From the NCBI RefSeq assembly GCF_006345805.1, contig NC_043007.1:33108001-33172000 (forward strand): DNA of 64,000 bases, read 5' to 3'. The notes under the pieces were generated by a model, which did not search any database, was not told the origin of the DNA, and was given only the letters and a program-made list of their open reading frames with translations. Positions within the stretch are counted from its first letter, which is position 1; each line of letters begins with the position of its first letter. This document shows positions 1 through 64,000 of the stretch, piece by piece. This DNA comes from Octopus sinensis. Lineage: Eukaryota. A program made the position numbers and the translations under genes.

Positions 1-214
1 TATCCAAACCTCTAAGAATTCCTTTCAACACATGGCTATGATGCTCCCTTACTACTTCTGCTCATGATCAGAGATGCACATATCGTCAGCCACTAACGGA
101 CATGGTCAACTGGTTAAGGTCAAACAACTGATAAGCAAATCTGTGGTACTGAGCAGAATATTTGTTGTAGCCCGTCTTTTATGCCAAGACAAATCAATGT
201 ACATGCTGTTGTTG

Positions 215-216
<2 letters not shown>

Positions 217-272
<56 letters not shown>

Positions 273-340
273 GAGTGAGAAAACAGTGCATGCTAACAAA
301 GTGACACTGGGATAAAATTTTATTATTTTTATTATTATTA

Positions 341-386
<46 letters not shown>

Positions 387-394
387 CATCATCA

Positions 395-430
<36 letters not shown>
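217..430. repeat. (TTA)n microsatellite interrupted by a ~45-bp repeat fragment (273-318)
   Basis: Direct sequence. The interrupting gagtgagaaaacagtgcatg..aaagtgacact matches the arms at 2603-2755. Confidence 0.95.
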
Positions 431-431
<1 letters not shown>

Positions 432-648
432 CTCTTTACCCTCTTTTACTCTTTTACTTGTTTCAGTCATTTGACTGCGGCCATGCTGGAGCACCGCCTT
501 TAGTCGAGCAAATCGACCCCGGGACTTATTCCTTGTAAGCCAGTACTTATTCTATCGGTCTCTTTTGCCGAACCGCTAAGTGACGGGGACGTAAACACGC
601 CAGCATCGGTTGTCAAGCAATGCTAGGGAGACAAACACAGACACACAA

Positions 649-695
<47 letters not shown>

Positions 696-861
696 TACGA
701 CAGACTTCTTTCAGTTTCCATCTCCCAAATCCACTCACAAGGCATTGATCGGCCCGGGGCCATAGCAGAAGACACTTGCCCAAGATGCCACGCAGTGGGA
801 CTGAACCCGGAACCATGTGGTTGGTTAGCAAGCTACTTACCACACAGCCACTCCTGCGCCT
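432..861 (-). mobile_element. tRNA-derived SINE family A (CORE-like body, internal CA/TA microsatellite), full length
   Basis: Minus-strand head aggcgcaggagtggctgtgtggt..ggttcagtccc (A/B-box-like), cttgggcaagtgtctt, and tail gaaacaagtaaaagagtaaaagag. More than 10 copies in the window. Confidence 0.9.
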
Positions 862-872
862 ATAACATAGTG

Positions 873-940
873 TTCTCATGCCGGGAATCGAACCCGGGCC
901 GCCTGGGTGAAAGCCAGGAATCCTGACCACTAGACCACAT
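873..940 (-). pseudogene. tRNA-Glu(TTC) lacking its first 4 nt
   Basis: Reverse complement atgtggtctagtggtcaggattcctggctttcacccaggcggcccgggttcgattcccggcatgagaa folds as tRNA-Glu. The 5' acceptor bases tctc are replaced by the microsatellite. Confidence 0.85.
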
Positions 941-972
941 TATTATTATTATTATTATTATTATCATTATTA

Positions 973-1014
<42 letters not shown>

Positions 1015-1086
1015 GAATATATAGGATTAAGGTAACTCTTCCAGAAGATATAGAACAAAAAATAGAAGAGTGCCATTGTTATCAAG

Positions 1087-1127
1087 TGAACGATATTTCG
1101 ACATCTCGTGTGTCTTCCACAGGTTCA
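1087..1127 (-). ncRNA. Minimal type-I hammerhead ribozyme motif, CUGUGGA core
   Basis: tgaac-CTGTGGA-a-gaca(cacgaga)tgtc-GAAA-ta-TC-gttca: 5-bp stem I, 4-bp stem II, AUAU palindromic stem III. Confidence 0.65.
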
Positions 1128-1279
1128 AAAAATAAACTTGTCAATCTTCTTCATTTTGGTTAATTTATCGTTCACTTGACAACAATGGCACTCTTCTATT
1201 TTTGTTTCTATGTCTTTGGATGACTTACCTCAGTCCTATATATATTGACCAAAATGAAGGAGATTCACAAGTTTTTTTT

Positions 1280-1320
1280 TGAACCTGTGGAAGACACACG
1301 AGATATCGAAATATCGTTCA
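1280..1320 (+). ncRNA. Minimal type-I hammerhead motif (stem II mismatch)
   Basis: tgaac-CTGTGGA-agacacacgagatatc-GAAA-ta-TC-gttca. Duplicates lie at 1631-1671(-) and 1826-1866(+). Confidence 0.6.
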
Positions 1321-1467
1321 CTTGATAACAATAGCACTCTTCTATTTTTGCTATTATTATTACTACTATTATTATTATTATATTATTATTATTATATTAT
1401 TTTTATTATTATTATTATTATTATTATATTATTATTACTATTATTATTATTATTATTATATTATTAT

Positions 1468-1498
<31 letters not shown>

Positions 1499-1559
1499 CA
1501 TTATTATTTATTATTATTATTATTATTATTATTTATTATTATTATTATTATTATATTAT

Positions 1560-1897
1560 GAATATATAGGATTAAGGTAACTCTTCCAGAAGATATAGAA
1601 CAAAAATAGAAGAGTGCCATTGTTATCAAGTGAACGATATTTCGACATCTCGTGTGTCTTCCACAGGTTCAAAAAATAAACTTGTCAATCTTCTTCATTT
1701 TGGTTAATTTATCGTTCACTTGACAACAATGGCACTCTTCTATTTTTGTTTCTATGTCTTCTGGATGACTTACCTCAGTCCTATATATATTGACCAAAAT
1801 GAAGGAGATTCACAAGTTTCTTTTTTGAACCTGTGGAAGACACACGAGATATCGAAATATCGTTCACTTGATAACAATAGCACTCTTCTATTTTTGC
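1560..1897. mobile_element. Hammerhead-containing unit, copy 2 (tandem duplication, ~545 bp period)
   Basis: Near-identical to 1015-1351, including the flanking TTA tract. Confidence 0.75.
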
Positions 1898-1912
1898 TAT
1901 TATTATTACTAC

Positions 1913-1956
<44 letters not shown>

Positions 1957-1970
1957 TATTATTATTATTA

Positions 1971-2013
<43 letters not shown>

Positions 2014-2015
2014 CA

Positions 2016-2507
2016 TTCAGTAGTTTTATTTTTATAGCGTGCGTTCACTTCACTACCGAGCGCAGCTCTGTGTGCCTTAGGTATGTGCTGTGATTTGTTG
2101 TGATGCTCTGATGGTTATTGTATAGAAAGTGTTCTGCGTAGGATGTGTGCAGTGCCTAGTAGTGCAATTTTCTGTATGTTATATGTGTTTGTAAGTCCTG
2201 GTGTTTTTGTTATGTATTTGTCTGAATATTTTTTTATCATGCCTAATGCACCTACTATGATAGGAATAGTTTCTGTTTTTAGATTCCACATTCGAGTTAC
2301 CTCTATTTCCAGGTCTTTGTATTTTGAGAGTTTCTCCATTTCTTTTAGAGACACGTTGTCATCTGCCGGTATTGATACATCAATTAGAAAGCTTTTTTTT
2401 CATGATCTCTGACCACTATATCTGGTCTGTTGGCCTTAATTTCTCTATCTGTGTGTATCGGCATATCCCAGAGTATGGTTACTTTCTCGTTTTCTGTGAC
2501 CTTTGGT
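2016..2507 (-). mobile_element. R4/Dong-like (restriction-like endonuclease) non-LTR retrotransposon, 5'-truncated 3' end
   Basis: ORF 2115-2354 KE.EKLSKYKDLEIE..PIIVGALG..IQKIALLGTAHILRR, with upstream RPDIV and LIDVSIP motifs. Flanked by (TAA)n on both sides. Confidence 0.85.
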
Positions 2508-2539
2508 TATTATTATTATTATCATTATTATTATTATTA

Positions 2540-2600
<61 letters not shown>

Positions 2601-2602
2601 AA

Positions 2603-2755
2603 TATTAAGTAAGTGAGAGAGCAGTGCATTTCGTCAAAGTGACACTCATTATGACTACACATGGGCATGTGTAGTCATGATGAGTACAGTAAGCTTCGTA
2701 TATTTTACCCAAGTGTCACTCTGACGGAATGCACTGCTCTCTCACTTACTCAATA
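2603..2755. repeat. Nested inverted repeat (44-bp outer arms, 20-bp inner hairpin)
   Basis: 2603-2646 pairs with 2712-2755; 2644-2663 pairs with 2666-2685. Confidence 0.9.
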
Positions 2756-2758
2756 ATT

Positions 2759-2896
2759 AGTGGTTTGGACTTTAACTGTCCTTTCTAGCGTAATGGATTC
2801 CTATGATGGAATCCTCTTAATGTGCTTTAATGTACACTGCATTTTATATGAATAATATATAGTCTATTGACTAATTTTTTTTTACGCTAGGCCACT
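2759..2896 (+). ncRNA. Unassigned five-helix structured RNA motif, instance 1
   Basis: agtggt/gccact; ggac/gtcc; ttt; ctagcgtaa/ttacgctag; ggattcc/ggaatcc; tagtc/gacta. Confidence 0.55.
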
Positions 2897-3509
2897 GGTA
2901 GTAGAAATTTCTAAAATTTGTATTACTCTGATATTATTAATTATACATATATATATACATTTGTGTAGTCTCTCACCCCCATATGTATATATGTACATTA
3001 TTAGCGTGTGTTTGGTTTTGTTTGGTTTTTTAATCCTCTGGTGAAATATTAAGCTTCAGAAAATTAGCTTTATCAAGTTGTGTCCCAAACACAAGCGAGA
3101 CAAGCACATTGGCAATTGGCGCATACACCTCGCTCCACAGTGTAATTGAGCTGATGCAGATATTGCCTTTTATTCAATGACACCATGATTAATTCATTGT
3201 GGAGAAGAACTCACAGCATGTGGAATTAATATTTTTGCTCCTCAATGCATGCATTGACCTTGAAAGGCAGCGGAAAATATCTGTCTCACAGAATATTAGC
3301 CGTTTACTGAATTATACACCGAATTCTATGGAATAAATGTATTAAATTTGCATTTTCGTAATCAACTGGAAACCATTTACATATTTAATGATTGATATTA
3401 ATGTTTTTAACACACACACACACACACACACACACATATTCAAGCAGATATGCATATCTGTCTACATATCTATATACATACACACATATACACATATTTA
3501 TATACGCTG

Positions 3510-3797
3510 AGAGTTTTTTATACGCTGAGAGTTGCTGAAGCATAGAACAGACTGCCGGCATCAGTTGTTAGTTGCCAGAGCACTGAATCCTTCAAAACTT
3601 CCATGCTTTCTGAGATTCGCCAACACTACACCTGATTTTCTCCCCTCCATACACACACAAGCATGTATCTGACTCATACATTGTTCGCTTTCCAGACATT
3701 GTTACATTACTGCATGTACTTTATATGCACTTTCTGACAAGTTGTGGTGCACCTAAGCACTGTATACAATAATTTCATTATTATTATTATTATTATT
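3510..3797 (+). mobile_element. CR1/L2-type LINE 3' end with (ATT)n tail
   Basis: Reads ..TLRVAEA*NRLPASVVSCQSTESFKT, resembling the CR1 ORF2 C-terminal motif RVVNAWNSLP..SFK. Confidence 0.6.
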
Positions 3798-3869
3798 ATA
3801 CATATATTTATTCGCATATTTATGTATATGAAAAGAGAAATGCGTGGAGTTGTGAGCATTAGTCAAATA

Positions 3870-4435
3870 TTGGGTTGTCCGGAAAGTTCGTGCCGATTTG
3901 TAAAGGAAAGAAAAAGGTCCATAAATACTTGCCATTACATTTTTAATCAACCAAATATGAACCATTTTGTTGCACAATGCGTCTCCATCTTTCCTTTAAC
4001 TTGAAAATACCCCCTTCCCAGAATTCAGGTGGTTTCATGGCAAAGAATTCATCAAGGTATCTTTTTACGTCATTCAAGGAATTGAAATTTTTACCATTAA
4101 GACTATTCTGCAGAGACCTGAATAAGTGGAAATCCGAAGGAGCAATATCTGGTGAATATAGAGGGTGGGGTAACACATCCCAGCCGATCTGCTGCAATTT
4201 TTGTCTGGTTCCCAAAGCCTCAAGTGCCGAAAATGAACTTTCTTATCTTCCATTTTATATGGTTACAGAATTAAAATAGGTTATAGGAACATAAACCTTC
4301 TTCCATGAAAAGATAGCTTAAGCTGTGCTCTAAATGGAGGTGTAGTGAAATCCTATTTTATGCACTCAACCATGTTCTAAAATAAGTCGAAAGGTAAGCT
4401 ACTATAAATCAGCTCGAACTTTCCGGACAACCCAA
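3870..4435 (-). mobile_element. Mariner non-autonomous deletion derivative
   Basis: TIRs ttgggttgtccggaaagttcg / cgaactttccggacaacccaa with TA duplication. Transposase C-terminus HPLYSPDIAPSDFHLFRSL. Confidence 0.93.
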
Positions 4436-5821
4436 TACATTGATAATGTATTTCTAAACAAATCCAAATTAAACGGCCTCATAGTTCTACTTTAAACTAA
4501 AGCAAAAATAAATATAAAACGTACAATTTCAAAACGAATGAAATGACACCATATTAAATCATGCTTATTCATACCTGGGACATTATTATCTTCCGGTATG
4601 TTAAATGAATTGAAAACCAGACATATCTATTACTTCTCAATATCGTTTAGAGATACTTTATTCAATTTTGGAATTGATTCTTCGATTAAAAGGAATCACA
4701 TCTACTATTGGTCCTTGGCATCAACATCCAGTTGATTAGTCTTAACCTTTCTGGTACGAAAAACTAATCGAAGATTGCAGAGAACAGGGATGGCATATCG
4801 AGTTTTACCACCTGGCAGTGGGTGCTAGCGGCTTCATTGAAAGAAAGATGACAACGCTTTGTTTTTTCTAGCTCGGAGCTGAGAAAACTACAAGGAGTGT
4901 ACAGGAGGCGGTCGAAAAAGCCAGCTTCTATATATATGGCTGAAGCGGGAAGACCTAAGATGGTTTGAAAGTCATAACATGCCGGCGGAAAATAACACCA
5001 CTAGGTGAGACAAGATGACACTAAATTAGCTTCACTGACTGACAGGTGACGGTCGTTTAGAGAATGCGTGAGCTAAGACTACGCGCCTTCATTGGTCAGT
5101 TAAAGTTGAGGCAGTTGAGGCCAGGGAACAAAAGAAAGAAGAAAAAGACATGCACCCAACACCAGAGCTGAAGACACCGCCGAAAGGTGGAGGGGGCGCC
5201 ACGTCAAAATGGTAGAGTAGTAGGGGCCGAAACCGGACGTGGTTCCTCCTGATGATGTCTTAAGCTAACTGGATCCTATAAAGGAGCTGTTGTGGTAGCA
5301 GACCACGAAACACGGTTGAAATTCCTTGCTTACGTTAAGCACACGTTTATATTATACCGGCGCCATAATTGTATTTTAGAAAGAGAGATGCGTTTATTTG
5401 GTTAACTTATACCCCAGGAAACTAGCTATTCAAATAATCCTGGTTATGTATACACCCACTGCTGTAGTGAATTGGAGGATGAGATGTGGTTAACAGGATT
5501 GAAATATCGGAAGATTCGAAGAAATATTCTCGTATGGTTTCGTTGAGTGCTCCACAATTTTGTGTTTATAAATGAAATCCAAGTTCTGCTGGAGCGGAGA
5601 AGTCGTAATGTTCACAGATACCAGGTCGATCTGTGCAGTTGCCGAGTTGTAGCCAAGAGTTCGCAAAAGGCTAATCGGGACGCCATCATGACGAGAGGAA
5701 GACGATTTATTTAAACGATTTGTGCCAAAACAGAGAAGAATAGTGCAATCAAGAAAGAATTGAAAGTGCATTGCCGCTAGCGATGTATAACAATATCAGA
5801 TAATCTGATTGATACAGTGAC

Positions 5822-5996
5822 ACATACATGCATACATATATACATACATACATACATATGTACATACATATATACATATATACATACATACATATGCACA
5901 TGCATATATACATACATACATGCATACATACATACATACATACATACATACATACATACATGCATACATCTATACATACATACATACATGCATACA

Positions 5997-6027
<31 letters not shown>

Positions 6028-6569
6028 GTACATAAATATATACATACATACATACATACCTATACGCATATACGCGTAATATAGAAAATATATACGTAGA
6101 TATGCATATATGTATATGTATATAGATGTATGTATGTATGTATGTATTTAAACATGTATGTATTTATGCGAATACATATACGCACACGCAAACACGCGCG
6201 CACACGCGCACACACGACACACGTATATAAACATTGTCCTGATGGTGGGGTGGTGGTACTGAGAAAGCCTTCATCTGATCCTCGCCCATATGGAAACTAT
6301 ACGCAGTGAATTGGGGTCATATATTTATGTGCTTGTGTGTGTTTGTATTTACGCATGCGTGTATATACATATATACATACATATATACATACACACATAC
6401 ACACACACACGTATATATATACACACACACACACACATATATATATACTCACACACACACAAATATATACATATACAAAAATACATACATACGTAAGTAC
6501 GTACTATATATTCATACATATCTTACATATACCCATACGTACACCCACACGTACATATATAAATGTGTG

Positions 6570-6616
<47 letters not shown>

Positions 6617-6654
6617 ATGTGTGTGTGTTGTGTACCTATCTACATGTATATATG

Positions 6655-6688
<34 letters not shown>

Positions 6689-6697
6689 CATGTGTGC

Positions 6698-6737
<40 letters not shown>

Positions 6738-6780
6738 AATATATATATACACACACACATATATATATATACATAAAAGT
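5822..6780. repeat. (CATA)/(TA)/(CA) microsatellite complex
   Basis: Direct sequence. Confidence 0.9.
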
Positions 6781-7207
6781 ACATATAGATGAATAAATCA
6801 TACACTTCTAAGAATGTATATATTCTTTGTGCTTATTTTTACTGTTATTCGTGCGTAATGGCGTGTCTTAGGTTTCGTACGATTTCAGAAACCAGGAAAG
6901 TGATTTATTTCTTTCCGGGTCACGAATAACTAGTACCAGTTAAACTCTTTAGTAAGTGGAGGCCACTATTAAATTCCTAGTGTATTCATAAATCAAAATG
7001 GCTAACATTCTGCACAAACTTGAATTACAGTTCCCGTATATTTCACATTAATAAACGTAAGGGAATCAAATCAGATCGATATCAGCAACAAGAACACTAT
7101 ATCGGTTCGACTGCACCGGTGTTTGAATCCCAGTGTAATAAACGCGCACATATCCACATATGTATAGTTTAAATTATAAATATTTTATAATTATCGGAGA
7201 ACTTATG

Positions 7208-7342
7208 GTGGCAATAGTGTCTTTTGACGTCTGTTTTTCAGTGCGTGGTGAGGCGCAAGCCAAGCCCTTGTTATAATTATATATATAGTTTTAAAATATT
7301 TATAAAAATTTACCTACGAGGTTTTATTTCCACGCTGACCAC
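7208..7342 (+). ncRNA. Unassigned five-helix structured RNA motif, instance 2
   Basis: gtggc/accac; aatagtgtc/gacgtctgtt; ttt; cag(tg)cgtgg/ccacgctg; ggc-gcaa-gcc; acct/aggt. Confidence 0.5.
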
Positions 7343-7489
7343 ATGGTAAAAATCACTTATGATTTTACCCTTTATTATTGCAGCGTGGAAGTTTTCATTC
7401 CAGCACACGATCTCAGATCAGGTCACTTGCTATGCAAGTACATCTCCGTAAACACATAATAATTATTATTTTAAATTACAAATATGTAT

Positions 7490-8640
7490 GTGCTAACTGC
7501 TAACTGCGTGTGGCAATGCTGCTGGCTTCATGATAAAACCAAGACTTATCTACTATTCCGCGAACCCGAGGGCCTTCAAAAGTATGAATAAAAATCTGCT
7601 GTCTATCCACTGGATACCCAACCCCAAGGCCTGGATTACCAAAAGTCTAGCTTTGAATTGGTTCCACCAATGTTTCATCCCTCAAACCAAGGGATACCTC
7701 CAAAATGTATACATGAAATTCAAGGTGTTGCTTGTTATGGATAATGCTGGTAGTCACTCTTTGGATTTGAATCAAGAGGGAGTTCAAGTTGAGTTCCTCC
7801 CTGCCAACACAACATCCTTCATCCAGGCTATGGATCAAGGCGTGATCCGTGCCTTCAAAGCACTTTACACCCAGAACTCTCTCCAACACCTTATGGAGGC
7901 AATGGATTCGGACGAGAATTTCAAGTTATAGGAGTACTGGCGTAACTTCATGATCACAACGTGCCTGTCAATCATCCATGCTGCTCTTGAAGACATGAAA
8001 AAAACCCTCATCGCATGCTGGAAGAAGGTGTGGCCAGAGTGTGTCCAGAACTTCGAGCGTTTTTCACTTGAAGATATTCAGCACGAGGCTGTCAACAATG
8101 GGGTGAAACTGGCAAAGCTGTTTGGTGGCGAAAGTTTTGATGATATCACACAAAATGAAGTGAAAGACCTCATCGATGCCCAGTCTGAAACCCTGACAGA
8201 CGAAGATTTGTTGGAGTTAACGAGGTCTGCCAGCGAAGAGGAGGGGAAGCGCCAGATCCAGAGGAAGAAGGGATGGGATGTGCCTGGCAATCGAACGTCC
8301 GTCCAACGTTTTAAGGACAGTAAAGGAATTGCAATATATGGTTCGGTCTCTAATTTAAAAATGCCATCGATGCTGCCGTGCAGATATATAAAACTCTCTT
8401 CATCACCATGAGGAAACAACGACAGCAACTCCCCATCACAATGTTCATCAAGCCCACCAACGAAGATACGACATCCCCTAAAACACCTGAAGAAGAGGCG
8501 TCACCTGAAGAGCTTTAAATCTTCTTTGCTGCGCAGTCATTATCTTCCTTATTTTCATCATCATCGTCTTAAATCAATATTATTCATTATTGGTGAGAAA
8601 CAGTACATTTTACTTTAATGTTTATTAAATTATTATTAAA
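7490..8640 (+). mobile_element. pogo/Tigger transposase pseudogene (DDE_1 region)
   Basis: KVLLVMDNAGSH..VEFLPANTTSFIQAMDQGVIRAFKALY, with a stop at 7931 and frameshifts. The probable right end resumes at ~9285-9392. Confidence 0.88.
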
Positions 8641-8649
8641 TATTGTATA

Positions 8650-9241
8650 TCTATTATATAAAATCCGTTCTGTCTGTGTGTGTGTGTGTGTCTTCTAGGA
8701 TCTCGGGCATCCTCCATCCGATTGCGCTCAAATTTTATATGTAGATAACGACGGTATCAGGGCGTGTATAGGTTTTGATAAAAACACAAAAATCGATTCA
8801 AAATGAGAATGCGATCGATAAAGCCGTGGGAACGTGCATTTGTACGTACAAATATATATAAATATATATAATCCGTCCATCTAGATTTACCTCCAGCTAA
8901 TCCGTTTGCATGCATCGGTTTTGTCCTGCTTTTCTTCCGTCAACCTGTACATAACTGCACCTTCCATTTTTTGTTGTTTTTGTGTTCTCCCAGTCAACAG
9001 CCTTATCATTACTGGTACTTTAAACTCTTCGGTTGCATATTTGTGTGAATGAAATGGTTTTTCTTTGGAATAGAAAAAAAGTCTATCTTTATTTCTTCTT
9101 TTGCTGGTGTCTCAAATTTAGGTTAAATCAGTGTTTCTCAAAGGGGAGGCCTATGGGACGGTCAGACAAGTTGTTTTGAGAAAATTTGGTTTAAATGTTA
9201 GACAACTCAGCACCGTCCATTGGACGGGGGGCGTTTTGCTC

Positions 9242-9242
<1 letters not shown>
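8650..9242 (+). mobile_element. Non-autonomous Helitron-like element inserted in the Tigger 3' region
   Basis: 5' A|TCTATTATATAAAA followed by a (GT)n tract. 3' hairpin ccgtcca/tggacgg then CTCG|T. Confidence 0.6.
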
Positions 9243-9281
<39 letters not shown>

Positions 9282-9669
9282 TTACGTTATATTTTGACAT
9301 TTATAGGCATTTTCATGGACCACGTCCAATATTCGCAGTTTTTTCACTATTCGTGGGTGCTCTAGGAACGTAATCCCCGCGAATACCGGGTTACCCATTT
9401 TTGTCTCCGATCTCATTGCTTGATTACATTCGATGCCTCGATACGAAACGTAGCAGAATTCAGTGCCGGCTACAGTTTCAATAGAATATCTGTAGAAATA
9501 ACCTTAACAAAAATAGAATAAGAACGTAAAGCTTTGCCGTCATCCATATTTGACGAGTGAGCTATCATATATACATAAATGGCAGCTTTCTAACATGGCC
9601 GCCATGCGATGATTGAACCCAGTAAAGATAATCTATGTATGCGTGTGTTATTGTACGTACCTATATGTT

Positions 9670-10342
9670 TAAGTTAACACAGTGTACGTGTATGTGTGCG
9701 AGTGTATGTGTGTATGTGTATATGAGCATGCGTGTAAGGATATGTATGTGTTAGTGTGTGTGTATCTGTGTGTCTGTTTGTATGCGTGAATGTATGTGTT
9801 TAAGTAGACGTGTACGAGTGTGTGTGTGTGTGTCTGTGAGTGTGTGTGTGTGCGCACGTGCATGTTTGTGTGTGTATGTGTGTGTATGTGTTTGTGTGTG
9901 TATGTGCGTATGTGTGTGTGTGTGTGTTTTTTTTTTTTTACTGTGCCGAGTGTATTTTGTTAATCTTGAGCATAAAGCGGAAAATTATTTTTGTGAAAAT
10001 CGTAAAGCGAAACTGGAACATATGTATGATACTATAAATCACACCTCCACCCCCACAAACCCACCTATCACACATACACCTCAGCCCCCCCCCCACCAAA
10101 CACAAACACATATTCTCATACACGCACATAGCACACACTCGTACACAGACTCACAGCACCAAAACTCTCACATAAACTTGTCACACACACTCACATATAC
10201 ACACACACACTCGTACACATATGTAATTATGATATATACAAATCTAAATGCACAAATGTAATGTATATATATATATAATATATTATATATATATAACATA
10301 TGTATATATCTCTCTATATATATAGAGAGAGATATATACATA

Positions 10343-10381
<39 letters not shown>

Positions 10382-10490
10382 GTATATATCTCTATGTATG
10401 TATGTATGTATATATACATACATATGTATATATAACACACCACACACACAAACACACACACACACCTATATATATATATATATACATATA

Positions 10491-10534
<44 letters not shown>

Positions 10535-10661
10535 CATATATGTATATATATATGTGTGCGTGTGTGTGTTTGTGTGTGTGTATATATACATATGTATGTA
10601 TATATATACATACATACATACATACATACATACATACATAGAGATATATACATACATATAT

Positions 10662-10708
<47 letters not shown>

Positions 10709-10780
10709 CATACATATATATATATATTATCATTATATTATATTATATTATATTATATTTTATTATTATATTTATTATTT
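9670..10780. repeat. (GT)/(TA)/(CATA) microsatellite complex
   Basis: Direct sequence. Confidence 0.9.
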
Positions 10781-11055
10781 ATAAATGTACTTCCTCACCG
10801 AACCTATTTTCTTGCGCGTACATTTCCATTAATTACCACTCCTCTACATGTACAGTTATCACACCAATCTGGTCCCGCTGTTTCATACGCAAGCACACAG
10901 CCATATTGTCATAGCACCATTAGCACGCCCACAAAACCGCAGTTATATCTCACCGCATGTCCGCAAGAGCTGAATGCTTACTTATTCAGGCATCGACAAA
11001 ATATACAAAAAACACACGTATAAAAGCCACTCTTTCTTCCCTCACATACGCATGC

Positions 11056-11704
11056 AACTCAGAACGGAATTTGAACTCAGAACGTAACAGCAGACGAAAT
11101 ACCTATTTCTTTATTACCCACAAGGGGCTAAACACAGAGGGAACAAACAAGGACAGACATAGGTATTAAGTCGATAACATCGATCCCAGTACGTAACTGG
11201 TACTTAATTTATCGACCCCGAAAGGATGAAAGGCAAAGTCGACCTCGGCGGAATTTGAACTCAGAACGTAACAGCAGACGAAATACCTATTTCTTTATTA
11301 CCCACAAGGGGCTAAACACAGAGGGAACAAACAAGGACAGACATAGGTATTAAGTCGATAACATCGATCCAGTACGTAACTGGTACTTAATTTATCGACC
11401 CCGAAAGGATGAAAGGCAAAGTCGACCCCGGCGGAATTTGAACTCAGAACGTAGCGGCAGACGAAATACCTATTTCTTTACTACCCACCAGGGGTTAAAC
11501 ACAAGAGAGGACAAAGAAGGACAGACAAACGGATTAAGTTGAGTACATCAACCCCAGTGCGTAACTGGTATTTAATTTAGCGACCCCGAAAGGATGAAAG
11601 GCAGAGTCGACCCCGGCGGAATTTGAACTCAGAACGTAACGGCAGACGAAATACCGCTAAGCATTTCGCCCGACGTGCTAACGTTTCTGCCAAGCTTGCC
11701 GCCT
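11056..11704 (-). mobile_element. SINE family B multimer (one head plus ~3.3 body units)
   Basis: Repeating gtcgactttgcctttcatcctttcggggtcgataaattaagtaccag body (resembles a Deu/Nin-type central domain) with junction aaagaaatag|gtatttcg. Confidence 0.88.
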
Positions 11705-12088
11705 TGTTACTATTGTTTTGTTGGTATCAACACGCCCACACATGGACTTTAATTCTAGTTGCAATACCAGCGATTGTGAAGACAACATTAGTCGGTAGCA
11801 TCGACGCCAGTACGTGACCGATCGCTCATTTTATTGAATTTTACCGAACCAAAACACTGCGGATGTAACGACGTATTACTCAGACTTAGACTTGCCAGGA
11901 TTTAGTATCAGAACGTAATGAGCAGGAACACCGCAGTTACCGCAAAACATTTTATCCGCCGATCTCACTGCTCAGCCAACTTATCACCCGTTACATGTAG
12001 CATGTGTCTGTATATGTGTGTATTGTGGGTGTGTCTGTTTGTGTGTATCTGTATGTGTGTATGTGTGCGCGTGTGAGTGTATGTAATA

Positions 12089-12505
12089 CTCTCTTTACAC
12101 TCTTTCACTCTTTTACTTGTTTCAGTCATTTGACTGTGGTTATGCTGGAGCACCGCTTTTAATCGAGCAAATCGACTCCAGAACTTATTCTTTGTAAGAA
12201 TAACTCTTATCGGAACTCTTTTGCTGAACCGCTAAGTTACGGGGACGTACACACACCTGCATCGGTTGTCAAGCGATGTTGGGGGACAAACACAGACATA
12301 TAAACATATACACACAAAAACAAAAGTATATATACATATATCGACAGGCTTCTTTCAGTTTCTGTCTACCAAATCCACTCACAAGGCTTTGGTTGGCCCG
12401 AGGCTATAGTAGAAGAAACTTGCCCAAGGTGCCACGTAGTGGGACTGAACCCGGAACCATGTGGTTCGTAAGCAAGCTACTTACCACAGAGCCACTCCTA
12501 CGCCT
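12089..12505 (-). mobile_element. SINE family A
   Basis: Matches 432-861. Confidence 0.9.
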
Positions 12506-12552
12506 ATAATATATATATAATATATATAATATAATATATATATTACATATAT

Positions 12553-13300
12553 AAGATAAGAAAATGGAGAAATACATCTAAATCAAATATCAATTACCAA
12601 ATACTCAATCACATACTTTATTAAACCACCACATAAGAGACTGTAGGGTTAAATATAAAAAGCAGAACAAATCAGTGTACATAAAGGAATGTACATAAAA
12701 AAGTGTACATAAAAGAGTAATGTTGTATAATAAGTAGAATATATATAATCTCCGAAGAGGCCTTGTGATATTTTTGTTAATGTCTCATTTATATCTATAT
12801 ATTGACCAACTATAAAGGGCTTAATATTGGTAAAATGAGACATAATTATCGACATGGCCGAAACAGCTGTAAGATCTAATTTATACTTATATTTATATTT
12901 ACTTGTATTTATATTCTCTTTTATATATATTCTACTTATTATACAACATTACTCTTTTATGTACACTTTTTTATGTACATTCCTTTATGTACACTGATTT
13001 GTTCTGCTTTTTATATTTAACCCTACAGTCTCTTATGTTGTGGTTTAATAAAGTATGTGATTGAGTATTATCCGGTAATTGATATTTGATTTAGATGTAT
13101 TTCTCCATTTTCTTATCTTGTATTAGTAATTTGTGGTAAATCATTTTACCTTTGCCCATATAATACAGTAAATGAATTGATTGCATAGCAATCATTAACA
13201 TTTATGTATTAACTTTGTTGGGTACTTCACTAGCAGTATATTGGATATATGTTATCCCATAGAGGGTTGCATTTACAACCCCTTTATCTCAATTTGTAAC
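12553..13300 (+). mobile_element. Penelope-like element end (pLTR) with ~195-bp inverted duplication
   Basis: 12553-12748 is the near-perfect reverse complement of 12921-13119. A hammerhead lies between the arms, and the element is embedded in (TA)n. Confidence 0.75.
12748..12875 (+). ncRNA. Type-I hammerhead ribozyme, CCGAAGA core, ~100-nt stem II
   Basis: atct-CCGAAGA-ggcc..atgtctcattt..aaatgagacat..ggcc-GAAA-cagctg-TA-agat. Confidence 0.72.
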
Positions 13301-13308
13301 TATATTAC

Positions 13309-13341
<33 letters not shown>

Positions 13342-13448
13342 CATATTTCTGTGTGTGCATGTGTGTGTTTGGGGGTGTGGGGGGTGATATCAAGAATTCA
13401 TAAACTTTCGAAAGGATCTTAAAAAATTGTTTTTGGGAATAGTGGATC

Positions 13449-13498
<50 letters not shown>

Positions 13499-13502
<4 letters not shown>

Positions 13503-13719
13503 AAATAATGTGACAGTTATTCGGTTGCTATAATAAAACTCCGAGTTTCGGCTGTCGGGGCGGAAATCTGCTCCGGCATCTCGTCAGTTATTAAGAGAAA
13601 ATATACCATTTTTGCTTTGTTTTAATAACTGACGAGATGCCGGAGCAGATTTCCGGCTCGTCATCCGAAAATCGGAGTTTTACTATGGCAACCGAATAAT
13701 TGTCACATATTATATTACA
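13499..13719. mobile_element. ~96-bp inverted repeat with a hammerhead-like motif in each arm
   Basis: 13499-13594 pairs with 13622-13719. aataa-CTGACGA..GAAA-ctcggag-TT-ttatt at 13532-13592(-), with a mismatched copy at 13624-13684(+). Confidence 0.7.
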
Positions 13720-13914
13720 GATAAATTCCTCTATTTACATAATATTGAGGTCTCGTTCTTTCTTTTGCTGTCATACTATTACTATTCATTTATATATATA
13801 TATATACACGCACATATATGTACACACATACACACATACACATACATTCTATGCTTCCAAAGTTTGTTTATAAAATGTTGCCTTCCAAAAGCTATTATTA
13901 TTTTGTGTTTAAAA

Positions 13915-14120
13915 GCGGCAGCTGGTAGAATTGTTCGCGCGCCGGATAAAAAGCTCAGCGTTTTTTCGCCCGTCACTCCGTTCTGAGTTCAAATTCCGCC
14001 TAGGTCAACTTTACCTTTTATCCTTTCAGGGTCGATAAAATAAGTACCAGTTGAACGATGTAATCAATTCATCCCCTCCTCCAAAATTCCTACCTTTGTG
14101 GCAAAATCTGAAACCATTAT
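13915..14120 (+). mobile_element. SINE family B, alternative tail
   Basis: Head gcggcagctggtagaa, family B body, tail cccctcctccaaaatt..ctttgtggc. Confidence 0.75.
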
Positions 14121-15594
14121 TATTTAGCGTCTAACTTGATTGTGATTGTTGTTAGCGGGCTGTTTAGTTTAGTGGTAGAGTATCTAAGGTGTACGAGTTC
14201 GACTCGCGTAGCCGTCTGTTGATAACTTTTCCCGTCTAATAAGAGTAAAATACCCAATCTTTCTGCTGATTTCACGGCAAAACTACGTTCGAAATTTACT
14301 TTCTTGTCTGTAAAATAAATAAATATATATATTCGCTTCCATCCCTTGTTAATTGACATAACGTAAACCGTATTTGCTTCGATTTAGAGTAGTGTAACAG
14401 TAATACTTCCATTAGAATACTAAATAAATTTAAACGATAGACAAGAAAACTGACAGTAAGTAAATTCAAATTGAAGTTAGATTCTTAAATAGCCACACGG
14501 AACAGACACTATGAAAATTGGAGGAAATAAAATCAAATATAAATGAAATTAACATAGACGGTTAAGGAAACAGAGCTTTAACGTAACAACACTGGAACAT
14601 TAAACTAAAAGCAGAGACGGATGATTTAGAAGTATAAAAGTGAAAGCAAATTATCTAGATCATGAATAATAATATCGGGAGTTCGGTTACATATAGATAT
14701 ATGTATTAATGAAGTAGCGAACGTCGTTATATAACATTAATAAAATATTTTAAAGACTGATGTTATCTATAGTTATTATACTATAATAAACTGTTCTGCT
14801 TATGTTCGTTCGTGTATCTGTATAGATCTTCACACGAGTAGGTTTATGGTATTAGTTAAATATTGAAGTGATTGAGTGCGGGAGTTAGTTTTCTTTAACA
14901 ATTAATGTCAATTCTGTTTTATTTTATTACGATAATTTTCTACGATAATTTTCGTATAATGTTCCTCGCTGTCATTTAAGACTCTGTATTGTAAGTCAGG
15001 TGTATTTTTCTATCACTTTTTCGTTATGGTGTTATATTTAGTATTTTAATAACATTTTGACGATGTACCAGAGTAAATAATCACATACTAAAACGACTTC
15101 AATTGACAGGTAAAGTTAACGAAGTCATATCCGTTTATGTATACCTACATTCACATACATACGTATGCACATAAACACACACAACCACGCGCGCACACAC
15201 ACATATACACACATATACATATCGTTTTTTTGTCACACGTTTAACTTTCCTTGTTTTTACCCCTCTGCGAAGTAATTTTATTTAATTCCTTCGCAGGAAG
15301 GACTAGTTCCACGAATCGTGTTCTGTCCTCACCTTCGAAACACGCTGGAGTTGAACTAGGGACAGCTGATGAAGGGGATTTTTCCTTGTGTAGTTTGTCT
15401 TGTACTCTGTTTTTTTCGTTTAGGTCCGTTTCCACGTTTGTTTTTACGTTTTCGTTTCTCGTTGAGTTCTACGTCTATTTGTGGTGTCCTGTACTCACGT
15501 ATATATATTTATATATGCATGTATATATACATGTAGATGTAGGTACGTACATATATGTATGTATGTATGCATATATTTTATTTATTACACTACA

Positions 15595-15642
<48 letters not shown>

Positions 15643-15644
<2 letters not shown>

Positions 15645-15998
15645 TTTTACACTTTTACTTGTTTCAGTCATTTGACTGCGGTCATGCTGCAGCAGCACCT
15701 TTAGTCGGGCAAATCGACCCCAGGACTTATTGTTTGGAAGCTAGTACTTATTCTATCGGTTTCTTTTGCCTAACCACTAAATTACGGGGACGTAAACACA
15801 CCACCATCGGTTGTCAAGCGTTGTTGGGGGAACAAACACAGACACACAAACATATATATACATATATACATTATATATATATATATTATATATATATATA
15901 TTATATATATATATACGACGGGCTTCTTTCAGTTTCCGTCTACCAAATCCACTCACAAGGCCTTGGTCGGCCCGAGGCTATAGTAGAAGACACTTGCC
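15643..15998 (-). mobile_element. SINE family A, 5'-truncated
   Basis: Matches 432-780. Confidence 0.88.
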
Positions 15999-16394
15999 TA
16001 TAGATATAGATATATAGATATATATGTACGTATATATGTGTATGTGAGAGAGAGAGAATGTGCGTGTGTGTACACATACATTCATATAAATGTCCGTAAA
16101 TGTATGTAAATGTATTATTTATGTATGTATACATAGATGTATGTATGCTCTCTCCTCTTTTTAATTATTAAAATTGTTCCTTTGACAAAGGAGTTGACTT
16201 CTGACAGAGAAACAAATCTCCGTCGTTGGATAACAAAAGGAATGTCATATCTTAAACTTGAGAAAATTCTTGCATATTTGCACTGTTCCACTTCTAGACT
16301 GTATCTATAATGTGTGAGTTAGCTGGTGGATTTCTTTTTCAAAAAATCCAAGCTTATCCAATCTGTCAGGTATTTACTCATAAAACCAAGATGG

Positions 16395-17260
16395 TGCTGG
16401 GATCATCCCGGGTTGGTGATCCCAAAGGCGTCATCGTACGTAGAGCCGACCGTGCCAGCCCCTCTGCTTCCTCCAAGATGAGATCAAGCCTCTGCAGTCT
16501 TCCTTAATCACGCCCAGCCATCTTGTGTGGCCTCTGCCACGGAGCCTCTTCCAGTCCTCTGTTGCTGCGTCGAATGAGAGTAAGGCCCTGATAGGATAAT
16601 CTGCTGGAAGGTGGAGGATATGACGGTACCAGCGCATGCGGCGGATAGCAACGAGTTGGGAGGCTGCAGGCCGATCCGTGCGCGCACATAATTCTTTGTT
16701 CTACACGTGATGGCACCTCCTGATGTTCTCGGTGATTCTCAGACGTTGTCGATCTTCTTTTCCAGGGGTTTCGTAAGGGGCCACTTTCCTGATCCATAGA
16801 GGAGAATGGAGAGGACCGACGCGTTGCAGATGCGGAGCTTCGTCTTACGGGAGATGGAACAGTGACGCTAAAGGGGCTTCCATACAGAGTACAGGAGCCC
16901 AGTGGCCAGACCTCATATATGTATTTCACTACTGCCCACAAGGGGCTAAACACAGAGGGGACAAACGGATTATGTCGATTACATCGACCCCAGGGCGTAA
17001 CTGGTACTTAATTTATCGACCCCGAAAGGATGAAAGGCAAAGTCGACCTCGGCGGAATTTGAACTCAGAACGTAACAGCAGACGAAATACGGCTACGCAT
17101 TTCGCCCGGCGTGCTAACCAGTCTGCCAGCTCGCCGCCTTATATATGGTTGATCTCGCCAGCTCGCCAGACCTCATATATGGTTGATCTCCGAGGTCAGG
17201 TCCCCACCGTTGGTGACTGTGGAACCCAAGCAGATGAAGGAGCTGACAAAAAGGATGAGA
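16395..17260 (-). mobile_element. RTE-clade LINE 3' fragment, interrupted by a SINE
   Basis: RWYRHILHLP..WKRLRGRGHTRWL (RW.GH..RGRP..RW motif), frameshifted. Confidence 0.75.
16922..17140 (-). mobile_element. SINE family B monomer
   Basis: Head ggcggcgagctggcagac. Flanked by an atatatg duplication. Confidence 0.88.
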
Positions 17261-17387
17261 TTACATTCATATGGCACGTAATTTGCATATATGATGCAAA
17301 AATGAGCTCAAAGAAATAACTCAATGCAGCCAGTTGCATTCATTTAATCAACAAGCAGAAGGACCCGGTCTCACTCATAGCCTTAAC

Positions 17388-17441
17388 ACAGACAGACAGA
17401 CAGTCAAAGAGACAGATAAAGAGACAGACAGACTTCTAGAC

Positions 17442-17509
<68 letters not shown>

Positions 17510-17521
17510 TTATAGACAGAC

Positions 17522-17590
<69 letters not shown>

Positions 17591-17610
17591 TAGATAGATA
17601 GATAGATAGG

Positions 17611-17677
<67 letters not shown>
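17388..17677. repeat. (GACA)/(GATA) microsatellite
   Basis: Direct sequence. Similar tracts at 18750-18950, 39160-39465, 44795-44887 and 51920-52690. Confidence 0.95.
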
Positions 17678-18535
17678 GTATAGTGGCATAACTACAGATG
17701 TGTACTCGCTTCCCGAGTTTTCCCATGCAACTTTCAGGAAAATGGATATCATTTAAAGAAATTTTACACAAATACCTTTCAACCGGCATAGATTACGATT
17801 ATAAAGAAATTTGTGGGTAACAAAATTTTTTCCGAGGTGGTGGAGAGAGGAGTTATAAAGAAACGGAGTTTCGAATCAGAAAGACTAAATATATTGCAAC
17901 CACTCCGATTTGATGGAGTGGGTTTTTTTTCTTTAACCACAGCCTTCAAAATGCATCTTTTTATGAAAAAAAGAATTTTGAAGTTTTTTTTTTTTTTTTT
18001 TGTTTGTTTTTTGTTTTGTAGAACTCTACCCCCTCATCATCCAATTCCGGACCAATTTTGGCCATTTTTTTTTTTTTTTTTGCATTTCATTTCAAGTCAT
18101 GGCAGGAGCCTTTTCGGTAAAAAAGATATCTTAAAAATTGTTAATTTTTTCAGAGGAAACCATATGGTTGGGAAGAAAGCTTCTTACCACATAGCCATAC
18201 ATCTATGTATGTATGTATGTATGTATGTATGTATGTATCCATCCATCAGTCTATCTATCTATCTTTCTATCTTTCTACGTATGCTTTCTGTTATATGGAA
18301 ACAAGGTAGAAATTTTGTGATCAGCTCGGCTTTCTTTCAACGTGTTACATACTCTATTATATAATCTCGTAACATTTATCCTATACATTTATAACATGTA
18401 GACAGCATTTACACTAATGTAGTGTAAACAAGACAGTAAAGAAAATATATAGATGTATAGAGTCCTGACAGTTGTATTTAAAGCTTTCCGCAACCGCATT
18501 ATGTGTGCAAGAGAAATCAGCCACTTAAATCAATG

Positions 18536-18587
<52 letters not shown>

Positions 18588-18762
18588 TATAATAATATAA
18601 TATATGCGTGCCTGTATGTATGCATGCGTGTATGTATATATATAAAACAATATGTCTACCAATCTATTACTCTCTCTCTCTCTTCTCTCTCTCTCTGGGT
18701 GTGGGTGTGTGTCTGTGCCGCGTGTGTGTGGTGCACATATATATATATATATAGATAGATAA

Positions 18763-18829
<67 letters not shown>

Positions 18830-18870
18830 CATAGATAGATACATAGATAGATAGATAGATAGATAGACAC

Positions 18871-18949
<79 letters not shown>

Positions 18950-19103
18950 CTTGGCCAGTTTAATATACCAACTTAATAATTGTGTAGTATTATGAAAAGA
19001 AACATATTTGCAAAAAAAATGAAGGCAATATATTAATTTATTCATATTCACGTCATCACTGCAATGTAAAATCATAAATGAGAGAGAGAGAAAGAGAGAG
19101 AGT

Positions 19104-19163
<60 letters not shown>

Positions 19164-19259
19164 GTGTGTGTATTGGGCTGAAATGTATAACAGCATAAAC
19201 AAATGCACAAACACACACACATAGACACATTCACACTCATGTATTTATGTACGTATTTA

Positions 19260-19410
19260 TGTGTGGTAAGAAGCTTGTTTCCCAACCACATGGTTCCGAG
19301 TTCAGTCCCACTGCGTGGCACCTTGGACAAATGTCTTCTACTATAGCCACGGGCCGACCAAAGACTTGTGAGTGGATTTGGTAGACGGAAACTGAAAGAA
19401 GCTCATTGTG

Positions 19411-19442
<32 letters not shown>

Positions 19443-19605
19443 TGTATGTATGTATATGTCTGTATGCATTTGTGTGTATGTGTGTATGTGAAACCGACGG
19501 AATAAATACTAGGCTTACAGAGACTTTATTTATGTAAGGCGCGGGCGTGGCTGTGTTGTAAGAAGCTTGTTCCCCAACCACATGATTCTGAGTTCAGTCC
19601 CCAGC
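19260..19605 (+). mobile_element. SINE family A fragments (19260-19405 and a head at 19537-19605)
   Basis: tgtggtaagaagcttg..ggttccgagttcagtcccactgcgtggcacc. Confidence 0.8.
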
Positions 19606-19619
19606 GTACATAATCTGGC

Positions 19620-22600
19620 ATGCTACAATAAAATGCATAGGGCAGACCATCCAGCCCTGGAGATTTGTCCCCGGTGTACTCAGCCAGCATCTCATTGACC
19701 TCCGCAGCCGTAATCGGTCCTCACAGCATTACGCCTCCAGTGCTGAGAGTCGCGGCCCGCCGTCGAGGAAGTCACTAAGGGGCTCCCCACGGTCCAGCCT
19801 GTCGCTCTCTCCGAACAACCGGGCGAAATGCTGGTGAAAAGGCTTTTGCATCTCCTCCTGTCCTTCCATAGAACGCCCATGTTCGTATGTTAAAGACTTG
19901 ATACAGGCTTCTCTGCCTCTCTGACTCTCCACACGACGTGCCCATCCGGCAACGTTAATACACTCTCTCCCCATTGCACGAAGTTTACCTCTAACCCTAC
20001 ACCCATCGTGACTGGCTTTGAGATGTCGGTACAAAACCGCTTTCGCCGCCACCACTCTGGATGCAGAGCCAGACACCATGGTTTATCTAATTCCTTAGTT
20101 AAAGCCCCTTCTATTCCAGTCTATCTAGACTTTACTGCTTGCTTATTCTAATAAACTCAGAACGAATGGCGCGTTTGAGGGCACACCACCACCTATTATT
20201 AATAATGGTGCCGGTTAATGCCCTCTGCACTTAATCCTTAACCCGGGCATAGAAGGTTCTAGAAGTCAAAATAGACTTGTTCATCTCCCAGTACCCTGGT
20301 CTCTGCCTATAACACTTAACTAAGTACACCCTACGCGTCACAAACTTGTTATCCGTGTAGGGGACACAACAAAAAGCGTGGACAACTAAACGTATTCCTA
20401 TCTCTATCCTATTGAATATCCTATCTATATAAGATCTGAGTGAACCGTCGTTATTAGTCCACGTCCACTGTGGAACGAACGGTTCACCTAGTCTATAACG
20501 GTCTACTAGATTATAGTTTTCTCGTAGCCTTTAGGGGCCAGGTTTTCCCCTTCTATCAGTTGAGCCAACACTATCCCAACGTGCAACTAGAGTTTTTGAC
20601 GTCATTAAGAAGTTCTCTAGGTCCCGGTAAAAGCCAGCCTGTCTACATTGTTTTGGTGCGTACAGAGCAACCAACCTGAAGGACTGTTTACTTACGTGTG
20701 TCACATCCAAATTGACCAGCCTACCTTCAGAAAGACTGTTTGCACTTCCAAGTTTTTTCCTGAATAAGACCGCTACTCCCTCTCCCGCCGACTAGGAGAA
20801 ATACATTTCTCGTAGCCATTTAGAAGGGGCGAGAACGCTTGTGGTCCGCTCAGCTTGGACTCCATTACAGCACACACATCTATATCTAGTGGCCTAAGGT
20901 CGTTCAGGAGACAAGTTTGTTTCCATTTCGACCCTAGGCCACGCGCAAATTTGCACCCTAGCTTAATCGCCATAGTATATCGTACTTACATTTTTAGTTT
21001 GGAGAGGAGCTGCACGAATTCAGCTTTCTACCCATCCTTTTCCTTCCGTGGTATAGCCACTGGACTCACCATAAAACTTTTGCCGGCCATCTCTTGGCTA
21101 ACGTACTTGATGTCATCGGAGTACTTACTTTTCAATTCTGTAAATAAGCCCACCTCCATCCTAGCAATCCTGATGTGAGGCGACATGTCTTTGCTAGCTT
21201 TGTATACTTGAGCTCTATAGTGAGCTCGAATAATTCTGGAGAGTGGTGGGTTGTTATCATTAAATGACACAATTTTGTTGTGTTTTGGGGTGGGATTGGG
21301 AAATGGGTTTTAAGCAGGGGATGGTGTGGGGAGTTTTTTCTTGTGTGTCTGTAGTAGCTTTCGATGTATTTTTTTTTGTATGAGGAGGGGAGTCTAGGGC
21401 TGAGGCCTTCTTTATTTTGGGGGATCTTACTGTTGTAAATTCCATTCTTCTGTGATTTGTGGTGTCTCTTGTCTTGTTTGTTTAATTTCTTTGTCGGTTT
21501 TTTTTTCTGTTGATTTCCTTTCTCCCCTTCGTTTTTTTTTTTGTTCCTGTTGGGAAGGGGCTTCACTCTTCTTTACATTCTGAGCGGACGTGACCTTTTT
21601 CGCCGCACATAAAGCAGCGCGGTGTCTGCCCCTCAATGCCAATTCTTACACTCAGCCCCTCCCCTTCGGGGACTTCCGGACTAGCTTGGACCACAATCTC
21701 AATGGTCTGTTCCTTCCAATTCTCCGCTTCCTTTTTTTTTGCATTTGTAAAATTATCATCCTCTGCTCCATGTCGCTATTTATATCACATCTAAGCCCGC
21801 CGGAATCTTCTCTACTTTAATTTTGGCAGATCGTTTACCCAAATACGTTGGTAACAATATTATCTCTTCGTAACTCAACGTCAGGGTAGACATCTCCTTT
21901 TCAGAGTTTCCGTCTGCGAATTGCGCCTCGACCGTGGCATTCCTTCTTCCACAGCCGACGCACTTTATTTTATTCCAAATTGGTGCTAGACATTTCTCTA
22001 TTATCTCGTTTTTACATGACATAATTGTTTTTCCTTAACACTGTATGTTTTATATACAACCGTTTTTGCTGCTATGTTTTGCACTATCTCTTGAGGATGG
22101 AGCAACTTTGTGTCATTCTCCGTTTACTTTACCAGATTTCTGCATTTAAACAGCTCGTCCATTGTTACGTCTAATATCACCATGTTGCAGCCGACCGCAA
22201 CCGAAATCTTGGTCTCTCCTTTTGCACGTGTTTTACAATATCATTTTCGTTTTCATTTAACTTTTCCATTTCAGGGAAATCCACTTTTGACATCAAATCG
22301 CAATCCATAACGAAAAGTTATTACCAAACAAATTCCTTCAAAAGAAATAAAATTTGACACAAAATTAAGTTTTTCAAAGATGTTTGAAAAAAAAAAAAAT
22401 TTTTTGCCAAAATAATGTTTTAACAAAATAAATTTTACCCTGTAAAGGGCAAAAATTGAAATCACTGTTCGCCAACAATATTCTAAATTTTCAGCCCCGC
22501 AGGGCGAAAATTACAGTCAACAGACTAACAACAGTTCAATCTTCGCAAGTGCAATAACAATAAAACATTAGATGAATATCAAATCTGAGCTCACAAACGC

Positions 22601-22625
22601 AGCAGCCAAAAGATCCAACACATAT
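19620..22625 (-). mobile_element. Tx1/L1-like LINE, 5' portion (5'UTR, decayed ORF1, ORF2 APE endonuclease to RT start)
   Basis: ORF2 start MAIKLGCKFARGL..DIDVCAVMESKL is an APE N-terminus. GKSPGLDG-like codons lie near 19650-19675. Lys-rich ORF1 remnants span 21030-22183. Confidence 0.75.
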
Positions 22626-23266
22626 GTAGTAGAGATGGAGTTGCCCGCTTCTGCTAGCTGTAGATACAAATATATAATTTTAAGCGACATACAGTCGTTG
22701 ATTTTGCAAGATGCAAAATATGCTCATTCTAAAATCTCTCTAAGAGATCAACGCAGTAGTTGTACTAACAAGTAGTGTTCGTAGCCACTTCAACATGGCT
22801 GTCCGTTCGAAGAGAATTTACTGCGAACTTTTAACCCCAAAGAGGACACCTCCTCTAGCTTGTTAACGATCCACAGCTGCATTCGAGACATTGCGAGCAG
22901 GGGAACGAATCTTTACCACCTTCTAGCGACGGAACCAGCTAAATTTAAGTAACTATGTTCCCTAACTGGCAAAATTCGCTGCAGAGAAATATTTTCTACA
23001 GAATTGTTTCCGGTATTTTAGCGCGCCAAAACGAAGACTTTTGAAAGATACATGTTCAATCTCATGCGGACGTCTCGTGTATTGTTCTTCAAATTATATT
23101 TGCAATGACGATCATACTGAGGAGCTACGGATAATTACGTAAGTAATTTGCGTAAGTGTTAATAGCGAAACTAGTTTATGATTAATTTATATTTTGTTTC
23201 TTTTCATTTGTCTTGCTCGCTTATGTTCTAGCGCTTGCTAAATTTTCTTGAGAACATTCCTTTCTT

Positions 23267-23386
23267 AGTGGTAAGACCATAGCGGATCTACTTCTAGCAT
23301 AATGGATCTCCACGTAGCGGTCATTCCTCTTATATGTATGTAATATTATTTTTCTGAATCCTCAGATTTTAATATACTAGACCACT
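23267..23386 (+). ncRNA. Unassigned five-helix structured RNA motif, instance 3
   Basis: agtggt/accact; agacc/ggatct; ctt; ctagcata/tatactag; gga/tcc followed by tctta; tctga/tcaga. Confidence 0.5.
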
Positions 23387-23439
23387 GGTTTTAAATTGTT
23401 ATTTATCAAATTAATATTCAATTTTCACCCTTATTATTT

Positions 23440-23498
<59 letters not shown>

Positions 23499-24373
23499 TA
23501 TATATACTATTTTAAATTTATATATATATATATATACATACATACATACATACACATGCACTCAACTATTTTTATAAATATACATATGCTTATACATATA
23601 TGTCTGTATGTATGTGCGTGCGTGTATATATGTGTGTGTATGTACGTACGTGTATACATATATATATATATATATATGCATGCTTTGTGCATGTATATAT
23701 ATGTATATATATATATATACATGCACAAAGCATGCATATGTATCATGCATAAAAGAAGATTATCGTATACAAAATATTACTGTATACATACATTGTGTGT
23801 ATATAAGCATGTGTGTATGCATGCACAAAAGCGGTCAGACACGTGTGGAGAAATAAATAAATAAATAAAGTGAGAGAGAGAGAGAGAGAAGAAGGGAGAG
23901 GGAGAGAAAGAAACGCAGACGAGAGTGCCATTATAGTCTCTAGGCAACCCAGCTCACCAGATTTTTCTGTATGCTTCACCTGTTGACACGCGCAAGTATT
24001 ATTTCTTATGCAACACGTAGATTTAAAAAGCACTATGCACGTGTTGTCGCAGTACACATGTCAACCGTCTGTCACATAGAGGTAAACAGTACTGCACAGG
24101 ACACGCTACTGCATAAACAGCAATCAAGATTCTACTCATATATAAACACCATGTCTCGTAGCCAATCGGCGAAAGCGTCATCGCACATTGCACATGTCTA
24201 TATGTCTATCTGTCTCTCTGCCTGTTTATTTGTCGATCTATCTATCTTTCTATCTATCTATTATTTATATATATATATGCATATATATGTGTGTGTGTGT
24301 GTGTGTGTGCGCACGTGCGTTGAGATATATGTGTGTGTGTGAAACAGACAGAGAGAGAGAGAGAGTGTGTGTG

Positions 24374-24412
<39 letters not shown>

Positions 24413-24416
24413 CATG

Positions 24417-24713
24417 CGGTGCAATGGCCCAGTGTAGGACAGCGGACTCGTGGTCGTAGGATCGCGATTTCGATTCCCAGACCGGGCGTCATGAGTGTTT
24501 ATTGAGCGAAAACACCTAAGGCTCCACGAGGCTCCGGCAGGGGATGGTGGCGATCCCTGCTGTACTCTTTCGCCACAACTTTCTCTCAGTCTTTCTTCTG
24601 TTGGCCTGCTCGCTTAGCCAGCGGGGTGGCGTCATTTGAAGGCTAAAACAATGCGAAGCGCATTGTGACTAGCGATGTTTAGCAACATCTGATAGCCTGG
24701 TCGGTCACGGTGA
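24417..24713 (+). mobile_element. tRNA-derived SINE family C, tail type 1
   Basis: Head gcaatggcccagtg..gcggactcgtggtcgtaggatcgcgatttcgattccc, shared with the copies at 49838 and 60431. Confidence 0.85.
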
Positions 24714-24764
24714 TATAAATATACATGTATGTGTATATACATAAATATATAAATATACATGTAT

Positions 24765-24832
<68 letters not shown>

Positions 24833-24989
24833 ATATATATACGTATACATACATATGTGTGTGTATTCGAATGTATACTTGTATTAGTTTCTGTGTTATC
24901 TGTTTTCAATATTTCTGGTTTTGTACCTAAAAAAGGATTATTAATTCACTCCGCAGGGCTCTTGGTTTCACTTGCTCCAGCTAATTCTG

Positions 24990-25214
24990 TTTGAGTTTAT
25001 AGTTTCTTTCCCGACTCATAAGGGCCAATTTCCCGGTTTTCATGGCGTATATACTACCCACTTGGACGAAACGGTGGTCCGTCGCAGCTGAGTGGACTGG
25101 AGCAACGTGAATTGAGGTGTTTGGTTCAAGAAAACAAGGCGTTGCGCGGTCCAAGAATTGAAACCACCATCTTACGATCACGAGTCCAACACTCTAACCA
25201 GTAAACCATGTGCC
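24990..25214 (-). mobile_element. tRNA-derived CORE-like SINE family D, diverged
   Basis: Head ggcacatggtttactggttagagtgttggactcg; body ttcacgttgctccagtccactcagctg. Confidence 0.7.
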
Positions 25215-25306
25215 TACAGCAATTCTGTATGAACGTGAACAACCTTTTATCAAGGATTTCAGACGGTCTCTTTCTCCACGATGCTTAACATCCAAACACA
25301 CACAAA

Positions 25307-25348
<42 letters not shown>

Positions 25349-25362
25349 TATACATATACATA

Positions 25363-25570
25363 CTCTACTCTTTTACTCTTTTACTTGTTTCAGTCATTTG
25401 ACTGCGGCCATGCTGGAGCACCGCCTTTAGTCGAGCAAATCGACCGCGGGACTTATTCTTTGTAAGCCCAGTACTTATTCTATCGGTCTCTTTTGCCGAA
25501 CTGCTAAGTGACGTAAACCCACCAGCATCGGTTGTCAAGCAATGCTAGGGGGACAAACACAGACACACAA

Positions 25571-25603
<33 letters not shown>

Positions 25604-25765
25604 CATATATACGATAGGCTTCTTTCAGTTTCCGTCTACCAAATCCACTCACAAGGCATTGGTCGGCCCGAGGCTATAGTAGAAGACACTTGCCCAAGAT
25701 GCCACGCAGTGGGACTGAACCTGGAACCATGTGGTTGGTTAGCAAGCTACTTACCACACAGCCAC
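25363..25765 (-). mobile_element. SINE family A
   Basis: Matches 432-861. Confidence 0.9.
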
Positions 25766-25804
25766 TATATATATATATATATATATACATAAATGTATAT
25801 ATGT

Positions 25805-25859
<55 letters not shown>

Positions 25860-25871
25860 AATATATATATA

Positions 25872-25908
<37 letters not shown>

Positions 25909-25934
25909 TATTTATATATGTATGTATGTATGTA

Positions 25935-26135
25935 TAGTTGAAATATATATATATTTGAAATTTACAGGAAACAAAAGACGAAAACAGGTGTATGAACAAC
26001 AAGCAGGTGTATTTGACGCTCGGGTGAAGGGAAATGTCATTTACGTTTTGAGCTTACGCTCTTCAACAGAGAGGAATAAGAGAAAATAGAGAGAGAATGA
26101 AAAAAACTAGTAGATTTAGCAGTCAAGCATGGCGA
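25935..26135 (-). mobile_element. Penelope-like end with a mutated hammerhead (26038-26073)
   Basis: Reverse complement ctctCTGTTGAagagcgtaagctcAAAAcgtaaatg. Homologous to 26395-26610. Confidence 0.6.
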
Positions 26136-26394
26136 ATGATTAAAAAACAAGTTTGAGAGAAGAGGTTCAAAGAAAGGGAGAGAATAATGTGTTGTGATCC
26201 CAAATGAAGGCGTGCATGCGTGTATGCGTATGTGAGAATGGTGTGTGTGAATGCGTGTGTGTTTGCGTTAAGAGAGGCTATTCTGACGTAAGTGTATGCG
26301 TGTGTAAGTGTGTTTGTGTGTGTAAATATATATGGATAAATATGTTTGTATATATATATATATATTTAGATATATATCTAGATATATATCCAGA

Positions 26395-26610
26395 TCGCCA
26401 TGTTGATTCGCTAGCCTCTGCACGCATTTTTTTTCTCTCCTTGTTTCTTTCTGTGTTTCTTTTCTGTGTCTCTTTCTGTTGAAGAGCGTAGGCTCGAAAC
26501 CTAAAAGGCTTGTTTTATTTATATTCCTGAGCGCTATACTAATACAATTGTTTGTTTGTATTCCACCTGCCTTCGTCTTTTGTTTATTTTCATAAAGCTT
26601 CCCGTTATAT
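26395..26610 (+). mobile_element. Penelope-like end with a hammerhead motif (26472-26507)
   Basis: cttt-CTGTTGA-a-gagc-gtag-gctc-GAAA-cc-TA-aaag. Confidence 0.65.
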
Positions 26611-27024
26611 TTAGATATATATGTATAAACGCCTATCCTCTCAACACATGGCTATGATACTCCGTCACTACTTCTGCTCTTGATTAGAGATGCACATATC
26701 ATCAGACACTTTGGTATATGCTCAAATGATACTTATTTTACCTACCCCGAAAGGGGTAGTCGGAATTTAAACTCATAACGCAGCGACAGAAGTATTGGCG
26801 GAGCATCATAGCCGTATGTTGAGAAGATGGGCGTTTATACATCCATTTTTGTTAACGATTATATTTGGTACTTCTCTTGCTGTGTTGCGTGTTCGTTCCA
26901 GTTTTTGCATCTGAGATTTTATTTTTAATCTTTGTAAATGAATATATTTATTTCGCTTTGCTGCTTTTCTCTTTACAAAATAAGAACATACATTGCGGAA
27001 CTGTTATTTTAACGAGTTGTGTAT

Positions 27025-27138
27025 ATTTATCACCCGATGAGACACATCTGCACCGCCGGACGCTCCTCAACAAGTTGTTGAGTCTCCCACCCGTGAGGGA
27101 TCGATGCTGGATGTGTCGAAACAACTGTCGTGATTAAT
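27025..27138 (+). ncRNA. Type-I hammerhead ribozyme, CCGAUGA core, branched stem II
   Basis: atttatcac-CCGATGA-gacacatc..gatgtgtc-GAAA-caactg-TC-gtgattaat, with internal hairpin ctcaaca/tgttgag. Confidence 0.75.
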
Positions 27139-27240
27139 AATAAGTTCTCGCGTATTGCATCTTCCGTCTTTCATTAACAACCATGTACATTGTTATTTAC
27201 ACACCTGTCCATGTCTTTAGCTTTTCTGTAAATTTCAACT

Positions 27241-27282
<42 letters not shown>

Positions 27283-27396
27283 GGTACAAAAGCTTTATAA
27301 CTGTATATTTGCTACTATTTCGTATGTTGTGCGTGCTTTTCAATTGGCACAATTACTACTGCTACTACTGCTGCTGCTACTACTACTACTACTACT

Positions 27397-27431
<35 letters not shown>

Positions 27432-27464
27432 GCTACTACTACTACAACTACTACTACTAATTAC

Positions 27465-27502
<38 letters not shown>

Positions 27503-27559
27503 GTTTTGGGATTTGGTTTGCAAGATTCTTTATGTGAGTTCGTGTGTTGAAGCATATTT

Positions 27560-27788
27560 TGTTGTGTCTAGGGAGAGTCATTTTCATTTTGTGCCTTGTA
27601 ATTTAACACACTCACCGGTAAAATTTCCACTTATTCTTTATTTTTATATTCCTAAAATTTTCGTTGCGTCTTGCAACCTTTTCAATAGTCTTGACACTTT
27701 TCAAAAATAAGAAATAAGTCGAAACTTACCGGTGAGTGTGTTAAATTATAAGACACAAAAAGAAAATGACTCTTCCCAGACACAACAG
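27560..27788. mobile_element. ~87-bp inverted repeat enclosing a minus-strand hammerhead variant (27652-27688)
   Basis: 27560-27646 pairs with 27702-27788. cta-TTGAAAA-g-gttgc-aagac-gcaac-GAAA-at-TT-tag. Confidence 0.65.
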
Positions 27789-27789
27789 A

Positions 27790-27832
<43 letters not shown>

Positions 27833-27911
27833 TTATTATTATTATTATTACAAATGCCCTAATGCAGTACCAGACAGTGGCTCTCATGGTTTCTAAATCT
27901 TAACTAATTCC

Positions 27912-28242
27912 AATTTCTAACAATTCGCGTAAGAGTCCGACGATCCCTATCTGAAAGGTTTGATTTTCTGCCAGAGTTTTGTTTCGAAGCTGTTTTCGTT
28001 ACGCTAGCGCCTGCCATACGAGCACCAACAATTTGATCTCTTTGAAAGTCCAATAGATTTCTCATTTTAATGAATTTTAATTACCTTATTCTGATGATAT
28101 CTGAAAAGAAACAGCAATTTTAGCAAAAAATATTAAGCAACACTATTAATAAATCAAAAAGCATAAAAATAAACAAGCTTTGACAGTTTTATAGATATGA
28201 TGTTATGATGCTAGGTATTTCCATTATTTTGTCCATCCCCTG
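27912..28242 (-). mobile_element. Tc1-like element, left end with transposase N-terminus
   Basis: TA|CAGGGGATGGACAAAATAATGGAAA end. MRNLLDFQRDQIVGARMAGASVTKTA..SGRKSNLSDRDRRTLTRIV. Confidence 0.75.
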
Positions 28243-28394
28243 TATATTTGTATTTATATATGTTCATTAGTGGAACTATCCCTGTACACACCGTGGTGAT
28301 ACTTTAGAGGCTGCGATGCCACTATATACATCATTTTATACACACGATTGTAATACCTCAATATATATTACTGCATACACAAAGACATATAAAC

Positions 28395-28559
28395 GGCGTG
28401 GCTCTGTAGTAAGTAGCTTGTTTACCAATCACATGGTTCCGGGTTTAGTACCACTGCGTGGCACCTTGGGCAAGTGTCTTCTACTATAGCCTCGGGCCGA
28501 CCAAAGCCTTGTGAGTGGATTTGGTAGGCGGAAACTGAAAGAAGCCCGTCGTATATATG

Positions 28560-28604
<45 letters not shown>

Positions 28605-28816
28605 TTTGTGTATCTGTGTTTGTCCCCCCAACATCGCTTGACAACCGATGCTGGTGTGTTTACGTCCCCGTAACTTAGTGGTTTGGCAAAAGAGACCGAT
28701 AGGATAAGTACTAAGCTTCCAAAGAATAGGTCCTGGGGTCGACTTACTCGACTAAAGGCGGTACTCCAGCATGGCCACAATCAAAATGACTGAAACAAGT
28801 AAAAGAGTAAAAGAGT
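28395..28816 (+). mobile_element. SINE family A
   Basis: Reverse-complement match to 432-861. Confidence 0.9.
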
Positions 28817-29494
28817 ATATATACCATTATACATAGAAGGAAGTCTTAAACATATATATATGTGTATATATATATATACACTTAATGTGGTATATATATT
28901 TATCACACGCTTGCTGTAACTATCCATACCCGTCTGTCTAGACCACAGTGTATACAATGCTACTACTTCTGTGTATGCATCATCAGGATATATATATATA
29001 TCCTAGCTATCACAAAACTCAGCTGTATACATCTCTGTATGCAAACATCACACAGCTGCTGCACGTGTGTATAAGAATGGACGAGCGAACTCATTCTGTT
29101 GCAGTAAAAATCGCACATACAGCATGGCGGTAAACACACCGTATGCTAATACATACAGAAAGAAAACTGGCTGTATTGACAGCATTGCATCGTAAACTAC
29201 TCTACTAGACATCAACAAATGAAGATTCATCTGTAAGTTATAATCATATTGGACAGCTAGATGCATACAAATATCCATGAATGAACCTGTCGATAGACTG
29301 ATTGAAGTATGCACGTATACGTGCGTAAGTATGCAGATATATAGATATATGATTTTGTCGACTACATAGTAGTCATGGTGATGTTTTATTTTTCTCACAG
29401 ACGATGCCCAGCTGACAACGAATGACAACAGGTAACCAAGACTGTGCCGGTACTCTACTCAACATTTATACGTATTTGTCTCAATTTTCTATCT

Positions 29495-29700
29495 GTCGCC
29501 ATGATAGATTGTTAGCCGCTACACACATTTTTTTCTCTCCTTGTTTTTCTCCTTGTTTTTTTCTGTGTCCCTTTCTGTAGAAGAGCGTAGGCTCGAAACG
29601 TAAAAGACTTTTTTCTATTCCTGAGCGTTACACTAATACATGTGTTTGTTTTGTACACCACCTGTCTTCGTCTTTTGTTTTTTTCGTAAACTCTCCCTGT
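29495..29700 (+). mobile_element. Penelope-like end with a hammerhead motif (29571-29606)
   Basis: cttt-CTGTAGA-a-gagc-gtag-gctc-GAAA-cg-TA-aaag. Ends in (TA)n. Confidence 0.68.
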
Positions 29701-30018
29701 ATATATATATATATATATATATCTAAAAATAAATTAAAAAATTTAGTAGTTTTTTTAGTAGTTTTGACTGCAAAAGTCCTCCTAGCGTGCGGTACCTATG
29801 AATAATAGTACCCTCTAATAATAAATATATATATATATATAATATATTATATATCTATTATATATATATATATATATACATGCATCAACATATAATATGC
29901 ATTTATATATATATATATATATGTATTTATATGTATATAAGTTATATATATACATATATATATGCATATATGTATATATATATATACTATATACATATAT
30001 ATATATATAGACATATCT

Positions 30019-30061
<43 letters not shown>

Positions 30062-30122
30062 CATAATACATATATATATAATTTATATATGTATATATAT
30101 TATATAATATATACATTTTCAA

Positions 30123-30310
30123 TATGTGACCAGGTGTGTATCGTTGGCGATTTTCCTTCTCCTTGGACCTTTCTTTTTTTATGTTTCTGACGAAGAGATC
30201 CGCTCGAAACGTTAAATCCTCCTTCTTTCTTCCTTTCCGAGCGTCCAATGACACTATATTTGTTCCACGTCCTCGTGTTGTGTTTTCTCTTTGTTCATGT
30301 TTGGATTAAC

Positions 30311-30311
<1 letters not shown>
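30123..30311 (+). mobile_element. Penelope-like end with a canonical-core minimal hammerhead (30184-30216)
   Basis: ttt-CTGACGA-a-gag-atccg-ctc-GAAA-cg-TT-aaa. Lies between (TA)n tracts. Confidence 0.62.
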
Positions 30312-30348
<37 letters not shown>

Positions 30349-30378
30349 AATCTCCGTGTTGGTATATGGACAATTATG

Positions 30379-30495
30379 GTGGTCTTAGTGTCAGATCATG
30401 GCTGCTATTTTCAGCATGGTGGTATCTCCTAGATACCCTAATTTATAATTTTAATAATTATTACCTTTGAAGGTTATTTTTTCTATGCTGACCAC
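30379..30495 (+). ncRNA. Unassigned five-helix structured RNA motif, instance 4
   Basis: gtggt/accac; tagtgtca/tggctgcta; tttt; cagcatgg/ctatgctg; ggtatct/agatacc; acct/aggt. Confidence 0.55.
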
Positions 30496-30891
30496 TTGTT
30501 TATAATCATTATTTTGTTTTTAAATGAACGATCTTATCCTTTTTTATATAAATTTTAATTTATTTCGTCACTGTACTTACTGCGGCGATATTTTGACCAT
30601 ATCTCACATGGAATTAAACGGTGGGCATTTTGAACTGGCCATGATGCATACGTGTATATATTTTTAGGTATACGTTCGTATATGTAAGTATTCGTATATT
30701 GTGCTAATATATATATATGTATTTATGTTTCTCTCCTGTATATATATATATATATATATACTGCTTTTCTTAAAGCTGCAAAAACATAACAAAACACTGT
30801 TACTCATAGTTTTACGTTCCCGTTTGTCGGAGAGTTGTGATCAAAACCTGCACATTACTCTACCTTCGGTATTCGAGTACTATTTTTCCAC

Positions 30892-31248
30892 CTAAATTAC
30901 GCAAAAATGAAAATAGCACTGATATCTCATTTTAACACATATTTATCAAAATTACATAAAAATATCTTGAAATACTAATGAGTAAATGTATTCAATAAAA
31001 TCGACATTGACTTCAACCAAGGCTTCCAGATGACTTCTGAATCTCCTGCAACTCGTCTAGATGGTCTCGTTCTTTAAGTTGCTGAATGCTGCCATAATCT
31101 TTGCCTTCATTTCTTCTTTGGTGTTTCAAGGAAGTTTGTTGGTCTCTCGCTCAACTGTCCTCCACCCATAACAAAGAAGTGGATTGCAGTCGGCCGAGTT
31201 AGGTGGCCAGATGTTAGTGGTGATGTGGTCACAAATTGTCTGACAGCC
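30892..31248 (-). mobile_element. Tc1/mariner-superfamily transposase C-terminal remnant
   Basis: HITTNIWPPNSADCNPL..WRTVERETNK..NTKEEMKAKIMAAF (WPP.SPD.NP motif). Confidence 0.75.
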
Positions 31249-31467
31249 GAAACGACCACTCGGAAGGCTTCCACGACAGTGGAGTTACGATTTCAGGATG
31301 GTTATTGGAATCTCGTGGATGAGAAAGGCGCGATCCAGAGAGGAGTGGATAGCGTGCTGTGACCAGCGGTGTTAAATGGACGCCCGACGGACTGGTCGGT
31401 CAATGTGATATTATTATATGAGTGAACGCCAAGTAAGTTTTTACTCTATTACTCTATCTCTCTCTCT

Positions 31468-31517
<50 letters not shown>

Positions 31518-32244
31518 ACTATATACACATATATATACTGTATATGTAGATAGAGATAAACACCCCACGTACATAATCTAGATCAAAGAATGAAGATGAC
31601 AACAATTCAATGAAAAAAATTACTGAATATTAATTTATTAATTTAAATTCCGACCTTATTGCTGACGGACTGTTTCTCTGTGTTATCGCTGTATCATCAG
31701 AGAGCAAAACAATCGAACAAACTGGTTTCATTATATGTACATAGGTCTTATTTAAAAATAATATAAGAGAGCCAAAACATTGGTGGAAGGAATTTTATGA
31801 ATATGTTAAATAGAAGAGCTGAGTTTGAATAAATCACCATTCGTCAGAATGATCATCTCCGTAATGTTATTTTCTATAAGTTTATAATTGAAAACAAAAC
31901 TAATAATATCATACGAGACTGTTTGTTAAGTGTAATATCTGCAAAAATCTAGTCTTGCAAGTAAAAGAATCGGCATGTAATCTATAGAATCTTGTTTAGA
32001 ATCGTGTTTAGAAATAGTCCTAATAGATTTAAACTGTATTATCGTTCACGAAGTATATTTGAAAATATTGAAATAATGAATTTTAAAATAAATTTCTTCT
32101 GAAAGGAGCATTATTGAATCCTAGGGGTGAATTACTAAATAGGTTTTTTATGTTAATTAAATAATCACGAGATTTTCATGAGTTTTAGCTATTTATAAAA
32201 ACCGAAGTTTTATACTGAAGGAAGTTTCATGCATATACACTGTT

Positions 32245-32509
32245 ACTCTTTTACTTGCTTCAGTCATGTGACTGCGGCCATGCTGGAGCACCGCCTTTAG
32301 TCGAGCAAATCAACCCCAGGACTTATTCTTTGAAAGCCTAGTACTTATTCTATTGGTCAATTTTGCCGAACCGCTAAGTTACGGAGACGTAAACACGCCA
32401 GCATCGGTTGTCAAGCGATGTTGGGCGTAACAAACACAGACACACAAACATATACAAACACACACACACACACCACACACACCACACACACATATAATAT
32501 ATATATATA

Positions 32510-32548
<39 letters not shown>

Positions 32549-32724
32549 TGTATGTATATATACGACACGACTTCTTTCAGTTTCCGACTACTAATCCACT
32601 CACAAGGCTTTGATCGGCCCGAGGCTATAGTAGATACACTTGGACAAGGTGCCACGCAGTGGGACTGAACCAAGAACCATGTCGTTGGTAAGCAAGCTAC
32701 TTACCACACAGCCACTCCTGCGCC
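32245..32724 (-). mobile_element. SINE family A
   Basis: Matches 432-861. Confidence 0.9.
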
Positions 32725-33103
32725 CATAAATGAATTTTTAAATACTAGACAAAAATAACAATTTGCAATTATCAACCACTGTCCTCATCAATAGCAGCAA
32801 AGTTTACAACCGTTTGCAATGTTTCGATCTATCAATTAAAACAGCTTGTCAACTGGCGTTCGCTTATTTCTCGCCTCTTGGTTTGTTATTTTCTCATTAG
32901 ATAACGTTATCATGGTGAGCGTTGATGGACCCTTATCAGACCACGTTCCATTAATGTATTGGTTTTTCCACCACTTTGTCCCCTTTATACATCAACGGCC
33001 AATTTACGACCGCGTTCGAAGAAGCCATTTAATTTTATATAAAATGTGAGTGTGTGTTTTATACACACACACATATATATATATATAAATATTTTGTAGC
33101 TAC

Positions 33104-33203
33104 NNNNNNNNNNNNNNNNNNNNNNNNNNNNNNNNNNNNNNNNNNNNNNNNNNNNNNNNNNNNNNNNNNNNNNNNNNNNNNNNNNNNNNNNNNNNNNNNN
33201 NNN
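33104..33203. other. Assembly gap (100 N)
   Basis: Run of n. Confidence 1.
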
Positions 33204-33577
33204 ATCGCAAAATTGCAACTCTTCCGTATTATGAGCTAGTATTTCCAGGTTACGGTCATTTCGCCCTTTAAATCAATACTCCGCCTGATTGGGGCAATGA
33301 TATGAAATTATCCTTGTAGATGTGGCCCTATACTAAATTTTGGACACAAGGTTGTTCGATAGAATGACGGGCAACTTGTTGCATCGATGCGTATTTAATT
33401 AACGCACGTGCATACATATATGCATACATACAAACTGAGACAAATACATACATACATACATACATACATTACCTAAATACCAATCTCGAAACCAGAAAGG
33501 AGAAAACTGATTCCAAGACTACAAACCCAAACCATCACCGGAACTTTAAGTATATATGAGCATGTCTAGATATGCAA

Positions 33578-33753
33578 GTAGGAGTGGCTGTGTGGTAAGT
33601 AGCTTGCTTACCAACCACATGGTTCCGGGTTCAGTCCCACTGCGTGGCACCTTGGGCAAGTGTCTTTTACTATAGCAACGGGCCGACCTAAGCCTTTTGA
33701 GTGGATTTGGTAGACGGAAACTCAAAGAAGCCCGTCGTATATATGTACATGTG

Positions 33754-33788
<35 letters not shown>

Positions 33789-33943
33789 GTACATGTGTAT
33801 ATATATATATATCTATATATTATATATATATATATACATAGGTATGTGTGTATGTGTGTGTGTTTTCCCCCCAACCCCAACATCGCTTGACAACCGATGC
33901 TGTGTTTACGTTCCCGTAATTTAGCGGTTCGGCAAAAAGAGAC
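33578..33943 (+). mobile_element. SINE family A, 3'-truncated
   Basis: Head ggagtggctgtgtggtaagtagcttgc. Confidence 0.88.
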
Positions 33944-34169
33944 ATACATACATAAATGCATTTATACATATACATACACAACAGCTCACAGCTTTAGATA
34001 AAAATCCAACAATTCACAGCTACAGCTGAAAAACGAAAATATAAATCTACAACAAAAACTGCAAATATTAAATAAATAATTTGTCAGAGATCTCAAGGCA
34101 GCAACTCGTAGCGACAGCCTGAAAACTAAAATATAAATCTACGGTGTATAATCGGCAAATGTTCAATAA

Positions 34170-35440
34170 ATTATTTGCCAGAAATCCCGAGCGAGTTTAT
34201 CGCAGCTTCAAAGCAAAAACTCAATCTCTGTTAAAAACACCCCCACAAAATATCAGGTGGAAGGCTACTAGAGATACAAGTGATAAATTTAGCAGCTAAG
34301 CTGCATGGCAAAAATAATTGGAGCAGGACAACTACCACCATGCTCAGCAAAAGCAATATGAAATGGCGAAATACTCGAAACAACTCTACAGAATTTGCCA
34401 AACAGGAAATATCCAGACCCACACCCCATAACATTTTACTGGCTGAAGAATTTCACGTTTTATAGGCAGGATCTGATACGGTTGAAAGGAGAAGGTATCA
34501 AGAGCACACAAGAACTGCCCTAATGTTTATTAACTGCAACTACTCGCCTCATTCCGCAAAATAGTCAAACCACCCTTGCTGAAAATTACCACCCAATGGC
34601 CTGCCAGAACCTCATGTGCAAACTATATACTGAGTGAATCAATCCGATCTCGCAGGATCATTATACCACCAACAAAATTATAACACCTGAGCAAGCTGGA
34701 AGAAAGAAGATATGGGCTGCATACAGCAGCTATTAATTAACAAAATGATCTGGGAAGAAACAGTAAAAGATTGCTGGAACTTAATCCTAGTATGGCTGGA
34801 CTAGCAGAAAGCTTTCGATAGTATACTCTGTGGATGGATTATCAAAGCTTTATAGTTAACGAAAGTCCCACAACCACTAGTGAGTGCTATTGAACGCTTT
34901 GCAAAGACTTCGGACATCTATTTGGTCTTTAGGAGTGATATTGTTTGTTCCTTCTCGAGCCCTACCTGTCCCATAATGGCCGGTTTCCCGGTTTCTTTGG
35001 CGTATAGTTTCCCCAAATGGACGGGATGTCGGTCCGTCGCAGTTGAGCAGCTAGATGCAGGAGGAAAGAGTGAGAGAAAGTTGTGGCGAAAGAGTCAGCA
35101 GAAGTTCGCCATTACCTTCTGCAGGAGCTGCGTGGAGCTTAGGTGTTTCGCTCATAAACACATACATCGCCCGGTCTGAGATTCGAATCTGCGATCCCTC
35201 GACCTCAAGTCCGCTGCTCGAACCACTAAGCCATGTGCCTCCACCTTAGGAGTGATAAGGAGGATTAAATTAACTCTGAAAGCGTTCATTACTAAAAAGG
35301 CATCTTTCAGGGTGATAATCTATCAGCGTTACTCTTTGTCCTCTCATTACATCCACTCTGATACCTACTCACAAAACAGTGGCCATAGAAATGAATCTAG
35401 AAGTATCTACCATTTTTTTCTTTATCGGCGACCTGAAACT
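34170..35440 (+). mobile_element. R4/Dong-like LINE reverse-transcriptase pseudogene, interrupted by a SINE
   Basis: TRLIP..ENYHPMACQNLMCKLYT..EQAG..GCIQQLLINKMI..WLD*QKAFDSI, and KGIFQGDNLSALLF after the SINE. Confidence 0.8.
34941..35245 (-). mobile_element. SINE family C-related, tail type 2, with 12-bp TSD
   Basis: ttaggagtgata at 34929-34940 and 35246-35257. Confidence 0.85.
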
Positions 35441-35674
35441 GTATAGGCCAAACATACAAACATGAGTACCATGAAATTCCAACGAAAGAGCTTTGGATCT
35501 AGGTTAGAAACCAGCTCTTTCTCCATTGGCAACAAATCTAGCAATAAGACTGAGTAATAACATACATCCATACATTTACACAAACATGCATACACAAATA
35601 CAGACACAGCATCTTACGTACATACGTAGTTACGCACATACGAACATACATACATGCATACATACATGGTGATA

Positions 35675-36017
35675 TGGTGACCCCCTTCGGTCAGACACTG
35701 ACCATAGGTTTGCACCTAGAGAGTTACCCTCTGAGGCACAAGTCTGGGCAAGGTTTTTTTTTTTATGGAAGACTAGCAGTCGCCCATGCATACCGGTCTC
35801 CCCTCTCCACGTCACCGATGTTATGCAAGGGAAAGGCAAAGGCTGATACCGCTTGGCACCTGTCACGTCGCAACTCATTTCTACAGCTGAGTGAACTGGA
35901 GCAAAGTGAAATAAAGTGTCTTGCTCCAGAACACAACACGCAGCCCGGTCCGGGATTCGAGCTCACGACCTCACGATCGTAAGCTCGACGCTCTAACCAC
36001 TGAGCCACGTGCCTTCA
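35675..36017 (-). mobile_element. CORE-like SINE family D, full length
   Basis: Head gaaggcacgtggctcagtggttagagcg..gctcgaatcccggacc; body gagcaagacactttatttcac. Confidence 0.85.
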
Positions 36018-36052
36018 CATACATACATACAAAACATACATACATACATACA

Positions 36053-36084
<32 letters not shown>

Positions 36085-36255
36085 CATACATACATACATA
36101 CAAAATACCTTGTTGATGTTTGAAATTCCAGTGAAGGAGCCTTGTATCTAGGTCAGAATCCGGCTCTTTCTCTATTGGCAAGAAATCTTGAGAAAAAATC
36201 TGTACAATGACAAGCATACATACATACATTCAAACATATATAGGTTAACATATCC

Positions 36256-36672
36256 CTTTTACTCTTTTACTTGTTTCAGTCATTTTGACTGCGGCTATGC
36301 TGGAGCACCGTCTTTAGTCGAGCAAATCGACCCCAGGACTTATTCTTCGTAAGCCTAGTACTTATTCTATCGGTCTCTTTTTGCCGAACCGCTAAGTTAC
36401 AGGGACGTAAACACACCAGCATCGGTTGTCGAGCGATGTTGGGGGTACAAACACAGACGCACAAACACACACGCATACATATATATACACATATACATAT
36501 ATATACGACGGGCTTCTTTCAGTTTCCGTCCACCAAATCCACTCACAAGGCTTTGGTCGGCCCGAGGATATAGTAGAAGACACTTGCCCAAGGTGCCACG
36601 CAGTGGGAATGAAGGAATGAATCCGGAACCATGTGGTTGGTAAGCAAGCTACATACCACACAGCCACTCCTG
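36256..36672 (-). mobile_element. SINE family A
   Basis: Matches 432-861. Confidence 0.9.
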
Positions 36673-36785
36673 CATGCATACATACATACATACATACATA
36701 CATACATACATACACACATACATACACACATACATACATACATACATACATACATACATACATACATACATGCATACATACATAC

Positions 36786-36816
<31 letters not shown>

Positions 36817-37258
36817 CATACACACATACATACACACATACATACATACATACATACATATATACACACATACATACATACAAACATACATACATACAAA
36901 CATACATACATACATACATACATACACATACATACATACATATATACATACATACAAACATACATACATACATACATACACACATATATACATACATACA
37001 TACACACATCATACATACATACATGCATACAACATACTTACATACATACAAACATACATACATACAAACATACATACATACACCATACATACATACATAC
37101 ATGCATACATACATACAAACATACATACATACAAACATACATACATACTTACACACAAACATACATACATACATACATACATGCATACATACATACATAC
37201 ATGCATACATACATACTTACATACATACATACATACATACATACACACATACATACAC

Positions 37259-37291
<33 letters not shown>

Positions 37292-38202
37292 CACACATAC
37301 ATACATACAAACATACATACATACAAACATACATACATACATACATACACATACATACATACATATATACATACATACAAACATACATACATACATACAT
37401 ACACACATATATACATACATACATACACACATACACATACATACATACATACATGCATACATACATACTTACATACATACAAACATACATACATACAAAC
37501 ATACATACATACACACATACATACATACATACATACATACATACATACACACATACATACACACATACATGCATACATACATACAAACATACATACATAC
37601 AAACATACATACATACACGCAAACATACATACATACATACATGCATACATACATACATACATACATGCATACATACATACTTACATACATACATACATAC
37701 ATACACACATACATACATACATACATACATGCATACATACATACTTACATACATACAAACATACATACATACAAACATACATACATACATACATACATAC
37801 ACACATACATACATACATACATACATACAAACATACATACATACATACACATACATACATACATACATATATACATACATACAAACATACATACATACAT
37901 ACATACACACATATATACATACATACATACACACATACATACATACATACATACATACATACATGCATACATACATACTTACATACATACAAACATACAT
38001 ACATACAAACATACATACATACACACATACATACATACATACATACATACATACACACATACATACACACATACATGCATACATACATACACACATACAT
38101 ACATACATACATACATACATACATACATACATACACACAAACATACATACATACATACATACATGCATACATACATACATACATACATGCATACATACAT
38201 AC

Positions 38203-38233
<31 letters not shown>

Positions 38234-38250
38234 CACACATACATACATAC

Positions 38251-38281
<31 letters not shown>

Positions 38282-38482
38282 CACACATACATACATACAT
38301 ACATACATACATGCATACATACATACTTACATACATACAAACATACATACATACAAACATACATACATACATACATACATACACACATACATGCATACAT
38401 ACATACAAACATACATACATACAAACATACATACATACATACACACAAACATACATACATACATACATGCATACATACATAC

Positions 38483-38513
<31 letters not shown>

Positions 38514-38526
38514 CACACATACATAC

Positions 38527-38557
<31 letters not shown>

Positions 38558-38738
38558 CACACATACATACATACATACATACATACATACACACATACAT
38601 ACATACATACATGCATACATACATACTTACATACATACAAACATACATACATACAAACATACATACATACACACATACATACATACATACATACATACAT
38701 ACATACATACATACATACATACATACATACATACATAC
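36673..38738. repeat. ~2-kb (CATA)n satellite with CATG/CTTA/CAAA/CACA variant units
   Basis: Direct sequence. Source of the 500-730-aa pseudo-ORFs. Confidence 0.97.
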
Positions 38739-39190
38739 GTGCAAGCATAAGTACTTGCAAAATTTTGAATTTTTTCCTTTTCATAAAATCTTTGAGAAGA
38801 AAGCTGAAAAAATGGAAGATCCAAGATATTGATTCATTGAAAATTGTTGCATCCTAGCGATTCAGAAAGTGGTGCAAGTTTACCTTCATAGGAATGCATG
38901 CATAAAGAAACAAGCAAATATATGATATAAAAATATTTTACTCCTCAATTTTTTTTGTTTGGAATTTCCTTGGAAATTTTTTTTTTTTTGTCACTTCTGT
39001 AACAATCGACATATTTACTGCAAATGAATTATTTATCTAAGTAGTAAGTTTTTGAAATAATCTCTTACAGTTGTTGGGTGTATACATACGTATGCATTAA
39101 TGCTAGTTTTCCTCAGAAGGTAGAAAGCACGAGAAATAAATGCTGGTGAGATCGACAAATAGATAGACAGACAGACACACAGACAGACAC

Positions 39191-39223
<33 letters not shown>

Positions 39224-39272
39224 TGGATGGCTCGATGGATGGGTGTGTGGATGGATGGATGGATGGATAGAC

Positions 39273-39320
<48 letters not shown>

Positions 39321-39395
39321 TGATTGATTGATTGATTGACTGATTGTTTGTTTGATAGATAAATAGACAGACAGACAGACAGACAGACAGATACC

Positions 39396-39466
<71 letters not shown>

Positions 39467-39467
39467 G

Positions 39468-39648
39468 TTTCTTTATTCGCCACACAGGGCTGCACGCAGA
39501 TGGGACAAGTTACAAGGTAGAGCTTTTCTTTTGGGGGATGAAAGAAACAAAAAACAAAAGAAACAAAAAAAAGGGGTGGCGTAGGTTTTCGATCAAGAGG
39601 GATCGTAAAAGGGAAGAAAAGAACTCTTTGTCTTTCATCGTGGAGCAC
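39468..39648 (-). mobile_element. Tx1-like LINE 3'UTR fragment followed by (TCTA)n
   Basis: aaaagctctaccttgta..gtgcagccctgtgtggcgaataaagaaac matches 51857-51917. Confidence 0.8.
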
Positions 39649-40057
39649 ACAAACACATGGCTTATTTCTGTTTAATTAATTATGACTCTTGATGCCGTAA
39701 CATAATAGGCCGCCGATGACACTCTAACCAGTTGTAATCTAACCATTCTTCAGTATTTGTTCCAGGGATTTGTTGATGTACACGGTAAAGCTGGTATTTT
39801 ACTATGTACATCTGGAATGAATATCGTTCTATATTCAAATACTAGCCACCAGTAGAATTCGCGAGATTATCATATGCTTACCAGTCAGTATTAATAAGTT
39901 GCCCAGATATGTTATTGATTGAGCAAATGTATCGTCTAGGCGATACATATAATGAATGTTGTATATGGTACAACTGCAACTCGTGGATGTTTATCCAGCG
40001 AGCTGGCAGGAGCCTTTGAATGCCAGGGAAAATGTGTGTGTGCGTGTGTGTGTGTAT

Positions 40058-40528
40058 GTATTTCTTTACTACCCACAAGGGGCTAAACACAGAGAGGACA
40101 AACAAACGGATTAAGTCGATTACATCGACCCCAGTGCGTAACTGGTACTTATTTAATCGACCCCGAAAGGATGAAAGGTAAAGTCAACCTCGGCGGAATT
40201 TGAACTCACAACGTAGCGGCAGACGAAATACGGCTACGCATTTCGCCCGGCGTGCTAACGTCTCTGCCAGCTCGCCGCCTTTTTTGTATGTATATGTGTG
40301 TATATATATATATGTGTGTGTGTGTGTCTGCGTTTGTCCCTCCCGAAACATCGCTTTACAACAACCGATGCTGGTGTGTTTACGCCCCCCGTAAATTAGC
40401 GGTTCGGCAAAAAGAGACCGATAGAATAAATACTAGTCTTATAAGGAATAAATCCTGATGTCGATTTGTTCGACTAAAGGCGGCGCTCCAGCATGGACGC
40501 AGTCAAATGATTGGAACAAGTAAAAGAA
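40058..40528. mobile_element. SINE B monomer (-, 40058-40280) plus 3' half of SINE A (+, ~40325-40528)
   Basis: Matches to the other family copies. Confidence 0.85.
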
Positions 40529-40553
40529 TATGCATATATATTTTATATATATA

Positions 40554-40593
<40 letters not shown>

Positions 40594-40599
40594 TGTGAC

Positions 40600-41034
40600 G
40601 TATATTTGCCATTTAAATATAGCTAACCCCTAAGTGTGGATGCTACTGTAGTTTGTAGCCCCAGGAGGACAACTCCTCCAGCTGGCTATAGACACAGTTT
40701 CTGTGCCTTATCAGTATTTGCAAAGGGAAGCCATCCTTCCCGTCTTCAACTTATGATACACACGGACTCGAGTTTCTGGATATTGACCCGCCGTGAAGGG
40801 AACCTACTTTTCATCGACAACTGTGATTGTCACACGCCGATGACGGGTCAATACTCAGAAACTCGAGTCCGTGTGTATCATAAGTTGAAGACGGGAAGGG
40901 TGGCTTCCCTTTGCAAATACTGATAGAGCACAGAAAGCGTGTCTATAGCCAGCTGGAGGAGGTGTCCTCCTGGGGCTACAAGCTACAGTAGCATCCACCC
41001 TTAGTGGGTAGCCATATTTAAATGGCAAATATAC
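40600..41034. mobile_element. Penelope-like pLTR with ~190-bp inverted duplication
   Basis: 40600-40790 pairs with 40844-41034. Confidence 0.78.
40831..40875 (+). ncRNA. Type-I hammerhead ribozyme, CCGAUGA core
   Basis: cacacg-CCGATGA-c-gggt-caat-actc-a-GAAA-ctcgag-TC-cgtgtg. Confidence 0.75.
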
Positions 41035-41108
41035 ATTACGATGTGTTGCAGCTACTGTTTATAACTCGCTCTAAGATTTATTATTGCTTATATTTATATT
41101 CATATTTT

Positions 41109-41324
41109 ACTCTTTACTCTTTACTCTTTTACTTGTTTCAGTCATTTGACTGTGGCCATGCTGGAGCACCGCCTTTAGTCGAGCAAATCGACCCCGGGAC
41201 TTATTCTTTGTAAGCCAATTACTTATTGTATCGGTCTCTTTTGCCGAACCGCTAAGTGACGGGGACGTAAACACACCAGCATCGGTTGTCAAGCGATGCT
41301 AGGGGGACAAACACACACACACAA

Positions 41325-41357
<33 letters not shown>

Positions 41358-41521
41358 CATATATACGACAGGCTTCTTTCAGTTTCCGTCTACCAAATCC
41401 ACTCACAAGGCATTAGTCGGCCCGGGTCTATAGCAGAAGACACTTGCCCAAGATGCCACGCAGTGGGACTGAAACCGGAACCATGTGGTTGGTTAGCAAG
41501 ATACTTACCACACAGCCACTA
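41109..41521 (-). mobile_element. SINE family A
   Basis: Matches 432-861. Confidence 0.9.
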
Positions 41522-42259
41522 CAGTTATGTACACATGCACTTACACATACGTATGATATACATATAAATGCATATACAACATACATAATGTATACATGCA
41601 TACAGACATATTTACATAAACACTTAGAAGTTAAAGCCTACACGTGTTTCAGTTAATCTGAACAGTCAGCATCCCTCTTTTTCGGTGCTATGGTCAATTC
41701 AGCCTGCATGCACATACCGCTCCTGTACCACTCTACACGAAATTCTACTTTACGTTAGATTTAAATTCTACATTTAAGTTTTACTGCTGCATTTCAGTGT
41801 TATGTTTGATTTTAATTCTTGCATTTTCTTGTTGTTCCATCAATTCTTTTTTTTTTTTTTTATGCTTGTTCTTACATTATAGAAAATTCGTCTTCCTTCT
41901 TCCTTATTTTGTTGTTTTCTTTCTTTGTTTGTTTCTTTCTTTCTTTAACCTTTTTCCTCTTCTTCGACTTTTGCACCTTCGCCTTTTTCCTCTCCCGCTT
42001 TATAGTCCTCTTCTTCTTCTTCTACTACTACTACTACTACTACTCTACTACTACTACTACTTCCTATTCCTCTTCTTCTTTTTCCTCTCCCCCTCCTCTG
42101 CTTCTTCTTCTTCTTCTTCTTCTTCTTCACCTTCTCCTCCGTCTCCTCTTTCTCGTCGTCCTCTTCCCACTTGCCTTCAGACAGTTATTATTATCATTAT
42201 TATTATTAGAAATCATTATCATTATTACTAGGTTTTGTATATTCATTATTATTATTATT

Positions 42260-42295
<36 letters not shown>

Positions 42296-42879
42296 ATTAT
42301 TATTAGTAGTAGTAGTAGTAGCAGTGGTATCGTGCTCCCGTTGTAATACTGAATGAGCCTATTAAAAGAAATCATTGTTATTATATCAGTTGTATTCAAT
42401 GTTCCGACCATTTATTTTTATTTTTCAACATCGTCAACATCGTCAACATCACCAACACCATCACCACCATCGTCACCACTACACTCCTCCTCTTCGTCCT
42501 CTTCCTCCTCCCCAACCTCCTCCTCCTCCTCATCATCATCATCATGATCACTATCATCATCAACCTCGTCAGAAACATCATCGTTGTCACCAAAAGTTTT
42601 TCTTCGTCGTCGTCGTCACTCAACAAATTGAAGTCGTAAAAAGATGAGGGAAACATTTGAGAGGAAATGATGGGAGATATGAATCGAATTGATGCAATTG
42701 AACAAGAACAATTAATTGAACGACGGAGACGTGATGGGAATAAATCAAAATAATATATGTGCACGTGCACGCGTTTCCGTATACTTATATATACAGAGAT
42801 ACACACACATATATATGTATACATATATATATATATATGCGTGTTTATCTGTGTATATATGTATATGTATACATAGTCA

Positions 42880-42951
42880 TCCTCGGTAGTATAGTGGTAA
42901 GTATCCTCGCCTGTCACGCGGGAGGCCGGGGTTCGTTTCCCCGCCGGAGAG
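42880..42951 (+). tRNA. tRNA-Asp(GTC), variant or possible pseudogene
   Basis: 72-nt cloverleaf tcctcggtagtatagtggtaagtatcctcgcctGTCacgcggg..ttcgtttccccg..ccggagag, with TTTT ~9 nt downstream. Has a C:A acceptor mismatch and A58>T. Confidence 0.75.
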
Positions 42952-43011
42952 GCTTATTATTTTAATGGTGGTGCCCCAGCATAGCCACAGCTCGTGAGCT
43001 GAAACTAGATG

Positions 43012-43057
<46 letters not shown>

Positions 43058-43349
43058 ACATACATATGTGAGTGTATCTGTGTGTGTGTGTCTGTGTTTA
43101 AATATGTGTCTGTATGTCTGTATGTATGCTCGTATGTATCTATATATGTATGTGTGTATGCATGCATGTATATATATACAAAGGAAAAGAGAGAAAGAAG
43201 AACCGAGAGACAGGCAGAGGCAGAGAAAAAGAGACGTAGAAATATCGAGGAGGAGACAACTCTTGAGTAACGGAAAACGTAGTCATAACAAAGCTCACCA
43301 ACCAGAATTATTTCTGGTTGTTCACAGACCCTTTCACAGAAGGGTGAAA

Positions 43350-44700
43350 TGAACTAATTGGATAGTTCAAGACCTGTTTAGCTACTTCGTTAGATAGTTA
43401 TCTAGATATCTAGCAAGATGGACAGTTACTTAACTGAATAGCTAATTAATCGGATTGCTAACCAACTGGATAACTATACGCTTGAAAAGATAGTTGGCTA
43501 CTCGACTAACTGGATAACGAGTAAAATATATACTTAAGTAACTGGATAGCTAGTTAGCTGGGTTGCTGGACAGCTTAGTTTGATAGTCACTTTATTAGAT
43601 GACTAACAAATGGAACAGTCAGCTACTCAAATAGTATTGTATTGATATTATGTGTTTGGGTAGATTAGCTGGAGAGTTAACTGTCGGGATAACTCGTTAG
43701 ATAGATACTTACCGTAAATCCTCGAGTATAATACGCATTTCCGCCCAAAATTTAAAGGTTAAAATCCCTAGTGCATATTATACACGAGGTTAAAAATGAA
43801 AATTATTTTCAAAGCAATGTGCGAGTCTCTATTTGCTGTCTGGCAATGTTGATTCAGACGCATTTTGTGATGTCGGGCGCGAAAATACCTTAAGCTAAGC
43901 CTGAAAGCAATGAAGTCATAAAAGAATCATTCATAACTTGCAGGAAGCAACATTTATTTACTGTTATTACTGTTATTTCTTTATTTTCTGCAACAAAATG
44001 CACAAAAATGCTACACGTTTGTATTATGTTATATATAAAATAATAATAAAGTACGTTGCCGTATACATTTCTTTACAAACCAAGGACGTTATATAGACTT
44101 CCTTGACTCAAGTTAGAGAAGGGGTGCGTATTATACACAAGGTTTAGGTTTTTCAGAGGTACAGCCCCCTAAAATCCTCTGCATATTATACTCAAGGGTG
44201 GACTATACTGAGATCTCACTAACATGATAGTTAACTTACTAATTAACTATATACCCACATAGATCAGAGGATAATTAACTAACTAGATAATTAACTTATT
44301 AGTTTGATAATCCCTTAACTAGCTAGCTTACTTATAATTAGAATTCTCTTTAATAAGATAGCTAGCACCTACATATCTGGATAGATTTACAGGATAGCTT
44401 GATAGTCATGGTAAACAAACTAAGCTAATCTGCTGTTCGAACTCTTAACTAACTAATTAACAAACATGGTAACTAAGTATTAGATATCTAGGCAGGAAAC
44501 TGGATAGTTAGCAAACAGAATAACTCGTTGATTCGATACTTAAGCTGTCAGATAGATATCTAACTGATTAGATAGCGATTTGGATAGCAGGTTAAGTTGT
44601 TAGTATTCTGGCTAATTATTTGTATACGGTATAAATAGTATCCAGCTTAATTAACTTTGATCTAGTACTTGACTGGTAATTGTTTGATTACCATCTAGTG
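43350..44700. repeat. Highly degenerate taact-ggatagc-tagtt minisatellite
   Basis: Recurring ggatag/taact/ctag motifs on both sides of the inserted MITE. Confidence 0.55.
43712..44214 (+). mobile_element. pogo/Tc1-type MITE
   Basis: TA|CCGTAAATCCTCGAGTATAATACGCA left end. Subterminal tgcgtattatac repeats. Eroded right end. Confidence 0.65.
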
Positions 44701-44793
44701 AGCTATCAAACGAGAGGGAAATTGTAATATGTTCTGAATAGAAATTTGTAGGCAATTCTCTATGTGTATGTATGAACGTATGTATGTATGCTT

Positions 44794-44881
<88 letters not shown>

Positions 44882-44888
44882 CTATCTT

Positions 44889-45283
44889 ATTTCTTTATTG
44901 CCCACAAGGGGCTAAACATAGAGGGGACAAACAAGGGCAGACAAAGGGATTAAGTCGATTACATCGACCTCAGTGCGTAACTGGTACTTAATTTATCGAC
45001 CCCGAAAGGATGAAAGACAAAGTCGACCACAGAGCGTAAAGACAGACGAAATACCTATTTCTTTACTACCCACAAGGGGCTAAACACAGAGAGAACAAAC
45101 AAGGACAGACAAACGGATTAAGTCGATTATATCGACCCCAATGCGTAACTGATCCTTAATTTATCGACCCCGAAAGGATGAAAGGCAAAGTCGACCTCGG
45201 CGGAATTTGAACTCAGAACGTAACGGCAGACGAAATACTGCTACGTATTTTGCCCGGCGTGCTAACGTTTCTGCCAGTTCGCA
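44889..45283 (-). mobile_element. SINE family B dimer within (TCTA)n
   Basis: Head plus 2 body units, with the same junction as the other multimers. Confidence 0.88.
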
Positions 45284-45286
45284 GTC

Positions 45287-45354
<68 letters not shown>

Positions 45355-45483
45355 GTGTGTATATATATGGATTACACGCACACGCTCACGCACACACACA
45401 CAAATATATATATTCATAAAGAAATGTGTGTGCGCGTGCGGGGTGCATGTATACACGCACACAATCACTGCGTAATGGAATAA

Positions 45484-45650
45484 AAACCCCATTCGGTCAC
45501 GAATGACCATAAGATTCGACCTAGAAAGTTTCCACCCGAGGCACAAGTCCCGGCAAGGTTGTTCGTGGAGCGAGCCGTGTGTTGTGTTCTTGAGCAAGAC
45601 ACTTTATTTCACGTTGCTCCAGTTCACTCAGCTGCAGAAATGAGTGGAGA
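45484..45650. mobile_element. SINE D-type tail (-) joined to CORE-like segment (+)
   Basis: 45484-45570 matches the tail of 35675-36017. 45575-45647 matches its body in the opposite orientation. Confidence 0.6.
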
Positions 45651-45961
45651 CGAATTGAATTCAGCTGACGTGTTAGGAATTAAGCCGTATGGCATAGGAA
45701 AAAAGTTGATGTGACAGCGACCGCTGCCAAATCCAAAAAGGACAGTGGTCGGCCAGCGGTCACATGAGAAGAGAAGAGAGAGGAAAAGAGGGACAAAGGA
45801 ATTAAGGAGGGGGAGAAGAGGGAGAGCGAGAAAAGGGAAAGACAGGGAGAAAGTGAAGTGCAAAGTAAGAAAAGCAAAGAAATGTAAGAGAGGGGCGGAG
45901 AAATCGTACAAGGTTTAGTGAAATGTGTACTTACATATAGAGAACAAAGTGTACTACGCCG

Positions 45962-46008
<47 letters not shown>

Positions 46009-46026
46009 TATATATATATTAATCTT

Positions 46027-46545
46027 TCAAGATTAATCAGCCGAAATTACTACGATGATCCGGTTCTTGACTGAAGACTGAGGTTTCGAATGTCTTGTCC
46101 GTGTTTATTGTATCGTCTTCTAAGAGTTATACGTTCTTGTCCATGTTGTAATTTTCTACATACCTTAATATATATATATATACATATACGCCGCTATATA
46201 TATATATATATATACATATATAAAGAAAATGTGTGTATGTGTGTGTTGGGGAGCATGTATACACGCACACACTCACTGCGTAATGGAATAAAGACCCCAT
46301 TCGATCACGAATGACCATAAGATTCGACCTAGAAAGTTTCCACCCGAGGCACAAGTCCCGGCAAGTGGGGGACATATATATATATATATAAATACAAGTA
46401 TATATATATATATATATATACAAAGTAGGACAAGAACGCAAAACATCCAGAAGACGATACAAAAAACACGAACGGGTCATTCGAAGCCTTTAATCTTCAG
46501 TCAAGAACCGGATCATCCTCGCAATTTCGGCTGATTAATCTTGAG
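46027..46545. mobile_element. Diverged inverted pair of Penelope-like ends (46027-46150 and 46421-46545)
   Basis: tcaagattaatcagccgaaatt..gatgatccggttcttgactgaaga and its reverse complement. Confidence 0.6.
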
Positions 46546-46694
46546 ATTGCTCCAATCTGGCCAGCCCCAAGGAAACACTAAGCTAAGAGCATTAGATTCC
46601 TTGGAAAAAAGCTTCGAATGTATACGAAACAAGGACGGAAAAACGGACGATGTTACACGAATATTGATACAAAAATGATACAAAAGAACAATGA

Positions 46695-46738
<44 letters not shown>

Positions 46739-46744
46739 TGCGTG

Positions 46745-46975
46745 CCTTCATGTCTGTGCTTGTCCCCCACTACCGCTTAACAACCGATGTTGGTGTGTTT
46801 ATGTCTCCGTAACTTACCAGTTCGGCAAAAGAGACCGATAGAATAAGTACCAGGTTTTTTTTTAAATAAGTAAATAAGTATTGGGAAGTGGTGTGCGATT
46901 CATTGAACTAAAAATCTTTCAAGGCAGTGCCCCAGCAAGGCCGCTGTTCTAATGACAAAACCAAGTAAAGATAAA
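46745..46975 (+). mobile_element. SINE family A, 3' half
   Basis: caaccgatgttggtgtgtttatgtc..gcaaaagagaccgatagaataagtac. Confidence 0.8.
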
Positions 46976-47461
46976 AAAAAAAATAAAAGCTCCTTCCTGC
47001 AGGAGCAATAGCAGAATGGAAATTACAAGAAGCCATCTTTAACTTCATTGTGTTCCGAAAGATATTCATTAACTTTAATGAAATACTAACGAGACAAAAA
47101 AAATTTGGAAATCACATGACAAAAAAAATAATGAATGACTTCGTTTAAGTAATGCGTTAACTTAATGAAATTGCTTTCCTATTTTTGCTTAATGTAAGTA
47201 ATGTATTATAAATCATTACCACAAATGATTGATTAGCTACCATGTGTCAACACGCTAATTGTGCAGATATCAAATCGCCCCAGTAAAAGACAAGAAAAAA
47301 AACAACAGAGAAAGCACAAATGTGAACAGAAACTAAATCATTCTGTTCACGTTTAAAGGAGGAAATGCGTACTTTTACTTTGATGAGCAGAAATGTAAAA
47401 AAAATAAAGAAACGATTCCGAAAATGGAGCGTTCAGAACTTCGTAACGCCAAAATTAATAT

Positions 47462-48975
47462 AAGATGAGCTGGCAGAAACGTTAGCCCGACGGTCGAAAT
47501 GCTTAGCGATATTTCGTCTGCCGCTACGTTCTGAGTTCGAATTCCGCCGAGGTCGACTTTACCTTTCATCCTTTCGGGGTCGATTAAATAAGTACCAGTT
47601 ACGCACTGGGGTCGATGTAATCGACTTAATCCGTTTGTCTGTCCTTGTTTGTCCTCTCTGTGTTTAGCCCCTTGTGGGTAGTAAAAAAATAGATATTTCG
47701 TCTGCCGCTACGTTCTGAGTTCGAATTCCGCCGAGGTCGACTTTACCTTTCATCCTTTCGGGGTCGATTAAATAAGTACCAGTTACGCACTGGGGTCGAT
47801 GTATCGACTTAATCCGTTTGTCTGTCCTTGTTTGTCCTCTCTGTGTTTAGCCCCTTGTGGGTAGTAAAGAAATAGATATTTCGTCTGCCGCTACGTTCTG
47901 AGTTCGAATTCCGCCGAGGTCGACTTTACCTTTCATCCTTTCGGGGTCGATTAAATAAGTACCAGTTACGCACTGGGGTCGATGTAATCGACTTAATCCG
48001 TTTGTCTGTCCTTGTTTGTCCTCTCTGTGTTTAGCCCCTTGTGGGTAGTAAAGAAATAGATATTTCGTCTGCCGCTACGTTCTGAGTTCGAATTCCGCCG
48101 AGTCGACTTTACCTTTCATCCTTTCGGGGTCGATTAAATAAGTACCATTTACGCACTGGGGTCGATGTAATCGACTTAATCCGTTTGTCTGTCCTTGTTT
48201 GTCCTCTCTGTGTTTAGCCCCTTGTGGGTAGTAAAGAAATAGATATTTCGTCTGCCGCTACGTTCTGAGTTCGAATTCCGCCGAGGTCGACTTTACCTTT
48301 CATCCTTTCGGGGTCGATTAAATAAGTACCAGTTACGCACTGGGGTCGATGTAATCGACTTAATCCGTTTGTCTGTCCTTGTTTGTCCTCTCTGTGTTTA
48401 GCCCCTGTGGGTAGTAAGAAATAGATATTTCGTCTGCCGCTACGTTCTGAGTTCGAATTCCGCCGAGGTCGACTTTACCTTTCATCCTTTCGGGGTCGAT
48501 TAAATAAGTACCAGTTACGCACTGGGGTCGATGTAATCGACTTAATCCGTTTGTCTGTCCTTGTTTGTCCTCTCTGTGTTTAGCCCCTTGTGGGTAGTAA
48601 AGAAATAGATATTTCGTCTGCCGCTACGTTCTGAGTTCGAATTCCGCCGAGGTCGACTTTACCTTTCATCCTTTCGGGGTCGATTAAATAAGTACCAGTT
48701 ACGCACTGGGGTCGATGTAATCGACTTAATCCGTTTGTCTGTCCTTGTTTGTCCTCTCTGTGTTTAGCCCCTTGTGGGTAGTAAAGAAATAGATATTTCG
48801 TCTGCCGCTACGTTCTGAGTTCGAATTCCGCCGAGGTCGACTTTACCTTTCATCCTTTCGGGGTCGATTAAATAAGTACCAGTTACGCACTGGGGTCGAT
48901 GTAATCGACTTAATCCGTTTGTCTGTCCTTGTTTGTTCCCTCTGTGTTTAGCCCCTTGTGGGCAATAAAAAAAAA
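47462..48975 (+). repeat. SINE family B: one head plus 8 tandem ~184-bp body units
   Basis: Units start at 47508, 47692, 47875, 48059, 48242, 48424, 48608 and 48792. Confidence 0.95.
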
Positions 48976-49447
48976 TTAATATAATAGTACAGTACATGAG
49001 GAAAATAATGTTAATCTAAATATATAGGTCGAATTCTCACATAGCTGAATGGATGCGAAAAGAATGAGTTTGAATACTCATCCTATATCTTACAGTTTCG
49101 CTCTACCCTAAACGATGGGACGACCACAAAACGCAAACATATCAATATATGGAGGGAAAATAACTCTGATATAAATCAAATGTCGCTCCGAAGACAACAG
49201 TTAATATAAAATTATATTCTCCAAATCAAAAATAGTCAAAAATAAATAAATAAGAAAAAATGATGTTACATTGGACAACACTGGCCTAGATAGGTTGCTT
49301 GAAATAAAGTCGGAATAATCATGGTAGGAACGCCTTTGTCTCTTGATATGCTTAGTTAGAGCAGATGTAGAGGTAAACAGCAGCAAGGATAAAGGTCACA
49401 TTGAAATAATGTAGTCCGTATTGCGCTAGTATTATTTCATTGCAAAA

Positions 49448-49658
49448 GGTGGAAAGCTGGCAAAACCGTTAGCACGCCGGACAAAATACTTAGCAGCATT
49501 TCGTCCGTTCTCATGTTCTGAGTTCAAAGGTCGACTTTGCCTTTGATCCTTTCGCTGTCGATAAAGCAAGTACCAGTGAAACGCTGGGGTCGATGTAGTC
49601 GATTAGTTCCCTCCCACCAAAATTTCAGGAATTTGTGCCATTGGTAGAAAGGATTATT
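49448..49658 (+). mobile_element. SINE family B, alternative tail
   Basis: Family B body with tail ccctcccaccaaaatttcagg..gtgcc..gtagaaaggattatt. Confidence 0.78.
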
Positions 49659-49837
49659 TCAATGAAATCTGTTTACTGTTTCTAGAACGCCGAACAACTA
49701 AATAAACGCTATCACATTGAATATGGCTCCGGTTTCTGAGGATTGAGGGTCAATATATTACATCACTAAAAGTACGAAAGTAGCGTTAGATTGGTACTGT
49801 TCGAGTCACGAGCACAATAGCGACAACCACAGCCAGA

Positions 49838-50035
49838 GTGGAGGCGCAATGGCCCAGTGGTTAGAGCAGCGGACTCGCGGTCGCAAGAACGCGGTTTCGA
49901 TTCTCAGACCGGGCATTATGAGTGTTTATTGAGCAAAAACCACCCAAGCTCTACGAGGCTCCGGCGGGGGTGGGGGTGAACCCCGCTGTACTTTTTCACC
50001 ACAACTTTCTCTCACTCTTTCTTCCTACTTCTGTC
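49838..50035 (+). mobile_element. SINE family C, 3'-truncated
   Basis: gtggaggcgcaatggcccagtggttagagcagcggactcgcggtcg. Confidence 0.85.
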
Positions 50036-50724
50036 ACAAAGCAGGAACCATGGTGTAACCCACTATGGTGTGGTAAACTTTCAGACCCTCGTCTTGATTG
50101 CGAATCCTCTGTACCCCAGGATGGTTCAGCTCTCCACCCGTTAAAAAAGGCCACCGTTTACGGAATGAGGATAACAACGTAGCTTTCGCACCCGTGCAAC
50201 CGCCAGTCTGTCGCGTGTGGTGGGTGGATCTTCAGGTTGCCACACGCACTCTTAGTAGCTTAGAGTAGGCTCAAATTAGAGATTATTCTTTGTGGCTAAT
50301 GGCGTGAGTCCTGATTGGAAGAAGAAGAAGAAGGAAGACCACAGCCAGGACGACAACTGTCACGACGATGACGATGATGATGATGGCGGCGGCGGCGACG
50401 ACGATGACGACGATATTTAAGCCACCTGTAATCGTATGTCAAAAGTATCAAGTGGATGGCCGAAGATTATAGAAATACTTTCAAACATTTGCTGATGATG
50501 AAAGAAAATCCTTGTTCATCAATCTACCACTCTGGCTCTAACCAATCTCCTCTCCTTTTTCTTTTACCTCTTTATTTCATTTGTCTTTGTCTTTCTATTT
50601 ATCTATCTGTTCCATTCTACATGTCTGTCTGTAAGTCAAACTATCTCTTTCTCTGACTGTCTATTTATTACTCTCTTTGTCTTTCTCTATCTCTCTCTCT
50701 AACTAGCTAGCTGTCTATCTATCT

Positions 50725-51917
50725 GTGAGGCACGCTTTCCCGCAGCTCGTCTCATGACCGCTGCAGTCGTGGATCAAAAAGAGGCCGAGGAAGGGCGAAT
50801 GGCACCGCGATGTCGCTTTGCTCTCAAGCAACTCTGCCGTCCTGGGTCGACCTTAAGTGACTTCAACACAACCAAAGCATTCTATAGAGGTTTAGTGGGA
50901 GGGAGGGGTACTACGACGAGCTCGGGGCGAACCTGGACGTCGACGAGGAGTACCTGACCCGCCTGTCCGGGACGACTTTCGGGCCAGGGCCCATGGACAA
51001 CTTCCAGAGATCCCTGGCCTGGCAGTGCTACCGAGAAGCGCTACCCGTTCGGGATAAGCTCTACAGACAACGGCTCGAGAAACACGGGCCCGACCTGCCC
51101 GAGATGCGGTCAGAGCGACGAAACCGTTCTGCACGCACTCGTTCATTTCCAAACATTTCCGACCTGTGGGCCTTGGTGTCGAACACTGCTGTCACGTGTG
51201 GGACGAGTCGGTTTATCAGGCTGAGTCTATCGTCAATATTGTCACGCCCTCCTTCCTTCAAACGGGAAGGAAGAGCTATTTTCATCATCCTTGTGGCTAT
51301 GGCGAAAGAATGTATCTGGTGGACGCGTCTGAAAGGATTGGAGACAAACACTTTCCTCTCTGGTCATCTCTCATCAACTTCTTCAAGTACCACTTGAAAA
51401 GGAAAGTGAGAGTAGAGGAGGCAGTTTTGTCTAGCGAATGTTTTAAAAAAAGATGGGGAATGTAGCAAGAATGTGCACGTTTAATGACGAAGCCACCTGA
51501 GGCATAGTTCCCTATGAACCAGAAATCGAAAACAGAGAGTTCTTTGCAAAAAAAAAAAAAAAAAAAAAAAGAAATATAAAATGTGACTTCATTGACCGAG
51601 GTTACCGTGGCTTTTCCGCAGGCTTTTCTTTCCACGGGTAAACCTCACCTGTCCTCCCCTTTTACACTTCATATTGGACATTCTGTGATAACGATCCTAT
51701 TGATCATTTTTTTTCCTCTCTCCCCCCCTTTATTTTTTTTTTTTTTTTTTTTAACCCCCCTTATTTTTGTCCTCTTTCTCTCCTTTACGATCCCTTTGGA
51801 ATCGAACCTCCCCCTTCCTTTTTTTTTTTTTTTTTTTTTAATAATACCTTTCAAAAGAAAAGCTCTACCTTGTATTTGTTCTGTCTGTGTGCAGCCCTGT
51901 GTGGCTAATAAAGAAAC
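50725..51917 (+). mobile_element. Tx1/L1-like LINE, 5'-truncated 3' end (zf-RVT/CCHC region plus 3'UTR)
   Basis: RSLAWQCYREALPVRDKLYR, then frameshifted CPRCGQSDETVLHAL. TCTA repeats on both flanks. A second 3' fragment lies at 52070-52186. Confidence 0.85.
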
Positions 51918-51975
51918 ATATCTATCTATCTATCTATCTATCTACTATCTATCTATCTATCTTTCTACCTATCTA

Positions 51976-52021
<46 letters not shown>

Positions 52022-52652
52022 GTCTGTCTATCTATCTATCTATCGCTATCTATCTATCTATCTGTCTATCTTTTTTCTTTTTTCTTTCTTTTTTTACGAT
52101 CCCTTATGATCGAACTCCCCCCCGCCCCAAGTTCTACGTTGTAATTTGTCCCCTCTGTGTTCAGCCCTGTGTGGTCAATAAAGAAACATATATGTTTATC
52201 TATCTGTCTATCTGTCGGCCAGTCTAATCTTTATTTTTGCTTTCTTTTTTCTTTATCTGTCTTTCTCCCTCTCTCTTGCTTCTTTCTATCTGTCTTTCTC
52301 ACTGTTTACCTATCTATCACTCAGTATATTAAGCTATCAATCTGTCTATCTGCATATCTGTATCTAGCTGTCTGTCTGTCTATTTAAGCCGTCTCTAAAA
52401 TCTCTGGCTATTTATCGTTCTATGCATTCTATCAGTTTATTTGTCTTTCTATCAACCTATCTGTATCTATCTATCTGTCTAAGTATGTATGTATGTATGT
52501 ATGTATGTATGTATGTATGTATGTATCTATCTATCTATCTATCTATCTATCTGTCTGTCTGTCTATCTATCTGCCTATCTCTCCATCCATCTATCTAGCT
52601 AGCTATCTGCTTATCTATCCATCTATCTAGCTAGCTATCTGCTTATCTATCC

Positions 52653-52686
<34 letters not shown>

Positions 52687-53030
52687 ATATATATATTTAT
52701 TTATTTTTCTCTCTGTCTCCCTATCTCTGTCCTTATCTGCCAATACAAAAGATTATGGAACGCTTTAAATGATGACCAGCAAGCAAGCCAACAATCCAAC
52801 AAGCTAATAATCCAGCCAATAAGCCAGTCCGCCAAAGAAATAGTAACGGTAATGTGATTCAGGTGAATCATGAATATCTCTGTGAGCCACAAATGCTTCT
52901 TAATATCTGATACTTCAACTCAGAATTTAGTGGCTTTAATTGATAATTAAAACACAGCGTCGCTCGTTTTGTAAAGGATCGGCCGGTAGTTTTTTATATA
53001 AGGAAGACAACAACAACATTACAATAATAA

Positions 53031-53097
<67 letters not shown>

Positions 53098-53426
53098 AAT
53101 AATAATAATGATGATGATGATGATAATAACAATAATAATAATACATGTGGACGAAACAAGTTTGCTCATATTTATCTGAATTCCAGCAGACTGCGACACT
53201 TTTCTTAAAATATTCGTAAAAGCTGTGCAGATATAAAGGACCTAGGAATAGAGATGATTATTGCTGCTGTTACAGTTGTTATTGTTGTTGTTGTTGTTGT
53301 TGTTGCTGTTGTTGTCGTTGTTGTTGTTGTTGTTGCAGTCAATGCTGTTATAGCTATTACTGACCATTACTACGACGGTGATACTGCGTAGGCTTTGAGT
53401 GCGAGTGGTAGTAGTGTTTTTGACTA

Positions 53427-53898
53427 CACCTCAATTTAGAGCACAGTTTAAGCTATCTTTTCGTGGAAGAAGGTTTATCTTCCTATAACCTGTGTTAATT
53501 CTGTAACCCTTTAAAATGGAAGATAAGAAAGTTCATTTTCGGCACTTGATGCTTTGGGAACCAGACAAAAATTGCTGCGGCTCGGCTGGGATTTGATACC
53601 CCATCCTCCATATTCACCAGATATTGCTCCTTCGGATTTCCACTTGTTCAGGTCTCTTCAGAATAGTCTTAATGGTAAAAATTTTAATTCCTTGGATGAC
53701 GTAAAAAGATACCTTGATGAATTCTTTGCCATGAAACTACCTCAATTCTGGGAAGAGGGCATATTCAAGTTAAAGGAAAGATGGAGACGCATTGTGCAAC
53801 AAAATGTTTCATATTTGGTTGATTAAAAATGTAATGGCAAATATTTATTGACCTTTTCTTTCCTTTAAAAATCGGCACAGACTTTCCAGACAACCCAA
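53427..53898 (+). mobile_element. Mariner deletion derivative (same family as 3870-4435), left end missing
   Basis: HPPYSPDIAPSDFHLF; right TIR aactttccagacaacccaa|TA. Confidence 0.9.
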
Positions 53899-54302
53899 TA
53901 TAACCCACCTGATTATGAGCCATGTCTCATGCGGCCCGCTTCGCTCAAAATGGTTCCCTGTGTGTTGCTTTAATGATTCTAACAGGTCGCCGCCTCAGTC
54001 CAGCTAAATGTAAATAACACAAGAGGTTTTGTTCGATGCTCCGTTGATTCGGAGGGCTAATATTCTGTTGAAGACTTAATGGAAAAGTCAACCTTGATGG
54101 GGACCTGTCTTTGCAGAACGCAAAGAAACAATGAAGACACTAGTGATGAGAAGACGAAGAATGAATAAAGAAAGACAAAGAGAAAGGAAGAAGAAAAGAA
54201 AGAAGGAAAGAAGGAACGAAAAAAGAAAGAACAAACAGAAAACAACAAAGATAAAGATAAACAAGATTAGTGTCATTTAAGTGGAAAGAGACAGGAGAAT
54301 TC

Positions 54303-54344
<42 letters not shown>

Positions 54345-55005
54345 TGTGTGTCTGTGTGTCTGTGTGTCTGTCTATCTGTCTATTTGTCGCTCTCCTTTCT
54401 ATATATATATGCATGTGTATGTGTATGCGTGTATGTATGTATTATATACATACATACATACAGACAGATTATTCAGACATACATACAATAATATACACAC
54501 ACATGCAACTATGCGTATGTATGTATGTATGTATGTATGTATGTATGTATGTATGTACGCATGTATGTATGTATGTATATATTATGTATGTATGTATTTG
54601 TGTGTGTGTGTATGTATGTGTGTATGTGTGTGTGTATGTATGTATGTATGTATGTGTGTATGTATGTATGTATGTATGTATTCATGTATGTATGTATGTA
54701 TGTGTATGTATGTATGTATGTATGCATGTATGTATGTATGTGTGTATGTATGTATGTATGTATGTATGTATCTTTCTTTCTATATCTCTCTTCCTCCGCT
54801 TGCCACATTTTATCTCCTTTATGATATTTCCCACCCCTCTCCCTTTCCGCTTTCTCTCTCTCCCTCTCTCTCTTTCTTTCGCTCTTTCTATATATTTTTC
54901 TCTCTCTCTCTCTCTCTCACTCTCTCTTTCTCTATCTCCCTTTCTCTCTCTCTTTCTTTCTCTCTTTCTCTCTTTTTCTCTCTCTCTCTTTCTCTCTCTT
55001 ACTCA

Positions 55006-55036
<31 letters not shown>

Positions 55037-55084
55037 CCTCTTATTGTCCTTCTTACTCTCTTACACATATGTATGTATACACAC

Positions 55085-55395
55085 ACACACCGGCACCATC
55101 AACACCGCCGCCGTCACCATTTGCACCGCCGCCACCACCATTTGCACCGCCGCCGCCGCCGCCACCATCAGCACCACTACCGCTGCCGCCACCCACCCAC
55201 CACCACCACCAAAACCACTACCAGTACCACCACCTCCCCACCGCCGCCGCCGCAACCGCTAGCACCAGCACCATCACCACCACGTCACCACCGACACCAG
55301 CACCACTAGCACCACCTCCGCCGCCGCCACCGCCGCCATCACCCCCAGCACCAGCAACGCCGCCACTACCAGCAGCACCAGCACCGTTACCACCG
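55085..55395. repeat. (CCA/CCG)n low-complexity tract after GT, TATG and CT microsatellites
   Basis: Direct sequence. Confidence 0.9.
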
Positions 55396-55806
55396 TTTCG
55401 AAAGAACAAATTTGATTGATTGTATCATCAGGACATCGTTCACTTCTGAAATTGTTTCCTGATTACATGGGTTGATTGGGTTAAGCGTGTTTCAAGATAC
55501 GGAGTGTGAGAGTGATGTGAGGGCTAGTTTATCATTCCTCAGCTGAAGGAACATTTCGGGAAAGAGAAAATAAGGAAAAATAATGTAAAAAAGAAAGGAG
55601 AAAAGAAAAAAGATTAACAAATTAAGTAAGAAAATAACTAATATTTTAGATGACTTTCGAATTCATTTTTTGGTACTTTGCGTCGGATTCGAACATGGAG
55701 ATGCGAATCGTTGTGTGACATCAGCCAACGGAATCCGGACTAATGAATCTAACAAAAGCCGAAACTCTTGCTTACTATCTCGACGAATAAACCATTTGTT
55801 AACCTT

Positions 55807-56018
55807 AGTGCTGAAATGAACTTTCTTATCTTCCATTTTAAAGGGTTACAGAATTAACGCAGATTATAGGAACATAAATCTTCTTCCACGGAAAGATAGC
55901 TTAAACTGTGCTCTTAATGGAGGTGTAGTCAAATCCTATTTTATGGACTCAACCATGTTCTAAAATAAGTCGAAATCTAAGCTACTATAAATCGGCACGA
56001 ACTTTCCGAACAACCCAT
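55807..56018 (-). mobile_element. Mariner left-end fragment
   Basis: Matches 4222-4435. Confidence 0.88.
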
Positions 56019-56149
56019 TAGGAATTTTGAACGAAGTGCCTATAAAACTAGTTTTTAAACATCGAATGGCTACAGGGATCTACCAGAATAAAATAGTAAT
56101 GAAAGGGGTCTATAGGTTGATAACCGCTGATTTAGGGTGTTCCACTTGG

Positions 56150-56630
56150 TATTTGTAGCTTCGTGTAGAGCAGTTTGTGACCTCTTGTCGGTACTAAGAT
56201 CTCTGTAGAGTCTAGTTCTATTCATGTAGTAGGCATGATCTACCCACCCCAGGTGACGTTTGATGACAATAACCTCAGCAAGAAAACTTCAGCAAAGCTG
56301 CGTGGAAGCGGTGTTAGACTTGGCATGCAGACCACCATATTACTTGCTTGATATTGCGTTTTTATTCTCTTCTTTCTTTTTATTTTGACATGCACATTTC
56401 GTGTTCATTCCTCTTTTTCCGATTCCTACTCAAAGCTGTTTACAGATCACAGTCATCTCTCGTGGGGAGCGCTTCGCGCTTCGATGTTTGTGAAATAATA
56501 TTAGCTTTGGTCTGCTCGAGGACTGCAACGTTGTTGACATTATGCTTGGGCAGTAAAACATTCTCCAATTTGGTTTGGGATACAAGGTGGGTCTGAGTAG
56601 CAATTTATCATATACTTTCTCTCCAGACGA
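56150..56630 (-). mobile_element. Degenerate RTE-like LINE remnant
   Basis: NVNNVAVLEQTK and EVIVIKRHLGWVDHAYYM resemble RTE C-terminal motifs. Confidence 0.4.
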
Positions 56631-56821
56631 AATCCTAATTCTTCAATTTTACGATCAGTGGTTCCCATCCACTTTTTTTTTTACCTATGGACCTCTTTGA
56701 TTCTTACTTTCCTCTTAATACCTAATAAACATAGGATGTTTTTAAAATATTCATTATATTTTTATAATTAAATGCTATTATATTTTCACTAGCTTAACAC
56801 AACGTTTCGAAATTTCCCCAA

Positions 56822-56867
56822 GACACCTGAAGAAGGCTGGAGGGTATATCAGCCGAAACGTTCTGTT
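56822..56867 (+). ncRNA. Minimal type-I hammerhead motif in a Penelope-like end (56794-56955)
   Basis: gacac-CTGAAGA-a-ggctg..cagcc-GAAA-cg-TT-ctgtt. The inverted 16-mer at 56794-56809 preserves gtgtt. Confidence 0.65.
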
Positions 56868-57512
56868 AACAACAAACAAGATGAGGACAAATATCCGTCG
56901 AATGTAAATAATGTAAATAATGTACTTAATTCCTCATCTCTTAAATATAGAACTGAACCAAAAATATGTCTCTAAAAAAAGTAATAAAAAGGTAAAATGA
57001 CGAAAATGAGAAGGTTCAGAAAATATGAACCCTTAAAAAAAATTTACTGGTAAAAAAATTACAAGTGTTGATTTAAGCAGACTACAACTTCGCATGTTAC
57101 GATGGAAACAGGCTCTAATGGGTCTGTGTCTTTCGATTGGCTAAAATTACACAAAATTTGCGAATTTTAAAAGCTATTAACGTTTTATTTATTAATTTAT
57201 GGCAAAAATGAATTTCGTTTTCATAATTAGCATACAAAACTAAATCAGTACACCAAATTGGAAAATAATTGGAACAGATTAAAAAAAAAAAAAAAATTGT
57301 GACAGCAACAGAAAAGATTCAGAAAGGGGAGATAGCAAGAAAGGAAGAAAGAAAGAAATGTTAAGAAAAAGGTTTAAAAAAATAAAACAAGAGAAAATTA
57401 AACGAAAATAGGTCGAGAAAGAAAACGGGGGGGCGGGGGGCAAGAAAAGAATCAAAACGGAAAAAAATAACAACAGAAAGACAAGTAAATGAAAATGTGA
57501 GAAAGGATAGTA

Positions 57513-57564
<52 letters not shown>

Positions 57565-57581
57565 AAAGAAAGGAAAGAAAA

Positions 57582-57616
<35 letters not shown>

Positions 57617-57923
57617 GAGGAAATAAGAGTGAGAGAATACAAGAAAACAAACTTCCTTAAAAAACAACAAAAGATCGATATGACAGAAAAAACAAAAAAG
57701 AAAAGGAAGATTGATGATGTGATTAGATGATAACAGTAAGGTATGGTTCGATACTGAAATTGTTTTCGGTAATTAGGCATTTTTTTTTTATCTCCTCGCA
57801 ATTCTGTGAGGATCAATTTTGATTGGTTAGATCGACGTTGTTTTCTATTGACAGCTTAAACTCTTTCCGATAGGTTTTGGTTGATTAGAAGATTTTCTTT
57901 GATTGCTGTTGTTGTTCGTTTCT

Positions 57924-57960
<37 letters not shown>

Positions 57961-58119
57961 TTCTCTCTCTTTCTCTCGCTCTCATTCTTTCTCTCTCTCT
58001 CTCTGCTGTGATACGAAGAGGAAGACAATTCTAACAAGAATAATAATAATAATTTCTAAAATAGATAGAAGGTCAAATTGGCTGAGTTTGAACTCACAGC
58101 GTAGATTAAATTTTCAGTC

Positions 58120-58640
58120 CAACTGTTTAGTACAAGTTCTTTGGTTTACTGCAAGGGTTTCTCATTTAGTCCAGTGGCCTCTCCTTTAGTACAAGTCGCT
58201 CTCGTTTAATACACAATCTCGTTTAGTCCATGGGTCTCTCGTTAAGTACATGATTATATCTTCCGTTTTGCGTTTATTGGCAGGCCTTCTTGTTTAGTAT
58301 AAGGTCCTCTCATTTAGCATTTAGCTTCATTATCTGCGCTCGCATTTAGTGGAAAGTCCCCTGGTTTGGTGTAAGGTTCTCTTATTTAATGCAAAGTCCC
58401 CTCGTTTAGTACTGTGCTCTCTCTCTCGTTTAGTGATAGATCCTCCGGTCTAGTTCTAGGGGCTTTAGTTTAGTACGTGGACTTCTAGTTTAGTATATAG
58501 TTTTATCTCCTGTCCTATCGTTTAGTGCGAGGTTGTCTCGTTTAGTACTAGGCTTAGGTTTCCTAACTTAGTACAAAGTCCTTTTCTTTAGAATGAAACT
58601 CACTTTCTTAGTACTATCCTCTATCCTAGAATTTAGTCCA
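58120..58640. repeat. Degenerate ~21-23-bp minisatellite with ctcgtttagtac core
   Basis: About 20 recurrences of tttag at regular spacing. Confidence 0.7.
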
Positions 58641-58799
58641 AGTTGGGATTCACATGGTCCCTGGGGGTCCATATAAGATTTAATTATTAAAATTTATGAG
58701 CAATAAATTGGTTACAGTTCTATTATAAACAAAACAGTTTTAAAAAATGTTATACCTTTATAATAACTAATTATAAAAATAACATAGGATGTTTTAAAT

Positions 58800-59160
58800 A
58801 TTCTTTTCTGTTATAGGCACAAGGCCCGAGATTTTTGGAGAAGGGGCCAGTCGATTAGATCGAGCCCAGTACGGGACTGGTACTTAATTTCGACCTCGAA
58901 AGGCAAAGTAAAGACAGACAAAATACCTATTTCTTTACTACCCACAAGGGGATAAACACAGAGAGGACAAACAAGGACAGACAAACGGATTAAGTCGATT
59001 ATATCGACCCCTGTGCGTAACTGGTACTTATTTGATCGACACCGAAAGGATGAAAGGCAAAGTCGACCTCGGCGGAATTTGAACTCAGAGCGTAACGGCA
59101 GACGAAATACCGCTAGGCATTTCGCCCGGTGTGCTAACGTCTCTGCCAGCTCGCCGCCTT
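58800..59160 (-). mobile_element. SINE family B dimer with two different tails
   Basis: Unit 1 has the Tx1-like tail. The partially deleted unit 2 ends ctccaaaaatctcgggccttgtgcctataacagaaaag. Confidence 0.82.
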
Positions 59161-60417
59161 TCTCTGCATGTTAGTTGAACATCTCTGTGGCAAGTGGAGA
59201 ATTTTAAGTATCTCGGAGCCGCATTCGGGAGTAATGGGAAGCAGGAGGTTGAATTGGATGCTAGGTATGCAAATGCAGACACAGTAATTCGCCAGTTCCA
59301 GCGTTCGATCCTCAGAAGAGGAGAGGTTGGTAAAAATATCCCAACTCATTCTCTTTCATTCGGTGTACGAGCTTATCCTCACCTATGGTCGTGAATTTTG
59401 GGTAATGATCAAAATTGTAAAGTTTCAAATACAAGTCATCGAAATGGGTTTCCTCCGAACGGGGGATCAGGAAATACCTCCATGTTGAACCGCTACGTTT
59501 CCGGATTTAGTGGGCTCATAGCTACGTTACTACGGAAATGTGACTAGACTGTAACAGGAAAGACGGATCTTTTCCTTTTGAACGGCAGACAATTTCTAGT
59601 TAACTAACCATTTCAAAACTTCGTATACTGGTAGAATGTGTCAAAATAAAACATTTTTTTCTCTTGGCTTTCTTGAAAAAATTGTAGTTTGTTTAACGTA
59701 GTTTAATTTTTCGAATTTTAACCAATCCTACTCTCTCTTTTGAACTAAAATCATTTGCTGCGTCTAAAACTGAGACAACATCCTGTAACTAACCCTAAAC
59801 CTCCCCCCTAACCCTAACCCTAACCCTAAATTTTTTTTCTTAATTGTTGAATTAATTTAATTGTTACGCGTGTAAAAACAACTAAAGCAATGGAATTAAA
59901 TTAATTTAACAATTAAGAAAAAAAATAGGGTTAGGATGTTTAGGGGGGATGTTTAGGGTTAGTTACAGGATGTTGTCTCAGTTTTAGACACAGCAAATGA
60001 TTTTAGTTGAAGTGGGGTAATCGATTGGTTAAAATTGCCGAAATGCTCGGATTTCCAGACGAAATATCTTACAAACTATAGAATTTTCCTAATAAAACCA
60101 AGAGAAAATGATGTTTTATAGACACATCCTGAAAGACTCACATGACGAATTCTTCAATCGAAACACCCTGCATGGGACCTGGGGATAAACCAAGAAGGAC
60201 GAATAAATCATAGTCTCAGTGGGTCATTCTGTGGAAACCAGCCGGAAAGTGGAATGAGGGGTGCTTTTGACAGGACCCTGTGGAAGAGGTGTCCGAGGAC
60301 TCTATCCCTATCCACAGCCCTTCCAGGAATAGTGGTTAGAATAAATGGAGGGATTCAGTCAGAACATGGCTCGATCTAGAGTTTTGCTGTTATTTCAAGC
60401 GATTCGAATGACCACGT
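59161..60417 (+). mobile_element. RTE (Rex3/Expander-like) LINE 3' fragment interrupted by a MITE
   Basis: QVENFKYLGAAFGSNGKQEVELDARYANADTVIRQF..PILTYG-like; resumes at ~60131. Confidence 0.75.
59571..60130. mobile_element. Palindromic MITE with (TAACCC)n in its arms
   Basis: 59633-59860 pairs with 59895-60130; taaccctaaccctaaccc at ~59809-59826. Confidence 0.8.
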
Positions 60418-60430
60418 AGAACCACATATT

Positions 60431-60820
60431 GTGGAAGTGGAAGCACTCCGTCGGTAACGACGATGAGGGTTCCGGTTGATCCGATCAACGGAAAAGCCTG
60501 CTCGTGAAATTAACGTGTAAGTGGCTGAGCACTCCACAGACACGTGTACCCTTAACGTAGTTCTCGGGGATATTCAGCGTGACACAGAGAGTGACAAGGC
60601 CGGCCCTTTCAAATACAGGTACATCAGAAACAGGAAGTAAGAGTGAGAAAAAGTTGTGGTGAAAGAGTACAGTAGGGATCACCACCATCCCTACCGGAGC
60701 CTCGTGGAGCTTTAGGTGTTTTCGCTCAATAAACACTCACAACGCCCGGTCTGGGAATCGAAACCGCGATCCTATGACCGCGAGTCCGCTGCCCTAACCA
60801 CTGGGCCTTTGCGCCTCCAC
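60431..60820 (-). mobile_element. SINE family C, full length, tail type 3, 13-bp TSD
   Basis: agaaccacatatt at 60418-60430 and 60821-60833. Confidence 0.92.
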
Positions 60821-61341
60821 AGAACCACATATTATATTCGTTACTAGCCGAAGCTCATAGGAAAAGTTATTTAACTAATACAAATACGATTGATAACATT
60901 AAATCCATAAACAGCAATTATAAGGTATCAATATCTCTATGTTATAAATGGTATAACAAACAACGCTGCGACAATGGACCCGCAACTCGATAAACAACAT
61001 AATTGGCATCAGAATGACTATATTAAATTTCGTTTCTGGTGGCCATTGTTGAAGTCGCCGTCGTTGAAGTTGCCGCCATCGCCACCGCCAGCGCTGCTAC
61101 CAGCGCCGCCAGATTCCAATACCCCCCCCCCGCCGCCGCCCCTCGTAGTCGTTGTGGTTGCTGTTGTTGTTGTTTTTGTTATATAGTTGGGGTTAGTGTT
61201 GGATTCGTTCTTCGCCTTGTTTATAAATTTTTGGTTTTGGATTTTAATTTCTGAAAACATGGCGTCTTTATCTGTATTACTGATTATTTTTTTTTTATTT
61301 ATTTATTTCTTTATTCATTTGTTTGTTCTATGTTTTGTGTA

Positions 61342-61715
61342 TCTCTCTATATATAAACGGCAGTTTGTCTGTGTGTGTTTCTGTGTGTCTGTTTGGTTGT
61401 ACCCTCACCCTGACCACGGCTTTCAACCGATTCTGATGAAACTTGACACACACATAGCCCAATGTCATAATTCAAAACTAACGCAGCGAAAATTTTGAAA
61501 AGTTCCCCCAGTTCTGAAAAAGATCGATAAATTCGACATGGGGTCGACTATCAGAAACACAAACCACAGTCGCAACTCGACCTTTTTAACTATCAAAAAA
61601 AACTTTACCATCATTTTTTTCCCCATTTTTTTGCTATTTTTTGGCTATAAGTCTCTAAAAATGCTTTATAGTTATTTCCCTTACAAACCCGAGCAACGCC
61701 GGGCGATACTGCTAG
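61342..61715 (+). mobile_element. Non-autonomous Helitron-like element
   Basis: A|TC start; 3' hairpin cccgagcaacgccggg then CTAG|T. Confidence 0.75.
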
Positions 61716-62274
61716 TCTGAGTATAAATTAATGTTCCCACATTATTTTTTTCTCCTTTGCTTCTTTGCTTTCTCTCTCTCTCTCTCCCCCTCTCTCACAC
61801 TCTCTCTCTTTCGAAGAGTGGAGGGACATATTTGCGTGGATGCGTGCGTAGGTGTGTTCATACATGCATCATTTTGTTTGTGTTTTGGAATTGTGTGTTT
61901 GTATTCTTGTATATATGTTTACGAATATATATGTGTATTATACAAGTTTATGTATTTACCTATATTTAAGCGTGTACATACACACATACCCTGACGCACA
62001 CGCATGTACTGTTTTGAATTTACAGGAATATGCACATATATACACAAACTCACATACACATAGATGTATCTGTGTAAGAGTAAGCTAGCGAGAGAGAGAG
62101 AGAGACGACAGACAGACAGAGAGAAACAGAGACAAGGAAATACAGGATGTATAAAAATATATAGAAAGAGTGAGAAGAGATGTAATTAAACATCTATACA
62201 ATTATGAATTAAATGCAATTAAATTAAGTACATTCATCTTCGAATGTATTTCATTTAATATATTCTCTCCTTTT

Positions 62275-62497
62275 AGGCAGCGAGCTGGTAGAATGCTAAG
62301 TAGTATTTCATCCGTATTTGCGTCCTGAGTTCAAATGCTGCCGAGGTCGACTTTGCCTTCCATACTTTTTTTTTTTTTTTGGTAGGGGGCGGGGTCGATA
62401 AAATAAGTACCAGTTGAACACTAGGGTCAATGTAATCGATTTTTCTCACACTCCCCGCACTGAAAATCGCTGACCTTATGCCAAAATTTGAAAGCAA
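62275..62497 (+). mobile_element. SINE family B, alternative tail, diverged
   Basis: ggcagcgagctggtagaa..gccgaggtcgactttgcc. Confidence 0.75.
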
Positions 62498-62801
62498 TGT
62501 ATTCACCGTATTTTGTAATTCGTATCCAACACTTCCACCAGCATCCTAGACCTCTCTGCTTCAATTATCAACTCCAGATTTTCCGCATCCGTCTTTGATA
62601 AACCTATTCACTTTCTCTCATAGGACGGTTGCTACAGCACCGGATGAATACGTTGCGACATTTATTTTGTGCTCAAATCCTGACGAGGTTATGACTTTTT
62701 GATTAATTAATTAATTAATTAATTAATTCAATCATTTATTTATTTACTTTTTACTTGTTTCAGTCATTTTACTGTGGTCATGCTGGTGCACCACCTTTAG
62801 T

Positions 62802-62940
62802 CGGTACAAATCTAATATTGGTTGGTACAAGTCTAATATTGGTTGGTACAAATCTAATATTGGTCGGTACAAATCTAATATTGGTTGATACAAACCTAAT
62901 ATTGGTCAGTACAAATCTAATATTGGTTGGTACAAGTCTA
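62802..62940. repeat. 21-bp tandem repeat (ggtacaaatctaatattggtt) x ~6.5, abutting a SINE A tail fragment (62747-62802)
   Basis: Direct sequence. Confidence 0.92.
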
Positions 62941-62944
62941 CACA

Positions 62945-63694
62945 AATCTAAAATTTGTCAGAAAACAATATTTATCTACATTGACATTTCGATCGAGATA
63001 AATTCGCAGCAAACACACTAACAAAAAAAAAAGCACAGTTCCAAGATTTTTTATTTTTGGCAATCAATAAGTTCAAATCCCACCCCTGTCAGGGGAGGGG
63101 CGTAGCTCAATGAAGCCAAAGACGGCTGAAAAAACAGTCCTTTTTTTCCAAAGGAAAAATTATAGGATTGCGTTCCTTTTTTTTTTTTTTTGTTCAAAAG
63201 AATTTCTTCCTCTCAAGAGGAACAACAGTTCAAATCCCACCCCCGTCAAGGAGAGGGGCGCAGCTCAAATAAAGAGCCTAAAACGGTTGAACACAGTTTT
63301 TCTTTATTCAAAAGAAAATTGTAGATTTCCCTTTTTTTTTTCCACAGTTAAAAAATAAATTCCTCGCAATAGGATCAACAGTTCAAATCCTATCCCCATT
63401 TGGGGGTGGGGCGCAGTTCAACAATACCTACAAAGGCTAATTCTTTGTAAAATGCACTCCGTTGAAGAATCCAATCGAATAAACAATTGCCAAATGGCTA
63501 CAGAAATTTCACTGTTCCCCGAAATACCGAGAAATAAAATAATGCAACACAGCCTGCAAACAGGCAACTGTTCACAATAACAATTTTCAACAATAATTTT
63601 CAACAACAGTTTGCAATAAATAACAGGGTTTCAACAATAGAAATGACAACTCACAGAGCGCAAAAAAACACGACCGAAGTCTTCAACCGGAAGT
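62945..63694 (-). mobile_element. Probable Tx1-like LINE 5'UTR with three ~155-bp repeats
   Basis: Composition and end resemble 22200-22625. The motif repeats at 63071, 63228 and 63381. Confidence 0.45.
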
Positions 63695-63854
63695 AAGCTT
63701 CTTTATTTCATGATATTGGCTATGAAAACCGTACATAGAGTGGACAGTACAAGGCGGGGGGAAAAAATAAAACGAATGGAAGGGATGAATTAAATATGAT
63801 GAAGGATGAAACGAAGCCGTTCGGCTCCACCTCCGAGCGACTTCACTGAACCTG

Positions 63855-64000
63855 TTAACCCTTTTGTTACCATATTTCTGTTGAGATGCTCTGTGTTTCT
63901 TTCAATTAATTCAAATATAAAAAGAATTTAATAAAATAACTTAGTTGCCATTAAGTTAGTGTTAAGAACTTAAATTGTGATTGAAGTTTGGTGGAAGATT
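63855..64000 (+). mobile_element. Possible piggyBac-type MITE left end
   Basis: TTAA|CCCTT start only; the other end is outside the window. Confidence 0.35.

Follow-up and report, generated by a model that had tools for sequence, protein, structure and literature searches.

Hammerhead-shaped motifs and their families

The window analyzed here, a 64,000-nt stretch of Octopus sinensis DNA (NC_043007.1, positions 33,108,001 to 33,172,000), contains 13 distinct motifs with type I hammerhead topology, in which a stem I and a stem II of at least 3 bp each surround the core. They and their decayed copies fall into nine families: A, B, C, D, E (with subfamily E2), F, G, I and J. Families C, D, E2, G and J have the core CUGANGA or UUGANAA together with GAAA and UH. 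Families A and E (A6U) and families B, F and I (U4C) each depart from CUGANGA by one core substitution, and we class them as variants rather than as standard minimal hammerheads (min-HHRs).

Two family A min-HHRs lie head-to-head at 1088..1126 (minus strand; core CUGUGGA, A6U, palindrome AUAU, zero defects) and 1281..1319 (plus; A6U, one stem II mismatch). One arm is longer at its 3' end: a partial unit comprising the 3' part only (1166..1243, plus) is joined head-to-tail to the next unit with a period of 146 nt and no ORF between, an arrangement that we compared with the partial-tandem pLTR and 30-40-bp tail of Penelope-like elements (PLEs) and that is not seen in the other families. The copies at 1632..1670 (minus) and 1827..1865 (plus) belong to a 545-bp tandem duplication (939-1480 / 1473-2029). 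All four are thus a single duplicated inverted pair, so the count of motifs is inflated and is better read as about 12 insertion events in nine families.

The family B hammerhead (12748..12875, plus; core CCGAAGA, U4C) has a hairpin stem II of about 100 nt and an 8-nt palindrome, and is the best-folding candidate dimer. An inverted, 5'-truncated copy of the family B 3' region lies at 12542..12748 (minus) and matches 12921-13130 at 96%. Family C has the canonical core CUGACGA at 13533..13591 (minus), where it passes only at two defects; its palindrome, given as CUCGAG in the first-pass annotation, is in fact the odd-length CUCGGAG. The head-to-head partner at 13625..13683 (plus) is an inverted copy of it (87% column identity), with an extra base ahead of GAAA and a decayed palindrome. 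Family D (23110..23183, plus) has the canonical core CUGAGGA, a long stem II and the palindrome ACUAGU; this motif, at 23117 with a 7-bp stem I, had been overlooked. A sub-threshold Ada_Zn_binding match upstream of it (E 0.0015, 18.9 bits against a cut-off of 23) was put aside.

Family E is represented by min-HHRs at 26472..26507 (plus; core CUGUUGA, A6U) and 29571..29606 (plus; core CUGUAGA, A6U, otherwise free of defects), and by a decayed A6U copy at 26038..26073 (minus) with G12A and a broken stem I. The family E unit at 26395..26620 (plus) is about 225 nt long, is non-coding, ends in a (TA)n-like run and is very highly repeated in public runs; these runs were used as contigs, whose summed depth is not a copy number and supports only the words "highly repeated". 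Downstream of the hammerhead, a GAGCG repeat (26529..26533, plus) is a predicted pairing partner for the 3' strand of stem II, and it recurs at 29623-29627, 30239-30243 and 26017-26021 (minus). Subfamily E2 (30183..30217, plus) has the canonical core CUGACGA.

Family F (27030..27133, plus; core CCGAUGA, U4C) has a 10-bp stem II with a branched insert. Its palindrome, earlier given as CAGCUG, reads CAACUG here and, by majority letter in four runs, CAAUUG. Majority letters in 4/4 public runs mend the broken palindromes of families E (26501) and F (27125) and one stem II pair in family F (27109), the pattern anticipated if these copies have decayed from a structure under selection. Family G (27651..27689, minus) has the published U3-A8 core UUGAAAA, the palindrome AAUU and an inverted copy at about 27700-27787. 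Family I (40833..40873, plus; core CCGAUGA, U4C) has an extra A ahead of GAAA, an 8-nt palindrome and an inverted truncated copy at 40592-40790. Family J (56823..56866, plus; canonical core CUGAAGA) has one stem I mismatch, and a 16-nt inverted stub just upstream (about 56795-56810) holds the paired letter; an adjoining DUF3800-II match (E 4.1) was discarded.

Sixteen motifs had been reported in the first-pass annotation, and all 16 positions contain the strings described. Twelve pass with at most one defect and three more are decayed family copies, among them the family E copy at 26038. The sixteenth, doubtful motif H (31660..31704, minus), has a canonical core, but it lacks an intact stem II and its stem I is just 2 bp long, and we discarded it from the count.

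Controls and detection by standard models

The hammerhead-shaped motifs in the window are real. The relaxed type I descriptor, which asks for the core CYGWNGA or UYGWNAA, stems I and II of 4 bp, GAAA, a palindrome and UH, gave 14 matches with at most one defect, compared to 0.32 +/- 0.59 (maximum 2) in 60 block-wise dinucleotide shuffles; its relaxed cores were picked after the motifs had been seen, a caveat on these counts. The 14 matches represent 13 distinct folds, since the match at 12774 shares the 3' half of the one at 12752. The matches at 12774 and 18138 were discarded as chance matches.

Could all of the motifs be chance matches within AT-rich, repetitive DNA rich in inverted repeats? 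The loosening of the descriptor after the data were seen speaks for this, as does the scan for the relaxed core YYGWNRA plus stem II by itself, which is close to background: 18 matches compared to 13.05 +/- 3.42 in shuffles with a stem II of at least 3 bp, and 11 compared to 5.0 with at least 4 bp. Thus, the predicted excess over shuffled DNA holds for the full descriptor but barely for the relaxed core first proposed, and the enrichment depends on the complete anatomy. The discarded match at 31659 is probably a chance match of this kind. However, when neither the palindrome nor the G-C closing pair was required, there were still eight matches, compared to 0.4 in shuffles and none in the reversed window. 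The pair G10.1-C11.1 is present in 8/8 of these, compared to 10% of 60 shuffle matches, and a perfect palindrome in 6/8, compared to 7% in shuffles, with both misses mended by majority letters. Decoy cores with permuted letters (n=47) gave a mean of 0.17 matches and a maximum of 2, compared to 5 for the real core. The shuffle, reversed-window and decoy-core controls and the two features that had not been asked for already refute a chance origin for the 13 motifs. The mending of folds by population majority letters also speaks against it, and we consider it extremely improbable as a general account. As monomers, only 3/13 fold with a z below -2.

Standard models miss these motifs, as had been anticipated. 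At the gathering score, Rfam gave two tRNA matches and no hammerhead in the whole window; at E<=10, the best 150 of 333 matches consisted of tRNAs and of miRNA models triggered by microsatellites, and focused scans of 26380-27240 and 56700-57000 contained no hammerhead at that threshold. The exact 2014 descriptor has a single match, the E2 motif at 30187, and allowing its U3-A8 core adds 27685; the published cores and loop limits recover 2/13 motifs.

Insertion context and a probable Penelope-like origin

The motifs lie preferentially near inverted duplications and (TA)n/(TTA)n, as claimed earlier. An inverted copy is present within 450 nt on the 5' side of 11/17 motifs (6 of the approximately 12 events), compared to 25/300 random sites, and (TA)n/(TTA)n within 150 nt on the 3' side of 11/17, compared to 14% of random sites; the 17 motifs in these counts are not independent of one another. 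Inverted 5'-truncated copies adjoining the insertion and a bias toward (TA)n microsatellites, both found in the window, are among the PLE hallmarks given in PMC8557442, and PMC13282606 includes a report of abundant PLEs in Octopus vulgaris. The inversion breakpoints were ruled out as marks of the cleavage site: they are spread from within stem II to about 46 nt downstream.

Searches for the PLE proteins were negative. There was no reverse transcriptase (RT) or GIY-YIG remnant by Pfam on 298/316 filtered frames of the window, by Pfam in 18 stop-read-through frames upstream of five motifs, or by a peptide-pattern scan of the window. Absence of a PLE ORF adjoining the motifs is expected for 5'-truncated stubs, and the link to PLEs therefore stands on anatomy. 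Four motif strings were not found in the PLE consensus supplement of PMC8557442, a weak test given its wrapped lines. The window also contains a Tigger remnant whose best named match is from Octopus vulgaris (74%).

The fold, the palindromic stem III, the insertion context and the family structure are all observed. Taken as a whole, they are best explained if the motifs are minimal type I hammerheads from the pLTRs of Penelope-like retroelements and short non-autonomous derivatives of these, a reading to which we give a probability of about 0.8. We postulate that PLE RT/GIY-YIG endonuclease works in trans, that reverse transcription is primed at (TA)n/(TTA)n, and that the RT usually drops off after 100-300 nt, often switching template. 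The product would be a 3' stub that keeps its hammerhead, together with a truncated inverted copy. Where units follow one another in tandem in a precursor RNA, pairs of hammerheads would form through the palindromic stem III, exchanging stem I, and may then cut after UH. By computed folding energies, the cofold minimum lies 2.6 kcal/mol below the dimer-hammerhead fold in family B and 7-17 kcal/mol below it in A, D, E, E2, F and G. Single or head-to-head copies in the window should be unable to form a cis dimer and would mostly be inert fossils; most of the hammerhead copies are probably inert. The earlier phrase "ribozyme radiation" is an overstatement: numerous copies are broken, and two hammerheads placed head-to-head cannot make a cis dimer. 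What was said of several unrelated families of minimal type I hammerheads of the PLE kind stands, and the earlier interpretation as a whole is partly supported.

Families A and E, short units with signs of head-to-tail joins, could instead be retrozyme-like: units of 150-225 nt whose head-to-tail multimeric transcripts are cleaved by hammerhead dimers, circularized and reinserted by PLE protein, with GAGCG silencing the family E monomer. The ORF-free 146-nt join in family A fits this, as do single contigs in two runs (X2 and X4) in which the end of one E unit runs into the beginning of the following one, and the E copies begin near the same octamer and diverge upstream. GAGCG is invariant in 4/4 E copies in the window and is predicted to out-compete stem II in two of the four and partly in a third (P 0.73, 0.99, 0.35, 0.0). 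In addition, animal retrozymes have been derived from pLTRs (bioRxiv 10.64898/2026.07.22.740005). However, the window contains no array of two complete same-strand units apart from the 545-bp duplication, and in place of two consecutive complete hammerheads in tandem it has only the partial tandem of family A and that duplication, with an antisense copy between. The earlier retrozyme reading fails because the window has no complete canonical hammerheads arrayed in tandem. The anatomy is minimal, with no Rfam match, and not that of the canonical type with loop 1-loop 2 contacts by which retrozymes are defined (PMC7229834); moreover, A6U should impair the cutting that the cycle requires (PMC9901934). 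We regard a retrozyme-like cycle for A and E as unlikely.

The A6U core and known systems

Within the Penelope-like reading, families A and E would have been amplified with U at position 6. A6U occurs in these two families with unrelated stems, and in four public runs the sequences of family E are highly repeated. Family E copies that are 70-82% alike all have U6, whereas position 7 varies (U and A in the window, G in a loose-end consensus), and stems and palindrome are intact across divergent copies. A6 is thought to be necessary for cutting, and published mutagenesis predicts low A6U activity (PMC9901934). There may therefore be unexpected cutting, or the fold may be kept for another job. 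We found no natural A6U hammerhead in print, and Lunse et al. 2017 and Arkhipova et al. 2017, outside our search, may list A6U or U4C PLE variants. The family E pattern had no matches in metagenome and viral contigs. A generic A6U pattern gave 118 loci from 4/64 parts of the metagenome contigs; both stems were at least 3 bp in four of the 118, with about one expected by a rough estimate, and visual inspection of eight translated loci revealed no PLE ORF. Only one (L050) is clearly a hammerhead, a head-to-head pair with A6 in one arm and U6 in the other, whose motif is nearly identical to the Acropora PLE row in Fig. S3 of PMC4209133.

It is possible, though less likely than not, that families A and E keep their helices, G10.1-C11.1 and the dimer palindrome under selection with U6 fixed, either because CUGU cuts, as a dimer or aided by protein, or because the fold is a non-catalytic handle, a dimerization or RT-binding signal for the Penelope machinery, in which the family E repeat GAGCG would act as a conformational switch. 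A6U might instead be a neutral founder mutation: a dead ribozyme would have hitch-hiked in master copies, which amplified because they do not depend on cleavage, and the fold would last only through the youth of the families. We find this plausible, at somewhat less than even odds. U6 is sporadic elsewhere, as the two arms of L050 illustrate; Naiad PLEs thrive without hammerheads, by the account in PMC8557442; 8/9 Xenopus retrozyme dimers failed to cleave (bioRxiv 10.64898/2026.07.22.740005); and min-HHR dimers are poor at cleaving (PMC4209133). Against a neutral origin are the occurrence of U6 in two families of unrelated stems and its constancy among divergent E copies while position 7 varies. 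Judging from the core, A and E probably cleave slowly or not at all, and cleavage probably does not limit how far they spread. If the fold is under selection, cutting at CUGU would break the core rule, and either option would bear on what hammerheads do in PLEs. Their role there has been called a mystery, with poor cleavage in vitro and Naiads managing without them (2020 review, PMC7761336). The sister subfamilies E2 (A6) and E (U6) are a natural control: with a highly repeated A6U family and its A6 relative in one genome, one can ask directly whether selection acts on catalysis or only on the fold.

The heterogeneity of the motifs is not new: for metazoan genomes, Cervera and De la Pena (2014, PMC4209133) described massive, heterogeneous min-HHR families, mostly solitary, and pairs on opposite strands separated by 100-700 bp. 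The window motifs share with those PLE min-HHRs type I topology, a 3-7-bp stem I, an extra base after A9, an optional extra base before GAAA, G10.1-C11.1, a palindromic 4-8-nt stem III, UH, a U-rich 5' flank in the short class, the U3-A8 variant (family G), and many families per genome, present singly or as pairs on opposite strands. Except in its stems and position 6, family A matches the Nematostella(1) row. In contrast, A6U (A, E) and U4C (B, F, I) are absent from all 56 rows of Fig. S3, and the stem II inserts of B, D and F are 35-90 nt, compared to the descriptor's 3-10-nt loop. The species list of that study contains no cephalopod, and the window motifs have no adjoining PLE ORF.

Families A and E resemble metazoan non-LTR retrozymes (Cervera and De la Pena 2020, PMC7229834; bioRxiv 10.64898/2026.07.22.740005) in several respects: their units are short (150-225 nt) and non-coding, contain a type I hammerhead, show signs of head-to-tail joining and presumably depend on PLEs. 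Those retrozymes, however, are tandem canonical hammerheads with abundant circRNA, whereas the copies here are minimal and are dispersed or inverted. The suspicion of non-canonical cores gains weight for the family-wide A6U, but U3-A8, U4C and A6C are on record as natural variants (Perreault et al. 2011, PMC3088659), the last with a kobs below 0.1 per min. The natural core-variant section of that paper does not name A6U, and its variants are rare single cases from viroids and phages, whereas A6U here is the state of whole repeat families. In another cephalopod, the giant squid, 235 Rfam Hammerhead_1 matches were reported (PMC6962438); those hammerheads are detectable by Rfam, and none of the window motifs is. 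Most such motifs here escape counts based on descriptors or Rfam, so much cephalopod "unknown repeat/SINE" sequence may be PLE-derived. Our bulk observation has already been published by others, and the less ordinary part is A6U across divergent copies of families A and E.

Reality of the motifs

The hammerhead motifs in the window are real and of a known kind, the minimal type-I hammerhead (min-HHR) found in Penelope-like elements (PLEs). Perfect matches to the full type-I anatomy number 8 in the window versus 0.14 in shuffled sequence (200 shuffles), and when up to one defect is allowed there are 14 matches, 13 of them distinct, versus 0.32 (60 shuffles). A search for the core and stem II is near background by itself; it is the complete anatomy that stands clearly above the shuffles. 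The first-pass annotation listed 16 motifs. The strings it reported are present where it placed them, and 12 of its 16 motifs pass. Three more, 13532(-), 13624 and 26038(-), belong to families C and E but have decayed, and 31659(-) is unsupported. We found an extra motif, missing from its list, at 23117(+).

The relaxed cores were picked post hoc, after the motifs were known, and we therefore tested unrequired features as a control. Stem II is closed by G-C in all eight window matches but in only 10% of 60 shuffle matches, and the stem III palindrome, described earlier as nearly always present, is perfect in six of the eight versus 7% of 60 shuffle matches. The reversed window gave no matches in the same search, run without a palindrome or G-C requirement. 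Each of 47 decoy cores gave at most two matches, versus five for the real core. Position 6 in the window is A three times and U four times, and never C or G.

Families, insertions and their surroundings

The 17 motifs represent about 12 insertions. In family A, the four motifs (starting at 1087(-), 1280, 1631(-) and 1826) are one head-to-head pair within a 545-bp tandem duplication (939-1480 and 1473-2029). Its halves are 95% alike overall, the differences being chiefly of microsatellite length and, where parts of the element align, single indels; the duplication is possibly a recent event or an assembly artefact. Within the window, BLAST shows no sequence similarity between the nine families, with one exception: a stub at 27190-27278, directly after the family F element, resembles the 3' end of family E. 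This stub is probably a separate truncated insertion.

There are two builds. The short class (A; E at 26038(-), 26472 and 29571; its subfamily E2 at 30184; G at 27652(-); J at 56822) has an extra base after A9, a stem II of 4-6 bp and a 4-nt palindrome. The long class (B at 12748; C at 13532(-) and 13624; D at 23117; F at 27025; I at 40831) has a palindrome of 6-9 nt and, in B, D and F, a structured stem II insert. The core is canonical (CUGANGA) in C, D, E2 and J, has C at position 4 (U4C) in B, F and I, has U at position 6 (A6U) in A and E, and is UUGANAA (U3-A8) in G. In family C, the core strand of the plus-strand copy is predicted to pair with part of its stem II insert (13630-13662). Such pairing would inactivate the ribozyme, and it is absent from the partner copy. 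A hairpin with a 7-bp outer stem lies directly downstream of motif J (56880-56936), and its weak match to DUF3800-II (E 4.1) is probably chance.

The association with inverted duplications and TA-rich repeats that had been proposed for these motifs holds up. An inverted copy lies on the 5' side of 11 of the 17 motifs versus 25 of 300 random sites, and (TA)n or (TTA)n lies within 150 nt of the motif end, again for 11 of 17, versus 14% at random sites. Both features are described as PLE hallmarks (PMC8557442). Neither an RT nor a GIY-YIG remnant turned up in a profile search of 298 of 316 filtered frames, in stop-read-through frames upstream of five motifs, or in a peptide-pattern scan. The family A unit is about 150 nt, its 3' end passing into the beginning of the following unit, and the family E unit is about 210-225 nt, with head-to-tail joins in single contigs. 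Both families look non-autonomous. PLE proteins acting in trans could insert such elements at TA repeats, with truncation and inversion following.

The window is AT-rich (GC 0.30-0.45), with many microsatellites and much transposon debris, and no obvious gene was seen among the frames scanned. It has the appearance of octopus DNA, and its abundant SINE-like repeats presumably resemble octopus repeats. A frameshifted Tigger/pogo DDE transposase remnant lies at 7497-8411; the best named relative of 7497-7928 is from Octopus vulgaris (74%), weak evidence for an octopus origin given that other animals come next at 66-71%. Two tRNA matches exceed the Rfam gathering score (49 bits), at 878-940(-) and 42880-42951(+), and are tRNA copies or SINE heads. 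A long inverted repeat with TTAGGG-like arms (59770-59981) is MITE- or telomere-derived. A MITE-like inverted-repeat element at 26621-26842, also present near the window start (~28-135), is highly repeated in public runs. By eye, the fragments at 2030-2500, 19729-21775, 31040-31400, 50888-51465 and ~4880-5070 resemble remnants of non-LTR retrotransposons (REL, L1-Tx1 type) and Tc1/mariner elements; a zinc knuckle match lies at 21566-21775.

The A6U core and predicted activity

To compare the window with other copies, contigs from four public runs (25,505 for run X1) were aligned to 26385-27240. Family E is highly repeated: summed depth in X1, which does not equal copy number, is 3-10 million across 26414-26616 versus <1,000 at 26878-26935. 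In all four runs, majority letters mend window defects at 26501 (C>G, restoring the ACGU palindrome), 27125 (C>T, making the palindrome CAAUUG) and 27109 (G>A, replacing a G-U with a Watson-Crick pair). The listed 40 of 112 run-versus-window differences do not include position 6 of family E (26479), and the loose-end consensus ahead of the same stem II is CUGUGGA in all four runs.

Because all three E copies in the window carry U6 although they are mutually only 70-82% alike, U6 is the state of the whole family, not decay of a single copy. Counting against this reading, A6U also arises sporadically, since the arms of a head-to-head pair in metagenome locus L050 differ, one having A6 and the other U6. 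Another point against is that the family A copies all come from one insertion. The L050 pair (L050:1450-1535) closely matches, almost to identity, the motif that Cervera 2014 gives for an Acropora PLE. More U6 hammerhead-like folds with both stems occur at L015:1495-1540 and in L103 and L107, on metagenome contigs of animal-like composition.

The A6U families are probably slow or dead, because an exhaustive double-mutant analysis of a type III hammerhead reports low activity for all changes in the CUGA turn, the C3-G8 swap excepted (PMC9901934), and a natural A6C hammerhead is reported to cleave at <0.1 per min (PMC3088659). Family E also has a GAGCG repeat, which duplicates the 5' strand of stem II some 30 nt past the predicted cleavage site and is invariant in four of four copies (26529-26533, 29623-29627, 30239-30243 and 26017-26021(-)). 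It is predicted to pair with the stem II 3' strand and G12, and to displace stem II in two copies and partly in a third. The repeat may act as an off-switch or be what is left of a duplication.

Min-HHR monomers are reported not to cleave, and dimers to cleave at a low level (PMC4209133). The genomic head-to-head pairs are not such dimers, because their transcript holds sense and antisense copies, which pair together. Cutting, if any, would occur in tandem precursors; the predicted sites include those after the positions matching 26503, 29602 and 12871. For family B the computed dimer fold is 2.6 kcal/mol less stable than the cofold minimum, and for six others the gap is 7-17 kcal/mol. The motif copies are probably mostly inert.

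Comparison with published hammerheads

Much of this has precedent. PMC4209133 describes genomes that each carry thousands of min-HHRs, heterogeneous and spread over many families; most are solitary, but opposite-strand pairs occur. U3-A8, the small palindromic helix III and the optional extra base before GAAA are described there too. The exact descriptor of that paper finds one motif in the window, one more with U3-A8, four with A6U and, because of its loop limits, none with U4C. U4C is known from a viroid, and current descriptors use a CYGANGA core (PMC13481778). Retrozymes were compared through PMC7229834, PMC7761336 and bioRxiv 10.64898/2026.07.22.740005. Rfam-type hammerheads have been counted in giant squid (PMC6962438), and a study of repeats in Octopus vulgaris refers to PLEs in its main text without naming a ribozyme (PMC13282606). 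The host is probably previously undocumented for such motifs.

No natural A6U hammerhead appeared in the literature searched, in the 56 rows of Fig. S3 of PMC4209133 or in the supplement of PMC8557442; Lunse et al. 2017 and Arkhipova et al. 2017 lie outside this comparison, and the claim of novelty for A6U is therefore limited. The family-wide A6U core is the sole feature that may be both new and testable.

The 64 kb hold two motifs that fit published descriptors and 13 that fit the relaxed one. For a genome that we take to be about 2.7 Gb, this would mean at least 10^5 motifs if the window is typical, although it is one window, picked because it caught a reader's eye. Such a density would be well above the 3,000-9,000 per genome given in the 2014 paper (PMC4209133).

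Follow-up and report, generated by a model that had tools for sequence, protein, structure and literature searches.

This analysis revealed that the window, the whole 64-kb stretch of DNA under study, carries four branched RNA folds on the forward strand, as had been predicted, and that every named helix is present at about the coordinates originally proposed (Table 1). In copy 1, P1 pairs 2759-2764 with 2891-2896, P1a 2767-2770 with 2778-2781, P2 2785-2793 with 2882-2890, P3 2795-2801 with 2808-2814 and P4 2860-2864 with 2869-2873, and the AU-rich linker contains a 23-nt extra hairpin. The proposed fold is the MFE structure of this copy (z -7.3, 0/200 shuffles as good), with probabilities of 0.92-1.0 for the named helices, and also that of copy 4 (z -2.7, 2/200 shuffles). 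Copy 4 had been placed at 30379-30495; it spans 30378-30496, with P1 gaining one G-U pair. In contrast, copies 2 and 3 as they stand do not adopt the predicted fold when folded alone: copy 2 has a z-score of -0.75 (47/200 shuffles) and a P1 probability of 0.03, and copy 3 a z-score of -1.2 (20/200 shuffles) and a P2 probability of 0.0. The window copies bear private changes that break pairs, which is the pattern of decaying transposon copies. Taken singly, the helices gave shuffle p-values of 0.05-0.59 for P3, 0.02-0.24 for P4 and 0.36-0.85 for P1a. The strand preference by energy is weak, the forward strand being lower in all four copies with z-scores alike on both strands.

Table 1 Features of the four copies and of the repeat that carries copy 3
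Feature	Position	Strand	Details
Copy 1 of the fold, subfamily A	2759..2896	+	P1, P1a, P2, P3, AU-rich linker, P4
P6 hairpin and AT-rich insertion end after copy 1	2897..2945	+	P6 at 2897-2927
Copy 2 5' sequence back to (TA)n tract	6776..7207	+	Putative element part
Copy 2, subfamily B, decayed	7208..7342	+	2-nt bulge in P2; P3 with GCAA loop
P6 hairpin and pyrimidine/ATT end motif of copy 2	7345..7380	+	P6 at 7345-7369
Repeated element holding copy 3	22705..23440	+	Depth profile, loose ends and joints in 4/4 runs
Type I hammerhead (predicted)	23110..23183	+	Stem I 23110-23116/23177-23183; core 23117-23123
Copy 3, subfamily A, decayed	23267..23386	+	E 8e-5 with copy 1 model
Weak P6 hairpin and end motif of copy 3, then (TA)n	23387..23440	+	
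Short copy 4 leader	30349..30377	+	Directly after (TA)n tract; small hairpin
Copy 4, subfamily B	30378..30496	+	MFE is the proposed fold; E 1.4e-4 with copy 1 model
AT-rich 3' end of copy 4	30497..30560	+	P6 unsupported, probability 0.0

Kinship of the four copies

The likeness among the four folds is more than chance. A model built from copy 1 alone detected copy 3 (E 8e-5) and, in the right register, copy 4 of the other subfamily (E 1.4e-4), and reached only E 0.5 for copy 2. With a model from copy 4 alone, copy 2 was found at E 6e-5, copy 1 at E 1.8e-4 in a shifted register, and copy 3 at E 0.34 in the right register, ranking sixth of nine matches. Detection across subfamilies by single-copy models stands at E about 1e-4. 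The two subfamilies previously proposed were recovered, with z-scores of 6.6 for copies 1 and 3, 8.0 for copies 2 and 4, and 3.1-6.5 for the cross pairs. A sequence pattern, drawn from the copies themselves, matched two of the four and nothing in 100 shuffles. A loose P1+P2 descriptor was discarded as unspecific (16 matches against a shuffle mean of 4.85 and maximum of 14).

The covariation originally claimed was overstated. Some P2 pairs do change on both sides (3/7), but the P1 sequence is invariant, and P3 and P4 differ so much in sequence that they are positional equivalents rather than aligned covarying pairs. Among the 12 P1/P2 pairs, six are invariant and three are changed on both sides; the covariation score was matched by 12/500 shuffles and the number of double-change pairs by 120/500. 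The model search found no fifth copy in the window. The look-alike noted at 13120-13300 agrees by eye in the rough order of its parts, but none of three models scored it, and its hammerhead region aligns only weakly with that of copy 3 (15/300 shuffles as good).

As predicted, no Rfam match was obtained over any of the four copies, at gathering score or at E up to 5-10, and ARAGORN and Rfam found no tRNA-like head with A and B boxes in these elements. Outside pattern scans returned 2 viral and 107 metagenome loci. P2 pairing and GC content were assessed in all 109, and none has the fold; the lowest GC is 0.40 and most exceed 0.5. A model search over 100 of them gave no match at E up to 1. As those collections contain little animal DNA, these negatives say little about range. 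The P2'-P1' motifs do not occur in the consensus files for Naiad, Chlamys and Hydra in PMC8557442 and, by eye, three octopus consensus elements from the same source do not show the fold at their 3' ends. No published description of the fold was found in the accessible literature (including PMC10886601 and PMC3846280). The repeat library of PMC13282606 may already contain these families under a generic label.

Ends of the copies and the repeat that carries copy 3

All four copies end 40-65 nt past P1'. The P6 hairpin of copy 1 has a probability of 0.91, with 4% of shuffles folding as well, and a (TA)n-like run follows; that of copy 2 has seven Watson-Crick pairs and a probability of 0.64. The P6 hairpin of copy 3 is equalled by 17% of shuffles, and its region is still within the highest-depth bins described below. 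The end motif of copy 2 is common to copy 3 (3/300 shuffles reach the match) and similar in copy 4 (19/300), so that a 3' end motif is common to both subfamilies. The 5' starts vary: copy 1 begins at P1, copy 4, which appears to be 5'-truncated, about 30 nt earlier, and copies 2 and 3 hundreds of nucleotides earlier, with 5' regions that do not align (92/300 shuffles as good). The targets are (TA)n or AT-rich, the 3' end is fixed and the 5' end variable, a trait that is not unique to Penelope-like elements (PLEs). The 5' sequence of copy 2 holds a separate multibranch fold at 6843-6935. Further multibranch folds besides the main one occur in the hammerhead-bearing element. By eye only, a cloverleaf-like fold was seen at 22752-22830.

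The fold of copy 3 sits in a very abundant interspersed repeat. Contig depth at copy 3, the one copy for which the depth profile was read, is about 1,000-fold or more over the flanks. In run X1, the summed contig depth, which is not a copy number, is 119,000-481,000 at 23170-23440 versus 1,300-43,000 at 22690-23169; most bins further 5' have 38-300, with single locus contigs at about 50-56. The profile has the same shape in all four runs; that of run X14, only guessed to be RNA, is the same as for DNA and carries no weight for or against expression. A (TA)n tract follows 23440 here and precedes about 22705 in related copies, and (TA)n loose ends occur before 22716 in runs X1 and X3. Single related contigs showed back-jump joints (from 23439 to 22943 and from 23425 to 22956) as well as joints to the opposite strand; the window copies have no tandem or inverted arrangement. 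The loose ends match the (TA)n feature described for PLEs in PMC8557442, and the two kinds of joint may correspond to the partial-tandem and inverted features described there.

Six majority letters fall within copy 3 among 40 of the 197 variant rows, and five of the six restore or strengthen pairs. When the family-majority letters were introduced, the energy of copy 3 fell from -24.5 to -35.6 kcal/mol and the proposed fold became the MFE structure, whereas 0/300 random six-letter controls were as good. Among the variant rows listed, the majority letters bring back P2, P3 and a linker hairpin. The family sequence preserves pairing lost by single genomic copies.

The predicted hammerhead has a stem II (23124-23127/23163-23166) with a long insert, GAAA at 23167-23170, and a stem III of one pair with a palindromic loop, with the predicted cut after 23176. 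The same architecture has been described for PLE hammerheads (PMC4209133). The fold of copy 3 lies about 85 nt downstream in the same orientation, and related contigs with many other letters bridge the hammerhead toward the fold (23090-23257, 23128-23275 and 23192-23396). As the window holds only three strict hammerhead cores, one would lie within 100 nt 5' of one of the four copies in about 1% of cases by chance. No hammerhead was found for copies 1, 2 and 4, including the 430 nt 5' of copy 2. The hammerhead-like core at 30186 was not counted with copy 4: (TA)n lies between the two, and the core belongs to another repeat. Depth steps from 3,500 to 119,000 at the copy 3 hammerhead, which might reflect a stop at the cut site, a reading confounded by the long stem II insert of this copy.

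No RT plus GIY-YIG ORF was found in line with any of the four copies, as expected for truncated or non-autonomous copies, and no LINE ORF was found in line with them either. A YIGST motif, one of two in six frames, lies at 7098, 5' of copy 2, and its frame resembles by eye the Hydra EN rows (YIG..T...F, later LS..LW). This stretch gained no support from Pfam, a word-indexed search or the atlas, and HMMER over 1.84 billion proteins matched only a repetitive spurious ORF. Given these negative protein searches, its GIY-YIG origin is unproven.

Origin and role of the fold

The fold is very probably transposon-borne and its carrier is probably of PLE type. With slightly better than even confidence, we regard it as an RNA domain that acts in cis close to the 3' terminus in at least two diverged families of PLE or PLE-derived non-autonomous elements. 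Of the four copies, only copy 3 has a demonstrated link to Penelope. The original prediction of a dispersed structured RNA, possibly acting as an RT-recognition element, stands as far as dispersal in a retroelement is concerned, given the copy 3 repeat, the hammerhead, the (TA)n and the restored pairing, whereas recognition by the RT is something we infer. We put the chances that the fold serves RT binding or initiation at about even, by analogy with an anole PLE. According to PMC11167929, reverse transcription of that element initiates internally, 111-118 nt into the ORF, at a stem-loop downstream of the hammerhead; RNA to +172 is required and ATT is cut. Hammerhead cutting is dispensable there, with no reads ending at the cut site, and this counts against our explanation.

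In the proposed mechanism, the 5' end of the element RNA may be made by the predicted hammerhead. The RNA would form a stack of two three-way junctions, P1/P1a/P2 and P2/P3/P4, together with a 3' hairpin. A PLE RT-GIY-YIG protein would bind this domain, probably via the invariant P1-P2 coaxial stem, and nick AT-rich or (TA)n DNA. Reverse transcription would begin just 3' of the last hairpin and proceed 5'-ward, and such an internal start would leave fixed 3' ends and variable 5' ends. Selection would act on master elements, with inserted copies decaying afterwards.

Several other explanations were considered. The fold could serve to stabilise or circularise a retrozyme-type RNA, a compact molecule paired with itself between hammerhead cuts, and so be kept for RNA survival or ligation rather than RT recognition. 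A hammerhead in a heavily structured non-coding element with further multibranch folds would suit this, as would the back-jump joints in copy 3 relatives, the high self-pairing of retrozyme circRNAs (PMC7229834) and the derivation of retrozymes from PLE pLTRs (bioRxiv 10.64898/2026.07.22.740005). We nevertheless consider it unlikely: the four window copies are solo and without tandem hammerhead units, the element, at about 730 nt, is longer than the published units of 225-390 nt in the sources available, and the invariant stem sequences, together with the fixed geometry of the junctions, point to specific recognition more than to pairing in general. A 3' recognition signal of a LINE/SINE pair (e.g. 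R4/Dong, RTE or CR1), with the hammerhead as a passenger, is less probable again. Fixed 3' ends, ATT-like tails and 5' truncation suit any target-primed element, three of the four copies have no hammerhead, and a study of O. vulgaris reports 893 SINE families that are unclassified and recently active (PMC13282606). However, related contigs join hammerhead and fold, single ones have joints of possible inverted or tandem type, and neither a tRNA head (ARAGORN, Rfam) nor a LINE ORF aligned with any copy was found.

It is highly improbable that the arms form a single-stranded DNA structure of a DNA element (a MITE, or a Helentron or Helitron end), even though P1 and P2 together give an inverted repeat of 13-16 bp, interrupted but with invariant letters, and z-scores are similar on both strands. 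Repeat depth extends beyond the arms by at least 80 nt on the 5' side and 40 nt on the 3' side, so that the arms are not termini; there is no terminal inverted repeat and no target duplication at the arms, G-U pairs lie on the forward strand, and the hammerhead has the same sense. Least probable, by a hair, is a new self-cleaving ribozyme or host ncRNA gene family, and the new ribozyme or ncRNA class that had been raised as a possibility is not supported. Retroelements often carry ribozymes, Rfam has no match, and one junction U is common to all four copies. However, there is no invariant unpaired core: the invariant letters sit in stems, and the junctions consist of runs of U, a single U and an AU-rich linker that varies over 25-45 nt. 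Moreover, the element already has a hammerhead, and its copies are decaying and very numerous.

If the PLE reading extends further, this could be a conserved, family-spanning RNA domain, present in many cephalopod PLE families, with which PLE RTs choose and position the RNA to be copied, a prospect we raise only tentatively. It would then be the first multibranch RNA to be defined as a partner of the RTs that are sister to telomerase RT, and a functional counterpart to the RT-binding part of telomerase RNA. PLE template choice and internal initiation are almost unknown; one in vitro study maps the region and, in its accessible text, gives no conserved fold (PMC11167929). Between the families that share the domain, the core is only about 55-70% alike, and the domain's presence across diverged families in very many genomic copies offers a ready covariation data set. 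The domain would also provide a defined RNA for binding and structural work with a telomerase-related RT and a possible handle to classify some unclassified octopus repeats. Should the fold serve only for stability within one group of repeats, the annotation value is modest.

Comparison with known systems

The R2 3' UTR and LINE/SINE 3' stem-loops are cis-acting folds inside a fixed 3' end that are recognised by the RT, as may be the case here. Unlike in non-LTR retrotransposon 3' UTRs, a hammerhead lies upstream here (copy 3), joints of possible PLE type occur in single related contigs and no LINE ORF is linked. Ciliate telomerase RNA has a loosely similar layout, with a closing helix, a first hairpin right after it and a 3' hairpin, but our fold has no visible template or pseudoknot and no Rfam match. 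PLE RTs are the sister group to TERT (PMC8557442).

Animal non-LTR retrozymes are likewise non-coding, hammerhead-bearing, AT-rich, abundant and highly structured (PMC7229834) and have been proposed as PLE derivatives (PMC7229834; bioRxiv 10.64898/2026.07.22.740005). In contrast to our solo, truncated copies, retrozymes have tandem units, and no conserved multibranch domain is described in the available text of these sources.

With regard to the EN+ PLE pLTR/'tail' (Poseidon PAc; Neptune, Hydra and Naiad clades), the copies here differ in having no linked ORF, and the hammerhead-to-end distance (copy 3) is about 260 nt, versus about 90 in PAc and about 50 in Hydra-1_Obim. A two-junction fold of 5-6 helices common to diverged families is not found in the accessible parts of the PLE papers. 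Both share a type I hammerhead whose minimal helix III is palindromic, insertion at (TA)n and truncation at the 5' end, and in both the stretch from the hammerhead to the 3' end of genomic copies is structured RNA; the joints in single related contigs may be a counterpart of the tandem and inverted joints of PLEs (PMC4209133, PMC8557442, PMC11167929).

The fold and its four copies

The branched RNA fold found four times on the forward strand is real, selected and transposon-borne, and as a structure it is apparently undescribed. No description of it was found in the published literature; the repeat families themselves, as distinct from the fold, may be catalogued in Repbase or Dfam. The original prediction had assigned it to no known family, and no Rfam match was obtained over any of the four copies.

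All helices named in that prediction are present in all four stretches. The architecture is that of two stacked three-way junctions: P1 encloses P1a and P2, P2 encloses P3, an AU-rich linker and P4, and P2' (the 3' strand of P2) continues directly into P1'. When folding was compared with 200 shuffles, the proposed shape was recovered as the minimum-energy structure in copies 1 and 4, but not in copies 2 and 3. At copy 3, 23210-23216 can pair with 23271-23277 (7 pairs), which rivals P1 and represents a possible alternative fold.

Copies of the fold, with folding results, and tRNA features
Feature	Position	Strand	Minimum-energy structure	z	Shuffles
Copy 1	2759-2896	+	proposed shape	-7.3	0/200
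Copy 2	7208-7342	+	differs from proposed shape		47/200
Copy 3	23267-23386	+	differs from proposed shape		20/200
Copy 4	30378-30496	+	proposed shape	-2.7	2/200
tRNA-Asp gene	42880-42951	+			
Truncated tRNA match	878-940	-			

The four copies are related, since reciprocal models built from a single sequence find the others, with E-values that are rough. The model from copy 1 alone found copy 3 (E 8e-5), copy 4 (E 1.4e-4) and copy 2 (E 0.5) among 14 matches, and that from copy 4 alone found copy 2 (E 6e-5), copy 1 (E 1.8e-4, in a shifted register) and copy 3 (E 0.34) among 9; the remaining matches of both were mostly microsatellite-rich, with E 0.06 or worse. Pairwise alignment upheld the two predicted subfamilies, copies 1 and 3 and copies 2 and 4. 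A model built from all four copies found no fifth copy in the window. Outside it, in viral and metagenome contigs, no true copy was found, the 109 pattern matches there being due to chance.

When the four copies were aligned by machine, pairing was seen in 44 of the 48 cells across 12 P1/P2 pairs. The description of the helices as covarying holds for three pairs, each in inner P2, in which both partners are altered, but six of the 12 pairs are invariant, and the sequences of P3 and P4 resist alignment, these being differing hairpins at the same place. The covariation score was equalled by 12 of 500 shuffles and the count of double-change pairs by 120 of 500; for P3 and P4, single p-values were 0.02-0.59 in tests chosen after the copies had been seen. 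On these figures, the four copies alone give modest support.

Pairing in the family of copy 3

The evidence on further family members comes from public contigs placed on 22250-23440, which covers the region of copy 3 only. Contigs accumulate on copy 3 in all four sequencing runs. In one of these, X1, summed depth reaches 119,000-481,000 over 23170-23440, compared with the approximately 50-56 that individual contigs from the locus show, although summed depth is inflated by short overlapping contigs and does not equal copy number. This accumulation means that copy 3 belongs to a very abundant family.

Among the variants listed (40 of 197), at least six family-majority letters lie inside copy 3. 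With these six letters applied, the minimum-energy structure becomes the proposed fold (from -24.5 to -35.6 kcal/mol), and the probability rises from 0.0 to 1.0 for P2 and from 0.0 to 0.99 for inner P3; none of 300 random six-letter changes performed as well. A pair is regained or strengthened at five of the six sites, namely 23308, 23318 and 23325 (P3), 23347 (linker hairpin) and 23376 (P2), and the remaining site is located in the P4 loop. As the majority letters restore pairing, pairing is retained in the family and has been lost in the inserted copy. Selection is on the mobile master and not on the locus. The loose-end consensus behind 23302, seen in three runs, carries another P3 variant, with an A-U to G-C change plus a U-U mismatch.

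The element carrying the fold

Approximately 85 nt upstream of copy 3, a type I hammerhead occupies 23110-23183 on the + strand. Its stem I has 7 pairs, its core is intact, its stem II carries a long insert and its stem III consists of one pair with a palindromic loop. PMC4209133 reports the same form for terminal repeats of Penelope-like elements (PLEs). Related contigs (23090-23257, 23128-23275 and 23192-23396) chain the hammerhead to the fold. (TA)n precedes related copies near 22705, and the copy 3 element runs into (TA)n at 23440. Back-jump and opposite-strand joints in single related contigs may correspond to the partial tandems and inversions of PLEs described in PMC8557442.

The 3' end lies 40-65 nt past P1' in all four copies, and an end motif is common to copies 2 and 3, across subfamilies (3 of 300 shuffles). 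P6, an extra hairpin past P1', is clear in copies 1 and 2, weak in copy 3 and absent in copy 4. The 5' ends differ, lying at P1 in copy 1, approximately 30 nt before it in copy 4 and hundreds of nt before it in copies 2 and 3.

A hammerhead was found for one of the four copies, copy 3. The sequences preceding copies 2 and 3 are not alignable with each other, and none of the copies is linked to an ORF for an RT or endonuclease. At 7038-7205, a YIGST frame with a later LS..LW runs into P1 of copy 2 and resembles Hydra/Neptune GIY-YIG by eye; protein searches gave it no support. In the consensus files published for Naiad, Chlamys and Hydra, the P2'-P1' motifs do not occur. Membership of an autonomous PLE fails for want of an ORF, and that of a retrozyme, a hammerhead-bearing non-coding retroelement, for want of tandem units at these copies. 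"PLE-type repeat" is a fair label for copy 3, and we infer the same for copies 1, 2 and 4.

Several other structures lie near the copies. Directly 5' of copy 1, 2603-2755 is a near-perfect inverted pair of repeat ends (44-nt arms, 93%) forming a long hairpin. The copy 3 element contains a second multibranch fold at 22752-22830, and the loose-end variant behind 22802 gives a perfect hairpin and, by eye, a cloverleaf-like shape, with no tRNA call. A multibranch fold 5' of copy 2 (6843-6935; z -2.5 on + and -3.6 on -) does not resemble in sequence the upstream portion of the element carrying copy 3. A short way downstream of copy 2 lies a DDE_1 transposase remnant (7497-7928, Pfam E 1e-29).

The window is AT-rich animal DNA, rich in microsatellites and transposon remnants, and its repeats resemble octopus repeats. 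A PLE-type insertion occupies 12542-13300, with a hammerhead core from 12752, and its 12542-12748 is a 96% inverted copy of 12921-13130. The look-alike of the fold predicted at 13120-13300 shows a similar order of parts in the 3' multi-hairpin region 13123-13290, but no model scored it. Hammerhead or hammerhead-like cores at 27034-27110, 30186-30215 and 26478-26500 belong to short repeats with a (TA)n end and without the fold. A SINE-like unit of 184 bp is repeated head to tail at 47508-48973, 11065-11655 and 44888-45196, the largest array having 8 copies at 98%. A palindromic insertion of approximately 270 nt in (TA)n (13472-13745) is 80% self-complementary. Among (TTA)n tracts, 939-1486 and 1473-2035 form a 565-nt tandem duplication (95%), beside which an ORF remnant (2115-2399, -) resembles a LINE restriction-like endonuclease by eye, with no Pfam match.

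Possible function

The fold probably works as a terminal RNA acting in cis for a retroelement of the target-primed kind, most likely a PLE. The original proposal of an RT-recognition element stands insofar as copy 3 lies in an abundant hammerhead-bearing repeat; RT recognition itself would follow by analogy with the anole PLE. A fold stabilizing a retrozyme-type RNA would also suit the hammerhead, and is possible but unlikely. A LINE or SINE 3' signal could likewise account for the shared 3' ends, while leaving the hammerhead aside, and appears improbable. A structure acting at the DNA level is very doubtful. Least probable is the new ribozyme or host ncRNA also proposed originally: the lack of an Rfam match would suit it, but a protein-binding scaffold would fit better than a catalytic core, given the invariant letters of the P1-P2 coaxial stem, the U-rich junctions and the free peripheral hairpins.

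For the terminal RNA of a PLE, the anole element offers a precedent. According to PMC11167929, its reverse transcription begins at an internal position of the RNA, in a stem-loop that lies 111-118 nt into the ORF and approximately 90 nt past the hammerhead cut; RNA to +172 is required, the enzyme cuts ATT, and the ends of genomic copies coincide with the start sites of reverse transcription. By analogy, the fixed 3' ends of the octopus copies would mark where copying begins, and the fold just inside them would most likely be the part that the RT binds.
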